DNA of 64,000 nucleotides from an uncultured virus (IMG/VR IMGVR_UViG_3300034279_001265) (IMGVR_UViG_3300034279_001265), one strand, 5' to 3'; positions 1-64,000 are shown, counted from the first letter of the stretch. The notes: generated by a model not told the origin, from the sequence alone. A program made the numbers and translations.

Positions 1-269
1 GGAGTAAGCGTATTTGACCATCTACCCCAAGCTCCACAAGCACCTGCTCCAAATGTTCCTGCAAGTGCCATTGAAGGTATTTGAACCCATGCATCCTCGT
101 CAACATCATAAATATACTGAGCAGTTGTACTTGCAACTAAAAGAGATGTTCGTCTTATTCCTCCAGGATCTTTGATAATAAATACACCAGCTCCTGTAGA
201 AACAGGAGCAGGAGTCATCATTTGCCACTCCTTGCGGTGCAAAAGTAGTTTGTTGTTTTGTACGGCCAT
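1..269 (-). CDS. Putative tail/fibre-associated structural protein (N-terminal part; runs off left edge; not in ORF track)
   Basis: ATG at 269, 2 nt past the stop of the 272..757 gene. Reads open as MAVQNNKLLLHRKEWQMMTPAPVSTGAGVFIIKDPGG... to the window end. Confidence 0.7.
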   Translation of the reverse strand, partial: MAVQNNKLLLHRKEWQMMTPAPVSTGAGVFIIKDPGGIRRTSLLVASTTAQYIYDVDEDAWVQIPSMALAGTFGAGACGAWGRWSNTLT

Positions 270-271
270 TG

Positions 272-757
272 TTAGTTTACGTTGTTGATGTTAGAATTGA
301 TTGCAGAGATATTATCAAAACTCTTTACTAAAGAGCTAGCTGAGTAACTACCAATAGAACCAATGTTTGAAAGAGTACTCAATGTACTCATGTTTGGTGT
401 CGCTGTTGGTGTTACCCTTATGTCTGCAAGAATACCTTTTGCTTGCGAAAGTACTTCTAAATGTTTAACCATGTCAAACAAAGCATTTAAAAGTTGGTCA
501 CTTGCCGGAATATACTCTGTATCATAATAAATCTGAAGCTTGTCAGCATTTGACATGCTTGCTGTATTGTAAGTAAGCGTAAGTATATTTCCAGCAATAG
601 TGCCACCCAATGTAGAACTTGCAAAATTATAAATAATCGTGTTTGTTGTACTATTGGTAATTAAAAGCACTCTGTTTAAATCAATGCTTGTATAGTCACT
701 AAAAGTGATAGTTTTTGACGCAGCATTGAAAGTGTAATTGGTTATTAATGTTTTCAT
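272..757 (-). CDS. Tail-fibre-associated structural protein (161 aa)
   Basis: Thr/Asn/Ser-rich beta-type N-terminus (YTFNAASKTITF...LLITNSTTNTIIYNFA) typical of phage fibre/baseplate accessory proteins; lies in the fibre cluster. Confidence 0.6.
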   Translation of the reverse strand: MKTLITNYTFNAASKTITFSDYTSIDLNRVLLITNSTTNTIIYNFASSTLGGTIAGNILTLTYNTASMSNADKLQIYYDTEYIPASDQLLNALFDMVKHLEVLSQAKGILADIRVTPTATPNMSTLSTLSNIGSIGSYSASSLVKSFDNISAINSNINNVN

Positions 758-768
758 TCATTGAGTTT

Positions 769-1029
769 TTATAGAACAATAGCATATGCTATGATCATTG
801 ACTCTGTTAAACTGTTTGCGGAAGTTGCACTAATTGTGACATCTCCAGTCCCTGAATCAGCACCGCTAGATATAATAGTGATACCTGTACCTTGAACAAT
901 TTTTGCAACAACAGCCTGACCAACAGTGGTGGTGTTCAAATCAGATCTGCTTACAGATCCTTGCTTAATGAGATCACTGTCAATTGTGTCAGAAACAATC
1001 TGAACACCATTCACTTTGGTTCTTGGCAT
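769..1029 (-). CDS. Small fibre-associated protein (86 aa)
   Basis: Contains a KIVQGTGITIISSGADSGTGDVTISA fibre-type segment; ends in hydrophobic IIAYAIVL. Confidence 0.55.
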   Translation of the reverse strand: MPRTKVNGVQIVSDTIDSDLIKQGSVSRSDLNTTTVGQAVVAKIVQGTGITIISSGADSGTGDVTISATSANSLTESMIIAYAIVL

Positions 1030-1071
1030 ATATTGTTGATTTTACTCAGCTTTTTTAAACGGTTTTAAATA

Positions 1072-2817
1072 TTATGAACCTACTCCAAAATCTCTAAGAT
1101 AAGTAACTTGAATAGTATCTCCAGCATTAAGCGAATAGTTAAAAGTAATCCGATTTTGAGTTAAACCTGTTCCTATTTGATAATCATCACCTACTCCTTT
1201 TTTCATTAATACTCCATTGACATATACATGTTCTGTACCATCATAAATAGGCAAAGTAACATCATAAACAGTACTTGCAGTTATAACAGCTGGTGTTTCT
1301 TTGAACCTCCAACCAAGATTTACAATTGCACCAGCAGCTGTAGATGCACCAGTACCACCATTAGCAATTACAAGTGTGCCTCCAAGAGTTACTGCGCCAC
1401 TGGTTGCTGAAGATGGCGTAAGACCCGTACTGCCACCTGAAAAAGAACTAACAGCTGTAGCAGCTGTAAGATAGGTATTTGTATCAAGACTCCATGTATC
1501 AGTAGCAGTTTTTCTCAAAAGACCTGAAGTTCCTGAGAGTGCAGCAATTGCTGCTAAGTCAGCATCATAAGCTTGCACGTTTGTTCCAATAGCAAGACCC
1601 AAATTGGTGCGAGCACTGGCAGCATTGTTTGCACCTGTACCACCATTTACAACAGCTACAATACCAGTGACGTTAGTAGCTGTACCTGTAATGTTAGAGT
1701 CAGTAAACGCAATGTCTTTAGTAGACGCGGTTGATCCATCGTCAGATCTGTATTTAAGCACACCAAATCTGGCCCACAAATCGCCTGTTTCAGGAGAAGT
1801 AGGATTAGCACCATTTACTATTCTTAAAGAAGCTGTAGCTGCTGTAGATGTAACCAGTTCAATTTTTCCTGTCATTACACCACCAGCTCTTGATAAAGCT
1901 GCAGCTGCAAGCTCGTAGGTTACTCTTACAGCATTTGCAGTAGCAGCACGATTTGTTTGAACTGAGCTGGTTGAATCGTCAAGTTGTACAATACCACTTT
2001 GTGATGTTGTTGCATTTCTTACTGAGCCTGTGCTAAGTCCTGTGACACGTCCAAAACTATCAGTTGTAACGGTTGCTACAAAACTAATTCCAGCTGTTGC
2101 AGAACCTGTTGAAAGACTAACAGCTGCAAGATTTATACCACCTGCTCCAACTGTAATGTTGTCAGTGTTAGCTGAAACAACTGTTAGTATGTTTCCACTT
2201 TTACTTAAACCATTTCCTGCAGTTATTTGACCAGCACCTGAAAATTGCTCAAACGAAAGAGCAGTAGTCCCAAGCGCAATAGTGCCGTCTGTAATAAGTA
2301 TCCAACCTGAATTAGCGTTAGCAGTTCCTTCTTCAACAAACGTAAACATGCCTGATGTAACATCAGCGTTAGCATCAGCGTCTGTTGATCTTGACCATGC
2401 GCCTGCGGCTACCACATAAATACCGTTGGCAGAAGCAGTAGTTTGGTTTTTAACCAACACACGATCACCAGCGCTCAACGCTACACCGTCAATGGTCTGT
2501 GTTCCAGACAATGTAATGTTTGCTGTAGTAGCGGCTCTTACAGAAGCCTTGACATCAAGACCCTGTGAAAGACTATCTACTCTTGTATCAACGTAGTTTC
2601 TGGTAGCAGCGTCTTGTGCGGCAGTTGGATCTGCAAGACCTGTAATTCTCTGGGTACCCATTTGAAGGTTACCTGTCATTACTACAGAGCCATCTTTTTT
2701 GATAAAATTAGTACCATCCGCAAGTTTGGATGTTGCTATAGCAGCGCCTGATGCGATATCTGCGTCAACAATGTTTAAAGGACCAAGTTGGCCTTTTCTA
2801 ATTAGTGTAACTGGCAT
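1072..2817 (-). CDS. Tail fibre protein (581 aa)
   Basis: Fibre modules: [36 protein letters not shown]...RVLVKNQT...NGIY, GIVQL, repeated NGGTGA; C-terminal VYVNGV..DDY beta domain. Confidence 0.8.
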
Positions 2818-2874
2818 GATTAAAAGGGGTTAAAGGGGTCACTTATAATTTAATACAAAAATTTAATTTTTTTA

Positions 2875-3441
2875 CTATGTTGCTTTATAATCTACAGTTA
2901 TAAGATCATTATTAAATGGTGCTGTAGAAAATTCTATTTTGTCAGGTTGAACTTCAATGTAGTCATATTGAACTCCCGGTGTAAGTCTTATACCATTTAA
3001 AAAAACCTTTGTAGAGTTGCTTAAAAAGGCATAACGTAAAGAAAAAACCTTATTAGAACTATTTCTGTTTCCTAAAATGTCATAATCATAATCAGTTATA
3101 TCAGCACTTACTGCAATTACGTTTGTTTGTACTACAAATTTGTTTGAAGTATAAACACCGGTACCTGTTACGTCACCTGTTAACTCAAATGTCCTAAAAC
3201 TTGCTTGAAGCTTATTTACAGCTTGAAGCAGGTTGTCAGAAGACGTGATAGCTGAAGCGTTAGCAAGACTATTAAAACCTGTTAAAGGTCTGCTTAATAC
3301 AACATCTGTCTCAACACCGTCTGGGGCTAAATATGTGAGAAACTGATTTTTTACATAGACTTTTACAAACCCATTTGCAGGACTGGCTGGCGTTGTAGCA
3401 AAGTTTGCCAAATGAAGTGGCACTAAAAACTTTGAAGCCAT
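2875..3441 (-). CDS. Tail-fibre-associated protein (188 aa)
   Basis: LTGDVTG fibre motif; C-terminal VFLNGIRLTPGVQYDY...DLITVDY domain resembles the C-terminus of the 581-aa fibre. Confidence 0.65.
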   Translation of the reverse strand: MASKFLVPLHLANFATTPASPANGFVKVYVKNQFLTYLAPDGVETDVVLSRPLTGFNSLANASAITSSDNLLQAVNKLQASFRTFELTGDVTGTGVYTSNKFVVQTNVIAVSADITDYDYDILGNRNSSNKVFSLRYAFLSNSTKVFLNGIRLTPGVQYDYIEVQPDKIEFSTAPFNNDLITVDYKAT

Positions 3442-3473
3442 CAGGTTTTACATTTTTAAGCTCTGGTTTTATG

Positions 3474-3509
3474 CAAAAAGAATACTACAGGCACACAATG
3501 CCCACAGTA
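3474..3509 (-). terminator. Intrinsic terminator after the giant ejection-protein genes
   Basis: Minus strand TACTGTGGGCA-TTGTG-TGCCTGTAGTA (11-bp stem with 3 G-U pairs) followed by TTCTTTTT. Confidence 0.65.
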
Positions 3510-3576
3510 GTCACTAATAATATAAAGAATTTTCTTAGCATTTTTGCAAAATATTAAGCAAATATAGCAGAAATCT

Positions 3577-6500
3577 CTATTGATTACGCTTCATTATGTC
3601 AATTCTGTAGTTAGGATCTGCAAAATCGCGGAAATTTTTAAGACCTGTAAGATCCATAAAATCCTTAGCAATCTTAGGGTCACCCTTCTCGTAAACACCG
3701 CTTTTGCGTGAGTAAAACGCGTCTTTCCATATCTCCTGGTAGTATTCACTATCATACATAGGATCAGGTTCCTGACCACCATTCATAAGCATTGCTTGAC
3801 CATAGTAGAACGTATGGCTGCCCAAACGCTGCAAAGCTGTAAATTCACGCACCAGAGGAACTGCAGTAGTAAAGTTCTTGATATACTCTTGAGAACCGCC
3901 GCCTACAGGAAACATGGAGGTTGCTTCACCCTTTACACCCCACAGGATGCGTATCGCGTTACCCTCCAAAAAGCTCAGTTCTTCATCTTCATCGTTCTTT
4001 TTGCGTACATACATTAGTGCCATCATAGACACCATTGTCAGAATGGCCATTACAAGTGCATCACGCGATGCTTGGTCCATCTTGCGAGAAAGCAGTTCAC
4101 CCAGTTGGTTCTGGTTAGTCTTGCTCATATGCTTAGACCCACGAATCCAGTGCTTCATTGCGTAACCTGGACCATAGTTCCTAAAGACAATCCCTACAGC
4201 TCTCCAGTAACCCAAGGCAGCTTCACCAGCTTCCCAGTTGGGACGCAGGTAACCAAAACGGTTCAGCAATTGTGGCACCAGATACTTTCTGAAAAACATC
4301 ACAATTGTACCAATGGGAGACTCCTCAAGCTTTGTCTGGTCAGCTTTGGCGTAGTTACCCTGGGTGCGGCGCATCTCAGAATAGATAATATTGCGCACAC
4401 GGTTCTCATCCTCCTGGTCATACTCTACATCCTGCCTGCGCTGAAGTTGACCGGTGTTGTCCTTGTAGTAGATTTCATGCACAGGAATCATGACATCCTC
4501 ACCGTTAGCATCTTTCTGATAGATATTGTTGCCCTGAGGATCTTTACCTGCAATAACGCGATAGCGATTGTTGTTCATCACTGCGTACATGACTGTGACA
4601 GCGATCTCTGTGTCACCCTTGTCCTGGAACATGAACCCAAGCTCCTGGATACTGGTCATATGTGAAGCTACTTTGCGTTTTCTTCCACCAGTTACCTCGT
4701 TCATGTATCCTAAGAAGTCTTTCTGTGCAGGGTTAAAGAACCGGTACAGCATGGTAGATTCACTGACATCACCAATTTTGCCAAAGTCTGCAAAGTAGTT
4801 GTGTAAAAATCCATTGTAACCATACACCTTGCTTTTAGCCCACATGTAGTCTTTACGCGAGTATTGGTCAGACGCAAGACCACCTGCAGCAATAAACGCC
4901 TGCACGTTACCAGAAATGTAGTTTTTGGTCTGGTTCACTAGGTCAAATCCAATACGTATAAAGGATGAGTAAGCAAGTGCTGAGTTTAGCTTTTTGTTGA
5001 TAGCACGATCTCCGGCAGCACCGCTTTTGCTTTGTCCATAGAGAAACTTGCGTTTTTCAAAGTTCAGAATGCTGAGCATAGTCTCAAGCTCTTCCACACG
5101 TTCTTGCATGTTTACCTGGATACTGTTGCCTTTTTCATCAGGCTCTGTCATAAACTTCTTTCCTGTACCTACTTCTTTACGTAGATTCGTAAGCTGCATC
5201 TCAAAAAATGCAATGTACTGCTCTACTGCAGGTGCCACTTTTTGCATGGCAATGTTGTGCTGAGCTTCAACAGTGTACTTCATAATAGCCCCAATAGCAT
5301 CACGTGTCTGCAGTTCTTCAGGAAGCTGCTCTGTAAACCTATGACGCAGCTTGCCATTCAGGTCTCCATACATGCCATCTACCTGATCAATCTTACTATG
5401 AGTACGCCAGGTGTTTTCAGCAAACTTCTGATACTCACCATTGAGTGAACCCACAAGACCTTTTCTGGCAATATTCTCTACAGTGCTTGCGGCAAAACCT
5501 GGTACCAAATAACCCATCTTACGACCTTCAACTTTTTGCTGAATGTCAAAGTACATAGTCATTAAGTCGTTGTAGAAACTAAACAGCTCTGGGTCTGCCA
5601 TCAGCTTTCTGTACTTGTTAGAGATGTTTGGAGAACTCTCAAAACCTGGGCGTATCACATACTGACCATCACTGTTCTGCATTACAGTCTTGGGCATAGG
5701 AATGCCTTCAGGACTCTGTAAAAAGTCAGGGTTCTTGGCGCTTTCTTTGATACGCTTGATTTTGTACTTGGGATGCGGCACTGTTTCCATGTATAGTGAA
5801 TACAAGGACTCAACTGGCAAGTTCTCAAAGTTGTATGACTTAGGCAGTGCATTTTGCCTTACATCATAACCGGTAGTGACAGACTGGTATTTGTTATTGT
5901 GATGCAGATTGTACCAGGTGCGAAACTCTTTTTCTTTTTTACTGAAATTAGCTTCTGCTTTACTTAAAGCAGTTTGTGCTGCGTCAATTTCTTTTTTGTC
6001 TGCCTTGGTAGTTGCTGTGGCAAGATCGTTTTCTGCGGTAATCATCTCCCGCTGCGCGGCGTAAAGGATCTTAAGTTTTTCATCAAAAGTGTCCAGGTAT
6101 CCTTGTGCAAGACGCTTCTCAGAAATCTTTTTAATCTCGTTGGATATCTGCACAAGTTGTGCTTTCTGCTGAATATCAAGCATGCCGGTGTTTCTCTTTT
6201 CCAACATGATTTCTTCTATCAAACCTGCAATTTCATCAAGTCTTGTCACATGATCCTCGCTCATAAACTTAGGCTGCAGACGTCCTCCTACTTTGTACTG
6301 ACGCAGAATAGCATTACGTTCATCCATCAGTTCTTTTATCTCAGGATCACTTCCTGCAATGGCAGCTTTTGCGTCATAGAGAAGACCCAGTTGTTCATGC
6401 CAGTTAAGCATCTGCAGATCATTACGCATAGCTACTACAGTTTCACCGTCCTCATTGACTAAATCTACAGATCCTGCTGCACGTTCTGTGACAACTGTCC

Positions 6501-9500
6501 ATATCTGATCCTGGTACATGACATTAGTGCCGCGCGTAAGTTCTTGAGGCAATTCAGGTCTTTTTGTTGGACGCTGTACCTCATTGGTCTTCTGCCACTT
6601 TTCCCAAAGTTCAGGGTGTGAATCTTTATAGCGTACCATAGCACTATCGCGCATACGCTCATAGAAATTGATGTTTACATCATACTCATAGAGCTCATTG
6701 AGCTGATCCATGTACTGTGCATACTCAGGACTCATTTCTTTTGCCTGTTGGCGAAGAGTTCTGATTTCCTGTTCAAGTTCTTGTAAACGCTCAAAGTCGT
6801 ACTCTTCCAAGAGTATTTCATTACCCTTGCCTACATCATAGACAATCGTTTCCATTTCAAAGTAGCGTTTCTGCAACTCTTCACGAATAGATTGAGGCAA
6901 AGCTTTTTGCAAAGAATAAAATGCTTCTGTGTAAGGAAGCTGTGCGTTGTCTATCATCCATTGTAGGTACTGGTCTTTGTACTGTTCATATTCAGCAACT
7001 TTGTCCAAGTAAATCTGTTTTGCAGCAGGACCATCTGACTCCGTAGCTTTCATGTGACTGTCAGCTTTAAGAGCACTCATCTCTTTTCTGAAAACTTGCA
7101 ACTTAAGATTGTATTCTTTAAACGTGTTTTTGTATGCTTCAGTGTAGGGTGCACTCATATACAGCCGCCGCTGTGTTTTTAACTCACCTTTATCCAGATA
7201 AGTATGGTCGCGGTACTCAGAAACTATGTCGTTGAGCTCTTCTACAGTGTAACGCTGCAAGAGCGCATCTCGCTTTTGGTCAAACTTCATTGACGCAAAG
7301 TTGTTCTGAATAGCAAGACGCGCTTGTGCTTCTGCATTTTTCAGCATAATAGTAAACGCACTGACCGCTAATTCTGAGTTGGACGCAGAAGAGATAAACT
7401 GATCCATAAAAGTATTACGAAACAGCCCTGAACCTGAAAAAGTACCCTGACTTCCTACATAGTTTTGAGCATTAGGATCTCTAAGACCATTAATGTATTT
7501 CTCTAAAAACTCATCATTAAACATATATCCGCTTTCCAGCAGTGCTTTTTTTTGCAGGATTTGTCTTTGCAGTTGTTCCATCTGCACCAGTACGCTTGGA
7601 TCTATACCACCTTGTGCAAGCGTTTCAGCCACACGTCTTTTATAAGAACTGTCCATAAACATCAATGCCTTGTGCTTAAAAGCTTTGAGAATTGACGCAG
7701 ATTTGCCTTGTTCTAGGTCTTGTAGTTGTTGCTCCAGCTTTTTGATTTGTAACTCAAGAACTTCTTTGAGTTCTTTGTTTACATTAGTAAAGATTTTTTC
7801 TCCCGGAACTTTTAAAACCTGCACAGCATTGTGTAAAGCAGTATGCCTAAACGCTGCTGCAATGTTGTTCAAAGCGCCATCTATTGCAGTAGTCTTAGAT
7901 TCAAAAAGTTCATTTACTACAAAAGCATTTTCAGTATTCTTACTTGCTTCAGTAATAGTTTCTTTTAAAAGATCAAAAACCAGACTCAGTGAATTACTCA
8001 TCTGGTAGATTTTTAGAATCTCTTGTCCTTCTTTGCTTATTGCGAGATCAGGAGACAGTACAAACTTATCCATCAAGTTATCTGCAAGGTTGCTAAGTCT
8101 TGTGACATCGCGCTCAACTGTATCCAAAAGGTTTGAGAAATTATACGCAAAAGATAGCTCACTGTCGTCTGTGACCTTGCTTACAATATCCTGGTAAGTG
8201 CGCAGTGTGCTGCGGCGTGTTTCAAGTGCTGCCAACAGTACATTGTCGTTGCCTTCTCTTTTGAGTTTTTCAATCTGTATTAAAGTGTCGTTAAGTTCTG
8301 TATTGATAGCTCCCTGTATCTTAGTTTTGAGAGCTGTGTTTTGTTTTTCAGTAATCTTAAAATCACTGATTAAAGCTTTTCTTTTTGATTCTGCCTGAGC
8401 TTCTTCAGAAATAGGGATCTGCTGATCTACAGTTTTTCTGAAAGAATCAAGTTTTTGATAACCAAAAGTAGGTTCTGTTTTCCAATACCCATTGTTGTTG
8501 GGAACATTGGCTCCTTTTGCATAGTCGTAGTAGTACTTCTCGTCAAAGACATGTATGGCAGCACCTTCAAACTTGCCGTCATCGTCTGTTTCATACATCA
8601 GTGCCACAATGCTTTGATCATTGACCTCTAGGCCATTTTGTATCAGCATGTTTTCATAGACCTTCAATTGCAAAGTCCAAGTGTCATAAGCTGACCGGTT
8701 AGTACCTTTGAATGCTGCTTCTGTACCAGGTTTGTTGTCTACAGTAAAGGTTTTTTCAGCAAGATGAACCAGTGCACCGTCTACGTTCACAGACCTTGTG
8801 CCATCTGGATTTGTTTCCATAAGGCGCTTAACTTTCTTGGTCTTAAAGTCAAACACGTTTACACGTCCTTGAGAGTCAATTAAGAGCAAGTCAAGACGAC
8901 CCACTACCATGCTGCCTGTCTTTGTGGTACCTGTAATAGTAACCTCTGGCAGAATCATGAAGCCTTTGTCATTAAAGACTGTGATATGCATAGCAAGACC
9001 CCGCGCCATTTCAAACATGGCTTGTTCAGTGAGGTTGTCAATATTGAAAGGATACTTTTCTTTGTAGTTTTTTAACGCGTTGTCAAAAAACTCTTGTGTA
9101 ATTACATCATAAATGGCAACACCAGACGTAAGACTTTCTACCTGTGCAAGCTCTAAAGCTTCATGCATAAACGTACCAAACAGTTTGAACGCTTCATACT
9201 TAGAAGGATCTCCCTTAAAGTCAGAAGCACCAATAAAGTTTGAAACACTGACCGTCTTTTTGGGAGGCATGCCGTTTTTGACAAGTTGAATATTCTCACG
9301 CAAAAACTCCTGTTGCCGCATGTTCATTTCCATAAGCTTGTCAAGCGTGACTCTTTGCAAAGGTTTAGCACTAAACCTAGCACGCTGAAGCATTGTCATT
9401 TGAGCTATCGCACGCTCCAGTTTAAACTCATCTGAACTTTTGCTGATCTGCTCATCTTTTTCTTCAGCTTTTAGACTAGCCAAAAGCCTTTGTGCGTCAT

Positions 9501-9615
9501 AAACATCAGGTGTCTCATTGTTGTTTAGGGTGTAAGCCGTCATGGCGTTACCTTCACCTAAAGCATTAACAAGACGCTTCCACTCAGGACTGTCGGGGTA
9601 AGGGCATGTGTTCAT
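3577..9615 (-). CDS. Giant virion/ejection protein (2012 aa) with N-terminal PD-(D/E)XK nuclease-like domain
   Basis: GTFMH...E...GRLDLLLID...FDFKTK...QLKVY RecB/Cas4-like motif series; long helical body; hydrophobic helix ALVMAILTMVSMMALMYV near the C-terminus; adjacent to the vRNAP gene. Confidence 0.75.
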   Translation of the reverse strand: MNTCPYPDSPEWKRLVNALGEGNAMTAYTLNNNETPDVYDAQRLLASLKAEEKDEQISKSSDEFKLERAIAQMTMLQRARFSAKPLQRVTLDKLMEMNMRQQEFLRENIQLVKNGMPPKKTVSVSNFIGASDFKGDPSKYEAFKLFGTFMHEALELAQVESLTSGVAIYDVITQEFFDNALKNYKEKYPFNIDNLTEQAMFEMARGLAMHITVFNDKGFMILPEVTITGTTKTGSMVVGRLDLLLIDSQGRVNVFDFKTKKVKRLMETNPDGTRSVNVDGALVHLAEKTFTVDNKPGTEAAFKGTNRSAYDTWTLQLKVYENMLIQNGLEVNDQSIVALMYETDDDGKFEGAAIHVFDEKYYYDYAKGANVPNNNGYWKTEPTFGYQKLDSFRKTVDQQIPISEEAQAESKRKALISDFKITEKQNTALKTKIQGAINTELNDTLIQIEKLKREGNDNVLLAALETRRSTLRTYQDIVSKVTDDSELSFAYNFSNLLDTVERDVTRLSNLADNLMDKFVLSPDLAISKEGQEILKIYQMSNSLSLVFDLLKETITEASKNTENAFVVNELFESKTTAIDGALNNIAAAFRHTALHNAVQVLKVPGEKIFTNVNKELKEVLELQIKKLEQQLQDLEQGKSASILKAFKHKALMFMDSSYKRRVAETLAQGGIDPSVLVQMEQLQRQILQKKALLESGYMFNDEFLEKYINGLRDPNAQNYVGSQGTFSGSGLFRNTFMDQFISSASNSELAVSAFTIMLKNAEAQARLAIQNNFASMKFDQKRDALLQRYTVEELNDIVSEYRDHTYLDKGELKTQRRLYMSAPYTEAYKNTFKEYNLKLQVFRKEMSALKADSHMKATESDGPAAKQIYLDKVAEYEQYKDQYLQWMIDNAQLPYTEAFYSLQKALPQSIREELQKRYFEMETIVYDVGKGNEILLEEYDFERLQELEQEIRTLRQQAKEMSPEYAQYMDQLNELYEYDVNINFYERMRDSAMVRYKDSHPELWEKWQKTNEVQRPTKRPELPQELTRGTNVMYQDQIWTVVTERAAGSVDLVNEDGETVVAMRNDLQMLNWHEQLGLLYDAKAAIAGSDPEIKELMDERNAILRQYKVGGRLQPKFMSEDHVTRLDEIAGLIEEIMLEKRNTGMLDIQQKAQLVQISNEIKKISEKRLAQGYLDTFDEKLKILYAAQREMITAENDLATATTKADKKEIDAAQTALSKAEANFSKKEKEFRTWYNLHHNNKYQSVTTGYDVRQNALPKSYNFENLPVESLYSLYMETVPHPKYKIKRIKESAKNPDFLQSPEGIPMPKTVMQNSDGQYVIRPGFESSPNISNKYRKLMADPELFSFYNDLMTMYFDIQQKVEGRKMGYLVPGFAASTVENIARKGLVGSLNGEYQKFAENTWRTHSKIDQVDGMYGDLNGKLRHRFTEQLPEELQTRDAIGAIMKYTVEAQHNIAMQKVAPAVEQYIAFFEMQLTNLRKEVGTGKKFMTEPDEKGNSIQVNMQERVEELETMLSILNFEKRKFLYGQSKSGAAGDRAINKKLNSALAYSSFIRIGFDLVNQTKNYISGNVQAFIAAGGLASDQYSRKDYMWAKSKVYGYNGFLHNYFADFGKIGDVSESTMLYRFFNPAQKDFLGYMNEVTGGRKRKVASHMTSIQELGFMFQDKGDTEIAVTVMYAVMNNNRYRVIAGKDPQGNNIYQKDANGEDVMIPVHEIYYKDNTGQLQRRQDVEYDQEDENRVRNIIYSEMRRTQGNYAKADQTKLEESPIGTIVMFFRKYLVPQLLNRFGYLRPNWEAGEAALGYWRAVGIVFRNYGPGYAMKHWIRGSKHMSKTNQNQLGELLSRKMDQASRDALVMAILTMVSMMALMYVRKKNDEDEELSFLEGNAIRILWGVKGEATSMFPVGGGSQEYIKNFTTAVPLVREFTALQRLGSHTFYYGQAMLMNGGQEPDPMYDSEYYQEIWKDAFYSRKSGVYEKGDPKIAKDFMDLTGLKNFRDFADPNYRIDIMKRNQ

Positions 9616-9618
9616 AGG

Positions 9619-12600
9619 TTATAGGCACTTGATTTTTTCCAGGATCTGATTTGTTGGGGTAGAAGCTCTGAGGTTTGCAATCATTGCCGCAGCAGCTTGT
9701 CTGAAACTCTCTTTAGAAAGACGCTTGCTAGACTGGTTGTAAAGATAGTCAACAACCGGTTGTGTAAGGTTTAGATTGTTCATGTCCATTGTCACATTTC
9801 TATTCTGAGAAGCCAGTTCAAGTACTGCAACACGGTCGCCGTTGTTCTCTTGCCATTGCATGGCTTTATTAGTAGTCATAGAGATGATGGTGTTCTTAGG
9901 TGTCACCAAATACTGAGAGCCTTTGTAGTCTACTAGAACTGCTTTACTACCAGGAATCGCTGTAAGGTTAGAAGCAGACACTGACTTTTTAGAAGCAGGG
10001 CCCTCTAAAGTGGGATTGTAAACCTGCACGGTACTATTACTGTTTATCTTAGTCACTATGAAAGTCTCGTTGTTGAACTTGACAAATTGACCTGGTTCAA
10101 TAACTGCTTCTGTCTGTTGTTCTACAGGTGTTGCCTGCATCATGCTGAGAAGCATGTCTGTAGCATCCGGCATGCTAGTCATCTCTTCTTGAGGTGCTTG
10201 TGCTGCAGAAGTTAATGCTGTTGCTTTACTCCATCTAGAATAACCATTTAATCTTTCTTCTGTATAGCCGTTCTTTTGCAGATATTCTGCAACAAGCTGA
10301 TCTGACAGATTTCCTTTTTCATACTGATTACCTACTCTAAATGAAGCATTTGCTTTTATAGCTGCATTTAATAAAGATTTATACTTAGTGCTTAGAGTTT
10401 CAATAATTTGTTCGCGAGTCACACCTCTAAATAAACCGCTTCCTGATACCATTACAATGTCAGTTTCAGTGTAGTTTCCAGTGTTAGCTTTATTTCCCCA
10501 AGCTTCTTTGTACTTTTTAGTAGAGCTTACAGCTGCATTGCCTGACTGAAAACCAATATACTGAGTAGATTCTTCAGCCATCTGAATATCTTTAGCTGCG
10601 TTGCCAGACATGTCTGTGGGTTTAACTCCTGCTGTTATTAATGGGTTTTCTTTTTTAACACTAACAGGAGCTTGAGCACCTTGTTCACCACTAACAAATT
10701 CTTTAAATCCTTCTATATCTTGTTTACTACCTAATATATTATATTCAGTAGTAGGTTCACTTTTAATATCTTCAAGCATTTGCTTATAAGATGCAGCATG
10801 TCTATCAATAGTTTCATCAGAAACAGCAGCTCTGTTTTCACTTCTTGCTAATTGTGCTTTAATTCTTTGTTTAGCTAATTCTGGATTTAATTCCATTAGC
10901 TTATATTGAATATTAGCAGTAGGTATTTCTTTTTTAATAGCTTCTATAAAAGGTAATCTTTTATCTTTGGTAATATTAGTAGTATCAAATACAACTTGTT
11001 TACCTTGTTTTATAGCTTGTACAGCTCGGTTAGCAGCTTCAATATAAATTTCTTTATCTTTAGATTTATCATTAATATCACCTGTAAATTCAACTCTCAT
11101 TGCATCAGGTTCTATAATTACTAAATTTTCTTGAGGTAAAGATTTTATAAATGTAGATTTACCACTACCACTTGTACCTATTGGTAATATAACATCAGGT
11201 TGCTTAGTATCAAGATATTGAGAGTATAGTTGTTGAGCTTGTTGTTTTTGTTGTGGGGTTATATTATACTTTACTAAGTCTTTTGCTGAAACACCGTTTT
11301 TTGTAAAAAAACCATCTTTATCTTGTTTATATCCTAATTCTAATAATCTATCAATAAATACTTGGTATTGTTTATTTTTTAAATCTCTTGAATCAAAAGC
11401 TACAAAATCAAAATTTTCAGCGTTTATATCTTTTAAAGTACTTTCAATTTGGTTTTTTCTTAAAACTTCATTTGTAAATATAATACTCAATTTTCTTTGG
11501 TATATCTCATCATTGGTTCTTTTACTAAACCCTAAAGCTTCATATACAGCATTAGCTAATTCAGGATTAGATTCAAATAGTTCTTCTACTCCTGGTTTTA
11601 CTTGTGCAGGTTGTGTTGTAGCAGGTTTTGTTGCGACAGGTGCCGGTGCAGCAACAGCAGGAAGCTTTGCTTTGTTAGTTGTGTAAGCAACGTACTTCTC
11701 AATCTCTTGCTTAGACATACCTATAGGTGACATAAGTCCAGTGGAGACAACAGCAGGAATAGCTTTGTACTTGGCAATGCTGCCTTCTACGCTGGACGCG
11801 CCAGTACCTGTGATAGACCTGAACATACTCTCACCAAAGTTCTGATATTCTACTTGTTCACCTACACCTTGCAGTAAGTATGTTATACTTTCTTGTCTGC
11901 TGTCAATCTTGAACATCAAAGGAAACTTGTAAACGCCAGGTTTGCCAAATACGCGTTTTACACCAAAGTTCTTTCCTAGTTCAAACATGGTATCATCGTT
12001 TGCCTCTGGTATTAATGCTGGCTTTGACATGTCAAGTGTGATTTCACTGACCACTTCACCAGCTGCGTTTCTGTTCTGAGGTGTGTATCCTTTTGATGCG
12101 TTTTTGGGTGCTTGACCCATAAATTCCATCAACACATTGCTTGCAATACTAATACGCTCATTATCTGTAGCTGTTTCAGAAAACCTAAAAGACTGCATGA
12201 AGCTTCTGTCTTTTGCAAAAGAGAATTGTCTTGCAATCCTGATCTTGTTGTTGTTTGCCTCCTGACTGGCTGCATCTGCCATAAGCATGAAGACCTCGTC
12301 AAAAAAGTTGTACACGTCTGCCTCTGTAGCTTCATTACCTAAGATGCTTTTTACAGCACTCATCAGTTTTACACGATTACCCTTTGCATTCTCAAGCGCT
12401 TTTACAAAGTCATTAATGTAAGGGGAGAAAGGTCGCATCATCTCTGTAGGAAGAAGTTGTAAGAACGAACCTGACTTGTACATGAGACCTGTTTTGGCAA
12501 GCTCGTAATAGAAAAGCTTTTTGGCAAAAAGGTTTTCTTTGATCATGAGCGCGTATGCGTCGTCTGTTACATCGGATGCGTAGCTACCTGAAATGTTTGC

Positions 12601-15600
12601 TTTAGTGACCAGTTTAAGACCTCTTTCTGTGATCTTTACGCCTTTTTCTGTAAAAGCAGCAGCGTCGCCATTTTCACTGACCAATAACTGTAAGAACTTG
12701 TTGTCAGGATACTTCTGTAGCATCTGTTCTACTTCGTCCTTTAAATTGTTAGTAAAAAAATACACTGCTTTAAATGCATCACGCAGGTTTTGATCATCCC
12801 GTGCAAGCAGGTTGTCTATAGCCTCAACGCCCGTTGTTCTAGATCCTGGCATCAAACGCTGGTACTGACGAAGAGCAATATAGCTGGTGATCATCTTTGC
12901 AATGGTGCTCTTATCTTCAAAGACCTCCTCAAACAGTTGCTTGACCGGCGCAAAAAAGCTTGTTCTTTCCAGAAACAACTTAGAAGACTGCTCATTCAAA
13001 TCTTGCATGGCCTCAAAAAGATACTTGAATACCTGGTCATCCTCAAAGATTTTACTTACAGACTCACTTGTAAAAATGCTGTTCTCGCCGTCTTTAGCAA
13101 GATCAGTCATGTTTTTAAGTAGCTTGTCAAAAGTTACAAACCTGGGGTTTAGTTTCTTAAACGTGTTCAGAATGCTTCCTGCTCTTTGAACAGCAAACTG
13201 CTGTTGTGCCTGACTTGCATAGTAGCTGAGAAGAACGATGCGCTGAGCATCTTCGCTTAAATTTTCAACTGTGTTGGTGTCATTGTTTACAGCTTTGACA
13301 TCATACCCAATTTCTTTAGATGTGAGAGTATTGCTATTAACCTTGGCGGCATCTAGTTTTTGAGCCTTAAAGCTAAGTGCAATGTTTTCTTTTTTCAGTG
13401 CAATATCATAAGACTTAGAAAGAGGAGAAACAACACCAGCGTTTTTCAATTCTTCAAGAACACCAGGATTTTCTTTTACCAGTTTTGCAATCTGATTTTT
13501 GACTTCTTGATGTAAAAACTTTGAACTGTTGACATCAGAACTGCTGATGGCGTACTTAGTAGCCTGGACTGCTTCAACAGCGTTTTTTACTTCTGGTAGG
13601 AAGTTAAACCCAACTGCAAACGTAGGCGAAAGACCCAGTCCTATCATTACAAGCGTGGTGCCTACGTTTTCTTCGTTCATGCCCAATGCAGAAGGTATAG
13701 GTTTTTTCATACCATCTGCAAACATGCCCAGGATGTTTCCTATGCTTGCAATAACGCGCTGGTTTTCCTCACTCAGAGTACCAAAGTTGGTGTATTTCCT
13801 CAAAGTAAGGTCATACTCAGTGTCACCGGTTTCTGTTTTACCTTTTTCAACTGCGATCTGAAACTGCCAAATGACGTTTTCAGAGTTTAGCTCAAGACCA
13901 AACTGTGAAGCCAGTGCTACAAACTTGTTGATATTGGCTGCAATACCAATACCTGACTTGTACACACCACTGATGTTCTTTGTGGCAACCACACCATCAA
14001 TGGACAAGTGATTGTAACCACCACCCATCTGCTTAACGTCTCTTCCAAATTCTTCAGCAATGTCTTCAAAAGCCTGCACTGAAGAACGCTCGTTGATGTA
14101 TAGATAATTAAACACTGCTTCGTTTGACAAAATGTCCATCATAGAGCGCAGGTTGGCGTTCTGAAAAGCAGGGCGCGTTACCTTTTTGTACTTAGGATTG
14201 GCAAGAAAGTTCTCCAGTGTCACTGGCAGACCAAGCTTTTCAAATGCCGCCAGTACAGCGTCGTAGTTCTTGAGCGTATCAACGTCTTCTGAAAGTCTTT
14301 CTGCAGTGTATCCTACAAAAGTCTTGGCATTGTCAGAAGGTTTATAGCTCTCACCCATCGCTTCAATCTTAGCAAGCTCTGACTTAACCAACATCTTTGC
14401 GTCGTCGTCTTTGCTCATGTACTCTACAAACTCGGTGTAACGACCCGCGTCTTCAGAACTGTAAGCGCTGTAGTCTCCATAGAGTACAGGGTTGTCATCA
14501 GCATTAAAGTAATGCGCAAGTGTCTGCCCGTACAAACTGTCAACGTCAAAGTCAGAACCTGCCAACAAGTGTACAAAATGCGGTACAATAATACCGTTCA
14601 GGTTTGCACTGTCAATAAAGTCTACAACCTTAAGTACGATCATAGATCGCTTATCCTCTGTAGGGATACGCGTTGCAAACATCTTGGTCAGCTGCTTCAT
14701 GTAAAACTCCTCATGTTCTTTGTTTCTGAACTGAGGCTTGGGCACAATTGCTTCAACAAAGTAGGTCTTGGTGCCATCGGCATTTGTCTCTACAGACACC
14801 CCTAAAGGACGCGTTTTGACATTAGGATACCTGGCAGGGTTCCTGCGGTAGTCTTCACTGCGAATGATGTTGCCATCCATGTCTGTCATTAGGTCATACC
14901 CAAAAGAAGACATGTGAATACTCTTAAAGCCAGAACGCTTTTCATCAGTGATATGCTTAGAGTACTGTGAGAAGAAATAATACTCCAGCATGTTACGTAT
15001 TCCTGGCAGGTTGGGCGAGTGCACCGGTGTGCCATCAACATTCAGATCAAACAGCTTAAGCGTGTTTACTGGTGCTCCCTGAGACTCCAAAGAAGTTCTG
15101 ATAAGGGTAAAAATTTTACCTACTTCAAAGTCGCCGTCCTTACGCAAAATTGTCTTTAAATTAATTAAGTTTGACTCACCGACGTCTTTAAGTGTACGCT
15201 GATAAGTTCTCAGAATAGTGGCAACTTTTTCCATAGATTTTTGCTCACTCTCTGCAATGTCTCTTCCAGAGGCGCGCATGATTTCAGCAATATTTAAAAG
15301 GTCTGCAGCTATCAGCGCTTTGGCCTGTACAGAAAACTTAGCTGTGTCTTTGACACCTGATGTTTCTACCTGCAGAAACTTATAGCGGTTGTCAACAGCC
15401 ACAGAAGACATTTCAAGGTTTATGTAACTTCCTTCTGTAAGCTTTTGACTTTCAGTAAAGATATCAACAGGTAGCAGTGTAGCGTTTTTAGACGCAGTGG
15501 TGTCCATCAAGTGATCTATCTGGTGGAACTCCATGGCGTTCAACAGATCATGCAGTATTTTGCGAGAAGGAATAGGCTTATAGTACTTATGTATCTCCTG

Positions 15601-18600
15601 CATGTTAACCTTTATCTGTGTCATAAATGGTGCAGGATCCAGACCAGCAATTTTCGCCTCTTTTGCAGCATCCCTTAAAGAATAGACTTCTGCGTAAAGC
15701 ATGTGAATAGTGTCCTGTGCTTTTTTGATGTATTCCCTTTTTCTTTCAGGAGACACAAGAACTTCTTCAGGGATAACAAACACAGACACATCGTTACGGT
15801 CAATGTGAACCTCAGACTGTTTATGATACGCATTGCGCGTTGAAGTCACTGTCTTTTTAGAGTTGTTTACAATGTTGTTTCTCTCAAGCAATGATATTTC
15901 ATCTGCAGTAAGCTTGCGATAGTGCTTTGCTATCATTAGTTCTGCAGCCTCTGCACTCAGACGACCCATGGCATCGTGCATATCCATCTGGTGCATTAGT
16001 GTAGAAAAACTCTGACCATCAAAAACCTCACGCATCATGTCACCATACTTAATGGTTCTTTCAATACCTGTGCTTGGGTCAGTAATTCTTTCTTTTACGC
16101 CGCTCTGTGCTTTAGCAAAGTCAGCAATTAAGATGTCACGCAGGTTTTCAGAAAGCCTTTCATCACCCAGGATCTCATCTGCGTTGTAATAAGGCCCGTA
16201 CATTGGGTAGGTCTCATGTATAAAAGCTTTGATCGTATTGATGTACGCAACTTTGTGATCGCCGCGTTTAGGCGTAGATCCTGCAGCAAGTTGTTTTTTC
16301 TGACGCTTGAAATAATCAGAAGGATCTTTTACGTTCATGGCACTGTCACCATCCAGCAAGTCATTTACTGTAAGTGAGTTAGCCCAGAAGTTAAAAAACG
16401 CATCTGCTACAAAACCTTCCATGTTTTCCTGTTTAGGAATTTCTATAGGCTTAATCTCTGAACCTTTTAGTTTTTCGCCATAGTTTTTAGGAGTTTTATA
16501 GTACTTGTTTTCAAGAACGTTTTCTTGTTTTCTTCCATCTACTATGAGTACAGGTGCAATAAATTCTGAGGTGTATCTTGTAATAGTTCCGTCAGTTCCT
16601 GTTTGAATATATACTGCACCAGTAGCAGTTCTTAAAGGTCGTTTTTCTTTCTTTAAAACTTGCAGTTCGACTAAACGATCAAGATGTTTTTGTAACGCCT
16701 GCTGAGCATAGGTGTTCAATTGGTTACGAAGTGTAACCATTACATCTTCAGGCAGTTCTTCAAACTTAGTACCTGCAAAAGCAAAATCACGCAAACCTGT
16801 GTTGGTGTCGTTGGTGACCAGTTCTGCGTTTGCCTGAAAAAAATCTGGTATCTTGCCAATAAAGTTGTATGCACGCAAGTCTGTGCTATCAACTTCTGCC
16901 TTTGTCACATCATCTTTTTGATGTGTAGCGTTAAACTTCAAAATCAGACTGTGCTTTTCTCCTGCGTCAAAGACCTGTTTTCTTTCAAGTCTTTTGTTGT
17001 ACTCACGCTGAATACGATTGTATTCCTGACGCACAGCATTTGTAAGTGTGTCTGTTATTTTAAGGTGTCCATCTTTTGTTTTTAGCATGCCTTTATTATC
17101 AGCATACTGCTCATATAATGCAGAAATCAAAAAGTTAGTCTGCGATGACTCAAGCTGTGAAAAACTTCTCAGGTAAGTTTGTATCTCAACAAGTTTGTCT
17201 TTTCCTTCAGCGTCTTTGATAACTTGTTTGTGAGAGGTTCTGTTCAGAAAAGAAAGAAGGTGTGTGATATACATTGACTTGCTGTCAATGTTTTTAAAAC
17301 TTTTACCAGGTTTGAACTTGCCGTCAAACACCTGGTTTACTCCACCAAACATTGCAACGCGGAAGTTGCGTAAGAACAATTCCTGCTTTGCTTTGAAAGT
17401 AGCGTTGCCTTCTGGATCAAGCAAAACACCCATTGCTGGATTGTCTTTGAACCAGTCGTTAACATACTCTTCAAAGTAAGGATCCTCTCTTAGCGTTTCT
17501 TCCAATCCTTTTCTTCTTAATGTTTGCGCCAAACGTAGCGCTGGCGTGTAACTCACAAACCGGTAACGCGACTTGTTTTCTGAGTCTTTAACTGTACTCT
17601 GTATACCTTGTGGGTCATATTTGACCATGTAAGCAGCTGCTCTGCGTAAAATAACATTGAAACGATCTACTGTCAGTTCAGCATTTTTGTCTTTAGTTAT
17701 ATACCTTGCAAAAGCGTCATGATTATTTTGGTTGTTGACAGCTTCTTTAATAATTTGTAAGATGCTTAAAAAAAAGTCTTTTTCAAAAAAGATTCCTTCA
17801 GCAATCATCTGTTCATGACTGTTGTAATGATCTACAACTTCTTTGCTAAGCTGCGTGTTGTCATGCACTACATTGTTTTGCGTCTTGTCTATTGCAAGCA
17901 ATGATAAACGTATCAGAGACTTGGGCACGTTAATACCTACAGCATTCATAAGCGTGTGCAACTCACTTGTGAGTTCTTCAAGCTTTTCACCCTGGTTATC
18001 ACTGTCTAAAATAAAATTGCTTTCATAAATTGTTCTTGATAGAGTACTCAAGTCCTGTGCAGCTTTAAGATATGCTTCATCTTTTGCAGAAGAAGCGTGC
18101 TTGGTCTTAATGCTTGTAATAATCTGTGTCTTGCGGAGGTTGATATCCTGAAACAAAACCTGGTCCTTTATAGTATATGAACTGGTTTCTGTACCCATAT
18201 CCATACCTGATGGGTCAGTTTTTTTATTGGTATAAACAGTAGTAGTGATAAAGTCAAGCTCAGTAGTATCCAGCGCATCAATCATCATATTGTAAAGTTG
18301 CTGATTGCTTTGGGGTCTACCGCTGCTGTCCATGTTTGTGAACTTGTGCAGCTTGTCGTAAATGTTGTCAAGATCATCTGCCAGCAAGTTGTTTCCATCA
18401 TAGCGTGCAGTATTGGCAACAACCTTAATATGATCAATGATATTGTCTACTTCAACATCTGATGTAACGCTCATAAGTACACCAAACATCTGGTTACCGT
18501 TTGCAAGACGTGGCAGCGTAATGCCCAGTCTTTCATCTACACGGTTATACTTTAGCAGTGCCAAAAACCTTCTGATTTCTTTGTTGACTCCTTCAAGTTT

Positions 18601-21600
18601 GTTGTACTGATTTAGTCCACTGTCAAAATCTGCAGACTCAGTTTCCTGGTCGTTAGAACCAGTTTCATCATCTTCGTTATACACAGGAGGATTTTCATCT
18701 GTGAGTAGCTCTTCTAATTTTTCTCCTGTAAGCGTGTCTTCTTGTTCTGGTTTGCTTTCTATAAGCGTATTAATCTTTTCAAAGTTTGCTTTGACAAGTT
18801 TCATCAAGGTCTTTTTAGACTCTTGACCATTAGTGTTGTCTACAAAGCTGTCTCCTGTACCGTCATTGCGCTTTACTAAATTAGGACGTACCAAATTATC
18901 ATAGTCAGGATTACCTGTGTTGTTCAAGTCAGGCAGTACTTCATTCCGCATGCGTGCACCCAACATAAAACGATAGTTCTTCCAGGTATTGCCTAAAACT
19001 TCAAGAATCTGATCACGTTTATCAGGATGATTTGCAGTAAGTCTATCAAGGTTGTACACTTTGGCCAAAATAAATTTAGCTATTCTGTCAAAGTTTTGCT
19101 CAAACGTCTGCTTGTTATTATATCTTTTGAGCATGTAGTAAGTCACCATATTGACCAACTCATTTTGCTGTTCTGCAGAATTAAGACTTCCAATTCTGTC
19201 TGTAATTCCTACACCGCCAGGCAAATTTTCAATTTCAACCAGACCTTCAATAATCTCATATGCTGCCTGACCATCATATATGTCAGAAGCCATTACAGAA
19301 GAACTTGCGTAGTAACCGCTGCTTACGCGTGAGTACATTCTGTCAATTTCATTGCTCTTACCTGTAAACATTTCAATCAAACGTTTGAGCAACTGCATCA
19401 GGTCACCAAGAATACCTTTAGGTTTCTTGTTGTCTGTCATATATTTTTGAAAACCATCTGCAAGAATTTCTTCTGCCTGAAGTTGTTTCATGCGCGTCTT
19501 GTCATAGACATAGTTACGCTTGCGTGCAAACTCTTTGAGTGACTCTTCTGTAAACTTAGAAGCATGGACTTTCATCCCAGATACCAAGTCTACAAGACCT
19601 GCGCGATATGCATCTGTCATCAAATATCTAAACACACCGTGAAAGGCCTCATGGTAAACAGTACCTTTCCCTTTAATTTGATTGTTCAGATAGATCACAC
19701 GGTCTTTGAACATCCCCAATACAGTTCCATCTAGGCTTGCAAGATCATTCAGTGTAGATAGATCAAACTCTGAAAGCTTAAACTGAGGGTATGTTTTCTT
19801 TAACCAAGCAACAGCGCTGAGACGTTCAGCATCTGTTTCTGTTTCTACATTGCCTGCCATCATGCTAAACAAAGGCATGCGTGGTATGTCAATAGTGCTA
19901 GGTGCTACAGGTTGTTGCGTAGGATTTTGTACATGAATTTGTACCGGTTTTTCTACTGTAACAGGTACTGGAGCAGGAGCAGGAATACTGCTTAGATTAC
20001 TCACATTATTTTTAGGAGTAATAACAAAACGCCTCATGCCAGAATCAACATGCATGTAGTTGTTCAGGTTAGAACCAAAACGTGCACGTGCGTTAATACC
20101 ATTTTTAGGAGTGTATTTTGGTGAAAAAGAAATATTTGGTACAACAGTACCATCTTTTTCTTCACGAAAAAACAAAAACTCTGGTCTAAATACACCATTG
20201 TAAGTAAAATCCTCTTTAAGATTCTGCATGAACCTGGGATCTTCACTGGTCTGTGTCTCAAGTTTGTTAAGCACCTGATTACGAATTTGCTGTGAAAATC
20301 TTTCTCTTGCTTCTTTAACAGCATTAGCAAGTTCTACAATCAACCCATCAACAGAACCTCTGCGGCTCATGACAGTAATTGTCCTGTAAAACTCGTAAAG
20401 ATCTTCAGCTTTACTAAGATCAAACTTTGCAAGCTCAGGAAACTTTTCCTGAATTTGTTTTACAAGTTTTCCTTCACTAAGCGCTTTTGCAGTAGTAGTG
20501 ATGATTTTTTCATCAAACAAAAAGTTGTAAAGCCTTTTGTTCTCCTCCATAAAACCATAACGATTATCTTTTCTGGCGGTCTTAATCCAAAATTGAAGTT
20601 GACCTTTTTTTGTAGTTGAAAAAGCAACATAAAGTGGTTGATCATTTTTTGTTTTGCTACTAGCAGGCTTAAAAGAATACTCATAAAATTCAAAGTTTTT
20701 TATGTCTGTTTCTCTATTGGTACTGTTAGTCAATACAGTGCTAAGCTCAAAAATAAAGTTGGCAAACTCTTCTACTGGTGACATTGTACCCACATTTTCT
20801 GCAATATTGTAGGTAGGAATCGCACCATCTCTAAACTTAATGACCAGGTTCATTTGATCCTTGTCTGTAGGTTTTAAAAGATTTTCTACAGTCCTAGGAT
20901 TAAGACCAAGTATTTCTTTTGCATACCGTTCCATACTCAATAGAATGGGTTCAGCACCTGACTCTGGTATATACTCTATTTTTTCATCTTTATCCAGCAA
21001 ATCCACCATTTGAAAATCTGCTAACGTTTTGCGAATACGATTATACAAAAATGGTATCTGGCGTTCTTCTTTAACTCCAGTCTTTGTGTTAACAACCGTA
21101 AGCTGCTTGTATAGCGTAGGATCTGACTCAAGTTTTTTACCAAGAGGTGTAAGAGTCTTAAAAGACCGTGTGGACTGCATTTCATACGCGGCAGCAAACT
21201 GCTCTGTAATATCTATAGAGGTTTCACCACTGGTAAATTCTGACATCAAATCATCCTGCACAGACGCTACAAACTCTTGGTACTTCTCTGCGCTGTCTTT
21301 GATGTTTTCTAAATCCTGCTCTGTAAGTTCTACGTTTCCTTTGTTTGTTGCTTTGACACTAAGACGCTTTAACTCTGCAAGATGTCCTGGATTGCTAAAA
21401 TCTACCCGCTCTGTAGTGTTGTCAGAAGATACAAAAGTGTAGTTGTTGCTGCTGTACAGGTAAAACTTTTTGTCTGTTCCTATAAAGCTTCCAACCAATA
21501 CAAAGCTTTGCTCTGATGCTTTAGGGCGCGACACTGTAACTACCTTGCCATTGCTTTCAGAAAGTAGGTAAGCTCTCTGCGCACTGTTCTCAAATGTCTC

Positions 21601-22620
21601 GTGGTTTCTGTTAGCAAGCTTAGCCATTGATGGATCAGACTGTGCCAGGTTTTGAATACGCTGAACGCGCTCATCACCTACATTGCTGATCTTTACAGCA
21701 TGTATCCTAATCCTAGTAAGAGGTTGTGGTTGGTTAAGTAACTTGAATATCTCAGCAGTTTCTTCTTCATTGACTGCTTTTACGCGAAAGCTGCTTAAAA
21801 GTGTGTCTTCAAAAAAGACGTTTTCAACCGTGTTTAACTGATAAGACTCTGCAGGTATTGAGAATTTAACGTTTGCAATCTGCTCCTGAGCAATAGGCTC
21901 CAGTGAACCGTCATTGTTCAGAGTGTATAGTACCTCGTTTTCAGAGACAGCTTCCACCATCTGACCGTTGGTTAGTGTCACCAGCATGTTTTTAAGCTGT
22001 GCCTCTTCTGCAATTTCACTGATAGGGATAAAGTCTGAACGCTTGTCCAAACTAGCAAACATGTCACCTATCAAAGACTCAAGGCCATCTTTGTTGTCCT
22101 GAGGCATCTGACTGTCTATAATTTGCTGACGCAGTGCCGCTGAAAGTTGCTCCAGTAACTGGGTTCTTTCTTCCAGATTGGCAAAACTGTGAGTAGCAAA
22201 GTAGTTTTTGATCAGAGTTACTATGCCATTGGTTCCCACCAGGTCTGACCGGTTGATGACTGTTTTGCCACCAAGTGCATCAATTTTTTTAGTGATGCTG
22301 TCTAGTTTAAGTTCTGCAGGTTTGGATATACCATAAAGTTCTGAAAGTATCTTTACATACCCCTCAGGATTTTCTGTAGCAGCGGTCATATTACTGACTT
22401 GGTCAGCCCTACCTTTTTCATAGTATGAAGAGTCCAAGTCAGCAAGACCCGCGTAGATGTGTGCCAGGTTATGCACAGAAAGCATCTTCTGCTCAGGAGT
22501 CAGCCCGCTTCTCAAAATAAAAGAAGCAGCATTGTCAAAGTTATTATATACAGTAGGCTCCAGTCTTATGAGATCTAGAACAACACCTGTGTACTTGTCA
22601 GTTTGTATTTGACACGCCAT
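9619..22620 (-). CDS. Virion-packaged single-chain RNA polymerase polyprotein (4333 aa) with zincin, P-loop kinase and SLOG-like accessory domains
   Basis: Catalytic AGSDFDVD (DFDVD at 14539-14553) preceded by RIPT, as in crAss-like two-barrel RNAPs; HEAFH zincin motif (19639-19653) with downstream EEILA; GTSGSGKST Walker A (about 11152-11178). Confidence 0.88.
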   Translation of the reverse strand: MACQIQTDKYTGVVLDLIRLEPTVYNNFDNAASFILRSGLTPEQKMLSVHNLAHIYAGLADLDSSYYEKGRADQVSNMTAATENPEGYVKILSELYGISKPAELKLDSITKKIDALGGKTVINRSDLVGTNGIVTLIKNYFATHSFANLEERTQLLEQLSAALRQQIIDSQMPQDNKDGLESLIGDMFASLDKRSDFIPISEIAEEAQLKNMLVTLTNGQMVEAVSENEVLYTLNNDGSLEPIAQEQIANVKFSIPAESYQLNTVENVFFEDTLLSSFRVKAVNEEETAEIFKLLNQPQPLTRIRIHAVKISNVGDERVQRIQNLAQSDPSMAKLANRNHETFENSAQRAYLLSESNGKVVTVSRPKASEQSFVLVGSFIGTDKKFYLYSSNNYTFVSSDNTTERVDFSNPGHLAELKRLSVKATNKGNVELTEQDLENIKDSAEKYQEFVASVQDDLMSEFTSGETSIDITEQFAAAYEMQSTRSFKTLTPLGKKLESDPTLYKQLTVVNTKTGVKEERQIPFLYNRIRKTLADFQMVDLLDKDEKIEYIPESGAEPILLSMERYAKEILGLNPRTVENLLKPTDKDQMNLVIKFRDGAIPTYNIAENVGTMSPVEEFANFIFELSTVLTNSTNRETDIKNFEFYEYSFKPASSKTKNDQPLYVAFSTTKKGQLQFWIKTARKDNRYGFMEENKRLYNFLFDEKIITTTAKALSEGKLVKQIQEKFPELAKFDLSKAEDLYEFYRTITVMSRRGSVDGLIVELANAVKEARERFSQQIRNQVLNKLETQTSEDPRFMQNLKEDFTYNGVFRPEFLFFREEKDGTVVPNISFSPKYTPKNGINARARFGSNLNNYMHVDSGMRRFVITPKNNVSNLSSIPAPAPVPVTVEKPVQIHVQNPTQQPVAPSTIDIPRMPLFSMMAGNVETETDAERLSAVAWLKKTYPQFKLSEFDLSTLNDLASLDGTVLGMFKDRVIYLNNQIKGKGTVYHEAFHGVFRYLMTDAYRAGLVDLVSGMKVHASKFTEESLKEFARKRNYVYDKTRMKQLQAEEILADGFQKYMTDNKKPKGILGDLMQLLKRLIEMFTGKSNEIDRMYSRVSSGYYASSSVMASDIYDGQAAYEIIEGLVEIENLPGGVGITDRIGSLNSAEQQNELVNMVTYYMLKRYNNKQTFEQNFDRIAKFILAKVYNLDRLTANHPDKRDQILEVLGNTWKNYRFMLGARMRNEVLPDLNNTGNPDYDNLVRPNLVKRNDGTGDSFVDNTNGQESKKTLMKLVKANFEKINTLIESKPEQEDTLTGEKLEELLTDENPPVYNEDDETGSNDQETESADFDSGLNQYNKLEGVNKEIRRFLALLKYNRVDERLGITLPRLANGNQMFGVLMSVTSDVEVDNIIDHIKVVANTARYDGNNLLADDLDNIYDKLHKFTNMDSSGRPQSNQQLYNMMIDALDTTELDFITTTVYTNKKTDPSGMDMGTETSSYTIKDQVLFQDINLRKTQIITSIKTKHASSAKDEAYLKAAQDLSTLSRTIYESNFILDSDNQGEKLEELTSELHTLMNAVGINVPKSLIRLSLLAIDKTQNNVVHDNTQLSKEVVDHYNSHEQMIAEGIFFEKDFFLSILQIIKEAVNNQNNHDAFARYITKDKNAELTVDRFNVILRRAAAYMVKYDPQGIQSTVKDSENKSRYRFVSYTPALRLAQTLRRKGLEETLREDPYFEEYVNDWFKDNPAMGVLLDPEGNATFKAKQELFLRNFRVAMFGGVNQVFDGKFKPGKSFKNIDSKSMYITHLLSFLNRTSHKQVIKDAEGKDKLVEIQTYLRSFSQLESSQTNFLISALYEQYADNKGMLKTKDGHLKITDTLTNAVRQEYNRIQREYNKRLERKQVFDAGEKHSLILKFNATHQKDDVTKAEVDSTDLRAYNFIGKIPDFFQANAELVTNDTNTGLRDFAFAGTKFEELPEDVMVTLRNQLNTYAQQALQKHLDRLVELQVLKKEKRPLRTATGAVYIQTGTDGTITRYTSEFIAPVLIVDGRKQENVLENKYYKTPKNYGEKLKGSEIKPIEIPKQENMEGFVADAFFNFWANSLTVNDLLDGDSAMNVKDPSDYFKRQKKQLAAGSTPKRGDHKVAYINTIKAFIHETYPMYGPYYNADEILGDERLSENLRDILIADFAKAQSGVKERITDPSTGIERTIKYGDMMREVFDGQSFSTLMHQMDMHDAMGRLSAEAAELMIAKHYRKLTADEISLLERNNIVNNSKKTVTSTRNAYHKQSEVHIDRNDVSVFVIPEEVLVSPERKREYIKKAQDTIHMLYAEVYSLRDAAKEAKIAGLDPAPFMTQIKVNMQEIHKYYKPIPSRKILHDLLNAMEFHQIDHLMDTTASKNATLLPVDIFTESQKLTEGSYINLEMSSVAVDNRYKFLQVETSGVKDTAKFSVQAKALIAADLLNIAEIMRASGRDIAESEQKSMEKVATILRTYQRTLKDVGESNLINLKTILRKDGDFEVGKIFTLIRTSLESQGAPVNTLKLFDLNVDGTPVHSPNLPGIRNMLEYYFFSQYSKHITDEKRSGFKSIHMSSFGYDLMTDMDGNIIRSEDYRRNPARYPNVKTRPLGVSVETNADGTKTYFVEAIVPKPQFRNKEHEEFYMKQLTKMFATRIPTEDKRSMIVLKVVDFIDSANLNGIIVPHFVHLLAGSDFDVDSLYGQTLAHYFNADDNPVLYGDYSAYSSEDAGRYTEFVEYMSKDDDAKMLVKSELAKIEAMGESYKPSDNAKTFVGYTAERLSEDVDTLKNYDAVLAAFEKLGLPVTLENFLANPKYKKVTRPAFQNANLRSMMDILSNEAVFNYLYINERSSVQAFEDIAEEFGRDVKQMGGGYNHLSIDGVVATKNISGVYKSGIGIAANINKFVALASQFGLELNSENVIWQFQIAVEKGKTETGDTEYDLTLRKYTNFGTLSEENQRVIASIGNILGMFADGMKKPIPSALGMNEENVGTTLVMIGLGLSPTFAVGFNFLPEVKNAVEAVQATKYAISSSDVNSSKFLHQEVKNQIAKLVKENPGVLEELKNAGVVSPLSKSYDIALKKENIALSFKAQKLDAAKVNSNTLTSKEIGYDVKAVNNDTNTVENLSEDAQRIVLLSYYASQAQQQFAVQRAGSILNTFKKLNPRFVTFDKLLKNMTDLAKDGENSIFTSESVSKIFEDDQVFKYLFEAMQDLNEQSSKLFLERTSFFAPVKQLFEEVFEDKSTIAKMITSYIALRQYQRLMPGSRTTGVEAIDNLLARDDQNLRDAFKAVYFFTNNLKDEVEQMLQKYPDNKFLQLLVSENGDAAAFTEKGVKITERGLKLVTKANISGSYASDVTDDAYALMIKENLFAKKLFYYELAKTGLMYKSGSFLQLLPTEMMRPFSPYINDFVKALENAKGNRVKLMSAVKSILGNEATEADVYNFFDEVFMLMADAASQEANNNKIRIARQFSFAKDRSFMQSFRFSETATDNERISIASNVLMEFMGQAPKNASKGYTPQNRNAAGEVVSEITLDMSKPALIPEANDDTMFELGKNFGVKRVFGKPGVYKFPLMFKIDSRQESITYLLQGVGEQVEYQNFGESMFRSITGTGASSVEGSIAKYKAIPAVVSTGLMSPIGMSKQEIEKYVAYTTNKAKLPAVAAPAPVATKPATTQPAQVKPGVEELFESNPELANAVYEALGFSKRTNDEIYQRKLSIIFTNEVLRKNQIESTLKDINAENFDFVAFDSRDLKNKQYQVFIDRLLELGYKQDKDGFFTKNGVSAKDLVKYNITPQQKQQAQQLYSQYLDTKQPDVILPIGTSGSGKSTFIKSLPQENLVIIEPDAMRVEFTGDINDKSKDKEIYIEAANRAVQAIKQGKQVVFDTTNITKDKRLPFIEAIKKEIPTANIQYKLMELNPELAKQRIKAQLARSENRAAVSDETIDRHAASYKQMLEDIKSEPTTEYNILGSKQDIEGFKEFVSGEQGAQAPVSVKKENPLITAGVKPTDMSGNAAKDIQMAEESTQYIGFQSGNAAVSSTKKYKEAWGNKANTGNYTETDIVMVSGSGLFRGVTREQIIETLSTKYKSLLNAAIKANASFRVGNQYEKGNLSDQLVAEYLQKNGYTEERLNGYSRWSKATALTSAAQAPQEEMTSMPDATDMLLSMMQATPVEQQTEAVIEPGQFVKFNNETFIVTKINSNSTVQVYNPTLEGPASKKSVSASNLTAIPGSKAVLVDYKGSQYLVTPKNTIISMTTNKAMQWQENNGDRVAVLELASQNRNVTMDMNNLNLTQPVVDYLYNQSSKRLSKESFRQAAAAMIANLRASTPTNQILEKIKCL

Positions 22621-22647
22621 TATAGTTGGGTTAAAAAAGAAATGTGC

Positions 22648-25600
22648 TTATGAAAAGCAACGAGTAATGTCTTGAAGCTTGTTGAGAATAGAAGCTTCTG
22701 TAATAGGAGCAGATGGCACATTTCCTGTCTCTACAAATTTACTAAATTTAGTTGGATCTTGTAGAGCTTGCTCTCTAAATTCTTTGACTTTAGCATGAAG
22801 ACTTTCTAAACTTGAAAGAGTTAAACTTGCAACGTTTCCGGTAGATGGTGAGTCAAACAAGGTGATCTGGTTTGTGACAGGGTTAACCGCCACAGCCACA
22901 GGCTTTTGCTTATAGTTTACAGGTTTACCTGTAATCAATGCTTCTTTATTTGCATCTATCAAACGTTTACCATCAGGAGTTTTATAGTATTCTTCTAATG
23001 TAGTAAAACCAGTCTTCTTCCTTTTGTTATACTGCTCCATGGACTTTTGAAAAATCTCAAGAGCTTTGGTTACTACTGCTGTGTCTGTAGTGCCCATAAG
23101 CTTCTGCACAAAGTCCAGGTCAGCCCTCGTAGTATTCATACTTTCTGCAAGCTGCATCGCCTGTTCAGCGTCAGGGATTTTCTCAGCGTTGACCGTGTTG
23201 TTGCTGCGATCTACTACATCGTATCCCTGCTCTTCTGTACCGGTAGCAGCAAAAGGTGTTTCTTGCTCTTCAACTATTTCTGGTTCTATAATAGGAGTCT
23301 GTTGACTTATTCCCATTCCTAAAAAGGCAGCATTTGCTTCATCTACTGAGTCTATAAAAGTTTCAGAAGTTTGCGAAGATTTTGCTTCTATTGTAGGAGT
23401 TTCCTCAATAACCTCCTCACCATCAGGTCCAATTGTAATTACAGGTGGCAACTCCTCAGCAGGAGTTTGTTCTGCAGGATCTACAGTAGTGCCAGACGTA
23501 ATAGGTGTTTCAGAAGGTGCTACTTCTTTGTCTATTGCGTCTTTGTGAATCTTGTAAACCTTTTCTTCACGCTCAGACAACGCTATACCTTGTAAAAGTT
23601 TCTCTGCGATCAGATACTTAATGACAGGATCCAGCTCACCAGTGGCAATGATCTCGTCATAGTCTTCCTGTGAGATGTCGTCTGTGTATTCTTTAGGTGC
23701 ATACTTGACTCTAATCTCTGCTTCTTTTTTAAGCAAGTTTTGAACAACGCCTTCATATAGCTTAAATGCATAGTCTTCCTGCTCAATACTCATGTCGGGA
23801 TTTGTGATTATCACCAACAAGTTTTTATAGTTCTCAGAGTCAACAAGAGCGCTTCTTAAATCATTAATAATATTTATTGCGTCCTGTTCACCAGGCGCCA
23901 GATCATTAAGAATTTCCGAAGTTCTGTTATCTAAATCATCTTCTAGTTTGCCAATGTAGACAATCAGGTTAAACTTAAATTTACCATCTACCATGCGCTC
24001 CTGCATTTGGCGAAAGTTATCAGGGTTCATAAGCACATCAACACTGCGCATGTAGTCTTTGGTGTCGCGGTCTAAACGGATGTAGTCATATATCATCTGA
24101 AAGCTATCACGCATGACCTCTTCAGAAATATCAGTAGTGTTTCCTGCCTGTTTGTTTTTGATATTCATCAACTGGCGAAACGTTTCTATAACCTCTGGAT
24201 CAGTAGGATTAAATGTCCTTTCTACTGTTTCAATTTCATTACCATTTTCGTCTGTTAGAGTCTGTGTCTTATCAATAGCTTTTCCCACAAAGACATCTGT
24301 AATCTGTTTGCTTTTGAGAGGTTCGTCATCTTTGTTGTATCCTACAATACTTTCTCTAACCTCCCAGTAACTAGCCCACTTTGACAGCAGTTTTTCTTCT
24401 TTGATCTTACTGTCAAGTTGTTCTTTAATTCTGTTTTTTGTTTCAGCATCAAGACCTTCAGCTTTAAGCTGTTCTTTTAACATTACAATTTCTGTGTACA
24501 AAGACTTGCCTTCACCTTCTAACGATGTAGCACTAGTAAGCGCTCGCAAGGCGTAATCTGCACTAGTTCCAATTCCAGGTGCAGACATCAGTTCTTCAGC
24601 AATCTGTTTAGCTCTATTGGCTGACATGTCACCCTTAATAGCGTTGAGGGCAAGAACTTGTATCGCTTCTTCCTGCGCACCACGCATCAATGTTGCAACA
24701 TACTGGCCCCGGCTGCCTGCATCATACTGAGCAGGGTTGACCATTGTGCTCTTGAACTTGGTGCGAAGACCTTCAATAACGTCTGAGTATTTCTTGATAT
24801 CTTTGGCAACAGCTTCTGAGAACTCACTTGCGGAGTTGTACTTTGTGTCTTCTAACTTAACACCAAAAGACTTTTCAAATTCTTCTGCTGTCATTTCCTT
24901 ACCCATGTCTTTGATAGCACGTTGCAACATGCTTACTGAGTTGGTTCTTTGGGCAGACGCTACTGCGGCAAGCAGTGCGTTGTCACGACCATTCTCAAAC
25001 TCATAGCGCAATCCTTTAGCTGCAGCTTCTGACTGCTGTTGAGCAGCATCAGTTTGTGCCACAAAGTTTACGACCTTTTCTTTGAATGTTCCTTCTTTAG
25101 CTTGCTTAAACAGTGCATTCTGTATCTCAAGATCTTTTTTGAATTGTTCTTCTGCACGCTTGTAGGGGTTAAGTTCAGGAGTCTTTGCATACTCGCGGTT
25201 AATAAGTGCGCGATTAGCAGCTTCAAATGAACTAGACGCAAGCGCTGTAGGCATGCGGATAAGTGATCCTGTAAACGCACCCATCAAAAACGTCTTCAGA
25301 CCTTGCTTAGTAAACTGCTCACTGGCTCCTTTGCCAAAAGCGTCAGACAGTGAGGTTTCTAAACCATTAAACTGACCGGCGTAATAGTCACGCCATGCAG
25401 TAGCAGATGTTTCTTGCAGATTCTCTTGTAAACCTTCTGAGACTTCAAACTTAAAAAAGTCCTTAGCAAAAGCTTTAGAGAACTGTAATGCAGCTTCTTT
25501 TTTACCAAACTCTTTGGCAACTTTTCCAAGTACGCCATAACTGCCAAAAAACCCTGACTTGTCAATCAGCGCTTGGCCAGCTTTAGAGTTAATGACCATT

Positions 25601-26982
25601 ACGTTTTCTGCAGCTTCTGTCATAAACTTGTTGGCAGGAATAAACCTGTTAAACAAATTTCCAAACTGAAGTTTGTTGGTAGCAAGAAGCAATCCTAGGT
25701 TGGTGTTATAGTTAGAAGTACTTGCCTGCATGGCAAGACTTCTCATTTCTTCAAACTCTTTAGCTGTAGGTACAGCTCCATCGTTGTCTACCTGATACTG
25801 CTTGACCATTTTGTCCAGTGTATCACCATAAGAGGTAACTGCTTCAAAACTCGCCTCTGTACTGGACATGTTAAGTTCCTGTGCCACACGGCGTAGTCCC
25901 TGCAGTCCTACACCTATCATTTGACCTGTAGATGCTCCTGCTTTAGACGCAGCTGCAAGTTTTTCACCGTAGCGTACACCGGTACCCACCAGCGGTGTTC
26001 CTTTTAGTAAGTTAGTGGCAACTTCTCCCAAGTTTTTTGACTTGGCAATGTTGAAAAAATTATTAGAGTACACAGTGAACGTCTCAGACATTGAGTCACG
26101 TAATGCGCTGCGGCTCATGTTACCAAGTGCTGCTGTTTCATCAATCTTTGCTGCAACTTTTGCAGCTGCAGAAATTTCGTCAGCACTTTTGTTGGCATAA
26201 GAAAATCCTTTGCCTACATCTGCAAGTGCATCTGCAAATCTAAATCCTGATTTTGCTGTCTGTGCAGCAGCTTGTTTTGCACCTAACCGTGCAGCTGTTG
26301 CACCAAAACTTACAGCACCCGCACCACCGGTTGCAGCTGTAATGGCAATATCTGCTGCAATTTCAATACCAAGACCTGCAAAGGTTCCTAAAGCAAAGCC
26401 AGCATTACCAATAAACTCACTCATGGTGCGCTTAGAAAAAATGCTGTCTTCGTTTTCCGGTTGCTCAAACACAAAGTTGCGCTTCATGTCAAGCTGATCT
26501 TTATAGTACTGCGTGGCAAGCGTTTCTTCATCAGGCTTCATGCGGTCCCAGTCCATGTGAACTAGCGCATCTGCCATACGTCCATATCCTTTCCAGTAGT
26601 CTACAAAAGTGTTTCCAAACTTGTAAGCAAAACTGTCAAGGCCTTTACTCAGGGCTGACCCAAATGTTTCGCGATCAGCAAACTTTTGATAATTGGTGCT
26701 GTCAAGTGGATTAAAAAAATCACCCTGAAAATCTTTCTGGTAACGATAAGGATCTACTGACTGATCTGGAGCATATGTAAAAGTAGAAGGTCCTACCGGC
26801 GCATTGAAACGCTCTGTCAAAGACTGCGGACGTGATGCCTGCTGTCTTTCAAAGTTGCTCTGCTGATTAAGTTTTTGAAATGCTACAGAAAACTCATCAG
26901 TCTGAGGTTCTTTGCCCGCAGATTCATTACCTTCAACACCAAGTGTGTTATCGTCCAAAAAGTTAAAAACATTGTCAGCCAT
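22648..26982 (-). CDS. Large virion ejection/cargo protein (1444 aa), possible membrane-channel component
   Basis: Gly/Ala-rich hydrophobic stretch GNAGFALGTFAGLGIEIAADIAITAATGGAGAVSFG; EGLQENLQ motif; coiled-coil body; directly upstream of the vRNAP gene. Confidence 0.7.
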   Translation of the reverse strand: MADNVFNFLDDNTLGVEGNESAGKEPQTDEFSVAFQKLNQQSNFERQQASRPQSLTERFNAPVGPSTFTYAPDQSVDPYRYQKDFQGDFFNPLDSTNYQKFADRETFGSALSKGLDSFAYKFGNTFVDYWKGYGRMADALVHMDWDRMKPDEETLATQYYKDQLDMKRNFVFEQPENEDSIFSKRTMSEFIGNAGFALGTFAGLGIEIAADIAITAATGGAGAVSFGATAARLGAKQAAAQTAKSGFRFADALADVGKGFSYANKSADEISAAAKVAAKIDETAALGNMSRSALRDSMSETFTVYSNNFFNIAKSKNLGEVATNLLKGTPLVGTGVRYGEKLAAASKAGASTGQMIGVGLQGLRRVAQELNMSSTEASFEAVTSYGDTLDKMVKQYQVDNDGAVPTAKEFEEMRSLAMQASTSNYNTNLGLLLATNKLQFGNLFNRFIPANKFMTEAAENVMVINSKAGQALIDKSGFFGSYGVLGKVAKEFGKKEAALQFSKAFAKDFFKFEVSEGLQENLQETSATAWRDYYAGQFNGLETSLSDAFGKGASEQFTKQGLKTFLMGAFTGSLIRMPTALASSSFEAANRALINREYAKTPELNPYKRAEEQFKKDLEIQNALFKQAKEGTFKEKVVNFVAQTDAAQQQSEAAAKGLRYEFENGRDNALLAAVASAQRTNSVSMLQRAIKDMGKEMTAEEFEKSFGVKLEDTKYNSASEFSEAVAKDIKKYSDVIEGLRTKFKSTMVNPAQYDAGSRGQYVATLMRGAQEEAIQVLALNAIKGDMSANRAKQIAEELMSAPGIGTSADYALRALTSATSLEGEGKSLYTEIVMLKEQLKAEGLDAETKNRIKEQLDSKIKEEKLLSKWASYWEVRESIVGYNKDDEPLKSKQITDVFVGKAIDKTQTLTDENGNEIETVERTFNPTDPEVIETFRQLMNIKNKQAGNTTDISEEVMRDSFQMIYDYIRLDRDTKDYMRSVDVLMNPDNFRQMQERMVDGKFKFNLIVYIGKLEDDLDNRTSEILNDLAPGEQDAINIINDLRSALVDSENYKNLLVIITNPDMSIEQEDYAFKLYEGVVQNLLKKEAEIRVKYAPKEYTDDISQEDYDEIIATGELDPVIKYLIAEKLLQGIALSEREEKVYKIHKDAIDKEVAPSETPITSGTTVDPAEQTPAEELPPVITIGPDGEEVIEETPTIEAKSSQTSETFIDSVDEANAAFLGMGISQQTPIIEPEIVEEQETPFAATGTEEQGYDVVDRSNNTVNAEKIPDAEQAMQLAESMNTTRADLDFVQKLMGTTDTAVVTKALEIFQKSMEQYNKRKKTGFTTLEEYYKTPDGKRLIDANKEALITGKPVNYKQKPVAVAVNPVTNQITLFDSPSTGNVASLTLSSLESLHAKVKEFREQALQDPTKFSKFVETGNVPSAPITEASILNKLQDITRCFS

Positions 26983-26988
26983 TATTAC

Positions 26989-29634
26989 TTAACGTTGTTG
27001 GTTAGTAAATTCCTCATACTTAGTTGTGCTCATAGTGTAATTGGCATCTATTTCAGCAATAAACTTTAGCACAGCATCAATAGACTCTACGTTGCCAGGT
27101 TGATAAGGCATACGCTCTGTCATTTGTTCTATTCTTTTAGTCTTTGGGTTTATATATTCAAAGTTGACCATAATTTCTGGCTGTCCATTTTTGCCAACCA
27201 CACCTTGTGCAGTCCAGTCAAAACCTCTTTTACTAGAATGAGCAGGCGCCATTACTGTAGCAGAAGGATTATTAAGGAATGGTGTTAACACACCTAATGA
27301 TGTGGTGTTTGCTGTATTAACATTAACATACTTTTCAAAACGACCATATGCACCTCTAGAAGATTGAATGGTTTCATAAGGAATAGCCACTGTCAAACTT
27401 TGAGTACCTTTACTTACACCAAGTCTCTTAGCAAGTTCACCTTGCTGGCTGACATTAAGTTGTACTTTTACTTGGCGATTAACCGCATCAAACAATACAT
27501 CTGCTTCATTACCAAAAAGTTTTGCTAAATCAGCAGTATTCATGTTCTTGAATAATTCAGGATTAATAGTATTGCCATCAGAAGCTACTACACTAGAAGC
27601 GCCATAAGGATTTCTTAAAAGCAAATCAACCTCTGCAGCAGAAAGTTTTGTGTAGTTGTAACGATTTAGAACAGGATTTTCACGATTTTTAAAACCAGAA
27701 ATCATATTTCTAAGATTAGCTTTACCTGCTTCACTTACAGCACTCAAGTCAATATCTTTAATTTGACCACCGGCACCACTGCGTACTACAGCACCTTTAT
27801 AGATGCTTTTAATACTTCCATCAGGATTAAATATTTCTTCAGCTACGCGATTGATGTCCTGTTCAAGCTTTTCATTTTGCATTGTAATACCTTGAAAAGC
27901 ACGCATGCTTTTGCGAAATGACTCCATGTAAGGATTAAGCTTAGAAGTTTTCTGTGCACGAACATACTTGTCCAGTTGTTCTGTAGCTGCATTGTAGGTT
28001 AAACCTGCAAAACTTTCAAGTAGTGCATTAGCTGTACGCGCACTGTTAGGAACACCAATCTTTACACCTACCATTTTGCCATATTCTTGCAAATTAGTCA
28101 CGTCTTGTTGTGTAAGTTTTACATTTTGTCCGGCACCCATATTTTTGAGTTTTGCAATGCTAGAGTAAAACCTACTGTACTCATTAGGATTATTTACTAC
28201 AAGTTTCATTAACCCATTTTCTGAGTTAAATGCTGCAAGATATGCCTGATCGCGATTTTCTGCAGTAGACTGACTTAACATATCAGCAGCATAAAGCGGC
28301 TTGTCTGCTACAGCACTTCCTACAAATGTTTCACCAGGAAGTTTGCCATCGGCTTTAAGTTCAAGCATTTTTAACTCATTGGCCATACCTGTTTTTTGCA
28401 TGTCCCACTGAAGCTTTCGTTCCTGCATAGCAAGATTGTTTGAAGCAACACGCTCACGTGAGGCAATGTTTGCCTTAGTAGCCCATGTAGTGTCAGGACG
28501 CATTTCAACAGACTGTTTGGCAGTAGCATATGTCTGTGCAAAAGAAAGCGCTGTCTGCTCTTTAGCAGCTCTAGAAAAAATGCTATACAAATTAGATGCC
28601 ACATACTGAGCACCCTCTGTTTGCAATTTACCTACTTCACTGCGTGAGTTTTCAAGTTCTACGTTATACTGATCACGCGCTTCTATCAGTTTTTGGTACT
28701 CTTCTGCAATCTCTGGTTTTGTAGGAGGAAAGCCATTTGGATATTCTTTTTCAAAAAACTTAATTTCACTTTCTAGTTTTGTAAGTTCTTTGTCTGCAGT
28801 AATGCCTTTGGTAGATTCTTGAACATTGATCTGTGGTACTAGTTTGCTGGATATAGTTCTTACAGCTTCGTCCCTGGACACACCCATGGTCTGCATTGTA
28901 TTTCGTATAGCACTCTCAGCGTTTACTCTTCCCATAACTCCAAATTGCCTGTCAAAACGCTGACCCATTACAGATGCTGCCCAATTGTTAAAAATAGGAA
29001 CAGCACCTATGCCGTTTGTACGCTTAAGCATGTATCCTCTTCCATCAGGACCGCTTTGTGTAATCTCTAATCCTTGTTTTTTGGCTTCTGTTCTTAAATA
29101 CTCTTGCACATCCTCAAAAGGTGTGAACTCTCTTGGTTGCACCTGGCGAATACTTCCATCACCGCGTTTAGCGTTGGCAAGATCTTCTTCTGCAAACTGA
29201 ATGTCCATACGTGAAATGTCATTATACAAAGCACGCATCTTAGGGTCTGTAGAGTTACGGTAAGTTTCCATTATCTGCTTCTGTTTGGCATGATACTTTG
29301 TAACAGCCATATCATAAGCAACATCCTCGTCTTTACTTATAGGATCAATTAAAGTTTGAGCGCGCATTACATTTGATGGATTTGACAAATCCACATTAGA
29401 CATGCTTTTCAAAGAACCTTGTAGTTTCTTAAAAGCTTCTTGTCTAAAATTTTGATTATCACTATTTGTAAGCGGACTGTTTAGTACAGAACTGTACAGT
29501 GACTTGACCATGTTAAACCCACGATCGTATTGCGCCTGCTTGGTACCATAAACCTGAGTTAAAAACTGATAGTCAGGTCTGTACAGCTGAAGCGCACCAA
29601 ATTGATCAGTTACGCCTTTTATAAAAGTTGCCAT
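26989..29634 (-). CDS. Putative virion cargo/ejection protein (881 aa)
   Basis: Long helical ORF with no Cys seen, in the cargo block; N-terminal YRPDYQFL...KQAQYDRG. Confidence 0.65.
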   Translation of the reverse strand: MATFIKGVTDQFGALQLYRPDYQFLTQVYGTKQAQYDRGFNMVKSLYSSVLNSPLTNSDNQNFRQEAFKKLQGSLKSMSNVDLSNPSNVMRAQTLIDPISKDEDVAYDMAVTKYHAKQKQIMETYRNSTDPKMRALYNDISRMDIQFAEEDLANAKRGDGSIRQVQPREFTPFEDVQEYLRTEAKKQGLEITQSGPDGRGYMLKRTNGIGAVPIFNNWAASVMGQRFDRQFGVMGRVNAESAIRNTMQTMGVSRDEAVRTISSKLVPQINVQESTKGITADKELTKLESEIKFFEKEYPNGFPPTKPEIAEEYQKLIEARDQYNVELENSRSEVGKLQTEGAQYVASNLYSIFSRAAKEQTALSFAQTYATAKQSVEMRPDTTWATKANIASRERVASNNLAMQERKLQWDMQKTGMANELKMLELKADGKLPGETFVGSAVADKPLYAADMLSQSTAENRDQAYLAAFNSENGLMKLVVNNPNEYSRFYSSIAKLKNMGAGQNVKLTQQDVTNLQEYGKMVGVKIGVPNSARTANALLESFAGLTYNAATEQLDKYVRAQKTSKLNPYMESFRKSMRAFQGITMQNEKLEQDINRVAEEIFNPDGSIKSIYKGAVVRSGAGGQIKDIDLSAVSEAGKANLRNMISGFKNRENPVLNRYNYTKLSAAEVDLLLRNPYGASSVVASDGNTINPELFKNMNTADLAKLFGNEADVLFDAVNRQVKVQLNVSQQGELAKRLGVSKGTQSLTVAIPYETIQSSRGAYGRFEKYVNVNTANTTSLGVLTPFLNNPSATVMAPAHSSKRGFDWTAQGVVGKNGQPEIMVNFEYINPKTKRIEQMTERMPYQPGNVESIDAVLKFIAEIDANYTMSTTKYEEFTNQQR

Positions 29635-29655
29635 GTAAAATCTGTGCTTTAAGTT

Positions 29656-32600
29656 TTAGTCAAGTTCCACCCAGGGCAAATACATCTCACCACCATATTC
29701 GCGTAATGGAACAGGTAATGTCAGTCCTTGTGCAGACATTTGATTGAATTGTTGACGAGGAGTAATTCCCATGACTTGTCTTTGCTGAGCTGACATCATT
29801 TGATTTACAGAGTTAGTAGCATAGCGCTTAGCTTCTTGATCTCCCATAGTTCCTCTAGCTTCTTGATAAATTTGGTTCCACTGGTCAACATTTGCTATAG
29901 GGTTCATAGCTACCTGGCGTGACATGTCTGCATACGCTGGTGAGTAAGTGTCAGGACCAAGAGCATCACGACTCTGACCAGAAAAATCTGCATTACCTGT
30001 GATAGGATCAATGTATACTTGAGGAAACAATACTTGTTCCATTTGTTTTTTGCGAAACCAGTTAGTAGTGCCGTTGTTGAACGCTGCAATTTGACGCCAC
30101 TTCTTTTGCTGTTCTGCATTATCCATCTGCTGATTCAACGTGGCCATGTCTTCTACATATTTCTGACGACCAGTTTCATTAGCAACAGCTTCCTGATTGT
30201 TGATCTGGGCATTAGTCATGTAAGCTTGGTTGACAATACCTACATTGCGGTTTTCTGTATCTGCAAGTACATTAGCTGCATTAGCAAAACCTTGACCTGA
30301 TGCACCTAACATAGAAGCCAATGCTACATTACCATCAGTTGTGTTCATTGCTTGTTCTTGCAAACGAGCCATTTGCTCTTGATTAGCAGCAAGTTGACGT
30401 GTAGGATCAAGAACTGTGTAACCAGGTGTCTGTAATTCTACTCTTCCTTGAGTAGGTTCATAGCGGTTTACCCTATCAGTAAGTGTTCCTGTAAAGTTTA
30501 CAATATCTTGTAACCACCATGGTCCTTGTTTGCGAGGTTGTGCAGGTGCGGCTTCTCCTACAGCAATGTTAACTGGTTTCTTAGGTTCTTCTTTAGGAGT
30601 TTCTTTATTAGCTTGCTCTACAGGTGCATCAAAAAAACGCGGAACAGAATAGGTTACTTGACCAAACTTACTGTCACGTTTGTAAGGTGAGTTATTAGCA
30701 CTACTTGCATCAGCAAAATAGGGAACCCCAAATTGCTGCATGCTTTTTTCATTAATCTTATCCTGAAACCAACCTGCAGCTTTGTCACCGGTTTCTTGAC
30801 CAGCAATCAAATCTTTTTTGTACTGCTCAAAACCACCAGCATACTCTTTGTCTACCCAATCACCATGGCGATCTTTAAAATCCTGCCATTCTTTTTCAGA
30901 AAGATTACCACTATTACGTGCTGCAGCATTACCAGAAGACATGTATATCCCTGTATTACCCATTCTAGGTTGATTACCAAAAGAACCAAAGTTTGTTTCA
31001 GTGTAACGCACATTGGGTGTTTTGGCAAGCAACTGATTTATGTTTTGAGAACCATATTGTGAAAACTGCGTGTCTGTTCTGGTACCAGACATAATAATCT
31101 TTCCATTGACATCTTTAATGTATTTCTGGTCACCTTTGTAAAAACGATAAAAAGTCTCACCGTCCTTTGTGTACTGACCCATTGCAATTTCTTGGTTAGG
31201 ATCAATGCGTTGATTAGGTGTGTTCTGTACTTCCGGCTGATTTGCAGCAGTTGTAGTCGTACTACCTGTCTGTCCAGCATCTTGATATTGATTCAATACA
31301 AAACCTCCTGTTCTAAAAGAATTAAATGCTTCATATGCAGCATCTGACACGCCAGCGGGCTTAGCAACTTTTGTTTTAGGTGCTGAAGATGCGGGGATTG
31401 CAGTATTTTTAGGTGCAGTAGCTTGAGTATTTGTGTTAGTTACTGCAGAAGCAGAAGTAGACTTGGGTTCTTCAATTTTAGTAGTTCCTCCAGGAACGTC
31501 AGCACCAGGCGCCTGATTTTGAGAACCAGAATTTGCAATACTTACAAAATCAAATGTATTGTTTTTTACAGATCTGCTAATAAAATCATTGCTTAAATTT
31601 TTAGCAGTACCTACACGTTTTCCATTTTTGTCAATTTCAAAAACTTTAACAGCAGGTGTGTAACTATTACCAGGACTTACTTCTGTAAATATTCCAGTAG
31701 TTGGACTTGACATGTATGTTCCTCGAGCAGAACTTACATTTGCTGCAAAAGGATCTTCAACTTCATAAAGCTTTCCGTCAGCATAAAACTTACTTCCTTT
31801 TGCAAAACGTTGACCGGCTATTGTTTCTTCATTTGAATCATAATAACTTTTGCCTTCTTGTGAACTTGTTACAAACGCACGATTTACACGACCTTCTTTA
31901 TATCCCAAGTCAACAGGTTTACCTGAATCAATTCTTTTTTTAAGGTCTTTTGAGTTAGTCTTGTAATATCTACCATCTTCTGATTTAAAAGTTACAATAT
32001 CCCCTGTACCCCAAAAATCAGCATCTTCATGCTTTTGATAAGTAAAAGGCACATTGTTAATGTAAATAGTAGTTTGAGGAGTATACTTTAGATTAAACCC
32101 ACCCTCTTGAAGTTTTTTTACACCACCATACTTTGCATCTGACATCTCAGCTTCACCTTCTGGTTGCAGTCCTGCCATTACTGAATCAGCAATTGCAGGA
32201 ACACCATCAGGAAAACCTTTCATAGACTCTTGTACAAGAGCTAGCATACCCAGCTTTTCCATATTGTTAGCAAGCATCTGCGTAGCAGAACGCTTTGTAA
32301 TTGCGTCAGCGTCAGGGTTTTTTAGATCCTGGATATACTGGTTAATCTGATAACGCTTAGCAATTTCAGCAGGTGTGTATCCTCCTGCTTTACCACCCAT
32401 TCCAAATACTTCTTTGAGAATCTCTTTATCTTTAATCTTGAGTTTCTTAGTATCTGAAAAAATAAATGATCCTTCAGGAATGTTTACAGGCATCCCTCCG
32501 TTTGAATGACGTTTGCCTACAAAAGTCATATGCTCAAGAAATCCATCGCGATTAACATCACCCACCACTGTTTCACCACCCTCTACCTCAATATTTGCTT

Positions 32601-32742
32601 CTTCTATGGGTACTGCACCCATAGTATTTTTTACAGGAGCATTGGTATTACCCTCACCAATATAATGTACTTGCCTGTGTACCAATGAGTAATCTCTTTG
32701 GTCTCCAGTTTTAGGTGACTTTGTTATCCTTATATTTTTCAT
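29656..32742 (-). CDS. Putative cargo protein (1028 aa) with x-x-x-G-G motifs
   Basis: N-terminal NIEVEGGETV...GKRHSNGG...FIFSD module; low-complexity linkers; Gln/Asn/Ala-rich C-terminal helical region. Confidence 0.65.
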   Translation of the reverse strand: MKNIRITKSPKTGDQRDYSLVHRQVHYIGEGNTNAPVKNTMGAVPIEEANIEVEGGETVVGDVNRDGFLEHMTFVGKRHSNGGMPVNIPEGSFIFSDTKKLKIKDKEILKEVFGMGGKAGGYTPAEIAKRYQINQYIQDLKNPDADAITKRSATQMLANNMEKLGMLALVQESMKGFPDGVPAIADSVMAGLQPEGEAEMSDAKYGGVKKLQEGGFNLKYTPQTTIYINNVPFTYQKHEDADFWGTGDIVTFKSEDGRYYKTNSKDLKKRIDSGKPVDLGYKEGRVNRAFVTSSQEGKSYYDSNEETIAGQRFAKGSKFYADGKLYEVEDPFAANVSSARGTYMSSPTTGIFTEVSPGNSYTPAVKVFEIDKNGKRVGTAKNLSNDFISRSVKNNTFDFVSIANSGSQNQAPGADVPGGTTKIEEPKSTSASAVTNTNTQATAPKNTAIPASSAPKTKVAKPAGVSDAAYEAFNSFRTGGFVLNQYQDAGQTGSTTTTAANQPEVQNTPNQRIDPNQEIAMGQYTKDGETFYRFYKGDQKYIKDVNGKIIMSGTRTDTQFSQYGSQNINQLLAKTPNVRYTETNFGSFGNQPRMGNTGIYMSSGNAAARNSGNLSEKEWQDFKDRHGDWVDKEYAGGFEQYKKDLIAGQETGDKAAGWFQDKINEKSMQQFGVPYFADASSANNSPYKRDSKFGQVTYSVPRFFDAPVEQANKETPKEEPKKPVNIAVGEAAPAQPRKQGPWWLQDIVNFTGTLTDRVNRYEPTQGRVELQTPGYTVLDPTRQLAANQEQMARLQEQAMNTTDGNVALASMLGASGQGFANAANVLADTENRNVGIVNQAYMTNAQINNQEAVANETGRQKYVEDMATLNQQMDNAEQQKKWRQIAAFNNGTTNWFRKKQMEQVLFPQVYIDPITGNADFSGQSRDALGPDTYSPAYADMSRQVAMNPIANVDQWNQIYQEARGTMGDQEAKRYATNSVNQMMSAQQRQVMGITPRQQFNQMSAQGLTLPVPLREYGGEMYLPWVELD

Positions 32743-32776
32743 AATAAACTTCTGAAGTTTAAACTTGTGTGACCTT

Positions 32777-32801
32777 AAACCTCCTACATTTAGAATTTAC
32801 G
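32777..32801 (-). promoter_or_regulatory. Repeated upstream motif (candidate phage late promoter)
   Basis: Minus strand CGTAAATTCTAAATGTAGGAGGTTT, nearly identical to the motif at 50662-50684; intergenic, upstream of the 1028-aa gene. Confidence 0.5.
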
Positions 32802-32848
32802 AATTTAATTCTGTTTTTCCTAACATGCAAGACTTAAAAATACAATGT

Positions 32849-35095
32849 TTAGTTTATGTATTCTATCTGACCACCATTGGCCAAAATAGCTTCAATTTCA
32901 TCTTCTGAAAGATAGTATTCTCCACCTTCTTCATAAAATTTTGTTCCACCGTATTTTGCAGATGCCATACTTGTACCAAAATCTTGAATAGGTGTGTTAG
33001 CAATTAACGCAAAATTACTACCAGGACCAGCATTCAATGTGTAGTTTCCAAAAGGATTAACAGCATTTGATGCGTTATACCGGTTGTCAGTATTTCCTGT
33101 TCTACGCAACATCTCTTCATATTCTTTAGCATAATCACGTTCACTAAGAACATCATTTAACATTCCCAAGCCCGCAATAGCATTATTAGCAGCAAGTTGT
33201 CCAAACGGATCACCATATGTTGTTTGTAGAACCTGTGGCATTTGCAAGTTCTGTGGCGTTTGCAAATAAGGATTTGCAGTTTTAATCTGTGGTTCAGGTA
33301 CTGGAACCTGAACAACTTGACGCACCGGCATTTTAGATAATTGCGGCGTTACAGGAACATTTGCCAAAGGATTAGCGACTATTGACGGAGTTCTCTGAAG
33401 TTGGTTAAACATGTTACGAGGCGCAACTTGAGGTAGTATAGGTTGAAGAGCCGGTGCGGCAGGTCTAGATACTTCTGAAACTGACAACGGTGTCATAGGT
33501 GTTACAGAACTTGTTCTTGGTGATTGTCCTTCAGGAGTACTCATGTTTAAAGAACCTATAAAAGAATTTAAGTAGTTCTGATAACCTGCAATATCATTAC
33601 GTCTAAATACAGGGTTTTCTGCAGCCCATTCTTGAAATGTTTTAGCTTTTTGACCACCTGCTTGATATTTTACAGTTTGACTATAAGGATTATTGTTTAC
33701 ACCAAGTAGTTTACTGTAACCTAACCCTGCACCAGAAAGACCCGCAGCAGCTCCAGCAATGCCTTTAAGTGTGCCTAAAAATCCTCTATTGGGCAATGCC
33801 CACATCATGTTGCGAGGATCAGCCAACGTATTTGCAGTCATAAGACTTTTGTTCAACGCATTTGGAGCAAGATTTGCAAGAGTATTCTCATAATTTGCAG
33901 TTATTGCACCACCCTCTGCCCAGGTCCCAAAACGCTTGTGCCAATACAATGGAGAAAATGGATCTTTTGCTTTTGAAGAATCTCTACCACCCATGCGATC
34001 CCAAAAACGCTCTTTGCGTTTAGGATTGCGATGTTGTGTAAAATCTTTCATTCCCTTCCAACCACCATGTACCACTTTGTACTGATCACCTTTCTTTGCA
34101 AGCACCATCCACTTTTTACCAGGACGCGTTGACTTTCGTTTAGCACCTACTCTTGTGAAACCCATAGTACGGTAACGCTGAGGAATACCACCGCCGTCTT
34201 TATACTGGGTCAAATCATAAATTTCACCACCAAGTTCTCTAGCAAAGTTTTTAGCAAAGTTTGCTTTCTTTACCATAGCAGGTGAGTACTTTTCTTTATG
34301 ACGCAAAATGTAGTCTGCAGCTTCCTGTACGCTCATACCCATTCTAGTAGCCTGTGCTTTGAAAGTGCCTTTTTTAGCAGGATTAATTTTGATAGAACCA
34401 CCCTTACGCATTTTTTCTGCAGAATCTATAGAATAAAGTTCTTCATCATCTTCTGCTATTTGCTCCTGCATCATTTGATCTTCTTGGTCTTCAAACTCCT
34501 GCATTTCATCATTGTTCATAGGAACATCTTCTTCTTCCATATCTGTCTCTTCAAGACCTTCCATGGCTTCTTCTAAGATGTCTAGAGCATAGTCTTCTTC
34601 CACACCGTTTTCTATGAGCATGCCATAAATCTCGTTAGGATCATCGCCCTGCATAATCATCTTTGAAATCTCACCAATTGCAGCATTCAAGTCAGGTTGT
34701 TCCTGACCACTCTGATACATTTGGTCATTTTCTCCACCCTCCTGGTAAAACATCTCCATTGGGTTTACACTGTATTCTGCAATAGGACCACCTTGAGACA
34801 TCTGTCCACCGCATTCCATGCAACCACCCATTTCTGCTTTGCGCCATCCACCACCACGCTCTTTGTACCACTTGGCAGCAAAACCATTCGCGTAGGCTGA
34901 AGGGTACACATCGTACTTTTGTTTTGCAGCAGCTTTTGCTCTGCTCCACAATTCTGGATTGGTGGGCACATTGCCACCATCCTTCATCATGTTTGCTTCA
35001 GGATATGCTGCAAAGAATGACGCTTCAGTAGGATACTTTTCGTAAAACTCTTTTTCAGAATTTACACCAGCTATTTTTAGAAATTGTGTTTTCAT
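32849..35095 (-). CDS. Modular cargo/internal protein (748 aa): small basic modules separated by GG motifs
   Basis: Basic modules (PTNPELWSRAK...YPSAYANG; IKINPAKKGTF...ANFAKN; STRPGKKWMVLAKKGD...PLYW), an acidic tract and a Pro/Gln tract, delimited by about a dozen x-x-x-G-G motifs. Confidence 0.7.
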   Translation of the reverse strand: MKTQFLKIAGVNSEKEFYEKYPTEASFFAAYPEANMMKDGGNVPTNPELWSRAKAAAKQKYDVYPSAYANGFAAKWYKERGGGWRKAEMGGCMECGGQMSQGGPIAEYSVNPMEMFYQEGGENDQMYQSGQEQPDLNAAIGEISKMIMQGDDPNEIYGMLIENGVEEDYALDILEEAMEGLEETDMEEEDVPMNNDEMQEFEDQEDQMMQEQIAEDDEELYSIDSAEKMRKGGSIKINPAKKGTFKAQATRMGMSVQEAADYILRHKEKYSPAMVKKANFAKNFARELGGEIYDLTQYKDGGGIPQRYRTMGFTRVGAKRKSTRPGKKWMVLAKKGDQYKVVHGGWKGMKDFTQHRNPKRKERFWDRMGGRDSSKAKDPFSPLYWHKRFGTWAEGGAITANYENTLANLAPNALNKSLMTANTLADPRNMMWALPNRGFLGTLKGIAGAAAGLSGAGLGYSKLLGVNNNPYSQTVKYQAGGQKAKTFQEWAAENPVFRRNDIAGYQNYLNSFIGSLNMSTPEGQSPRTSSVTPMTPLSVSEVSRPAAPALQPILPQVAPRNMFNQLQRTPSIVANPLANVPVTPQLSKMPVRQVVQVPVPEPQIKTANPYLQTPQNLQMPQVLQTTYGDPFGQLAANNAIAGLGMLNDVLSERDYAKEYEEMLRRTGNTDNRYNASNAVNPFGNYTLNAGPGSNFALIANTPIQDFGTSMASAKYGGTKFYEEGGEYYLSEDEIEAILANGGQIEYIN

Positions 35096-35096
35096 C

Positions 35097-38024
35097 TTAG
35101 TCGTTATAGTTGTCTAGCCAGTTTGTCTGACCACCTGTTTGACGTTTATTAGTAGCTTCTTTAAAATTAAGATAGCTTGCATTTTGTTTTACACGATCGC
35201 CATAATTTCCACGTCTATTCCATTTACTTGGCAAGTGTGACCAAATATCGCGTTTTTGATTATCTGTTAACTGCTGATTATATCTTACACCTAACAATGC
35301 AACAGTTCCTATTGCTGCTTTTTCCGGATCCATAAAATCCATGTTTGATGTAATACCTAAAGACTTTAGAACCTGTTTTTCATCTTCATTCAAATAGTTC
35401 CATCGTATTTGTGTCAAACCAACACTTCTAGACTCTTCGTTTGCACCATAAGTAGTAGCTTTTGACTTGTAGTCTGGCGAACTTGAGTTTTTAGAATCTA
35501 TAAATTTAGCACTAGCTCTTGCAATATTTCCAACAGCACTGTGAGTATCTCCAAAATTAGATTCTGTACCATAAATGCCAAATGCCATTTGCGCAAGTTC
35601 ATTATATACATCTGAAGGAATTTTTGCATTTTTCATAATGCTTTGTTTGTTTTTTACTAAAGCATTGTAAAAAGGTTTTGTTGTTTGCTGATATTCTTTT
35701 TCATCATTTAAATCATTCCAAGAAAATACTTTTTCTTTAAATTTCTTTTCATCAAAAACAGCTTTTATAGGACTATATGAAAGTGTATTAACACTTTGAT
35801 TTGCTCCTTGCCCTTTTTGTACTTTTCCTGCAGCATCAACGTAACTATTGTATTTGGCGCGATTTTGAGCAGATACCTTAAGAACAGGTTTTCCATCTAC
35901 AATCTGAAAACGATTTCCTTCATCTTCAGGTAAAACATAAACAGGTGTCTCAATGTCTACATGCTTTTGTAAATCTTTTAAATCAAAACATTTTCCATTA
36001 ATGCAACCATAGCTCATTCTGTTATCTTCCACATTATCATTGTCAAATCTTGACCTTCTTCCTGTAGGTGTTCCGTGAATAGTAGTTGAAACCTCTATGC
36101 CACTGTCGTTTTTCAAATTAAAAGACGGAAGGCCATAATATGCCTTACTTGCGGGATCAATGTTTGAGATAGTGTATGCACCAGCTCCTGTTGATTTGTT
36201 GCCAGCACTCCAATCAGCTTTACCATTAACTACTTTTGTTACAGTTTGAGCATCTCCAGGATTTGCACCTACACCCACTTCATAGGTTTTCACAACCTTA
36301 TCTCCTTTATAGACTTTCATTTGTGCGTTTTTCTTGTCTACAACAAGATATGTTTGTTCAGGTTTGTCGCTATAAAATCCTGTTATTAGTTGCTCATCAG
36401 GTAAATTGTTAAGCATGTCAAGATTTTTCTTTTTTTCACTCCAATCAACATATTCAGTACTACCTGTTTGCGCATTGTTTACAGATGAACCTTGAGGAAT
36501 GACAAGTTTTTGGTCAATGCCTATAATGTTTGGATTCTTTATGTTGTTGGCCTGAACAATTTTGTTGACTGTAGTTTTGTTTTCAGCGGCAATTTTGCTC
36601 AAAGTATCACCTTTTTTTACAGTATAAGTGGCGCCACCTTCATCATAATTATTTAACCAGTTCTTTGCTTCATTAAGCGTAGGAAGATCAATTTTTGTAA
36701 AAGGACTATCTTGCATCTCCATATACTTACGGAGAGTTTGTAAGTTTGACTTTACAACAGGTGCTAATGCACTTTTTGCAAGACCTGCTGAAAAACCTCC
36801 TACTACAGATTCTACTGCGGGAACATAGTCTACGTTGCCGGCAGCAGGTGGACCAAAAAGTTGGTCAACCTTCTGTCTGTTTTCCTTTGTGTTCTCGTAC
36901 TTGTCAAGCCACTCTCCACCATTCTGCTTACGCTTATGCTGATAAGAGATTCTTTCACTTGAAGTTTTAGAACGCTTAAACTTTTCTTTTTCTGCACTGC
37001 TTAGTTCAGACGTTGTTTTGGGTGTGTCTTCTGAAATGCGTTTTGAAGGTCTGCATGCAGGATAACCCGCGCGCTTTTCACCTTCTTGTCTTCCACACTC
37101 TTTACCTGTTTTGACATCTACCCATTTTTCAGCAAACCATCTATCTAAGCCACCATGCTTACCACCACTTTGTTTTTTAACTAACTTTGTTTTAGCTAAC
37201 TCAAGTATTTGATTGTAGTCACCACCTGCATTTTCCCAATTGTCTTCAACAAATTTTGTAAAAGTGTTGTTGTCTACGCCATAAGTTTTTGCAGCGTCAT
37301 AAAGTCCTGGCAAGTTAAAACTACGTGCATACCATTTTGAGTCAGGTTTTTCACCACTTGACATAATTTGTTTGCCTACCTGAGTAGCAATAGACTCACC
37401 TGTTCCAAAATTTGCACCTTTAACCAGTCTGACAAAAGGTATCAGTCTATCTTCTAATGCATTAATACTATATTTTGTAGGATTTTCTTGAAGTGCATTT
37501 ATACCAGCATCTCCAATCCATCCCAAAGGAACTTTTGCAAACTCACTTAGTGCTGTCCAAGGTCTTCCTTGATTCAGCGCTTTGGCACCCATCATAACAC
37601 TTCCGTATGGTATTTGATCAATAACTGTCTCTGTGGAAACATTTTTAAAAAAAGGAAATATGTCAGTAGGATTTTCTGCTTTTTGTTTTGCAATACGTTT
37701 TTGAGAAACAATCCTAGTGTTGTCTACTATTGGCGCAGATTGTGACAAAGCTCTTTGTCTAAGATCTTCCATAGTAAACTGGCCACCACGTTGCATCATA
37801 GGTGTTTCTACAACATAATCGCCTGGAAAAAAATACTCTCCCCCAGGCATCATAAACATTTCATTACCCAAGTTATCAACACCTTTCACAGGAAAGTCAA
37901 CATCCTGCATGGTTATTCTACCAGAAGGAATAACATTTAGTGGCCTGTTAACATCAGGACTATTGCGCTTATACCCTTGAGTGGATATAAACTTCATAAG
38001 TACATCCTTGCTATTTTTCATCAC
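35097..38024 (-). CDS. Virion-associated peptidoglycan-active protein: LysM + L,D-transpeptidase (YkuD-like) + lysozyme/SLT-like domain (975 aa)
   Basis: Lys[14 protein letters not shown]...[14 protein letters not shown]; YkuD-type LVVDK...IHGT...SYGCIN (His 36075-36077, Cys 36003-36005); C-terminal TESNFG...SVGLTQI lysozyme-like motif. Confidence 0.8.
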
Positions 38025-41000
38025 CTTGAGCTGTTGATGTGCTTGCTATTTGTGAGTTTTAATACCATCTTTTTGTCACCACTGACGTTTTTGCGCAGGA
38101 TGATATTGTTGCCATAGTGACGAAACTTCTTACGTTCAAGTGGTGACTTAAAGTAATCAATGTAGTCAGGGTTAATAATCTTCTGAACACCAGCACATTC
38201 TGTATTCCACATTGGTTCACGCGCAGTTGTAAATTCACCGCGATCTTTTGTGACATCCCAAAACTGATTAAACCTATACTTGTTTTCTTCTTTTGAAAAT
38301 AAAATCTCTATACCGCTTGTAGAAACTTGTGGATAGTTGACCAATTCTAAAGGAGCATTCTTGCCTTTAATTCTTAATTTAAGAAGTCCTGATATTTGCT
38401 CAGAGTTATACAATACAGCCCTGTCAAAATTTTCGTCAAGAATATGATGAAAATCTTTTCCGTCATTGTAAAACTTGTAAACATCCAAGGTGTATTCTAC
38501 ACTTCTAAGTGTGGTAACGGCATTTGGAGTTATCACAGGATATTCAATTTCCCATGCATAGTTTGTACCATAGTAGTTACAATAACTATCCCACCGGTCA
38601 TTGTGCCTCCAAATAGCATTTTCTTTTATTGAAAGAAAGTGTCTGAAAGAAGGCATCAGCAATGTTGGTTTCCAATCATGAAAACTTATCCATTGTTTGT
38701 TTTTAGGATCATAACTTATTGTCCAATGACAAGGTTTAAAAACAGCCGGATTGTCAAAACTGCAAAAAGTCTTTGTAGTAACAGGGTTGTTAGGTGAGCC
38801 TGATATTGTAACGTAATAGGGAACTCCTGATGGATCATCAAAAAGAAGATCGTTTCTCAATGGTGCATAGTCACGCTTAGTGAAATACACAATCTCATAC
38901 TGTGAATCATAAATTGCCTGTACGCCAATTCCAACAACTGGATTGTCATAATATGGATACTCAGGATATACTTTTAAAAACTTGCTTGGAAGATTTTCAT
39001 TAAACCAAAATTTCATACCATTGCGTGAAATCTCAGTAATTCCTCCAGCATACTGCATAATCTTACCAGACTGCTGTGAAACAAAAAATAAACCGTGAGG
39101 TGTATTGACTGCTGCTCTAGATGATATGCTACTTGCATAACCAATAGTGTCATCTGCATTGACAAGAGCTTGCATGTTTCCTTGAAACAGACCTCCATCA
39201 CCAATAGTCAGTTTGACACCACCGGTTGTCTGAAGCTGATCTACACCTACAAACATTACAGGTTCAGCATCTTCAAAAAGAATCATAGCGCCTGTAGCAT
39301 TAAGATTCTTAATTGTGCTTATCTTTCCTGAGAAGTCTTTGTAGTTAAGCGCAAGATAATTTCTCCAATTATCTCGTCTAAGTCCAGACTGTTGTTGGAG
39401 GGAGTATATTCCTCTATTAGGGTAATATTCAAACTGTGTGGTGTATAATCTAGGGTCGTAGTCGCGGGGGAGTATAGAAGCCCAGGATGCAAAGTTGTTG
39501 AAAAGTTTTGATGCACTGAGAGATAAGTCATACTTAAAAAAGATTGGTTTTGTAATAAGATCAGATCTGAACATTGTGCTCAAATCATTAAAGGAGTTTC
39601 CATAAACATCGTAGAACTTTTCATAAGATTCTTGACCATAGTCGCGATACGCCATGTTCAATTCACTTTCTGTAAAGAAATCTCTTACGCCATTGTGAAA
39701 CAAATACGCATAACTATTTCTTACTGTCAAAACCCCTGTTATAGAACTTGGACGATCTAAGCGATGAAAATCACTTGGAGTATTAAGGTCAATTATTGGT
39801 GACGTAAATACACCATTTGGAAAAATGCTTATGTTAAAGTCCTGTGCATCATACTTTTCAAAATTAACCCAATAACGTGGTGCAGGACCATTAACATAGT
39901 TGCGATAATCATACTCAGTCCTGTTTGGCATGTCATACATCCAGGTGTTAAAGAACATGTAAGGATTCTTTTCTGTGTAACGATTTATATACACATCTCC
40001 ACCAAAAATTGGACCCGATGTAAATCTTTGCTCTGTTTCACTAGAAGTTAAAAACACACACGATCCCGTAGGAAGTTGAACAACTGAGCTTAACTGACCA
40101 TACTGATTTTGAAAGTCAACCTTTATAGCACCATAATATGCAACAGTAGTTGTAGTAATTTCATTTTTTAAAGGGTCACTATAAGTGACACCACCATCTT
40201 TGATTCTGTGTTTTGTATTGTCTTGCCCGGTTACAGGATCCGACACAGTTGAAGACAGTTTTAACGCCACATACTTGTTGCGATTAAGATTATTAATCCT
40301 GTGTGTTGCGTCAAAGTCATGTAAACCTGACCCTATGTATTTAGCAGATGATGGTATAATTTGACGTCTAATAGACTTCTGCAATCCTCCTGGCACAGAA
40401 CTATTACTCACATTAGAAAAGGTAGAGTAAAATCCATGGGAATTATACTGAAGCATGTATTGACGTTCTTTAGAAATATTTCTTAAAACTTCCAATACCT
40501 GATCAATACCTTGACCAAAATAATAAAGACTACTTGTTGCTAAAACAGCAACACCAGCTGCATTAACACCAATGCTAACAGGATTTTGAAATGCTCCTGC
40601 AATAATTGCAGGTAATACTGTAGCACTTCCAGACTCTGTTGAAGATGCGGTAGTTACACCTATTCCACCAAGTTCACCTGAATAAGTTGTTTTGCCAAGA
40701 GCATTTATCAGTGCAATACCCGCTCCAACAACTGCTGCAATAGCAAAAGCACCATCTGAAAGCAAAACATGTTTTGGGTGCTTGTCAGGGAATTCATAGC
40801 GACCTGTTACTGTACCTCTCTCTTCTGTGTAAAGTTTGATATGATTTCCACCTAAGTAAGGTTTCACAAAGTTTGTTTCAACAGAGTGAAAAGAAAAAAT
40901 ATCTCTCTTATAGTTAGAAAGTTTTGAAGCTGACTCAATAGTGCCAGGATTAGCGGTACCGCTATCCAAAACAGAATAGTCGTCTGTCAAAAAGTTATCT

Positions 41001-42676
41001 GGACGCAAATCATTGTAAGGATAATTCTGAATGAGACCTTTTCTTGAATTGTTACCGGCAAGATTATACTCCAGCATGTTGTTGAACAAACCTTTTGCAA
41101 CAATGGTGCGGTTGCCCTCACGCGAACCTCTCAGTATCTCATAACCAATAATGTCTGGTATTGGTTGATTATTTTCATTTACAGGATGAGCAATATTGGA
41201 AAATTCAACACCGAGAATAATAATTTTTGTACCTCCTTGGTTGTGAATGTGAATAGTTTCATTAGAAGGCATTTTGTGATGCCTAATGGGTTTACCACAC
41301 AATGTGTCCCAAACAGGTTCTTTATCATCAGGATAACGTTCTGTAGACTCCCAGTATGACATATCACCTTTGGCAATAATGACGCCTCCATCAGGTGTAG
41401 TACCAGTTGCGTTGTACTTGGTAGAAGTATCATACACCTGCCAAGCTTTATTTTGAGAAGATGTAAGCAAGTCTGGACCAGAAACAGTAGTGGTATCTAC
41501 TGAATTGGAAGCACGTCCTGGAATATGAAAAGATGCAGAACGCGCACCAGTTCTGTATATCCAACGTATAAAAAATGGGTACACTTCATCACGCATGTAA
41601 CCAACTGTGTTTCCACCACCCCAATAGTAGTCAGCAGGATACTCAGCAGCTACCCATGAAGCTCTAATTTGATTTGCTAAAGGCTGATAGTTAAAATATG
41701 GTTGTGTGGTGACACCGGTTCTAATAAGGTAATCATTTACCTCAAACATTTTTTCACTCTTTTCATATACCACAGATTTAAGTGGTATCTGAGCAATGTC
41801 AATTGTAGGAAGACTTTGCAAAAATAAATCAAGTGTAACTTTGCTTTGTCGTATAGAGTAGTATCCAATCTTTTTAGCAATAGTCTGTTGATTAATAACA
41901 GCTATTACTACAAGTTCGTACTCATCAAAATTTTGATCAAGATTTGTAACTGAAATATCAATAGAACCACCAATGCCTGAGTGATCCCAAATAGCTTGTG
42001 GATTACTAGGAATAGAATAGTCTGTAAGACGTACTCCATTTTCAGAATAAGCTACACATGCAATGTAACTACCATTGTTTAGCTGACCTGCACCCTGTGC
42101 TTTACTAACCTTCACACAAGGTTGTGTAACCAAAGGATGAAGTCTTAACGCGTCACAATCTAACTCTTCTGAATAGAGTGGCTCATAACAATTAGGATCA
42201 GAATTTGCATCTCCTATTACTTTATATGGCACCCTGTCAAGATTCAGAACACGATCAGGGTTTAAATTGTCTGCAAAATATACAGAATCAGTGCCGTCAT
42301 AGTTGCCTTTGACTACTGCAGATATTAGGTGTGTTTTTTTAAAACCCAAACATGGGTCGTTCACTACAAGAGTGTAAGTACAGTTGCTCTCATCAAAGAT
42401 GCCTATTTCTGAAGCAGTGTCATTACCAGATAAAATTACCCACCGCGTCTGAGAAATATGCGCAAAGCCAAGGATTGTGTAAGGAACTGTAACGCAAATC
42501 TGGTTAGAAGGTTCATTTCCAATAGAACCCGACTCTCCATAATGAGAATTGTTAATAGCATTTACAGCATTAAGCCAAACTCCTTCTGACATATAAATGT
42601 CAGTATAGTCTTTGACCATGCCTTTGTGAAAGCTATTGGTCTCAGTTACACTGCTTTTGCTAAAATTTTCGCTCAT
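38021..42676 (-). CDS. Tail stabilisation / muzzle protein (1551 aa)
   Basis: N-terminal FHKGMVKD...NAVN...GSIGNEPSN and C-terminal WTISYDP...WISFHDWKP, as recalled for P22 gp10-like/crAss muzzle proteins; beta-rich; follows the ring genes. Confidence 0.75.
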
Positions 42677-43047
42677 TGTTCTTTGATGTTGTAGTTCTTA
42701 GATTTCAACACCTTGTACACCTCTTCTGTAAGATATCCTATAAGCCATGCTGTAGATTCTTCATCTTTTATTTCAATGTCAGATGTCATCTTAACAGCAA
42801 GATGAAACACTTCGTGGGCAATAAGATTGTGAGAAAGTTGTTCTTCAACAAGGACTATGTAATACTCATGTCCTTTGGAAGTAAACAACTCAAAAACAAC
42901 ACCATCTGCGTCCATGACATCTATCATGCCGCTGCACTTCTTATCAAGTTCAATCTGCATGTCTTCCATGTTTTTTACTACACATAGCATTGCATGCCTG
43001 CTATAAATTGAAACAGGTATCTTGCGTTTAAATATCTTACTAGCCAT
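42673..43047 (-). CDS. Small HExxH (zincin-like) protein (124 aa)
   Basis: LIAHEVFHLA followed by DEESTAWLIGYL (third-ligand Glu pattern). Confidence 0.6.
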   Translation of the reverse strand: MASKIFKRKIPVSIYSRHAMLCVVKNMEDMQIELDKKCSGMIDVMDADGVVFELFTSKGHEYYIVLVEEQLSHNLIAHEVFHLAVKMTSDIEIKDEESTAWLIGYLTEEVYKVLKSKNYNIKEQ

Positions 43048-43051
43048 TGTA

Positions 43052-44146
43052 TTAACTTTTAAACATGTTGTAGTACTTATGGTATTGAGCCTTGCGGTTC
43101 ATTTCCCACACTTGCTGAAGCTCTCTAAAATCTGGAGTGTTAATAAATGACAACGCATTGTTTCTTGCAGCCCTGAGTCTTTGCTCTACTAATTGCATAA
43201 AATTTGCCACATTTTCACCACTCATGTATAAATTTTCATAAATGCGTTGCTTTAGTGCATATTCATAAAATTCATTGACAATTGGATGATCCATTACCAT
43301 AAGATTTCCCTCATCGTCTTCCATTAAAGACTGATAGTTTACATAGACGACTCCTTCATCAAAATTGGTGACCAAAAACCCATTCTTTATAACAGCTGTG
43401 TGCCAGTCATTACTATTGAGATTAATGCAGTCTGGTGATACACTTTTGGATTTCTGTATGCGCATTGGTGTAAGCACATTGTAGGTATAACGCCTTCCTG
43501 GCGTATTGTATGCCATAATGTGATTTCCATCTTGGTCCTGTTCAATAACTGCAGAATTAACTCCTGAAAAAACAGGTCTTGACGCCATGATAATAATCTT
43601 GGCATTAGTAATGTTTACAGGAGCGTCAGATATAATTTGAAGCAACGATGTTGTTGGCGTAAGTAAATTAAAAGAAAGCAGAGTGTCATCAGGACCAATC
43701 GCCTGAACAATAAGATTCTGAGAGTCTAAACTGTGATTGATATTGTTTACGCCAGGTGTAAGAGTCTGTATAATAGTCTGCTGCTGAACCACGTTTCCAA
43801 GTGCATAAAATGCAGCTTCTTGACCCATTGCAGCACCTTCCAACAATCCTTCCGTATAAGTTTTTGTCTTATTAGGATGTTCTAAATCATGAACATTACG
43901 ACCTTCGCAAAGCAGTGCAAAATTGAGCACATAAAAATCATTAGGTAGTTTACCCTTGCCTTTATGTATTTCAATTGCTTTAGAACGCGAAAGATTAACT
44001 TTAAGACCAAGTTCATAATTTACCCTTATAGCAACTTTTAACAGTTGTTGAGCATCAATCATTCCCTCAAGGTCAAAACCACGCAAGTCAATTTTGACAC
44101 TATCAAGAAGATCGTCAAAATTTCTATATTGTACCTCTGTCATCAT
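43052..44146 (-). CDS. Tail ring / tubular protein (364 aa) with an inserted beta domain
   Basis: IEIHKGKGKLPNDF and GFLVTNFDEGVVYVNYQSLMEDDEGNLMVMDHP pattern of crAss tail-tubular/ring proteins; lies just before the muzzle gene. Confidence 0.65.
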   Translation of the reverse strand: MMTEVQYRNFDDLLDSVKIDLRGFDLEGMIDAQQLLKVAIRVNYELGLKVNLSRSKAIEIHKGKGKLPNDFYVLNFALLCEGRNVHDLEHPNKTKTYTEGLLEGAAMGQEAAFYALGNVVQQQTIIQTLTPGVNNINHSLDSQNLIVQAIGPDDTLLSFNLLTPTTSLLQIISDAPVNITNAKIIIMASRPVFSGVNSAVIEQDQDGNHIMAYNTPGRRYTYNVLTPMRIQKSKSVSPDCINLNSNDWHTAVIKNGFLVTNFDEGVVYVNYQSLMEDDEGNLMVMDHPIVNEFYEYALKQRIYENLYMSGENVANFMQLVEQRLRAARNNALSFINTPDFRELQQVWEMNRKAQYHKYYNMFKS

Positions 44147-44158
44147 TGCTTAACTTGT

Positions 44159-44830
44159 TTATCGTGCCGAGTGTCTGTTATCTTGCTGAGTATCTTGAGG
44201 TATTTGAAGCATTACTCCAAGGTCTCTCAAAACAAGTTGTTCAATTTCTGAAAACAAAAATTCAGGAACATTGATAGTCTTATCCTGAATTGAGGTACAA
44301 TCGTCAGAAGTTGTACAATTATACTTGCTAATATTACCTTCAAATACACCTTCTATACGTATTGCGTCCCACTCAAGATTTGGAAAGTAGAGATACCCAT
44401 TAAGAAACCAGTAGTACTTCTTTTTGTTGTACTTAAAGGTTTTTTGGCGACTCATCTGCTCATAAGTAGTAGGAAAAGTAGGAGTGAGTTCCTCAGAAAA
44501 ATCAATAGAAGTCACTGACCTAATCAAAGGTCCATAGTAACCTTCGATCATTGCTGGAAGCTTTTCTTTGGTGCGTTTGATGTAACAGTCTGATGTAATA
44601 CAATGACAATCAGATTGAGCCCGGTCAACTTCTATAAGTTCAACAAAGTCAAGCACTTGAAATACAGAGTTAAACTTCATAATGCGGTTCAGGTTATCCT
44701 GGCGACGCATTAAAAGTTTTGCATGCTTCATGATCAACGAATACAAAAACCTGTCGGTCATAAAAGCGTCTTGCTTTACAGCCTTTATAAGGTTGCGTAT
44801 TCTAGATACAGCTTCTGATATAGTAATCAT
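44159..44830 (-). CDS. Tail ring / head-tail adaptor protein (223 aa)
   Basis: N-terminal helix pair, RTKEKLP, YYWFLNGYLYFPN, C-terminal IPQDTQQD; ring-protein-like by recall and position. Confidence 0.6.
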   Translation of the reverse strand: MITISEAVSRIRNLIKAVKQDAFMTDRFLYSLIMKHAKLLMRRQDNLNRIMKFNSVFQVLDFVELIEVDRAQSDCHCITSDCYIKRTKEKLPAMIEGYYGPLIRSVTSIDFSEELTPTFPTTYEQMSRQKTFKYNKKKYYWFLNGYLYFPNLEWDAIRIEGVFEGNISKYNCTTSDDCTSIQDKTINVPEFLFSEIEQLVLRDLGVMLQIPQDTQQDNRHSAR

Positions 44831-44835
44831 TTTTC

Positions 44836-45417
44836 TTAAAATTCAAACTCGTTGTATGTATCAACCTGCTCTTTAGCTAACTCTTGTCTATCCATGTGAT
44901 ATTGCAAGGAACGATAAAGACCTGCCATTTTCATGTTAGGATCTACTTGCACATACTGTTTCCATTTTTCTGGATAGGTTTTTCCCACAGTACGCTTGAA
45001 ATCTCTGGTAGGTACAAAGCCATAGAGTTCGTTATTCTTAAAACGATACTTGGTCCCATAAGTAGTAAAGAATATCTTGGCTAAATGCTGGTCACTCTCC
45101 CAATTGCGGTGCTGAATAACCTTCATGTACTCAAGTGTAGTTTTGTAATCTACATTCTTATGTTTCTTAGGGGGACAAGTTCCTATGAAAAGGTGCCCTA
45201 TCTGCTCTGGAATTTCCACACCATCACGTTTCTCAATTACCATCTGCCACATGACTCCATTAAAAGTGCTGATAATCTCTTTAATTTCAGCAGCAGTTAA
45301 GTGCTTGGCAGCTGGGAGGTTTTCCCTGATAATCTTTATGAAGTCTCTGTTAAGAGTTCCTTCAGCAATTCTTCTGAAACGTGGCGCGTGGAGGTCAAGC
45401 TTTTTTGCATCTTTCAT
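44836..45417 (-). CDS. HU/IHF-like DNA-binding protein (193 aa)
   Basis: LTAAEIKEIISTFNGVMWQMVIEKRDGVEIPEQIGHLFI resembles the HU/IHF helix-strand core; crAss-like phages carry IHF-like genes at this position. Confidence 0.55.
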   Translation of the reverse strand: MKDAKKLDLHAPRFRRIAEGTLNRDFIKIIRENLPAAKHLTAAEIKEIISTFNGVMWQMVIEKRDGVEIPEQIGHLFIGTCPPKKHKNVDYKTTLEYMKVIQHRNWESDQHLAKIFFTTYGTKYRFKNNELYGFVPTRDFKRTVGKTYPEKWKQYVQVDPNMKMAGLYRSLQYHMDRQELAKEQVDTYNEFEF

Positions 45418-45423
45418 AGTCGC

Positions 45424-45442
45424 CTTACAATAAGAATTTACG
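45424..45442 (-). promoter_or_regulatory. Repeated upstream motif copy (candidate late promoter)
   Basis: Minus strand CGTAAATTCTTATTGTAAG just upstream of the HU/IHF-like gene. Confidence 0.4.
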
Positions 45443-45479
45443 CAATAAAATGGACATTTTGTGCATGTTGGTGCATAAA

Positions 45480-46829
45480 TTAGACACTATAAACAAATTC
45501 GGATATCAAACCCTTCTTAGCTTCATGCAGGTGCAATAACGCCGATCGCTTGTTACCTACAAACTTGTTGTGATAGTGATAATAGTCTGAGTTTGTCAGT
45601 GCAGGTATAATCCTGGAAACAAACCCATTTTCTTCATTTTCAGTCACAAATTCTTTAGTCTTACGCCCATGGTAGTGTCCGGTGTAAAGCATGCGATGCT
45701 TAGAAGCACCCCACTGCTGAGGATACTCCACAGCATAGACCAATGGGTTATTTTTAGCTGTTACGTCCCCATGCTCAAAACAAAGCATGTTGTCCCCGTA
45801 AGTAATAACCTTTCGTTCTGCATAATCAATATTGAAGACTGTATTAGGCCACTTTCTAAAAGTCTGTGAAAGCGCGTGCAACAGGTGAAAGGAAGAAAGA
45901 CGATCGTGATTTCCTGAGATAAAGACCACCTCAAGATTATCACAAAATTGTTTAACATGAGAAATCGTCCATGCCAGCGCATCAAAAGCTTTTAAGTATG
46001 CTTCTGTGGCCATTTCTGAGTTTTCAACCGGTGTGCCTTTGGTAGTAGTTCCAGAAAAGGTGTCCATATTAAGTGTATCAGGACCAATGATCATGATAAC
46101 CTTTTCCATCGTATAATTTTTAAAACCCTTGGCAACAAGGTAATCAATAGAGTTTTTTAAGATATCACCCATATCACCGTTACCAACCTTGCCAAAATGT
46201 AGATCTTGTAAAGAAAGAACCCCGCAAACTTTTTCTGACGACGTAGCGTTAATCCAGAAAGCTGCGGGGTCAATAGGTTCAAACTGAGGTAGTTTGTATT
46301 CTGAGAGCAGTTCTAAGAAGTTATGCTGAACTTGCTCTGCCTGGGGGATTCTGGTCACAAGCGCTGAAACCAACCACTTGGTACCTTTTTCTTTATTCCA
46401 ATATTGCGATAACTTCCATTTAGTAGTGTCTATTTTAAGAATCTCAATAATTTCCTCTGCACTGCGAGGTTCTGTAGCAAAGATGCCAGTAATCTTAGAA
46501 GTGCCACTTTCTAAATCCTCATGTACTTCTACCACAGAGTTAGACTTGACTTCAGCTTTATGATATCGCATATCACCTGTAATCCCCAACTGCTCCTCCA
46601 TTTCGTAAAGCTGTTCTTCTACAGAAAGCTCTGATTTAACGCCGGATAGCTTGTTTTGCACCATTTTCAACATAATGTCATCCATCTGTTGACCTACATT
46701 GTTGACAACAGAAATGATTTCTGCTCTAATCTTTTGGTACTGGCTTAAAGGAATACCCAAGCGTTCAGCTTCTGTATCAGCTGATCTTTTGCGTTTTAGA
46801 CTGTTATAGACTGCTTCAATGATGTTCAT
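45480..46829 (-). CDS. Calcineurin-like metallophosphoesterase with N-terminal helical/HTH-like region (449 aa)
   Basis: Motifs DLHFG, (G)PDTLNMD, GNHD, EHGD and GHYH in canonical order. Confidence 0.85.
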   Translation of the reverse strand: MNIIEAVYNSLKRKRSADTEAERLGIPLSQYQKIRAEIISVVNNVGQQMDDIMLKMVQNKLSGVKSELSVEEQLYEMEEQLGITGDMRYHKAEVKSNSVVEVHEDLESGTSKITGIFATEPRSAEEIIEILKIDTTKWKLSQYWNKEKGTKWLVSALVTRIPQAEQVQHNFLELLSEYKLPQFEPIDPAAFWINATSSEKVCGVLSLQDLHFGKVGNGDMGDILKNSIDYLVAKGFKNYTMEKVIMIIGPDTLNMDTFSGTTTKGTPVENSEMATEAYLKAFDALAWTISHVKQFCDNLEVVFISGNHDRLSSFHLLHALSQTFRKWPNTVFNIDYAERKVITYGDNMLCFEHGDVTAKNNPLVYAVEYPQQWGASKHRMLYTGHYHGRKTKEFVTENEENGFVSRIIPALTNSDYYHYHNKFVGNKRSALLHLHEAKKGLISEFVYSV

Positions 46830-46903
46830 AGAATAGGGTTTAAGTTAGCAAACTTTACAAAACTACAGTATTTTTTGTAAAAATAGGTCGTTTTGACATT
46901 ATC

Positions 46904-46940
46904 AAAAAAAGAAGACCCCTGGCTTTTGACCAGGGGCTCC
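46904..46940 (-). terminator. Intrinsic terminator after the Cys-rich fibre cluster
   Basis: Minus strand GGAGCCCCTGG-TCAAAAG-CCAGGGGTCTTC followed by T7. Confidence 0.85.
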
Positions 46941-47002
46941 TTCATCATATTACTGGAAAACCAACAAACCAGTGCAATGAATATCTAAATAAAATGTGCA
47001 AC

Positions 47003-47248
47003 TTAAGGAGCACACTCAACTTTATAGGCAAGCGCTGGGACTTCAGTAGATTCGTTTGTAGCACATATTTTTTTTACCTTAACATCATAACTAGTACCAC
47101 ACACAATTCCTTGAGTAATTACAATTGGAAGAGTAACACTAGCAGGATATGTCTGACAAATCCATGTGGGTGATGTATCAGGTTTATGACAAACTTGAAA
47201 ATCAACTGCACCTGTTCCCTTGGTGAAATTTATATTTAACTGTGGCAT
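47003..47248 (-). CDS. Small FN3-like protein apparently lacking strand A (81 aa)
   Basis: LNINFT...FQVCHK...GIVCGTSYDVKVKKIC fits FN3 strands B-G. Confidence 0.6.
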   Translation of the reverse strand: MPQLNINFTKGTGAVDFQVCHKPDTSPTWICQTYPASVTLPIVITQGIVCGTSYDVKVKKICATNESTEVPALAYKVECAP

Positions 47249-47260
47249 ATCGTTTTATGT

Positions 47261-47809
47261 TTAAGAAACTGTGGCTACAAGATTTGTAACAGCTGCGCAA
47301 GCTGGTTGAGCTGGAATGGTAAAAGAACCATTGCATGTCAATGTTTGAGTACAACCTACAGCCTGAATTGTAGCAGTATACGTATAAGTTGTATCCCATT
47401 CAAGATCTCTTGTAAATGTATAAGGACCCGCTGTGTTAACGTTTTCTAAATGTGCACTTACTAAACCTGGCGCAAAGATTTGGACAGTTGTATATATTAC
47501 ATCTTGTCCACCAATGGCCGGTAACGTAAAAGTCACATCATCTAACGTAATGGAAGTTGTAATTGTAGGACACACCAGTTTTGCTGCACAAACATCAGCT
47601 CCGTCTGTCGGACCACCAACAGCACACTGTGTAACAATTTGATACAGATAAACCGTATTATTGACTGCTGTAGTATCACTGTAACTGCTTGCCGTAGCAT
47701 TGAGAGTTGCAATTGTAGAAAAACTAGTACTAGAAGTTTTTCTTTGAACAAGCTGGCCTGTAACATTTGCACCTGATGCAGGTGTCCAACTAAGATTAAT
47801 TGTTGCCAT
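47261..47809 (-). CDS. Tandem FN3-like fibre/decoration protein (182 aa; start revised to MATINLSW)
   Basis: INLSWTP...YSDTTAVNNTVYLYQIVTQC and LEWDTTYTYTATIQAVGC FN3 signatures. The ATG at 47809 avoids the 40-nt overlap with the upstream gene implied by the track start. Confidence 0.7.
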   Translation of the reverse strand: MATINLSWTPASGANVTGQLVQRKTSSTSFSTIATLNATASSYSDTTAVNNTVYLYQIVTQCAVGGPTDGADVCAAKLVCPTITTSITLDDVTFTLPAIGGQDVIYTTVQIFAPGLVSAHLENVNTAGPYTFTRDLEWDTTYTYTATIQAVGCTQTLTCNGSFTIPAQPACAAVTNLVATVS

Positions 47810-47817
47810 TATTAAAA

Positions 47818-48093
47818 TTATTGAGGAGTTGCTGTAAGATTTGTGGCTGCCAAACAACTTGTTGGAAGTTGTCCATCACAACACTGACATATTTTTGTAG
47901 CAAGAAGTTGCAAAATTTGGTTAAAATCCATACCTGTAGTAACATTTATACAGGGAATATTTGGACCAGTGTATCTTACACAAGGTCCAGTAATTACTTC
48001 AGGACACGCTTCACCAACACATGCAGGTGGTAATGGAATATCTACAGGCGGCAGCTGTTGCTGGCAAGGTTGACAATTTTGATTATTAGACAT
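47818..48093 (-). CDS. Cys-rich structural protein (91 aa)
   Basis: CVRYTGPNIPCINV...LATKIC module shared with the N-terminus of the 521-aa protein; ends CLAATNLTATPQ. Confidence 0.65.
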   Translation of the reverse strand: MSNNQNCQPCQQQLPPVDIPLPPACVGEACPEVITGPCVRYTGPNIPCINVTTGMDFNQILQLLATKICQCCDGQLPTSCLAATNLTATPQ

Positions 48094-48116
48094 TGTTTAT
48101 TTATTTACAAAATATG

Positions 48117-49682
48117 TTAACAGGAAGTAACAGATGGGTTTAGTACTACTGATGTAGAACTCAAAGACACTACACACGAAAATGTTTTTAGTTCTGGAGT
48201 ACAATGATTACTTGTGCATTCTTTAAAGCGTTCTCCCACATACGTGTATGTGCCAGAAGATTGACCTGTAGGAATTATAATTGAAACGTCATCTGTAGCA
48301 GGACTTGGGCAATTACCAGTAACAGCAAATCTTAGCACAGCAGTAATTGCAGGACCAGTGTTTACAACAACTTGTCCTGTTGCAGGACTATAAAGTGTAA
48401 TAACAGCTGCACGTTGAGTAGCAGGAAGATTCTCATTATTACAAGGATATGTTATCTGAGCTGTTGTAGTTTGATCAGCAACACCCAACCTATACAAAAT
48501 GGAGTTTAATCTAACCGGTCCAATAGCGTAACCATTTTCTGAATTGCCACAAGTGTAAACGGCATGTACTTCAGCAATATAAAACTTGGAAGTGTTTCCA
48601 ACATTTGTAAAAACATGACTTGTTGCTGGATGATTTACTGTAGCTGTTGCAACAGGGCTACCTACTTTTGCAATACCATTCCACTCTGTAATTGTAACTA
48701 CATATGCCATAGGATCTTCATAAGGCCCTGTTAAAGGATGATTCCAAGTAACAGTACACCCTGTTGAAGTAAGAGTAGTTATTTGTACATTGCTTGGAGC
48801 AATAGTTACGCACTCAGTTACTCCGGTTACAATTAAACTTTGCACTGCACAACGCATGTCGCAAATGGTAAGCCACAGGTTATTGAGAGAATCTGAAACT
48901 GTAACCGGTGTTGCAACCCAACCTGGCAAAGCAGACATCAATAATTCTTGATCGCACAACTGAGACGCTTGGTCAAGATCTGGGCACTCTTTGTTAATAG
49001 CAGCTGTTAGTGAAGCAAGACTTCCTAGCAAAGACTGTAATTGACAAAATTTTTGTTCAAAGTTAGAAAATGCTGTTGCGATCGGAAGTGTAAGACCATA
49101 CGAAGTACCACTAGCACATTGTGTAGTGACAGTAATTGTAGGAGGTGTAGCTTCACTTAATTCTTCAAGTGTGTTTTCAACAGTTGTAACTCTTGTGGTT
49201 AAAGAGGTAAGCGCTGACTGCACACTTGCAATTGTAGTGAGAATTGTACAAATTCTATCTGCAAGATATGCACTGTAAGCATTTGGAAGTAACTGAGTTA
49301 TCTGATCTCCATTTTGCGTAAAGTAAAGACATGCAGGCAATGCTATTGGACTAGCAGGAGAAGAAGTTGTTGTACCACCACAACAGTTATCTTCAATATT
49401 ACAAACCTTATTAATCAACTCTTGCAATACTTCCAAAAGTGTATTAGGAGTTTGTGAGCTTTGATCAACTATGCATTTGAAATCAAGAGATGTCACATCA
49501 ATTACACCTATCGTGCTTTCACAAAGCAACTCTGCAAGTTGATGCACAACACTGTCAATAGAATCTCCTTGGCAAACATTAATGCAAGGAATGTCTGGAC
49601 CATTCCAAATAACGCATGTAGATGCCACAGGTATGCATGCATCCTTTGCGTTTATACTAGTATTGCTATTAACAGGTATCAT
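48117..49682 (-). CDS. Cys-rich fibre-like protein with coiled coil and FN3 domain (521 aa)
   Basis: CVIWNGPDIPCIN module; heptad LTSLTTRVTTVENTL; intact FN3 (APSNVQIT...VTWNHP...YIAEVHAVYTC). Confidence 0.7.
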   Translation of the reverse strand: MIPVNSNTSINAKDACIPVASTCVIWNGPDIPCINVCQGDSIDSVVHQLAELLCESTIGVIDVTSLDFKCIVDQSSQTPNTLLEVLQELINKVCNIEDNCCGGTTTSSPASPIALPACLYFTQNGDQITQLLPNAYSAYLADRICTILTTIASVQSALTSLTTRVTTVENTLEELSEATPPTITVTTQCASGTSYGLTLPIATAFSNFEQKFCQLQSLLGSLASLTAAINKECPDLDQASQLCDQELLMSALPGWVATPVTVSDSLNNLWLTICDMRCAVQSLIVTGVTECVTIAPSNVQITTLTSTGCTVTWNHPLTGPYEDPMAYVVTITEWNGIAKVGSPVATATVNHPATSHVFTNVGNTSKFYIAEVHAVYTCGNSENGYAIGPVRLNSILYRLGVADQTTTAQITYPCNNENLPATQRAAVITLYSPATGQVVVNTGPAITAVLRFAVTGNCPSPATDDVSIIIPTGQSSGTYTYVGERFKECTSNHCTPELKTFSCVVSLSSTSVVLNPSVTSC

Positions 49683-49903
49683 TACAGTGTATTGATTTTT
49701 TCTTCAATAGTAGACAACCCACAACAAAAGACTCTATTGCAAGATTTCATTTCTAATGCTCTTTCATGTATCTCTTTAAGATCACTAAGCATATCAGCAC
49801 TATACGTCACTTTGCATTTTTTAATGCCGTAACGCTTTTTTTTGTACGCCGTGTAAACAGCATCCGCAAATAGTTTATTAATACTGACAGCTGCTGAGTT
49901 CAT
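49682..49903 (-). CDS. Small basic Cys-containing structural protein (73 aa)
   Basis: Translationally coupled on both sides by 1-nt stop/start overlaps. Confidence 0.6.
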   Translation of the reverse strand: MNSAAVSINKLFADAVYTAYKKKRYGIKKCKVTYSADMLSDLKEIHERALEMKSCNRVFCCGLSTIEEKINTL

Positions 49904-50079
49904 CAGGATGTTTTCTTAAAAGGATAAAAACTTTGCAACCCATCTAAGGAAGTTTTATTCTCAATTTGCTTAAGACCTTGTTCATAGGCTGTAATGCAAT
50001 TTGAGCATACTTGAGCTCCATTTGACGCGGTCTTTAACTCACAAGAACAGTTAAGTTTACTTTGACAGTTTGGACACAT
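49903..50079 (-). CDS. Small Cys-rich protein (58 aa), missed by the ORF track
   Basis: MCPNCQSKLNCSCELKTASNGAQVCSNCITAYEQGLKQIENKTSLDGLQSFYPFKKTS; fills the gap; TGATG overlap with the next gene; CxxC, CxC and CxxC motifs. Confidence 0.75.
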   Translation of the reverse strand: MCPNCQSKLNCSCELKTASNGAQVCSNCITAYEQGLKQIENKTSLDGLQSFYPFKKTS

Positions 50080-50093
50080 TTTAGTATTGGTTA

Positions 50094-50657
50094 TTAGTTA
50101 TGACATGATACACACGCACCTGTCATGTATGATCTTAAAAGTTTTTCAGCATACGCAAGCATTTCTACACCTTGTTTAGGAGCATGACAATACTCTGCTT
50201 TTGCCTTAGCTGCATCAATATACATTTTAATATAACGCAGATCATGAAGTTTTTGATGCTGCTCTGGACCAGGTTCACAAGGTTCAAGCTGAACCTTACA
50301 AATTTCCTGGTGATACATGTTTACAATGTTTGTTGTCCTCAAGTGATAGTATTCTACAAATACTTTGTCATTTGGTGAAACACTGTAACGAATTTTGTAA
50401 AGACCATCTGGAAGACTCACAGGTGTGTCTGACAAAGGATGTTGTAACCCCAAGTCTATAGCGTTAAGGTTTTTGACAAAATCAGCTTGTAGATCGGTGT
50501 AGTATTTTGGTACCAAAAAACCTGGAAGCCATATGTCCAATCGTGGACAATCTACATCTAGACCCTGAGCATACACAGATGCATCCCAGATGCGAAGAAT
50601 AGTATCACATGCTGTGTCAGGAATGTCTAGCGCAAGTGTGTGTCTGATAGTTGCCAT
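50094..50657 (-). CDS. Tail hub/fibre-docking-like structural protein (187 aa)
   Basis: LRIWDASVY, LPDGLYKIRYSVSP and a C-terminal helical Cys-containing region; follows the auxiliary capsid gene. Confidence 0.55.
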   Translation of the reverse strand: MATIRHTLALDIPDTACDTILRIWDASVYAQGLDVDCPRLDIWLPGFLVPKYYTDLQADFVKNLNAIDLGLQHPLSDTPVSLPDGLYKIRYSVSPNDKVFVEYYHLRTTNIVNMYHQEICKVQLEPCEPGPEQHQKLHDLRYIKMYIDAAKAKAEYCHAPKQGVEMLAYAEKLLRSYMTGACVSCHN

Positions 50658-50661
50658 AATA

Positions 50662-50684
50662 AAACCTCTACATTAGAATTTACA
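50662..50684 (-). promoter_or_regulatory. Repeated upstream motif copy (candidate late promoter)
   Basis: Minus strand TGTAAATTCTAATGTAGAGGTTT, directly after a terminator and before the ATG at 50657. Confidence 0.5.
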
Positions 50685-50701
50685 AAATTTTTAGGGTAAA
50701 A

Positions 50702-50745
50702 GCAAAAAAGGAGGGAAGAGAATTGACCCTTCGCCTCCTTTTTGC
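50702..50745 (-). terminator. Intrinsic terminator after the 454-aa gene
   Basis: Inverted repeat GCAAAAAGGAGG...CCTCCTTTTTTGC with a U-tract on the minus strand. Confidence 0.8.
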
Positions 50746-50766
50746 AATTACAATTGTTTGTAAGCC

Positions 50767-52131
50767 TTAAAGCTGTACTGCAAGTTGTACGTGATTACCG
50801 GCGCTAGTTAGCAAAGCGTTCATGTAAGTCTCAAAAGGAGTGCTCCGAGCAGACACAACAATCTTTACCAAATACTGGTCAGCATCCATCGTTCCAGATG
50901 GGTTGCTCGTGCGAGGTACACTGTGCAAAATGTGATACGCAAAGTAACGAGTACTGCGGCTCAAATCAGACAATGTGGTGTCATCCAATACTTCACGCAT
51001 GCGTGGATCAGTTTGGAATGGCTCCTGAGCATAACGCTTAGAAAGAATAAGTTCACGAATCAATGTTTCACCAAAACCTTTGCCTTGATATGCAGTCTGC
51101 AATTCAGTGACAGTAAAACAAGAAGTTTGACAAGGATCACCTTCAGTGTCTACAACAGCAGCATAAATTTGAATAGGCTCAAGTTCATAATGATCCATTG
51201 GAGAGAAAGAGCAGTTGCCAAATGTAGTGTCAACATAGGCACCAGTCAAAACCAACATTGCGTCATTGGTATCAGGAAGAGAAGCACCTGTTTCAAGAGT
51301 GTAACTAGAAGTCAAAACTTCCTCGTATACTTTCAAAGCAACAGTATCACCAGCGACTGTAGCAGCTTTGCTCAAGGTCAGTGTACCACCAGAAACACCA
51401 GTAATAAAGGTATTTTGTGGGATACCAGTACCAGTGATCATCTGACCGGCAGCAAGTCCTGCAGGAGTAGTTCCACCTGAGCCAGATGTAGTGTCAATGG
51501 TCAATGTAGTGCTGTTAGTAGTAGCAGCGGCAGCAAAACCTCCAACTTTAAAGTTGAAAACTTTTGCATTGACAAACTCTTTCATAATGGGAGACTCGTT
51601 GATCTGGTCTTTCCACTGAAGCAGTACACCTACAGGATCTGCGTTGTTGTTGCTTGAATCACAGCAAGGAGTTTTTGCATCAAGCGTCTGATACAAGTTA
51701 TGAGTCAGAAAACGCAGTGCAGGTGAACCTTTTACGTCAAGACGCAGACGATAGGTGGTGTTACAGGCAATACTTGTACAATTAAGAACAGACACACCAA
51801 GAACCTCATTGACAGGTGCAGCAGGCTCAGTAACGTAAAAAGCACTGACGTACTTTGGGTTGATGCCTTTTGACTTTACAGTCTCTTTGTATCCACCATG
51901 GAAAGGACCAATCTTGTCGGTAGTGTGAAAACTACCCTGAGCAAGATAAAAAAGTGGATTGCCTGAACTACCTGTGTAGGTGGGAGTACCTCCAAGGTTT
52001 TGAATTTGGTGGTCAGAAGCTCTGACAACGCCAATTTGGCCAGCAGTCAACGTAAGAGTAGTGCCGGGAGTAGTGTTGAAACCAGCGGTTCCAACAAGCA
52101 TTTTTTGAAATGCGTGGGGAAAATAAGCCAT
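50767..52131 (-). CDS. Auxiliary capsid / major structural protein (454 aa)
   Basis: Thr/Gly-rich; downstream of MCP and ring genes; followed by a strong terminator; contains a small inserted beta domain (GQMITGTGIPQNTFIT...LSKAAT). Confidence 0.55.
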   Translation of the reverse strand: MAYFPHAFQKMLVGTAGFNTTPGTTLTLTAGQIGVVRASDHQIQNLGGTPTYTGSSGNPLFYLAQGSFHTTDKIGPFHGGYKETVKSKGINPKYVSAFYVTEPAAPVNEVLGVSVLNCTSIACNTTYRLRLDVKGSPALRFLTHNLYQTLDAKTPCCDSSNNNADPVGVLLQWKDQINESPIMKEFVNAKVFNFKVGGFAAAATTNSTTLTIDTTSGSGGTTPAGLAAGQMITGTGIPQNTFITGVSGGTLTLSKAATVAGDTVALKVYEEVLTSSYTLETGASLPDTNDAMLVLTGAYVDTTFGNCSFSPMDHYELEPIQIYAAVVDTEGDPCQTSCFTVTELQTAYQGKGFGETLIRELILSKRYAQEPFQTDPRMREVLDDTTLSDLSRSTRYFAYHILHSVPRTSNPSGTMDADQYLVKIVVSARSTPFETYMNALLTSAGNHVQLAVQL

Positions 52132-52178
52132 TTTGTTAAAAATTAAGGGTTAAAAGAAAAAAAGGGTTAAAGGGTTGT

Positions 52179-52622
52179 TTATTGTAAGAACAAGAGTTTA
52201 TACTTAGTTGAATTGATCAGACTCTTAATTAAATCAAGATCATTTACAATTTCTGAGTAAGGCATTACTGTCTGTAACTCATTAACCATTGTATATAGCT
52301 CTCTCATATAATTTACACAATCTTCTACAGAATACAAAGACCTTGGTGATTTTTCTGAAGAACAATCAAGAAGTATTTCACGTGCGCCTTGAAAACCTTC
52401 AGCAATGCTATCAACCATCCCTGGAAGTCCTTCATAAAAAGAACCAAGTGCAGTATGAGCAGCAAATGAACCAAGTCCAGTAACCTTCAAATGAAGTTTG
52501 TGAGTAGATACAGCAGCATTCATCAATTCTGACACAAGAGCTGCAGTTTTTCCCTCCAAACTATCAGCAACAGGAGTTGTCATAGGACGTTTAAGTCGGT
52601 AAGTACTTAAAGATGTTTCCAT
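52179..52622 (-). CDS. Dps/ferritin-like four-helix protein (147 aa)
   Basis: HKLHL...AAHTALGSFYEGLPGMVDSIAEGFQG resembles the Dps ferroxidase pattern H..L...Y......D..AE; ends in YKLLFL. Confidence 0.7.
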   Translation of the reverse strand: METSLSTYRLKRPMTTPVADSLEGKTAALVSELMNAAVSTHKLHLKVTGLGSFAAHTALGSFYEGLPGMVDSIAEGFQGAREILLDCSSEKSPRSLYSVEDCVNYMRELYTMVNELQTVMPYSEIVNDLDLIKSLINSTKYKLLFLQ

Positions 52623-53320
52623 TAGTTGTTTGTTTGAGCGTTGGTTTTAGTACGTTGGTACTGATTAAAAAGTTCTGTGTCACCGGCCAAAATAGAAGCT
52701 GCTTCGTCAATGATCATCTCAACAATATCATCTTTAAGTTCTGACTCCACATTTGCAGTAACAGCACCTGTAGCAGGATTTACACAATTTAGAAAACTTA
52801 CAGGAGTAGGAAACCTATAGTATGTAAGACGTGGGTTAATCACTTGAAACTCATCATTATGATAGATTCTCAAACGATTACCTTGCATCGTTACAAAAGT
52901 TTCACCCCAATCTGCACTAGGTTTTCTAAATGGATCTGAAAGCAAAGAACTAACATCTGCAACCGCTACCAAATAGCAAGTCATCATAGTATCAGGACAA
53001 CATTCTGTTCTACTATCAACTACTAACGACTTGAAATGCAAGTAATTAGATGGAAGAGTAGTTGTTTCAAAATGCAAATTCTGGTTTGTACCAGTCATAG
53101 GAAATTCTGTCAAAAGTGTTTGTAAGTCATCTATCAGCATAATGGTAGATTCATCACCTTGTTTTCTGAGATTGTTACCTTGCAACTGACGTCGCACCCA
53201 CTCTATCTGAGCCTTATTAAATGCTTCAGCAATCTGCCAACACTCAATGTTGTCATAGTCCAGAGAAGCAAGCTTGTTCAGCCGCTGCTTAATCTTTATC
53301 TGTAATAGATTGTTGTTCAT
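52622..53320 (-). CDS. Head-tail connector/ring protein (232 aa)
   Basis: RLNKLAS...FNKAQ, LPSNYLH, LTYYRFP, EMIIDEAASIL pattern of ring/adaptor proteins; two genes after MCP. Confidence 0.6.
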   Translation of the reverse strand: MNNNLLQIKIKQRLNKLASLDYDNIECWQIAEAFNKAQIEWVRRQLQGNNLRKQGDESTIMLIDDLQTLLTEFPMTGTNQNLHFETTTLPSNYLHFKSLVVDSRTECCPDTMMTCYLVAVADVSSLLSDPFRKPSADWGETFVTMQGNRLRIYHNDEFQVINPRLTYYRFPTPVSFLNCVNPATGAVTANVESELKDDIVEMIIDEAASILAGDTELFNQYQRTKTNAQTNN

Positions 53321-53338
53321 TTCTCAGTAGGGCACTGT

Positions 53339-54355
53339 TTAAGCGTTCCAGAGTTTTTCAACATTTTTGGTAATGTCGGTGAGGATTTCCTCATTGAGTG
53401 GATTCTTCAAGTATTCAACTACATCAGAAGCATTTTTACCCAGCATTGAACCACTCCTCATGTGATAGATAAAACCATCACCACGTGTAGCAATTACTTT
53501 ATAAAAGTTTGCATCTTTGACCATAGACCGCAATTTCAACGTCTCCATGTCCAAAGAAACAACTTCTAAGAAACGCTGTGCTGTTTTGCGCTTATCCTTG
53601 TCAACTGTTTCTCCGTTGATGTATTTGTCCATGTTGTCATACAAAATGTCAAGTGGCGTAGATTTTTTATACTGTGTAGAGTTAGGATCCACAACCTTGC
53701 ACACGTAAAACAACTTATTAGAGTTTTTGTCAAACAGTTTTTGCAATTCTGCCAAAGCTTTGTTGCGCATCTTTTTGACCTCAGTGCGGATAGAAGCAGT
53801 CTCTTCGTAGCGATCAAGATAAAACTTAAAAGGAATTGCTGAAGAACGTGCCTCTTCCAGACTTTTAGCGACAACAGAAAAACCTCCTGCTTCAATAGCT
53901 TTAAGTTTAATCAAGTCATAAGGATCTGAAGAAGCGTCAAGAAAAATTGGTTCATTACCAAAACGCATCACAATTTTTCCCCAAAACTCATCGTTGTCCG
54001 GACGCAGCAACCTTACTTTATTCCAGAAATCTTTGTCATCTGGATCAATAATGTTTGCTGCTAGTTCTTTTTCAAGCTGCGATACTGTCATACGAATCTG
54101 CTTTACAACAGCCTCGCGATCATCATCGTTTAACTGCTTTATTTCAGGAGCAAACTCGTTTAGTCCTGTGACATAGCGTTTGATGCCATTGTACTCCAAA
54201 CATGCTAATTGTTCCTCGTGGAACACTCCTTCAAAAAGTACCATTTGATACTTTTCAAGGCCCATGTTGGCGTTTGTATTGTCAACAAACGGTCTAACAG
54301 CAATTGTACTGTTGGTTTTAAAAGCTTGATGCTTTTCAATCATTGATACTTCCAT
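53339..54355 (-). CDS. Conserved crAss-like protein following MCP (338 aa)
   Basis: Intact ORF directly downstream of MCP; ends with VVEYLKNPLNEEIL. Function unknown. Confidence 0.6.
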   Translation of the reverse strand: MEVSMIEKHQAFKTNSTIAVRPFVDNTNANMGLEKYQMVLFEGVFHEEQLACLEYNGIKRYVTGLNEFAPEIKQLNDDDREAVVKQIRMTVSQLEKELAANIIDPDDKDFWNKVRLLRPDNDEFWGKIVMRFGNEPIFLDASSDPYDLIKLKAIEAGGFSVVAKSLEEARSSAIPFKFYLDRYEETASIRTEVKKMRNKALAELQKLFDKNSNKLFYVCKVVDPNSTQYKKSTPLDILYDNMDKYINGETVDKDKRKTAQRFLEVVSLDMETLKLRSMVKDANFYKVIATRGDGFIYHMRSGSMLGKNASDVVEYLKNPLNEEILTDITKNVEKLWNA

Positions 54356-54402
54356 AGGTTTTTAAAGGTTGGTTTTTGGTTTTTGTTTTGCTGGCAATTA
54401 GT

Positions 54403-54564
54403 AAAAAGCTCCTGAACCACGTCAAGGTTGTCAGCTCTCAGGAGAACACCTGGCTTTTACACCAGGTGGATCTGCAGGTACTACCTACAGAGAGGCACAA
54501 GGGAGGTGGAATGTGCATTTGTCTAGTGCAGGGACCAGGGAGAATCTCACTCCCTGGTTTGCAC
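54403..54564 (-). ncRNA. Candidate structured RNA element (five tandem hairpins ending in a U-tract) in the MCP 3' intergenic region
   Basis: Inverted repeats at 54526-54564, 54495-54516, 54471-54491, 54447-54468 and 54409-54444; GC-rich compared with other intergenic gaps. Confidence 0.5.
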
Positions 54565-54582
54565 AGCGCCTTCAGCAGTTGT

Positions 54583-56226
54583 TTAGAACGAACCGCCAGT
54601 GATGGGGTTCCTCATCACAATCTTAAGAACCTTGGTAGGGTCTTTCACCCAGATGGAAGGCATAGTCTGGGTCATGAATACGCGGTATCCATTAAAGTTT
54701 CCAGAAGAAGCGAACCCTTGAGTACGACCCATGTAGTCCATGGTACCGTTTTGATAGAACCATTTGAGTTCACTATCCCACTTCAACTTCAACAAGAAGA
54801 TGTTGTCGTTAGTGTTGTCAGTGATGTCAAATACAATAAAGTTGTAAGAAGACAATGGAAAACCATCAATGATAGGGTTTTCAATGTCATTGGTGTGTAC
54901 GTTGTCAAACGCTGGGTTCAACACAAACTTCACATTGGCCAAGAAAGGAATGGTGTAGCTAGTGAAAGCAAAACCAAAGTTCAAGTCCATCGCGTTGCTT
55001 CCGCTGATAGCGTTCAAACCAGACTTATCAATGTTGGCTACCAGACCGGTACCTACAGTGTTGAAAGCTTCTTTCTTGATAGCTTCATTGACCATCTTCA
55101 TACCAGCCATACCAGTTTGAACAATGATCTGACGCTGAGGATCTGGACCTTTGAACTCAACCTTACCATTGTAGAAGTTGAAGATTTCAGAACGGAACAG
55201 CTCTAGGTTGAAAGAACTCTTGTTGTAAATACGCTTGAAAGAGTTGTCAAGCTGTGACCAAAGACCTACAGACAGGCGGATATCATCTGGACCATCCTGC
55301 TTGATACGTCCACCTTGTCCCCACATGAGGTAGGTTTCAATGTCATTAGCAATTTTGGTCAAGTGAGCAGCTTCCATCTTGGTGACAAAAGAACGAGTCA
55401 AAGTTCCAGAGTCATAAGCCTTCTTGATGTATTCTTTACCCATCTTAGACACCATTGCGTCAATGTTGTTCAAAGAAGGATCTTTAGCAATGTTGGAATC
55501 AAAAGAACGCCAGATTTCAGTAACAGGTACTGTACCATCAGCATTCATACCGCCTTTCATCATCAACTCAGCACGGCTAGAAACAGAGTAATGAACGTGA
55601 GCTTCTGCGCCACCTACAAAGTTGTAGAACTCGCGGAAGCCAGCACTCAGTTCTCCGATGTCAGAGAAACGCTCTCCGTATTCTCCACGGGCAGAACCCT
55701 TGCGGAAGAACTTGGTACCAGGCTTAAGGTAGACTTTGCTCAAAGTCTTTTGGTTGTCGTTGTTCACCAACTGAACAGTGTATACGAAACCGTCACCAGA
55801 AGGAAGAATATCCTCAGCGGTAATGTAAAGTTCAGCGCCTTTGTATTTGTCGTAGGTGATGATGTCACCATGACCGAAGCTGCGCTTGTTCAATTTGATC
55901 TTGAAGGTTGTACCATCTTGACCAAGATTTGTCAAACTAGGCTCCACATCCTCTACAACGTAGGGAAGGTCCTGAACAATTGGGGTTTGCCACTTGTATT
56001 CACCGCGAGGGTTGTCTACAGTGATGGTGTTCTTGCCACCGAAAGATGCCATCTGGTAAAGAGGCATTTCTACCTTTTGGGTCATAGCCCAAAGATCAAC
56101 AGGACCCAAGTCCATGGGTTCTGCGCTCTTCAGCATATTTACCAAGTGGTAGCTGTCCACGTGCGAACTAACCTTGTAGCTAGTGTCGCGCAGGAAGAGA
56201 CCGTTGTTTAAAACTGGTGTGCTCAT
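54583..56226 (-). CDS. Major capsid protein (547 aa)
   Basis: Position after portal and scaffold-like genes; crAss-type features (EYKWQ, YLMWG, FGFAFTSY, IWVKDPTK); strong C-ending codon bias typical of a highly expressed gene. Confidence 0.85.
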   Translation of the reverse strand: MSTPVLNNGLFLRDTSYKVSSHVDSYHLVNMLKSAEPMDLGPVDLWAMTQKVEMPLYQMASFGGKNTITVDNPRGEYKWQTPIVQDLPYVVEDVEPSLTNLGQDGTTFKIKLNKRSFGHGDIITYDKYKGAELYITAEDILPSGDGFVYTVQLVNNDNQKTLSKVYLKPGTKFFRKGSARGEYGERFSDIGELSAGFREFYNFVGGAEAHVHYSVSSRAELMMKGGMNADGTVPVTEIWRSFDSNIAKDPSLNNIDAMVSKMGKEYIKKAYDSGTLTRSFVTKMEAAHLTKIANDIETYLMWGQGGRIKQDGPDDIRLSVGLWSQLDNSFKRIYNKSSFNLELFRSEIFNFYNGKVEFKGPDPQRQIIVQTGMAGMKMVNEAIKKEAFNTVGTGLVANIDKSGLNAISGSNAMDLNFGFAFTSYTIPFLANVKFVLNPAFDNVHTNDIENPIIDGFPLSSYNFIVFDITDNTNDNIFLLKLKWDSELKWFYQNGTMDYMGRTQGFASSGNFNGYRVFMTQTMPSIWVKDPTKVLKIVMRNPITGGSF

Positions 56227-56273
56227 AGGATTTTGTTGTTAAAAAGTGAATTTAAAGGGTTAAGTTATATGGA

Positions 56274-57518
56274 TTAGCGTTTGAAAATGTTTGCAGCAGG
56301 TCGCGGAATTTTCCTTGTAGGAGTTTTGTCTTCTTCCTCTTCGCTGACATTAGACGCAATTTTGCGTCCTTCTTCAGTTTTTAGTTTTCTGACAGTTTCC
56401 TGTGTTACCTCGTTTTTAGCTTGCTTTCTGATACTTTCTTTGTAATCATCAGGATCAGATAGCAACCACAGAGTTTCAGCAATAAGATCATAGCGGGGGG
56501 TTTTTCCAAATTGGTGGTCTTCCAAAAGCTTGCCCAACAAGTTTGTTGGACGTCCTGTCATACTCTGGTACTTTGCTGTTGTAAGTTCCTCCCAGAGAAA
56601 CTTCTGACGCTTAGCGTCCAGCTTAATACCGTTGACTTCAGCAGGTTTTAAGGTGTTGTAAATGTTTTCCATGTACTCTTCCTTCTTGCGCTGCTGCTCC
56701 TGACGGAACTGCTCTTGTTGCTGAAGTTTGGATTGAATCACTTCTTCTTGCATAGCATCAAGCTTTGGCTTAAACTGCTGTGCTTTTTTAGCAATGATTC
56801 CTGAATCCAACCACTCTTGGACTTGTTCTTCCATCAATTCTGCGTCACCATTTCCAAAACCGGTTGCTTGTAAATACTGTCTTACAATAACCTCCTGGTG
56901 TTCAGGTGTCGCAGGGTTAAGTTCACGCACTTCCTCAGTCTGAGCAAGTGCCCTAAATAACCCCTTGATGTCAGTGCCGCCCTTTGCTACATATTCTGCA
57001 GCATACTGCAACTCTTGAGGTAACGATTCAAAGAACTCCTTTGGAGTTTGTTCTCTGAGAGATTTCTCCCTTTCTTCCAGATTAGCAGAGATTAGCTCCT
57101 TCCAATCTTTTACAGAGTACTCATCCAGTGGTTTTTCATCATCAAAAGGAACCAGGACACCATCTTCAAAAAGTTTAGAAAATGTTTCTACCAGTCCGCT
57201 TTTGTCAATCTTTTTTCGACCAGGTTTCTGTTTTGAACCAGGAACCTCATCGTCATCTTCTAGATCTGCATCTAACTCTGCAATAGCCGCTTGAGTTGTT
57301 GCTGCACTAGGTGTTTTTTCTTTACCATCTTCGTTTCCATCACCTTCTTCTTCAAGAAAATTAAGATCTGCTGGAATATCTTTGGTAAAGAATCTTGGTT
57401 TTAAACTTTCGTCATTATCTGCTGTCACAACGCTTTCAGCCCCAGGCATTGGTAAAAAATCATCAAGGCTTTCAAGACTTACGCTGGATACAGATGTTTG
57501 TTGGTTGTTACTGTCCAT
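56274..57518 (-). CDS. Putative scaffold/capsid assembly protein (414 aa)
   Basis: Acidic disordered N-terminus and coiled-coil C-terminal half; lies between portal and MCP. Confidence 0.6.
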   Translation of the reverse strand: MDSNNQQTSVSSVSLESLDDFLPMPGAESVVTADNDESLKPRFFTKDIPADLNFLEEEGDGNEDGKEKTPSAATTQAAIAELDADLEDDDEVPGSKQKPGRKKIDKSGLVETFSKLFEDGVLVPFDDEKPLDEYSVKDWKELISANLEEREKSLREQTPKEFFESLPQELQYAAEYVAKGGTDIKGLFRALAQTEEVRELNPATPEHQEVIVRQYLQATGFGNGDAELMEEQVQEWLDSGIIAKKAQQFKPKLDAMQEEVIQSKLQQQEQFRQEQQRKKEEYMENIYNTLKPAEVNGIKLDAKRQKFLWEELTTAKYQSMTGRPTNLLGKLLEDHQFGKTPRYDLIAETLWLLSDPDDYKESIRKQAKNEVTQETVRKLKTEEGRKIASNVSEEEEDKTPTRKIPRPAANIFKR

Positions 57519-57546
57519 AAATAGGTTTAAGTTGGTTGTTTTTGTT

Positions 57547-57587
57547 CTTCATATATAATCTACCGAATAAACCTCTAAGATTTACAC
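57547..57587 (-). promoter_or_regulatory. Candidate promoter/operator region upstream of the scaffold-MCP unit
   Basis: Minus strand GGTAGATTATATATGAAG (variant of the GTAAATT motif), plus a 22-nt segment at 57566-57587 matching 32743-32764 at 17 of 22 positions. Confidence 0.35.
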
Positions 57588-57637
57588 CTAGTAGATGTAT
57601 GATAAAAAATATTTTACACTATAATGCTATAGTACTT

Positions 57638-60364
57638 TTATTTTTTGTCATATTTGTTTTTGTTGGTTTGCGCAACTTGTAATTGTTTATCAGCAATGCG
57701 CTCTTTAGAAAGCAATTCTTGACGTTTGAGTTCTATCTTTTTCTGTTCTGTAATAGTCCGATTTAACTCACGATCTCTTGCAATAGACTGATCAGCTTCT
57801 TTTGCATTTTTCTTGTCAAGATACTCTAAAGTGTCAATGTAGTCATTTTGCTGATTCATGTCACGATCGTTCATTGCTGTGTAACCGGCAGCTCTGATCT
57901 CAGCAACGCGCTCTTGACTTTCACGATTCAATGCATTTTGCTCTGCTTCAAAACGCAACTTAGCTTCAAGACGCTCTGTTTCAGCTTGTTGACGCATTTG
58001 TTCTGTTTGCTGCAAGGCTTCAGTTTCCTGGGTCTTAGCTTTGGTAGTTTTTTCTTCAATGCCTTTCATGACATGCGTAATCTCTGCCATTGAGTCTGCT
58101 TTGACAATGTTACCAAGATCATAAATAGAAGCACCGGATGTGTTGTTGTTAATTGCCAAAGAACGAATCTGTTCCATAATTTGGCGTTGATTAACCTTTG
58201 TAGAAATAAAGATATTCAGATCACGCGCCAATAATTCAGTACCATTCATCTCAAAGTTTACTTTTTCATCCATAGATGTTACGTATTGCAAACGTAAAGA
58301 GGGACGATTAGAATGGTAGTATTGAGAAAGATCTGTACGCATCTGATGCACACGCGGCATCAAATACTCTGAATGTTGAGTAAAGTAAGTTTCTGTTTGA
58401 GAGTAACTCATATTGATAGCCTGCTCAATACCCTGTGCAGTTTCTTGAGCATTTACAGCACCTAAACGCTGTGGTGATATACCAATAGACTCAAAACACT
58501 GATTCTTAAAATAGTTGGCAAGTTGAATGCGACTCAAAAGACGATTTGTTTGCTCAAGATTCAATACTTGATAATGCTGAAAGTTTAATGCATTTTCTGT
58601 ATTGGTAATAGATGTATCCAAGGGCAACATCTGAAAGTTCTTCATAGCCACATACGCCTTACCGTAGTTGTTTTTGCCCCAATCCTCCCCCATTGAGTGA
58701 CGTGGCAGAGCATTCTGATCCAGCATGATTACTGTACCCAACTCGTCAATCAGAATGTCAGCAATCTGGTTATTAACCAGGTTGTAACCAATCTGATATG
58801 GTTTCGTCTTGTCTACCAAAGACATGGACTTTGTATTGCGTTCTGTAAATACAGCACCTTCTACCGGCAACTTACAACCATACAAGGTAAAATCACCCTT
58901 AAACTGAAAACGTAAAGGCTTTACATTCAGATAAAGTGGTTGAAATCCAAAAGTGTCATTATTGCCAAAGAATGCAGGTCTATTGGGACCAATCTTAGTA
59001 CCTCCCCAAACCTCATTAATCCATATCCATTCAATATGTTCGCCATATACAAGATTTTCTTTACTTTTTCTTTTAAGTACTGAAGTATCATGAAGAGGTT
59101 TGTTTGTGATTTTATAATTTTCATCTACAATCATTTCAATCATCTCCCCATCCTCCTTAATTTTTGTCAGATAACCGACCATGCGTTGGCTCTTCCAGTA
59201 GCAAGTAGTAACCCTGAGAAGACTGATATCTTGAAAATCCTGAATACTTTCAGATTCGTTGACAATCTTCATGATGATATCATCACCTGTATTCATAAAT
59301 ACATCACGTGCACTTAAAAACTGACGCATACCCAAAGAAGGACCCTGGGTATTCCATTCGTGTGAACGCGTAGCATCATAGAAAGAACCGTCATTCTGCA
59401 ATCCTGGTATCAGATAACCTGCTGAATGCACTGGATAAATAGCTTCCAATGAAGCAAGTTGATCATCTGTCATCATGTATCCGTACTTGTCAATGACATC
59501 TGAAATCGTCATAAGATCCACGCGACCTACCCAGTTAGACTGAGAAATATATCTTGCTTCAGGAGATTTATGATAAAAGGTTAGTACAGGATTCCAAAGC
59601 TCTACATCATAATCGTCCTCATTCATCTTAAAGTGCCAAAATTCCCTGTCAGAAATGAGCATGTCACGAAATGCAATATTTTCCAACTCTTTAATTGCAA
59701 AACGCTCCTCATCAACATGATGCTGGTGATTAGCCCACTCTTCAACCATAGATCGGTAGTTCTTGCGAAAGAACCCTTCAATTTCTGGCAAACTCTTAAG
59801 ACTTTCAGGTGCCATCATTTCTTGAGCTTGAGCAGCTTGCTCTTCATCCTCAAGATTCAGACCCATTGACTCAATGGTGGCCATCATTTTTTTCTCTGCT
59901 TCAGCGACCAATACCTGTTCTATCATTACTCTTTTTGCTTCCATCATCTCATTATAAGAGATGTCATCTACAGAACGATAGGTTATTTTGTCGTTACGCT
60001 TAGCAAACTCCCCACACATTACGTTAATGATGTTGGGTATAATCGGAAAAAACTTCAATTCAAAAGCTGATTCATCCTGCTTAGTCAGAACATCAATCAA
60101 CTCTGCAACCTCGTTATCCTCTTCAATAATGTAGTCTGTTTTGTCAATAATGCCATTTGCAAGCTTATAGTTCTTCAAAAGTTTGCGCGCGTTTCTGCGG
60201 ATTTGCTTAAGACCCTGCATTTCCAACCAGTCTATATTCCACGCGCCCCATGCTTCGTCTTTGTCTGTTCTGTTCAAAAACTGCACAGGTTGGGTTAAGG
60301 TGCCCATTCTGGTGTTGTCCACCTTGGCTCCGTTTTTGAGTTGTAATGCGTTAACTATTTTCAT
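57638..60364 (-). CDS. Portal protein (908 aa)
   Basis: Directly after TerL; FFPIIPNIINVMCGEFAKR, WINEVWGGTKIG, SLVDKTKPYQIGYN, GISPQRLG and a long C-terminal coiled coil, as in crAss portals. Confidence 0.88.
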   Translation of the reverse strand: MKIVNALQLKNGAKVDNTRMGTLTQPVQFLNRTDKDEAWGAWNIDWLEMQGLKQIRRNARKLLKNYKLANGIIDKTDYIIEEDNEVAELIDVLTKQDESAFELKFFPIIPNIINVMCGEFAKRNDKITYRSVDDISYNEMMEAKRVMIEQVLVAEAEKKMMATIESMGLNLEDEEQAAQAQEMMAPESLKSLPEIEGFFRKNYRSMVEEWANHQHHVDEERFAIKELENIAFRDMLISDREFWHFKMNEDDYDVELWNPVLTFYHKSPEARYISQSNWVGRVDLMTISDVIDKYGYMMTDDQLASLEAIYPVHSAGYLIPGLQNDGSFYDATRSHEWNTQGPSLGMRQFLSARDVFMNTGDDIIMKIVNESESIQDFQDISLLRVTTCYWKSQRMVGYLTKIKEDGEMIEMIVDENYKITNKPLHDTSVLKRKSKENLVYGEHIEWIWINEVWGGTKIGPNRPAFFGNNDTFGFQPLYLNVKPLRFQFKGDFTLYGCKLPVEGAVFTERNTKSMSLVDKTKPYQIGYNLVNNQIADILIDELGTVIMLDQNALPRHSMGEDWGKNNYGKAYVAMKNFQMLPLDTSITNTENALNFQHYQVLNLEQTNRLLSRIQLANYFKNQCFESIGISPQRLGAVNAQETAQGIEQAINMSYSQTETYFTQHSEYLMPRVHQMRTDLSQYYHSNRPSLRLQYVTSMDEKVNFEMNGTELLARDLNIFISTKVNQRQIMEQIRSLAINNNTSGASIYDLGNIVKADSMAEITHVMKGIEEKTTKAKTQETEALQQTEQMRQQAETERLEAKLRFEAEQNALNRESQERVAEIRAAGYTAMNDRDMNQQNDYIDTLEYLDKKNAKEADQSIARDRELNRTITEQKKIELKRQELLSKERIADKQLQVAQTNKNKYDKK

Positions 60365-60408
60365 TTGTGTTTTTTGTCAAGGCGTATATGTCTGTACACG
60401 TAAGGCAT
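60361..60408 (-). pseudogene. Remnant 5' end of a GIY-YIG-type homing endonuclease gene (15 codons)
   Basis: Mini-ORF MPYVYRHIRLDKKHK* whose TGA overlaps the portal ATG (ATGA). YVYRHIRLDK matches, from recall, the N-terminus of phage GIY-YIG-like endonucleases (YVYRHIRLDKN.PFYIG). Confidence 0.6.
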
Positions 60409-60429
60409 CGTTAGTTCTTAGTGTTAGTG

Positions 60430-62628
60430 TTACCTCATGTTCTTGAAAGGGTTTCTGGGAACTTTGACCATGGTGGAGGAGCTGTTTGCGTTTCCCATGT
60501 GCCGGAAAGGGGTCACTCTTAATTTACTGATTTTTTTAGAGTTCTCCAAATTGCTGTCTTCATGTTCTACACGCTTGGAATAGCCCCTGTTAGACTCCTG
60601 CACCTTGGCAAAAGCTACCAGGGCACAGAACGCTACCAGTCTGTCCACGTTCAGTCCATCTCTGTAAGCAGCCATTTCCTTTAGGAGCATGATGTCAGGG
60701 ATGCGCTCAATGCCATAAGTTGTCCTGACTATTTCTCCATCAGGTTTCGTTTCAACATCCAACTGTTCTTCCAGGAACTGAATGGCGTAGGAAATAAGGT
60801 TGGTTTTAAAAATCGTTCCCACATTGCGCCAGCCATATTCCTGGAAGACATTGGTGTTACTTTGAAGCTCTTTGAGAAAGAGAATCTGATTCTTTGGCAC
60901 TAAATAACGTTGTTTACGCTTAGAAATCATATACTGAATAAACAAACTAACGTTGTTTTCTACAACCGTCCACGCGTTGTAATACTCAATAAGCATTTCT
61001 AAACGCTCATGGGTTTTATTAAGGTCATCAAAACGACCGCACCAAGTAGCAACTATTCCGTCACGTTCAATGTGCTGTTCAATGGTACTATCCATCTTGT
61101 GCTTGGTGATTTCTTGTGCAGTCTTATAGACATAGATAGAACATAATGACTCAGAAGTTGTGGTTTTACCTTCTGATACAGGGTCAATAGACGCATAATA
61201 CATGCCAAATGTTGGATCCTTCACAGGACGCTCGTACACTATAATGACACCTTCTTTATCAACTGTTTTTGGAGATATAGGAAATTCTGAAATAGGTAAC
61301 TTGCGAGATTCTTTTGTGTTGATTTTCCCGTTGTCATCTCTATACAACTCTACAAACTCCCTGTGGTAATCACCATCTTCAATGCGTCTAATCTGTTTAC
61401 TGACAAGTGCCAATGGAAACTTGGATACTTTGCGATATGCAAAAGCCTCCTCAATGTTAATTGGTTTCTGAGAAATTCTTAATTGATAATCCTCAGGTTT
61501 GAGTTTCTTTTTCCAATCCAGTCTTTCAGCAAGAATCATCTCCAAAGCTTTTTCTACCTGGGAGTTTCCATACTCATCAATGCAAGGCTGCATGCTCCAC
61601 TGCTCAGGGATAAACAACCCACACTTGGCGATTTCACCGGATTCATTAACCAGGTTAGTATCTACTGCCAATACATCTTTAGAGTCTGGGTTTAAGATCA
61701 ATTCTTTTAGAGGTTCACACTGCTCTAAGTCACCCACGGAACCTGCTGCAACAAACATACCTGTATAGATCATACCTGATTTCATCGCAGGTAGCAAATA
61801 CTCTAAAGTCTCATTCATGCGTGGAGCAATACCTGCCTCTTCATGAAAGAATAAAGTACAGGGACCACCAACACCATTATTGGGATCTTTCTCTAAAGCA
61901 AGACCAAAGATTACTGATTTCAGACCCACATCACGCTTTTTACCCCCTTGGTTCACCTCAATTTTTTGTTCCCAGTTAAGTATCTTATCAGGGTTAGAAG
62001 GACGATACCAACCGGTGTGGCTGTTCAAGAAGTTGCGGTACTCTTCCAAAAACCTCCAGGTTCCTTTCTCGTTAATATAGTCTTTTAGAGAACCTGCCAT
62101 CTTGCTAACAGCACCTTCTTCAAACCAGTACAGATTGATGATCTTGGCAGCATGAAAGTAAGAAGAGGCGATCTGTCTTTTCTTTAAGATTCCACAATGT
62201 TTGTAACTGTGCTTGGCAATGTCTTCATATAGGGCCATGTGGTACTGCGCGTCACGCACGTCAGCAAATGTGAACTTGCCCACCTCTTTGTTGTAGATAG
62301 GCAGAAAGTTCAGCCACATGTAGTAATCCCTGGTTAGATACCAGGTACTACGAAGTCCTTGGATAATTACCCCATTGCGGCAGCGTTCCTTCTGGGTATC
62401 CCAGTAGTAGATGAAGTCTTTGCTGCGATTAGGCGCTGTGCAGTATACTTTATACTTGTTAAACAGCGTTGCCTGCTCGTTAAACTTTTCACAACTCTTG
62501 TCAAAGTTGTACTGACCGGGTTCTTTTAACATGCTCCACAAAAACTCTACAAACGCTTCCCTGGACGCAAACTCAGTATGCGACCAGGTGTCTGTAGCAG
62601 TAGTGTATGTAGGAACCTTAATGTACAT
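60430..62628 (-). CDS. terL: Terminase large subunit (732 aa)
   Basis: ATPase motifs LKKRQIASSY (Walker A-like), FFHEEAG (Walker B) and GSVG; RNase H-like nuclease motifs ASIDPV, VVENN and NVDRLVA. Confidence 0.92.
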   Translation of the reverse strand: MYIKVPTYTTATDTWSHTEFASREAFVEFLWSMLKEPGQYNFDKSCEKFNEQATLFNKYKVYCTAPNRSKDFIYYWDTQKERCRNGVIIQGLRSTWYLTRDYYMWLNFLPIYNKEVGKFTFADVRDAQYHMALYEDIAKHSYKHCGILKKRQIASSYFHAAKIINLYWFEEGAVSKMAGSLKDYINEKGTWRFLEEYRNFLNSHTGWYRPSNPDKILNWEQKIEVNQGGKKRDVGLKSVIFGLALEKDPNNGVGGPCTLFFHEEAGIAPRMNETLEYLLPAMKSGMIYTGMFVAAGSVGDLEQCEPLKELILNPDSKDVLAVDTNLVNESGEIAKCGLFIPEQWSMQPCIDEYGNSQVEKALEMILAERLDWKKKLKPEDYQLRISQKPINIEEAFAYRKVSKFPLALVSKQIRRIEDGDYHREFVELYRDDNGKINTKESRKLPISEFPISPKTVDKEGVIIVYERPVKDPTFGMYYASIDPVSEGKTTTSESLCSIYVYKTAQEITKHKMDSTIEQHIERDGIVATWCGRFDDLNKTHERLEMLIEYYNAWTVVENNVSLFIQYMISKRKQRYLVPKNQILFLKELQSNTNVFQEYGWRNVGTIFKTNLISYAIQFLEEQLDVETKPDGEIVRTTYGIERIPDIMLLKEMAAYRDGLNVDRLVAFCALVAFAKVQESNRGYSKRVEHEDSNLENSKKISKLRVTPFRHMGNANSSSTMVKVPRNPFKNMR

Positions 62629-62843
62629 TATTTGTCAGGAGAAAAACTCATAAGTAATGTAGGATTACCATTGCTTTTAACAAGATGTTTTATGAGAACT
62701 TTTATGTTTTTATGTTTAAAGACAGGATGTGCTGATTTTTCAGCATTAAAATACGCTTTATGATCATCGCGATGATAAGCTGCCCATTGATTAGTAAAAT
62801 GGTTGTAATGAAACACCCATTCATAAAGAGTTTCTTTACTCAT
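62628..62843 (-). CDS. Hypothetical protein (about 71 aa; likely start MSKETLY)
   Basis: Stop overlaps the TerL ATG; LYEWVFHYNHFTNQWAAY. Confidence 0.6.
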   Translation of the reverse strand: MSKETLYEWVFHYNHFTNQWAAYHRDDHKAYFNAEKSAHPVFKHKNIKVLIKHLVKSNGNPTLLMSFSPDK

Positions 62844-62862
62844 AATTGTTTGATTTTTTAGT

Positions 62863-63378
62863 TTAACTCTGATCGTAAGCAATATGTTGCCCCCCTCTTA
62901 CCTGAGACTTTTGTTCTTCCATCAAATCCTTGTACGCGCCTTTAAAGGAAATGCGTATCTGTTCAAACTTTGCGGCAGCGTTTACTAAAGAGTTTATGTT
63001 ACCATCACGCCCATGTTCAATAGGGGTATTTTCCATGTAGCGTGCTAACCGGTCAAGCATGTGCTTGATTCCCATAAATGCTCTATAGGTAGGAGTTTCA
63101 TAAAGTTTTTTACAAAACTCAAGAGCGGCAACAATCAAGTCATCTTCTGTAGAAAACTCAGCACTCAACTGTGAAAATATAAGTTCTTCTTTTTCGTTTT
63201 CTGGAACATCAAAAAAAGGATTAATATCAGGATTTGGACAGGTCATGTAAAACAAGTAAGCGTACACATCCATGTATTCTTCAGGGTAATCTTTCATAAT
63301 CTGCTTAAGCACATTAAGTGTAAAACAGTGCTCAGTAGGAACTATCCTGCCGTTTTCAACATCAAACAGTTTTATCAT
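62863..63378 (-). CDS. Conserved protein upstream of TerL, possible terminase small subunit (171 aa)
   Basis: Helical; ends in VRGGQHIAYDQ. Assignment rests on position only. Confidence 0.5.
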   Translation of the reverse strand: MIKLFDVENGRIVPTEHCFTLNVLKQIMKDYPEEYMDVYAYLFYMTCPNPDINPFFDVPENEKEELIFSQLSAEFSTEDDLIVAALEFCKKLYETPTYRAFMGIKHMLDRLARYMENTPIEHGRDGNINSLVNAAAKFEQIRISFKGAYKDLMEEQKSQVRGGQHIAYDQS

Positions 63379-63381
63379 GTC

Positions 63382-64000
63382 TTATTTCTTTTTTTGAATT
63401 GCTCCAGGGTTTTCTTTATACCAGGTAAGAATAGCAATCACTTCATCTTTCAAATATGGCAGCTCATACGGAATAATCTCTTTAATAATAAAGTTTCCAT
63501 CTGCATCCTGTTTTAAAATAGGATAACCATACTCATCTTTGCTTTCTTCTTCTTCAAACAAAATGTGATGTATAATTAGTTTTCCTGGCTTAAGTTTAGG
63601 GTTATGCTTAAGAATAATATACATGTAAATAGAAAGCTGCAAATTGTAGTGATTTAAGTTGCAGTCATCAAGATGACTTACTGGTGGAAACATCTTTTGA
63701 GAAATTCCTTCCCAGTTTTTAAAACTTTCTGTTTTGATTTCTTTATTAGTCTTGTAGTCTGTGATGTGAACTTCTCCATTAGCTACTTCTGCTAAATCTA
63801 TTTGACCACAGATTCCCGCTGATCTCATATACACCATGTGCTCAGGATAAATTCCTTCTATAAGTTTTTGAGAAGGAGCAACCTTTAAACCATGCTCGTC
63901 TTTCATAGATTTAATGACCGGCAGTTCTGCATTATACCTGACTATCGTGTTACAACCAAGTATGTCTTTCTCGCGTTGATCATGGTACCAATTACCAAGA
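63382..64000 (-). CDS. PD-(D/E)XK (RecB/Cas4-like) exonuclease, 5' end beyond the window
   Basis: Frame stays open upstream of the track start (LGNWYHDQREK...); GQIDL...ITDYKTNK...YNLQLSIY motifs. Confidence 0.8.
   Translation of the reverse strand, partial: LGNWYHDQREKDILGCNTIVRYNAELPVIKSMKDEHGLKVAPSQKLIEGIYPEHMVYMRSAGICGQIDLAEVANGEVHITDYKTNKEIKTESFKNWEGISQKMFPPVSHLDDCNLNHYNLQLSIYMYIILKHNPKLKPGKLIIHHILFEEEESKDEYGYPILKQDADGNFIIKEIIPYELPYLKDEVIAILTWYKENPGAIQKKK

Follow-up and report, generated by a model that had tools for sequence, protein, structure and literature searches.

The window analyzed here is a 64,000-nucleotide stretch of DNA from an uncultured virus (IMGVR_UViG_3300034279_001265), in which all open reading frames (ORFs) of at least 150 amino acids lie on the minus strand. 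The gene order is that of phage phi14:2, with a module of three giant proteins (A, B, and C) that follows the genes for the portal, capsid, tail, and cargo proteins; the terminase, portal, and major head protein are encoded upstream of the module on the same strand. All ORFs of at least 150 amino acids were translated and their Cys positions counted, and the features of the module and the two genes preceding it are as follows.

26989-29634 and 29656-32742, minus strand: two proteins of 881 and 1028 amino acids upstream of the proposed chain, 0 Cys, outside the Cys chain
22648-26982, minus strand: protein A, 1444 amino acids, first member of the proposed chain; sole Cys C1442, N-terminal end without Cys
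22657-22659, minus strand: codon TGC for C1442 of A, third residue from the C-terminal end (...ITRCFS)
9619-22620, minus strand: protein B, virion RNA polymerase protein, 4333 amino acids, middle member of the proposed chain; Cys only at C3 and C4332
22612-22614, minus strand: codon TGT for C3 of B (MACQ)
19639-19653, minus strand: HEAFH, B residues 990-994, read from sequence as a zincin-like HExxH
14539-14559, minus strand: GSDFDVD, B residues 2688-2694, DFDxD catalytic motif of crAss-type RNA polymerase
10783-11193, minus strand: kinase-like P-loop domain, B residues 3810-3946 (Pfam AAA_33, E 1.3e-15)
9625-9627, minus strand: codon TGC for C4332 of B, second residue from the C-terminal end (...KIKCL)
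3577-9615, minus strand: protein C, 2012 amino acids, last member of the proposed chain; sole Cys C4, C-terminal end without Cys
9604-9606, minus strand: codon TGC for C4 of C (MNTCP)
8827-9192, minus strand: PD-(D/E)XK nuclease domain, C residues 142-263

The sequence-only reading had placed four Cys in the 7,789 residues of A, B, and C, at C1442, C3, C4332, and C4, and the translation count reproduced this exactly, along with the absence of Cys from both outer termini of the trio. Each of the four residues lies within four positions of a terminus that faces the neighboring gene, and the two Cys codons at the B/C junction are 18 nt apart. The 24 other ORFs of the window contain 103 Cys in 12,218 residues (0.843%), a background rate at which 65.7 Cys would be expected in the trio as opposed to the four observed. 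With uniform placement, the probability that all four Cys fall inside the 16 junction-facing positions is (16/7789)^4 = 1.8e-11, and the probability of finding a Cys within four residues of all four facing termini at the background frequency is 1.2e-6, indicating that the layout is not due to chance. The 881- and 1028-residue proteins, which are cargo-like judging by their position, had also been described as free of Cys, and both indeed contain none. The same is true of the 161-, 581-, 188-, 547-, and 414-residue ORFs of the window.

The identity of the module has been probed by several searches. A search with the DFDxD motif as a pattern confirmed 336 relatives in viral contigs, and tblastn of the catalytic region matched 71 crassvirus records; the role of this motif has been described for phi14:2 gp66 (10.1101/2020.03.07.982082). 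Profiles of the window families match crAss001 gp50 (E 4e-16), gp47 (E 6e-19), and gp49 (E 5e-7) as well as phi14:2 gp66 (E 2e-7) and gp65 (E 3.5e-7), while phi14:2 gp67 gave no match to these profiles. Judged by these similarities, the trio is the crassvirus virion RNA polymerase module, the presence of which in virions is known by mass spectrometry (MS) only for phi14:2 and crAss001. The P-loop domain of B corresponds to a PHROG polynucleotide kinase and to PDB entry 4jst and related chains (E 2.5e-5), and this kinase domain was the only match when the window proteins were compared with PDB sequences using phmmer. For the termini of crassvirus cargo proteins, no structure was found. The HEAFH motif of B is presumably a zincin-like HExxH, a name that follows Drobysheva's text and not a family match.

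The terminal cysteines are conserved across Crassvirales. In the A family, a C-terminal Cys is found at position -2 or -3 in 118 of 120 homologues and an N-terminal Cys in none of the 120, both counts being among the matches listed, and only three internal Cys occur in 192,782 residues. The two exceptions are shorter proteins (1045 and 1207 amino acids) with unrelated C-terminal ends, one of which is labeled 'partial' at source. The C family is the mirror image, with a Cys at positions 2-8 (MxxCPN) in 112/116 and a C-terminal Cys in 0/116; the four misses are N-truncated proteins of 1302-1814 amino acids. Members of the B family carry Cys at both ends (N-terminal in 82/89, C-terminal in 88/89). 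As a counterexample, the last 10 residues of P0318 are free of Cys. C3 and C4332 do not vary in an alignment of 35 B sequences that are 20-65% identical to the window protein, and neither do the catalytic residues D2690, D2692, and D2694 or the residues H990, E991, F993, and H994 of the HEAFH motif. C4 is likewise invariant in an alignment of 30 C sequences with identity down to 25%. In these alignments, C3, C4332, and C4 are thus as conserved as catalytic residues. Internal Cys frequencies in the A, B, and C families are 0.0016%, 0.023%, and 0.036%, respectively, far below the 0.84% of the other ORFs in the window. The terminal Cys are encoded by TGT as well as by TGC; selection therefore operates on the residue.

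It had been proposed that terminal Cys should co-occur at junctions in orthologous trios and be lost where the genes are fused. Both comparisons came out as predicted. In a table of 170 unique junctions from 79 related loci and the window, Cys are present on both sides of 97 junctions, on neither side of 58, and on one side of 15. Where a single ORF runs across a junction, the Cys are missing. Three of the 15 mixed cases are start-codon miscalls (the true start being MSCTVK), four come from two loci with an ORF of 162-165 amino acids inserted between B and C, and eight reflect the crAss001-type arrangement, where the partner is encoded elsewhere. Facing-terminus Cys co-occur at every junction of consecutive chain proteins that could be examined. 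Wherever the ORF directly before A, or before a single giant ORF, can be seen in a related locus, it contains no Cys.

Additional gene splits are accompanied by a new Cys pair in twelve loci (L009, L010, L011, L012, L013, L015, L017, L021, L034, L045, L046, and L059). The module ending in '...IKCL' is a separate gene of 149-744 amino acids in L009-L013, L015, L017, L021, and L034, and these separate genes have their own N-terminal and C-terminal Cys. Breaks near the end of B occur at no fewer than three different positions (profile ~3705-3721, 3905, and 3930), and unsplit relatives have no Cys at any of them. Conversely, a single giant ORF follows a Cys-free cargo gene in six loci (L022, L047, L050, L055, L068, and L073); none of these ORFs has an N-terminal Cys (0/6), and five of the six contain one Cys in 3,785-4,532 residues. 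A-family sequence is demonstrably inside L050 and P0346, and no A homology is detectable in the N-terminal part of 5/6 single-ORF forms, in which A may be absent instead of fused. A 7,100-residue single-ORF form contains no Cys, while its adjoining tail protein has 100 Cys in 1,721 residues. A phylogenetically controlled test, limited to one junction and four independent pairs, found the Cys state changing in the same direction in 3-4 pairs and in the opposite direction in 0 (p 0.125-0.25). As read from these loci and from the crAss001 layout described below, Cys pairs follow protein breaks and not gene adjacency.

The cultured relatives share the gene module, the DFDxD polymerase, and the terminal-Cys layout of the window (gp67/gp66/gp65 in phi14:2; gp47/gp50/gp49 in crAss001), while their protein break points differ from those of the window. 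In phi14:2, the sole Cys of gp67 is its last residue, gp66 has Cys only at C3 and -2, and gp65 has only C3; all three proteins are annotated in the record as found in virions by MS. In crAss001, gp50 has C5 and a Cys at -9, gp49 has C5 as its sole Cys, and gp47 has a sole Cys at -3 although its gene lies at a great distance from those of gp50 and gp49 and on the other strand. Gene order, which the sequence-only reading took to set the order of the chain, is consequently not the determinant. The HEAFH region is located at the C-terminal end of gp47 in crAss001-type phages, so the break between proteins lies elsewhere than in the window. Among five further crAss001-type records searched, a gp47-like protein ending in Cys was found in three and no gp47-like protein in the other two. 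The 857-residue gp47 of p-crAssphage has a sole Cys at -2 and no visible partner. According to the available text of two studies, the module proteins of phi14:2 and crAss001 were found in virions by MS (10.1101/2020.03.07.982082; PMC10172136) and the three occur as one fused polyprotein in some relatives (10.1101/2020.03.07.982082). Terminal cysteines go unmentioned in the available text of both, and the disulfides reported there by cryo-EM of the crAss001 virion concern tail and portal-vertex proteins (PMC10172136). Disulfide formation as such thus does occur in crassvirus particles.

A precedent for such a bond exists in another phage. In the cryo-EM structure of cyanopodophage A4 (Anabaena phage A-4L), Cys1715 of the pre-ejectosome protein gp27 is joined by a disulfide to Cys5 of a second such protein, gp26, and the C-terminal helix of gp27 is docked in gp26 (PNAS 2025, PMC12002296). 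In the A-4L genome, gp27 (1717 amino acids) and gp26 (1114 amino acids) each contain exactly that one Cys. As in the window, these are consecutive internal/ejection proteins with Cys close to the facing ends (-3 and 5, compared with -3/3 and -2/4 in the window). In contrast to the window, A4 has one link between two proteins, no RNA polymerase, and belongs to a different phage family (Saffermanviridae) with a different host. The A, B, and C profiles had no match at E <= 0.01 to A-4L gp24-gp31. Together, gp27 and gp26 contribute to a pentameric, folded ring that surrounds the portal axis, and the available text of PMC12002296 treats the bond as a local stabilizer that 'further stabilises' the docked helix, not as a rule. 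The earlier statement that no such system had been described therefore needs amendment, as one such bond is known from A4 (PMC12002296); no description of the terminal-Cys pattern in crassviruses was found in the literature.

The polymerase of phage N4 is T7-like, differing in type from the two-barrel enzyme of crassviruses. The claim that the N4 virion RNA polymerase is Cys-free holds, with 0 Cys in 3,500 amino acids, and N4 gp50-gp52 and T7 gp15 and gp16 also contain none. The ejection proteins of Schitoviridae (N4 gp50-gp52, DEV gp71-gp73) resemble the window trio in combining a giant virion RNA polymerase with partners that are almost free of Cys, and suppression of Cys in these proteins has been described (0.00075% for gp71 homologues; PMC11445570). 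Unlike the window families, whose facing termini keep Cys in 93-99% of homologues, the Schitoviridae proteins have no terminal Cys, making a chain of this kind impossible in them. A different parallel is provided by the A-B protein toxins, in which an interchain disulfide tethers the chains as long as they are outside the cell, and the reducing cytoplasm cuts it after membrane crossing. The likeness is one of principle only, with no homology, as the toxins carry one link from an oxidizing compartment and not a head-to-tail series of megadalton size.

Taken together, the layout suggests that head-to-tail disulfides probably stand in place of the peptide bonds of a polyprotein. At each break, a Cys located 1-9 residues from one C-terminus would bond with a Cys 2-8 residues from the next N-terminus; in the window, C1442 of A would pair with C3 of B and C4332 of B with C4 of C. 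The product would be a single covalent chain, 7,789 residues long and essentially linear, topologically equivalent to the single polyprotein of some relatives, and purging of internal Cys would prevent a wrong bond, loop, or branch. Bonds would form during or after assembly, and since assembly takes place in a reducing cytoplasm, oxidation would have to be later or catalyzed. A search for thioredoxin gave no match in the source record, a 68-kb fragment that is 54% complete; this negative carries no weight. The particle would then carry the module and deliver it into the host. The chain would maintain stoichiometry and the order in which the proteins leave through the tail; the stubs past each Cys, being very short, would let the junctions through a narrow channel, and the reducing host cytoplasm would separate the proteins after entry. 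Formation of an actual disulfide by such a pair in a virion has been shown in another phage, A4.

The bond itself is common to this explanation and to a rival in which the disulfides are staples of a folded cargo complex (pre-ejectosome) in the capsid, setting stoichiometry and packing without an ordered thread; purpose is the sole difference between them. Such a role is possible, if doubtful. The folded ring of A4 with its helix-stabilizing bond is an example of it (PMC12002296), and the hydrophobic repeat preceding C1442 of A (I, L, L, I, and F at -10, -9, -6, -3, and +1) is compatible with an amphipathic helix. Placement of the Cys always 1-9 residues from the ends, with internal Cys reduced to 0.002-0.04%, goes beyond the needs of a staple, and replacement of the link by a peptide bond in relatives fits linear continuity. 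Pairing evidence is silent on chemistry, and the facing Cys could instead share a metal ion or cluster (e.g., Zn, Fe-S), maybe across copies, or engage in other thiol chemistry without a disulfide. A His two residues before the Cys in some C-terminal motifs (DIHACS, DIHSCF) is in keeping with this, but a usual metal site needs more than a single Cys from each side, the positions around the Cys show no ligands conserved throughout the order, and the only solved example of the layout is a disulfide (PMC12002296), making these readings unlikely.

Partners are indistinguishable from sequence alone, and each terminal Cys might bond with its counterpart in a second copy (A-A or C-C dimers, B polymers) or with another virion protein. 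Homodimer disulfides are known from crAss001 gp57 (PMC10172136), and the lone C-terminal Cys of p-crAssphage gp47 has no adjacent partner. This quite improbable arrangement would leave unexplained the Cys-free outer termini (A 0/120, C 0/116), the Cys at both new ends of each split, and the absence of the polymerase N-terminal Cys exactly where there is no upstream partner (0/6), and the bond seen in A4 is heterotypic (PMC12002296). It is scarcely credible that the pattern is a by-product, with Cys purged from ejected proteins and merely tolerated at unstructured ends, or that the codons form an intergenic DNA or RNA signal. The Cys suppression of Schitoviridae (PMC11445570) and the Cys-free proteins of N4 and T7 are precedents for purging, and the close spacing of the B/C codons would suit a signal. 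However, tolerance predicts Cys at ~3% of termini, far from the rates found, and would not spare the outer termini; the mixed use of synonymous codons and the persistence of the rule in crAss001, despite the long distance between the partner genes and their placement on opposite strands, likewise contradict these readings, which were rejected.

The head-to-tail disulfide explanation can be carried further, to a tentative view on which crassviruses and at least one unrelated podophage might send their internal proteins into the host as a redox-cleavable polyprotein, in N-to-C order, that is cut there. Separately made proteins would be joined by disulfides into a linear polymer of up to ~1 MDa and pulled through the tail N-to-C in fixed order, with stubs of a few residues fitting the channel. 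The host cytoplasm would then free the working enzymes, including the RNA polymerase for early genes. Gene fission and fusion would be neutral on this view, because disulfide and peptide bond are interchangeable.

In the human gut, crassviruses are the most abundant phages, and each must pack and inject protein amounting to ~5 MDa, among it a giant RNA polymerase needed at once in the host. The available text of Bayfield et al. names packing and interactions as the factors by which the order of exit is 'likely to be controlled'. If true, a covalent, reducible chain would provide a mechanism for 1:1:1 stoichiometry, a fixed order of ejection, and activation after entry, and would account for both the extreme purge of internal Cys and the freedom with which these genes split and fuse.

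The window contains the structural half of a crAss-like phage, and translation of its open reading frames (ORFs) places every large ORF on the minus strand. The gene content includes a terminase, portal, major head protein, and tail proteins, followed by a block of very large genes. Three of the proteins from this block, referred to here as A, B, and C, are listed below together with their recognizable motifs and domains.

22648-26982, minus strand: A, 1444 aa
9619-22620, minus strand: B, the virion RNA polymerase protein, 4333 aa
3577-9615, minus strand: C, 2012 aa
B, residues 2688-2694: GSDFDVD, the DFDxD motif of crassvirus RNA polymerase
B, residues 990-994: HEAFH, an invariant motif
B, residues 3810-3946: kinase-like P-loop domain (domain match)
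C, residues 142-263: PD-(D/E)XK nuclease domain (domain match)

The distribution of cysteines in these proteins is highly unusual. Scripted translation of every ORF reproduces, to the residue, the count from the sequence-only reading of four Cys in 7,789 residues, all at termini facing the neighboring protein. The sole Cys of A is C1442, the sole Cys of C is C4, and B contains only C3 and C4332. The 881-aa and 1028-aa proteins encoded upstream of this chain contain no Cys, as that reading had also stated. The other 24 ORFs in the window contain 0.843% Cys, from which 65.7 Cys would be expected in the 7,789 residues of A, B, and C, and the probability that four uniformly placed Cys all land in the 16 junction-facing positions is 1.8e-11. 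Chance is ruled out as the origin of the layout by these observed and expected counts.

The conservation of the terminal Cys was probed by searching A, B, and C separately against a large protein collection and scoring the ends of the homologues by script. For family A, 120 listed homologues of the 188 found were scored. A Cys is present at position -2 or -3 (counted from the C-terminus) in 118 of these 120 proteins and near the N-terminus in none, while 117 of the 120 lack internal Cys, with a total of 3 internal Cys in 192,782 residues. The two exceptions are 1045 and 1207 aa in length, well below the 1,400–2,100 aa of most family members, and have ends unlike the family; one is named 'partial' by its source. 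In family C, 112 of 116 homologues have a Cys at positions 2–8 in a conserved MxxCPN context and 0/116 have a C-terminal Cys; the four exceptions are N-terminally shorter proteins of 1302–1814 aa. Scoring of family B was confined to the first 89 of 120 listed homologues, as the remaining 31 share mainly the kinase domain. An N-terminal Cys is found in 82/89 and a C-terminal Cys in 88/89 of these proteins. The seven lacking the N-terminal Cys comprise four shorter proteins with unrelated starts together with P0319, P0321, and P0322, the last being a single-ORF form like that of L022 (described below). The only protein lacking the C-terminal Cys is P0318, whose Cys lie at -37 and -32. Alignment of B with 34 of these homologues (20–65% identity) shows C3 and C4332 to be invariant, as are the catalytic aspartates; C4 is likewise invariant when C is aligned with 29 homologues sharing as little as 25% identity.

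A search of PDB sequences with A, B, and C returned the kinase domain of B as the sole match. The P-loop region of B (window 10711-11217, minus strand, residues 3802-3970) shares 52–94% identity with stretches in 31 giant proteins (P0326–P0356) that otherwise barely resemble B and carry the domain at very different positions, as if it were a cassette moving between giant phage proteins, judging from sequence. The tail/cargo block of the window also encodes a 975-aa protein (35097-38024, minus strand) in which LysM, DUF5872, and a YkuD L,D-transpeptidase domain occur together; YkuD is also fused to the end of the polymerase homologue P0318. C92 and C95, spaced as CxxC, are the only Cys of a 748-aa protein (32849-35095, minus strand) that contains DUF5754 and weakly matches 'minor head protein and DNA pilot'.

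If the terminal Cys form pairs, they should be found together wherever the chain is broken into separate proteins. Using the B alignment, 79 loci were retrieved from viral contigs, and all plus-strand ORFs were listed. Unique junctions beside a protein of at least 1,000 aa were then counted, with ORFs of at least 100 aa read from the first ATG and Cys accepted within 10 residues of an end. Both sides carry a Cys at 97 unique junctions, and neither side does at 58, such as those between the cargo gene and A or between C and the gene after it. Only 15 junctions are mixed (Cys only downstream in 10 and only upstream in 5), and all 15 were traced to miscalled starts, inserted small ORFs, or the inverted layout of crAss001. 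At L051, L053, and L054 the second ATG is the real start, giving MSCTVK. At L055 and L069 an extra ORF of 162–165 aa between B and C explains four cases, with B and C retaining their Cys, and in the remaining eight cases a small unrelated gene precedes the polymerase gene, the arrangement also seen in crAss001. The inserted ORF (L055:13723-14220 and L069:8776-9264, plus strand) has no Cys at either end, and the two loci are related. Where both chain ends are visible, 14 loci have three-protein, 4 have four-protein, and 2 have two-protein chains; this tally is only descriptive because chain building extends only while Cys are present, and the unbiased measure is the count of unique junctions. 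Together these results provide the ortholog comparison proposed with the sequence-only reading: terminal Cys co-occur in pairs at junctions, including new ones.

The positions of these new breaks were mapped with profiles built from 28 of 120 listed A homologues, a 35-row B alignment, and 29 of 116 C homologues. The last 149–744 residues of B, ending in '...IKCL', are encoded by a separate gene at nine loci (L009, L010, L011, L012, L013, L015, L017, L021, and L034). The splits near the end of B fall at no fewer than three distinct profile positions and create new Cys-bearing ends such as '...DPTDENNC' and 'MKCRTD...'; Cys are absent from the split positions in B of the window and in other relatives without the split. 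At L045, L046, and L059 a further protein lies between B and C and carries Cys at both of its ends. At L046, a chain junction also coincides precisely with a 211-codon open frame (L046:12358-12993, plus strand; 197 aa when read from its first ATG), which separates a 345-aa link protein from the protein that follows it; the Cys on either side are both retained. By eye this frame resembles a GIY-YIG homing endonuclease, a tentative label. In crAss001, the HExxH region found within B of the window is located at the C-terminal end of gp47, a protein that ends '...ALRCNS'; the break is therefore approximately 1,150 profile positions further along than in the window.

The cultured phages phi14:2 and crAss001 follow the same arrangement. 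In phi14:2, the sole Cys of gp67 (1797 aa) is its last residue, the crystallized polymerase gp66 (2180 aa) has two, C3 and one at -2, and C3 is the single Cys of gp65 (1421 aa). In p-crAssphage, gp45 has a Cys at -2 and gp44 has C3 and no C-terminal Cys, with some internal Cys in each. A further p-crAssphage protein, gp47 (L081:5189-7762, plus strand, 857 aa), contains one Cys, at -2 (…KQSCR), for which no partner is visible, as gp46, the protein after it, is Cys-free. In crAss001, gp47 has its sole Cys at -3, gp50 has C5, a Cys at -9, and C1334, and gp49 has only C5. Because gp47 is encoded on the strand opposite gp50 and gp49, the rule holds here without the partners being adjacent in gene order, and the part of the sequence-only reading that tied the chain to gene order does not stand. 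Among five further records with the crAss001 layout, three encode a gp47-like protein with a C-terminal Cys (at -4, -4, and -3); no match was found in the other two (59% and 99% complete).

The Cys codons at the B/C junction are only 18 nt apart in the window, and a nucleotide signal was therefore considered. Across unique contexts, TGT and TGC are used 81 and 29 times at C-termini and 106 and 14 times at N-termini. The use of both codons, the location of crAss001 partner genes on opposite strands, and the Cys-ending gp47-like proteins of three further records with that layout argue against such a signal, and a DNA-level signal or translational coupling was rejected.

Forms in which the chain is encoded by fewer genes are also informative. 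At six loci (L022, L047, L050, L055, L068, and L073) one giant ORF directly follows a Cys-free cargo gene. An N-terminal Cys is missing from all six, and in five the C-terminal end holds the protein's single Cys. The missing N-terminal Cys fits the idea that pairs vanish upon fusion; A-family sequence is detectable only in the first part of L050 and, by BLAST, in P0346. The N-terminal parts of the other single-ORF forms have no detectable homology to family A, and these forms may be either fused to A or A-less. The 7,100-aa representative P0336 has no Cys, follows three Cys-free proteins in its genome, and is the last gene before opposite-strand genes. The tail protein encoded upstream (L088, G002 contig positions 68799-73964) has 100 Cys in 1,721 aa (5.8%). 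Only a few genes separate it from the run of four Cys-free proteins that includes the giant (~6,800–7,100 aa), an extreme contrast in Cys content within one structural block.

The history of these states was examined on a FastTree phylogeny of the polymerase core, built from unique segments of 65/79 loci and containing long branches. The split state changes at least five times on this tree, as does the state of having an own N-terminal Cys. When loci are coded by structure alone, a giant upstream neighbor accompanies an N-terminal Cys at 36, both are missing at 6, and 5 are of the crAss001 type. Only four independent pairs are available on this long-branched tree, which leaves the test underpowered; the Cys state changes in the same direction in three to four of them and in the opposite direction in none (p 0.125–0.25).

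A precedent for the proposed bond comes from cyanopodophage A4 (Anabaena phage A-4L), in which a disulfide between gp27 and gp26 has been observed by cryo-EM (PMC12002296). Each of these proteins contains a single Cys in the A-4L genome, namely residue 1715 of the 1717-aa gp27 and residue 5 of the 1114-aa gp26, and these are the two bonded residues. The A, B, and C profiles show no similarity to either protein at E ≤ 0.01; the A4 pair and the crassvirus chain thus share a Cys layout in unrelated sequences, with the disulfide directly seen in A4. The A4 bond has been seen once, in another podophage, whereas the crassvirus chain would be a multi-link version with the polymerase within it. The hydrophobic repeat before the C-terminal Cys fits an amphipathic helix, similar to the helix reported for gp27. 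Neither N4 nor T7 has a Cys chain. N4 gp50, gp51, and gp52 are all free of Cys, in agreement with the earlier remark that ejected proteins can be, as are T7 gp15 and gp16; T7 gp14 (L090:1729-2319, plus strand) has a single Cys, at position 2.

The crAss001 proteins gp45, gp46, gp47, gp49, and gp50 are counted as cargo by Bayfield et al. 2023 (PMC10172136), who proposed N-to-C ejection with partial unfolding, did not settle the order of exit, and analyzed crAss001 virions by LC-MS/MS in both reduced and untreated form. Their text does not contain 'cystein', its seven mentions of 'disulfide' all concern tail and portal-vertex proteins, and two of its supplement files contain no match; the phi14:2 preprint (10.1101/2020.03.07.982082) mentions neither 'cys' nor 'disulf'. 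In the Schitoviridae, the ejection operon is Cys-suppressed, as documented in the DEV paper (PMC11445570), which cites the idea that this avoids periplasmic disulfide formation. The sequence-only reading knew of no description of such a system, which holds for crassviruses, as a full-text search of literature outside subscription did not find terminal Cys in their cargo described, but not beyond them, given the bond in A4.

It is proposed that C1442 of A bonds to C3 of B and that C4332 of B bonds to C4 of C. The resulting linear chain of 7,789 residues would have the same topology as the fused forms. Purging Cys from the interior would prevent wrong bonds, the stubs of one to nine residues beyond each Cys would keep the junctions thin enough for a narrow channel, and reduction in the cytoplasm would free the enzymes. 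Single-sequence AlphaFold2 models of residues 4140-4333 of B (mean pLDDT 57, last 14 residues below 50) and residues 1-400 of C (mean pLDDT 35) were of too low confidence for use. The record containing the window is a 68-kb fragment, estimated to be 54% complete, in which no thiol oxidase or thioredoxin genes were found in a search whose Erv1/Alr control matched 0/14 control genomes. A 121,380-base viral contig (L001) matches the window at 100% across the tblastn-aligned stretch, and from this alignment a more complete copy of the phage seems to exist.

The sequences directly show how the Cys are laid out, that they are as conserved as catalytic residues, that they are coupled to breaks at many positions, and that they do not depend on gene adjacency. 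In other work, a Cys pair of this layout has been shown to be a disulfide in A4, and disulfides have been shown in crAss001 virions. Heterotypic A–B and B–C bonds seem probable, while the full model of threading and release is tentative and rather doubtful. The chain could serve either ordered ejection or mainly packing and stoichiometry. The observation itself is real and strongly and widely conserved, and no description of the terminal-Cys pattern in crassviruses was found in full texts outside subscription.
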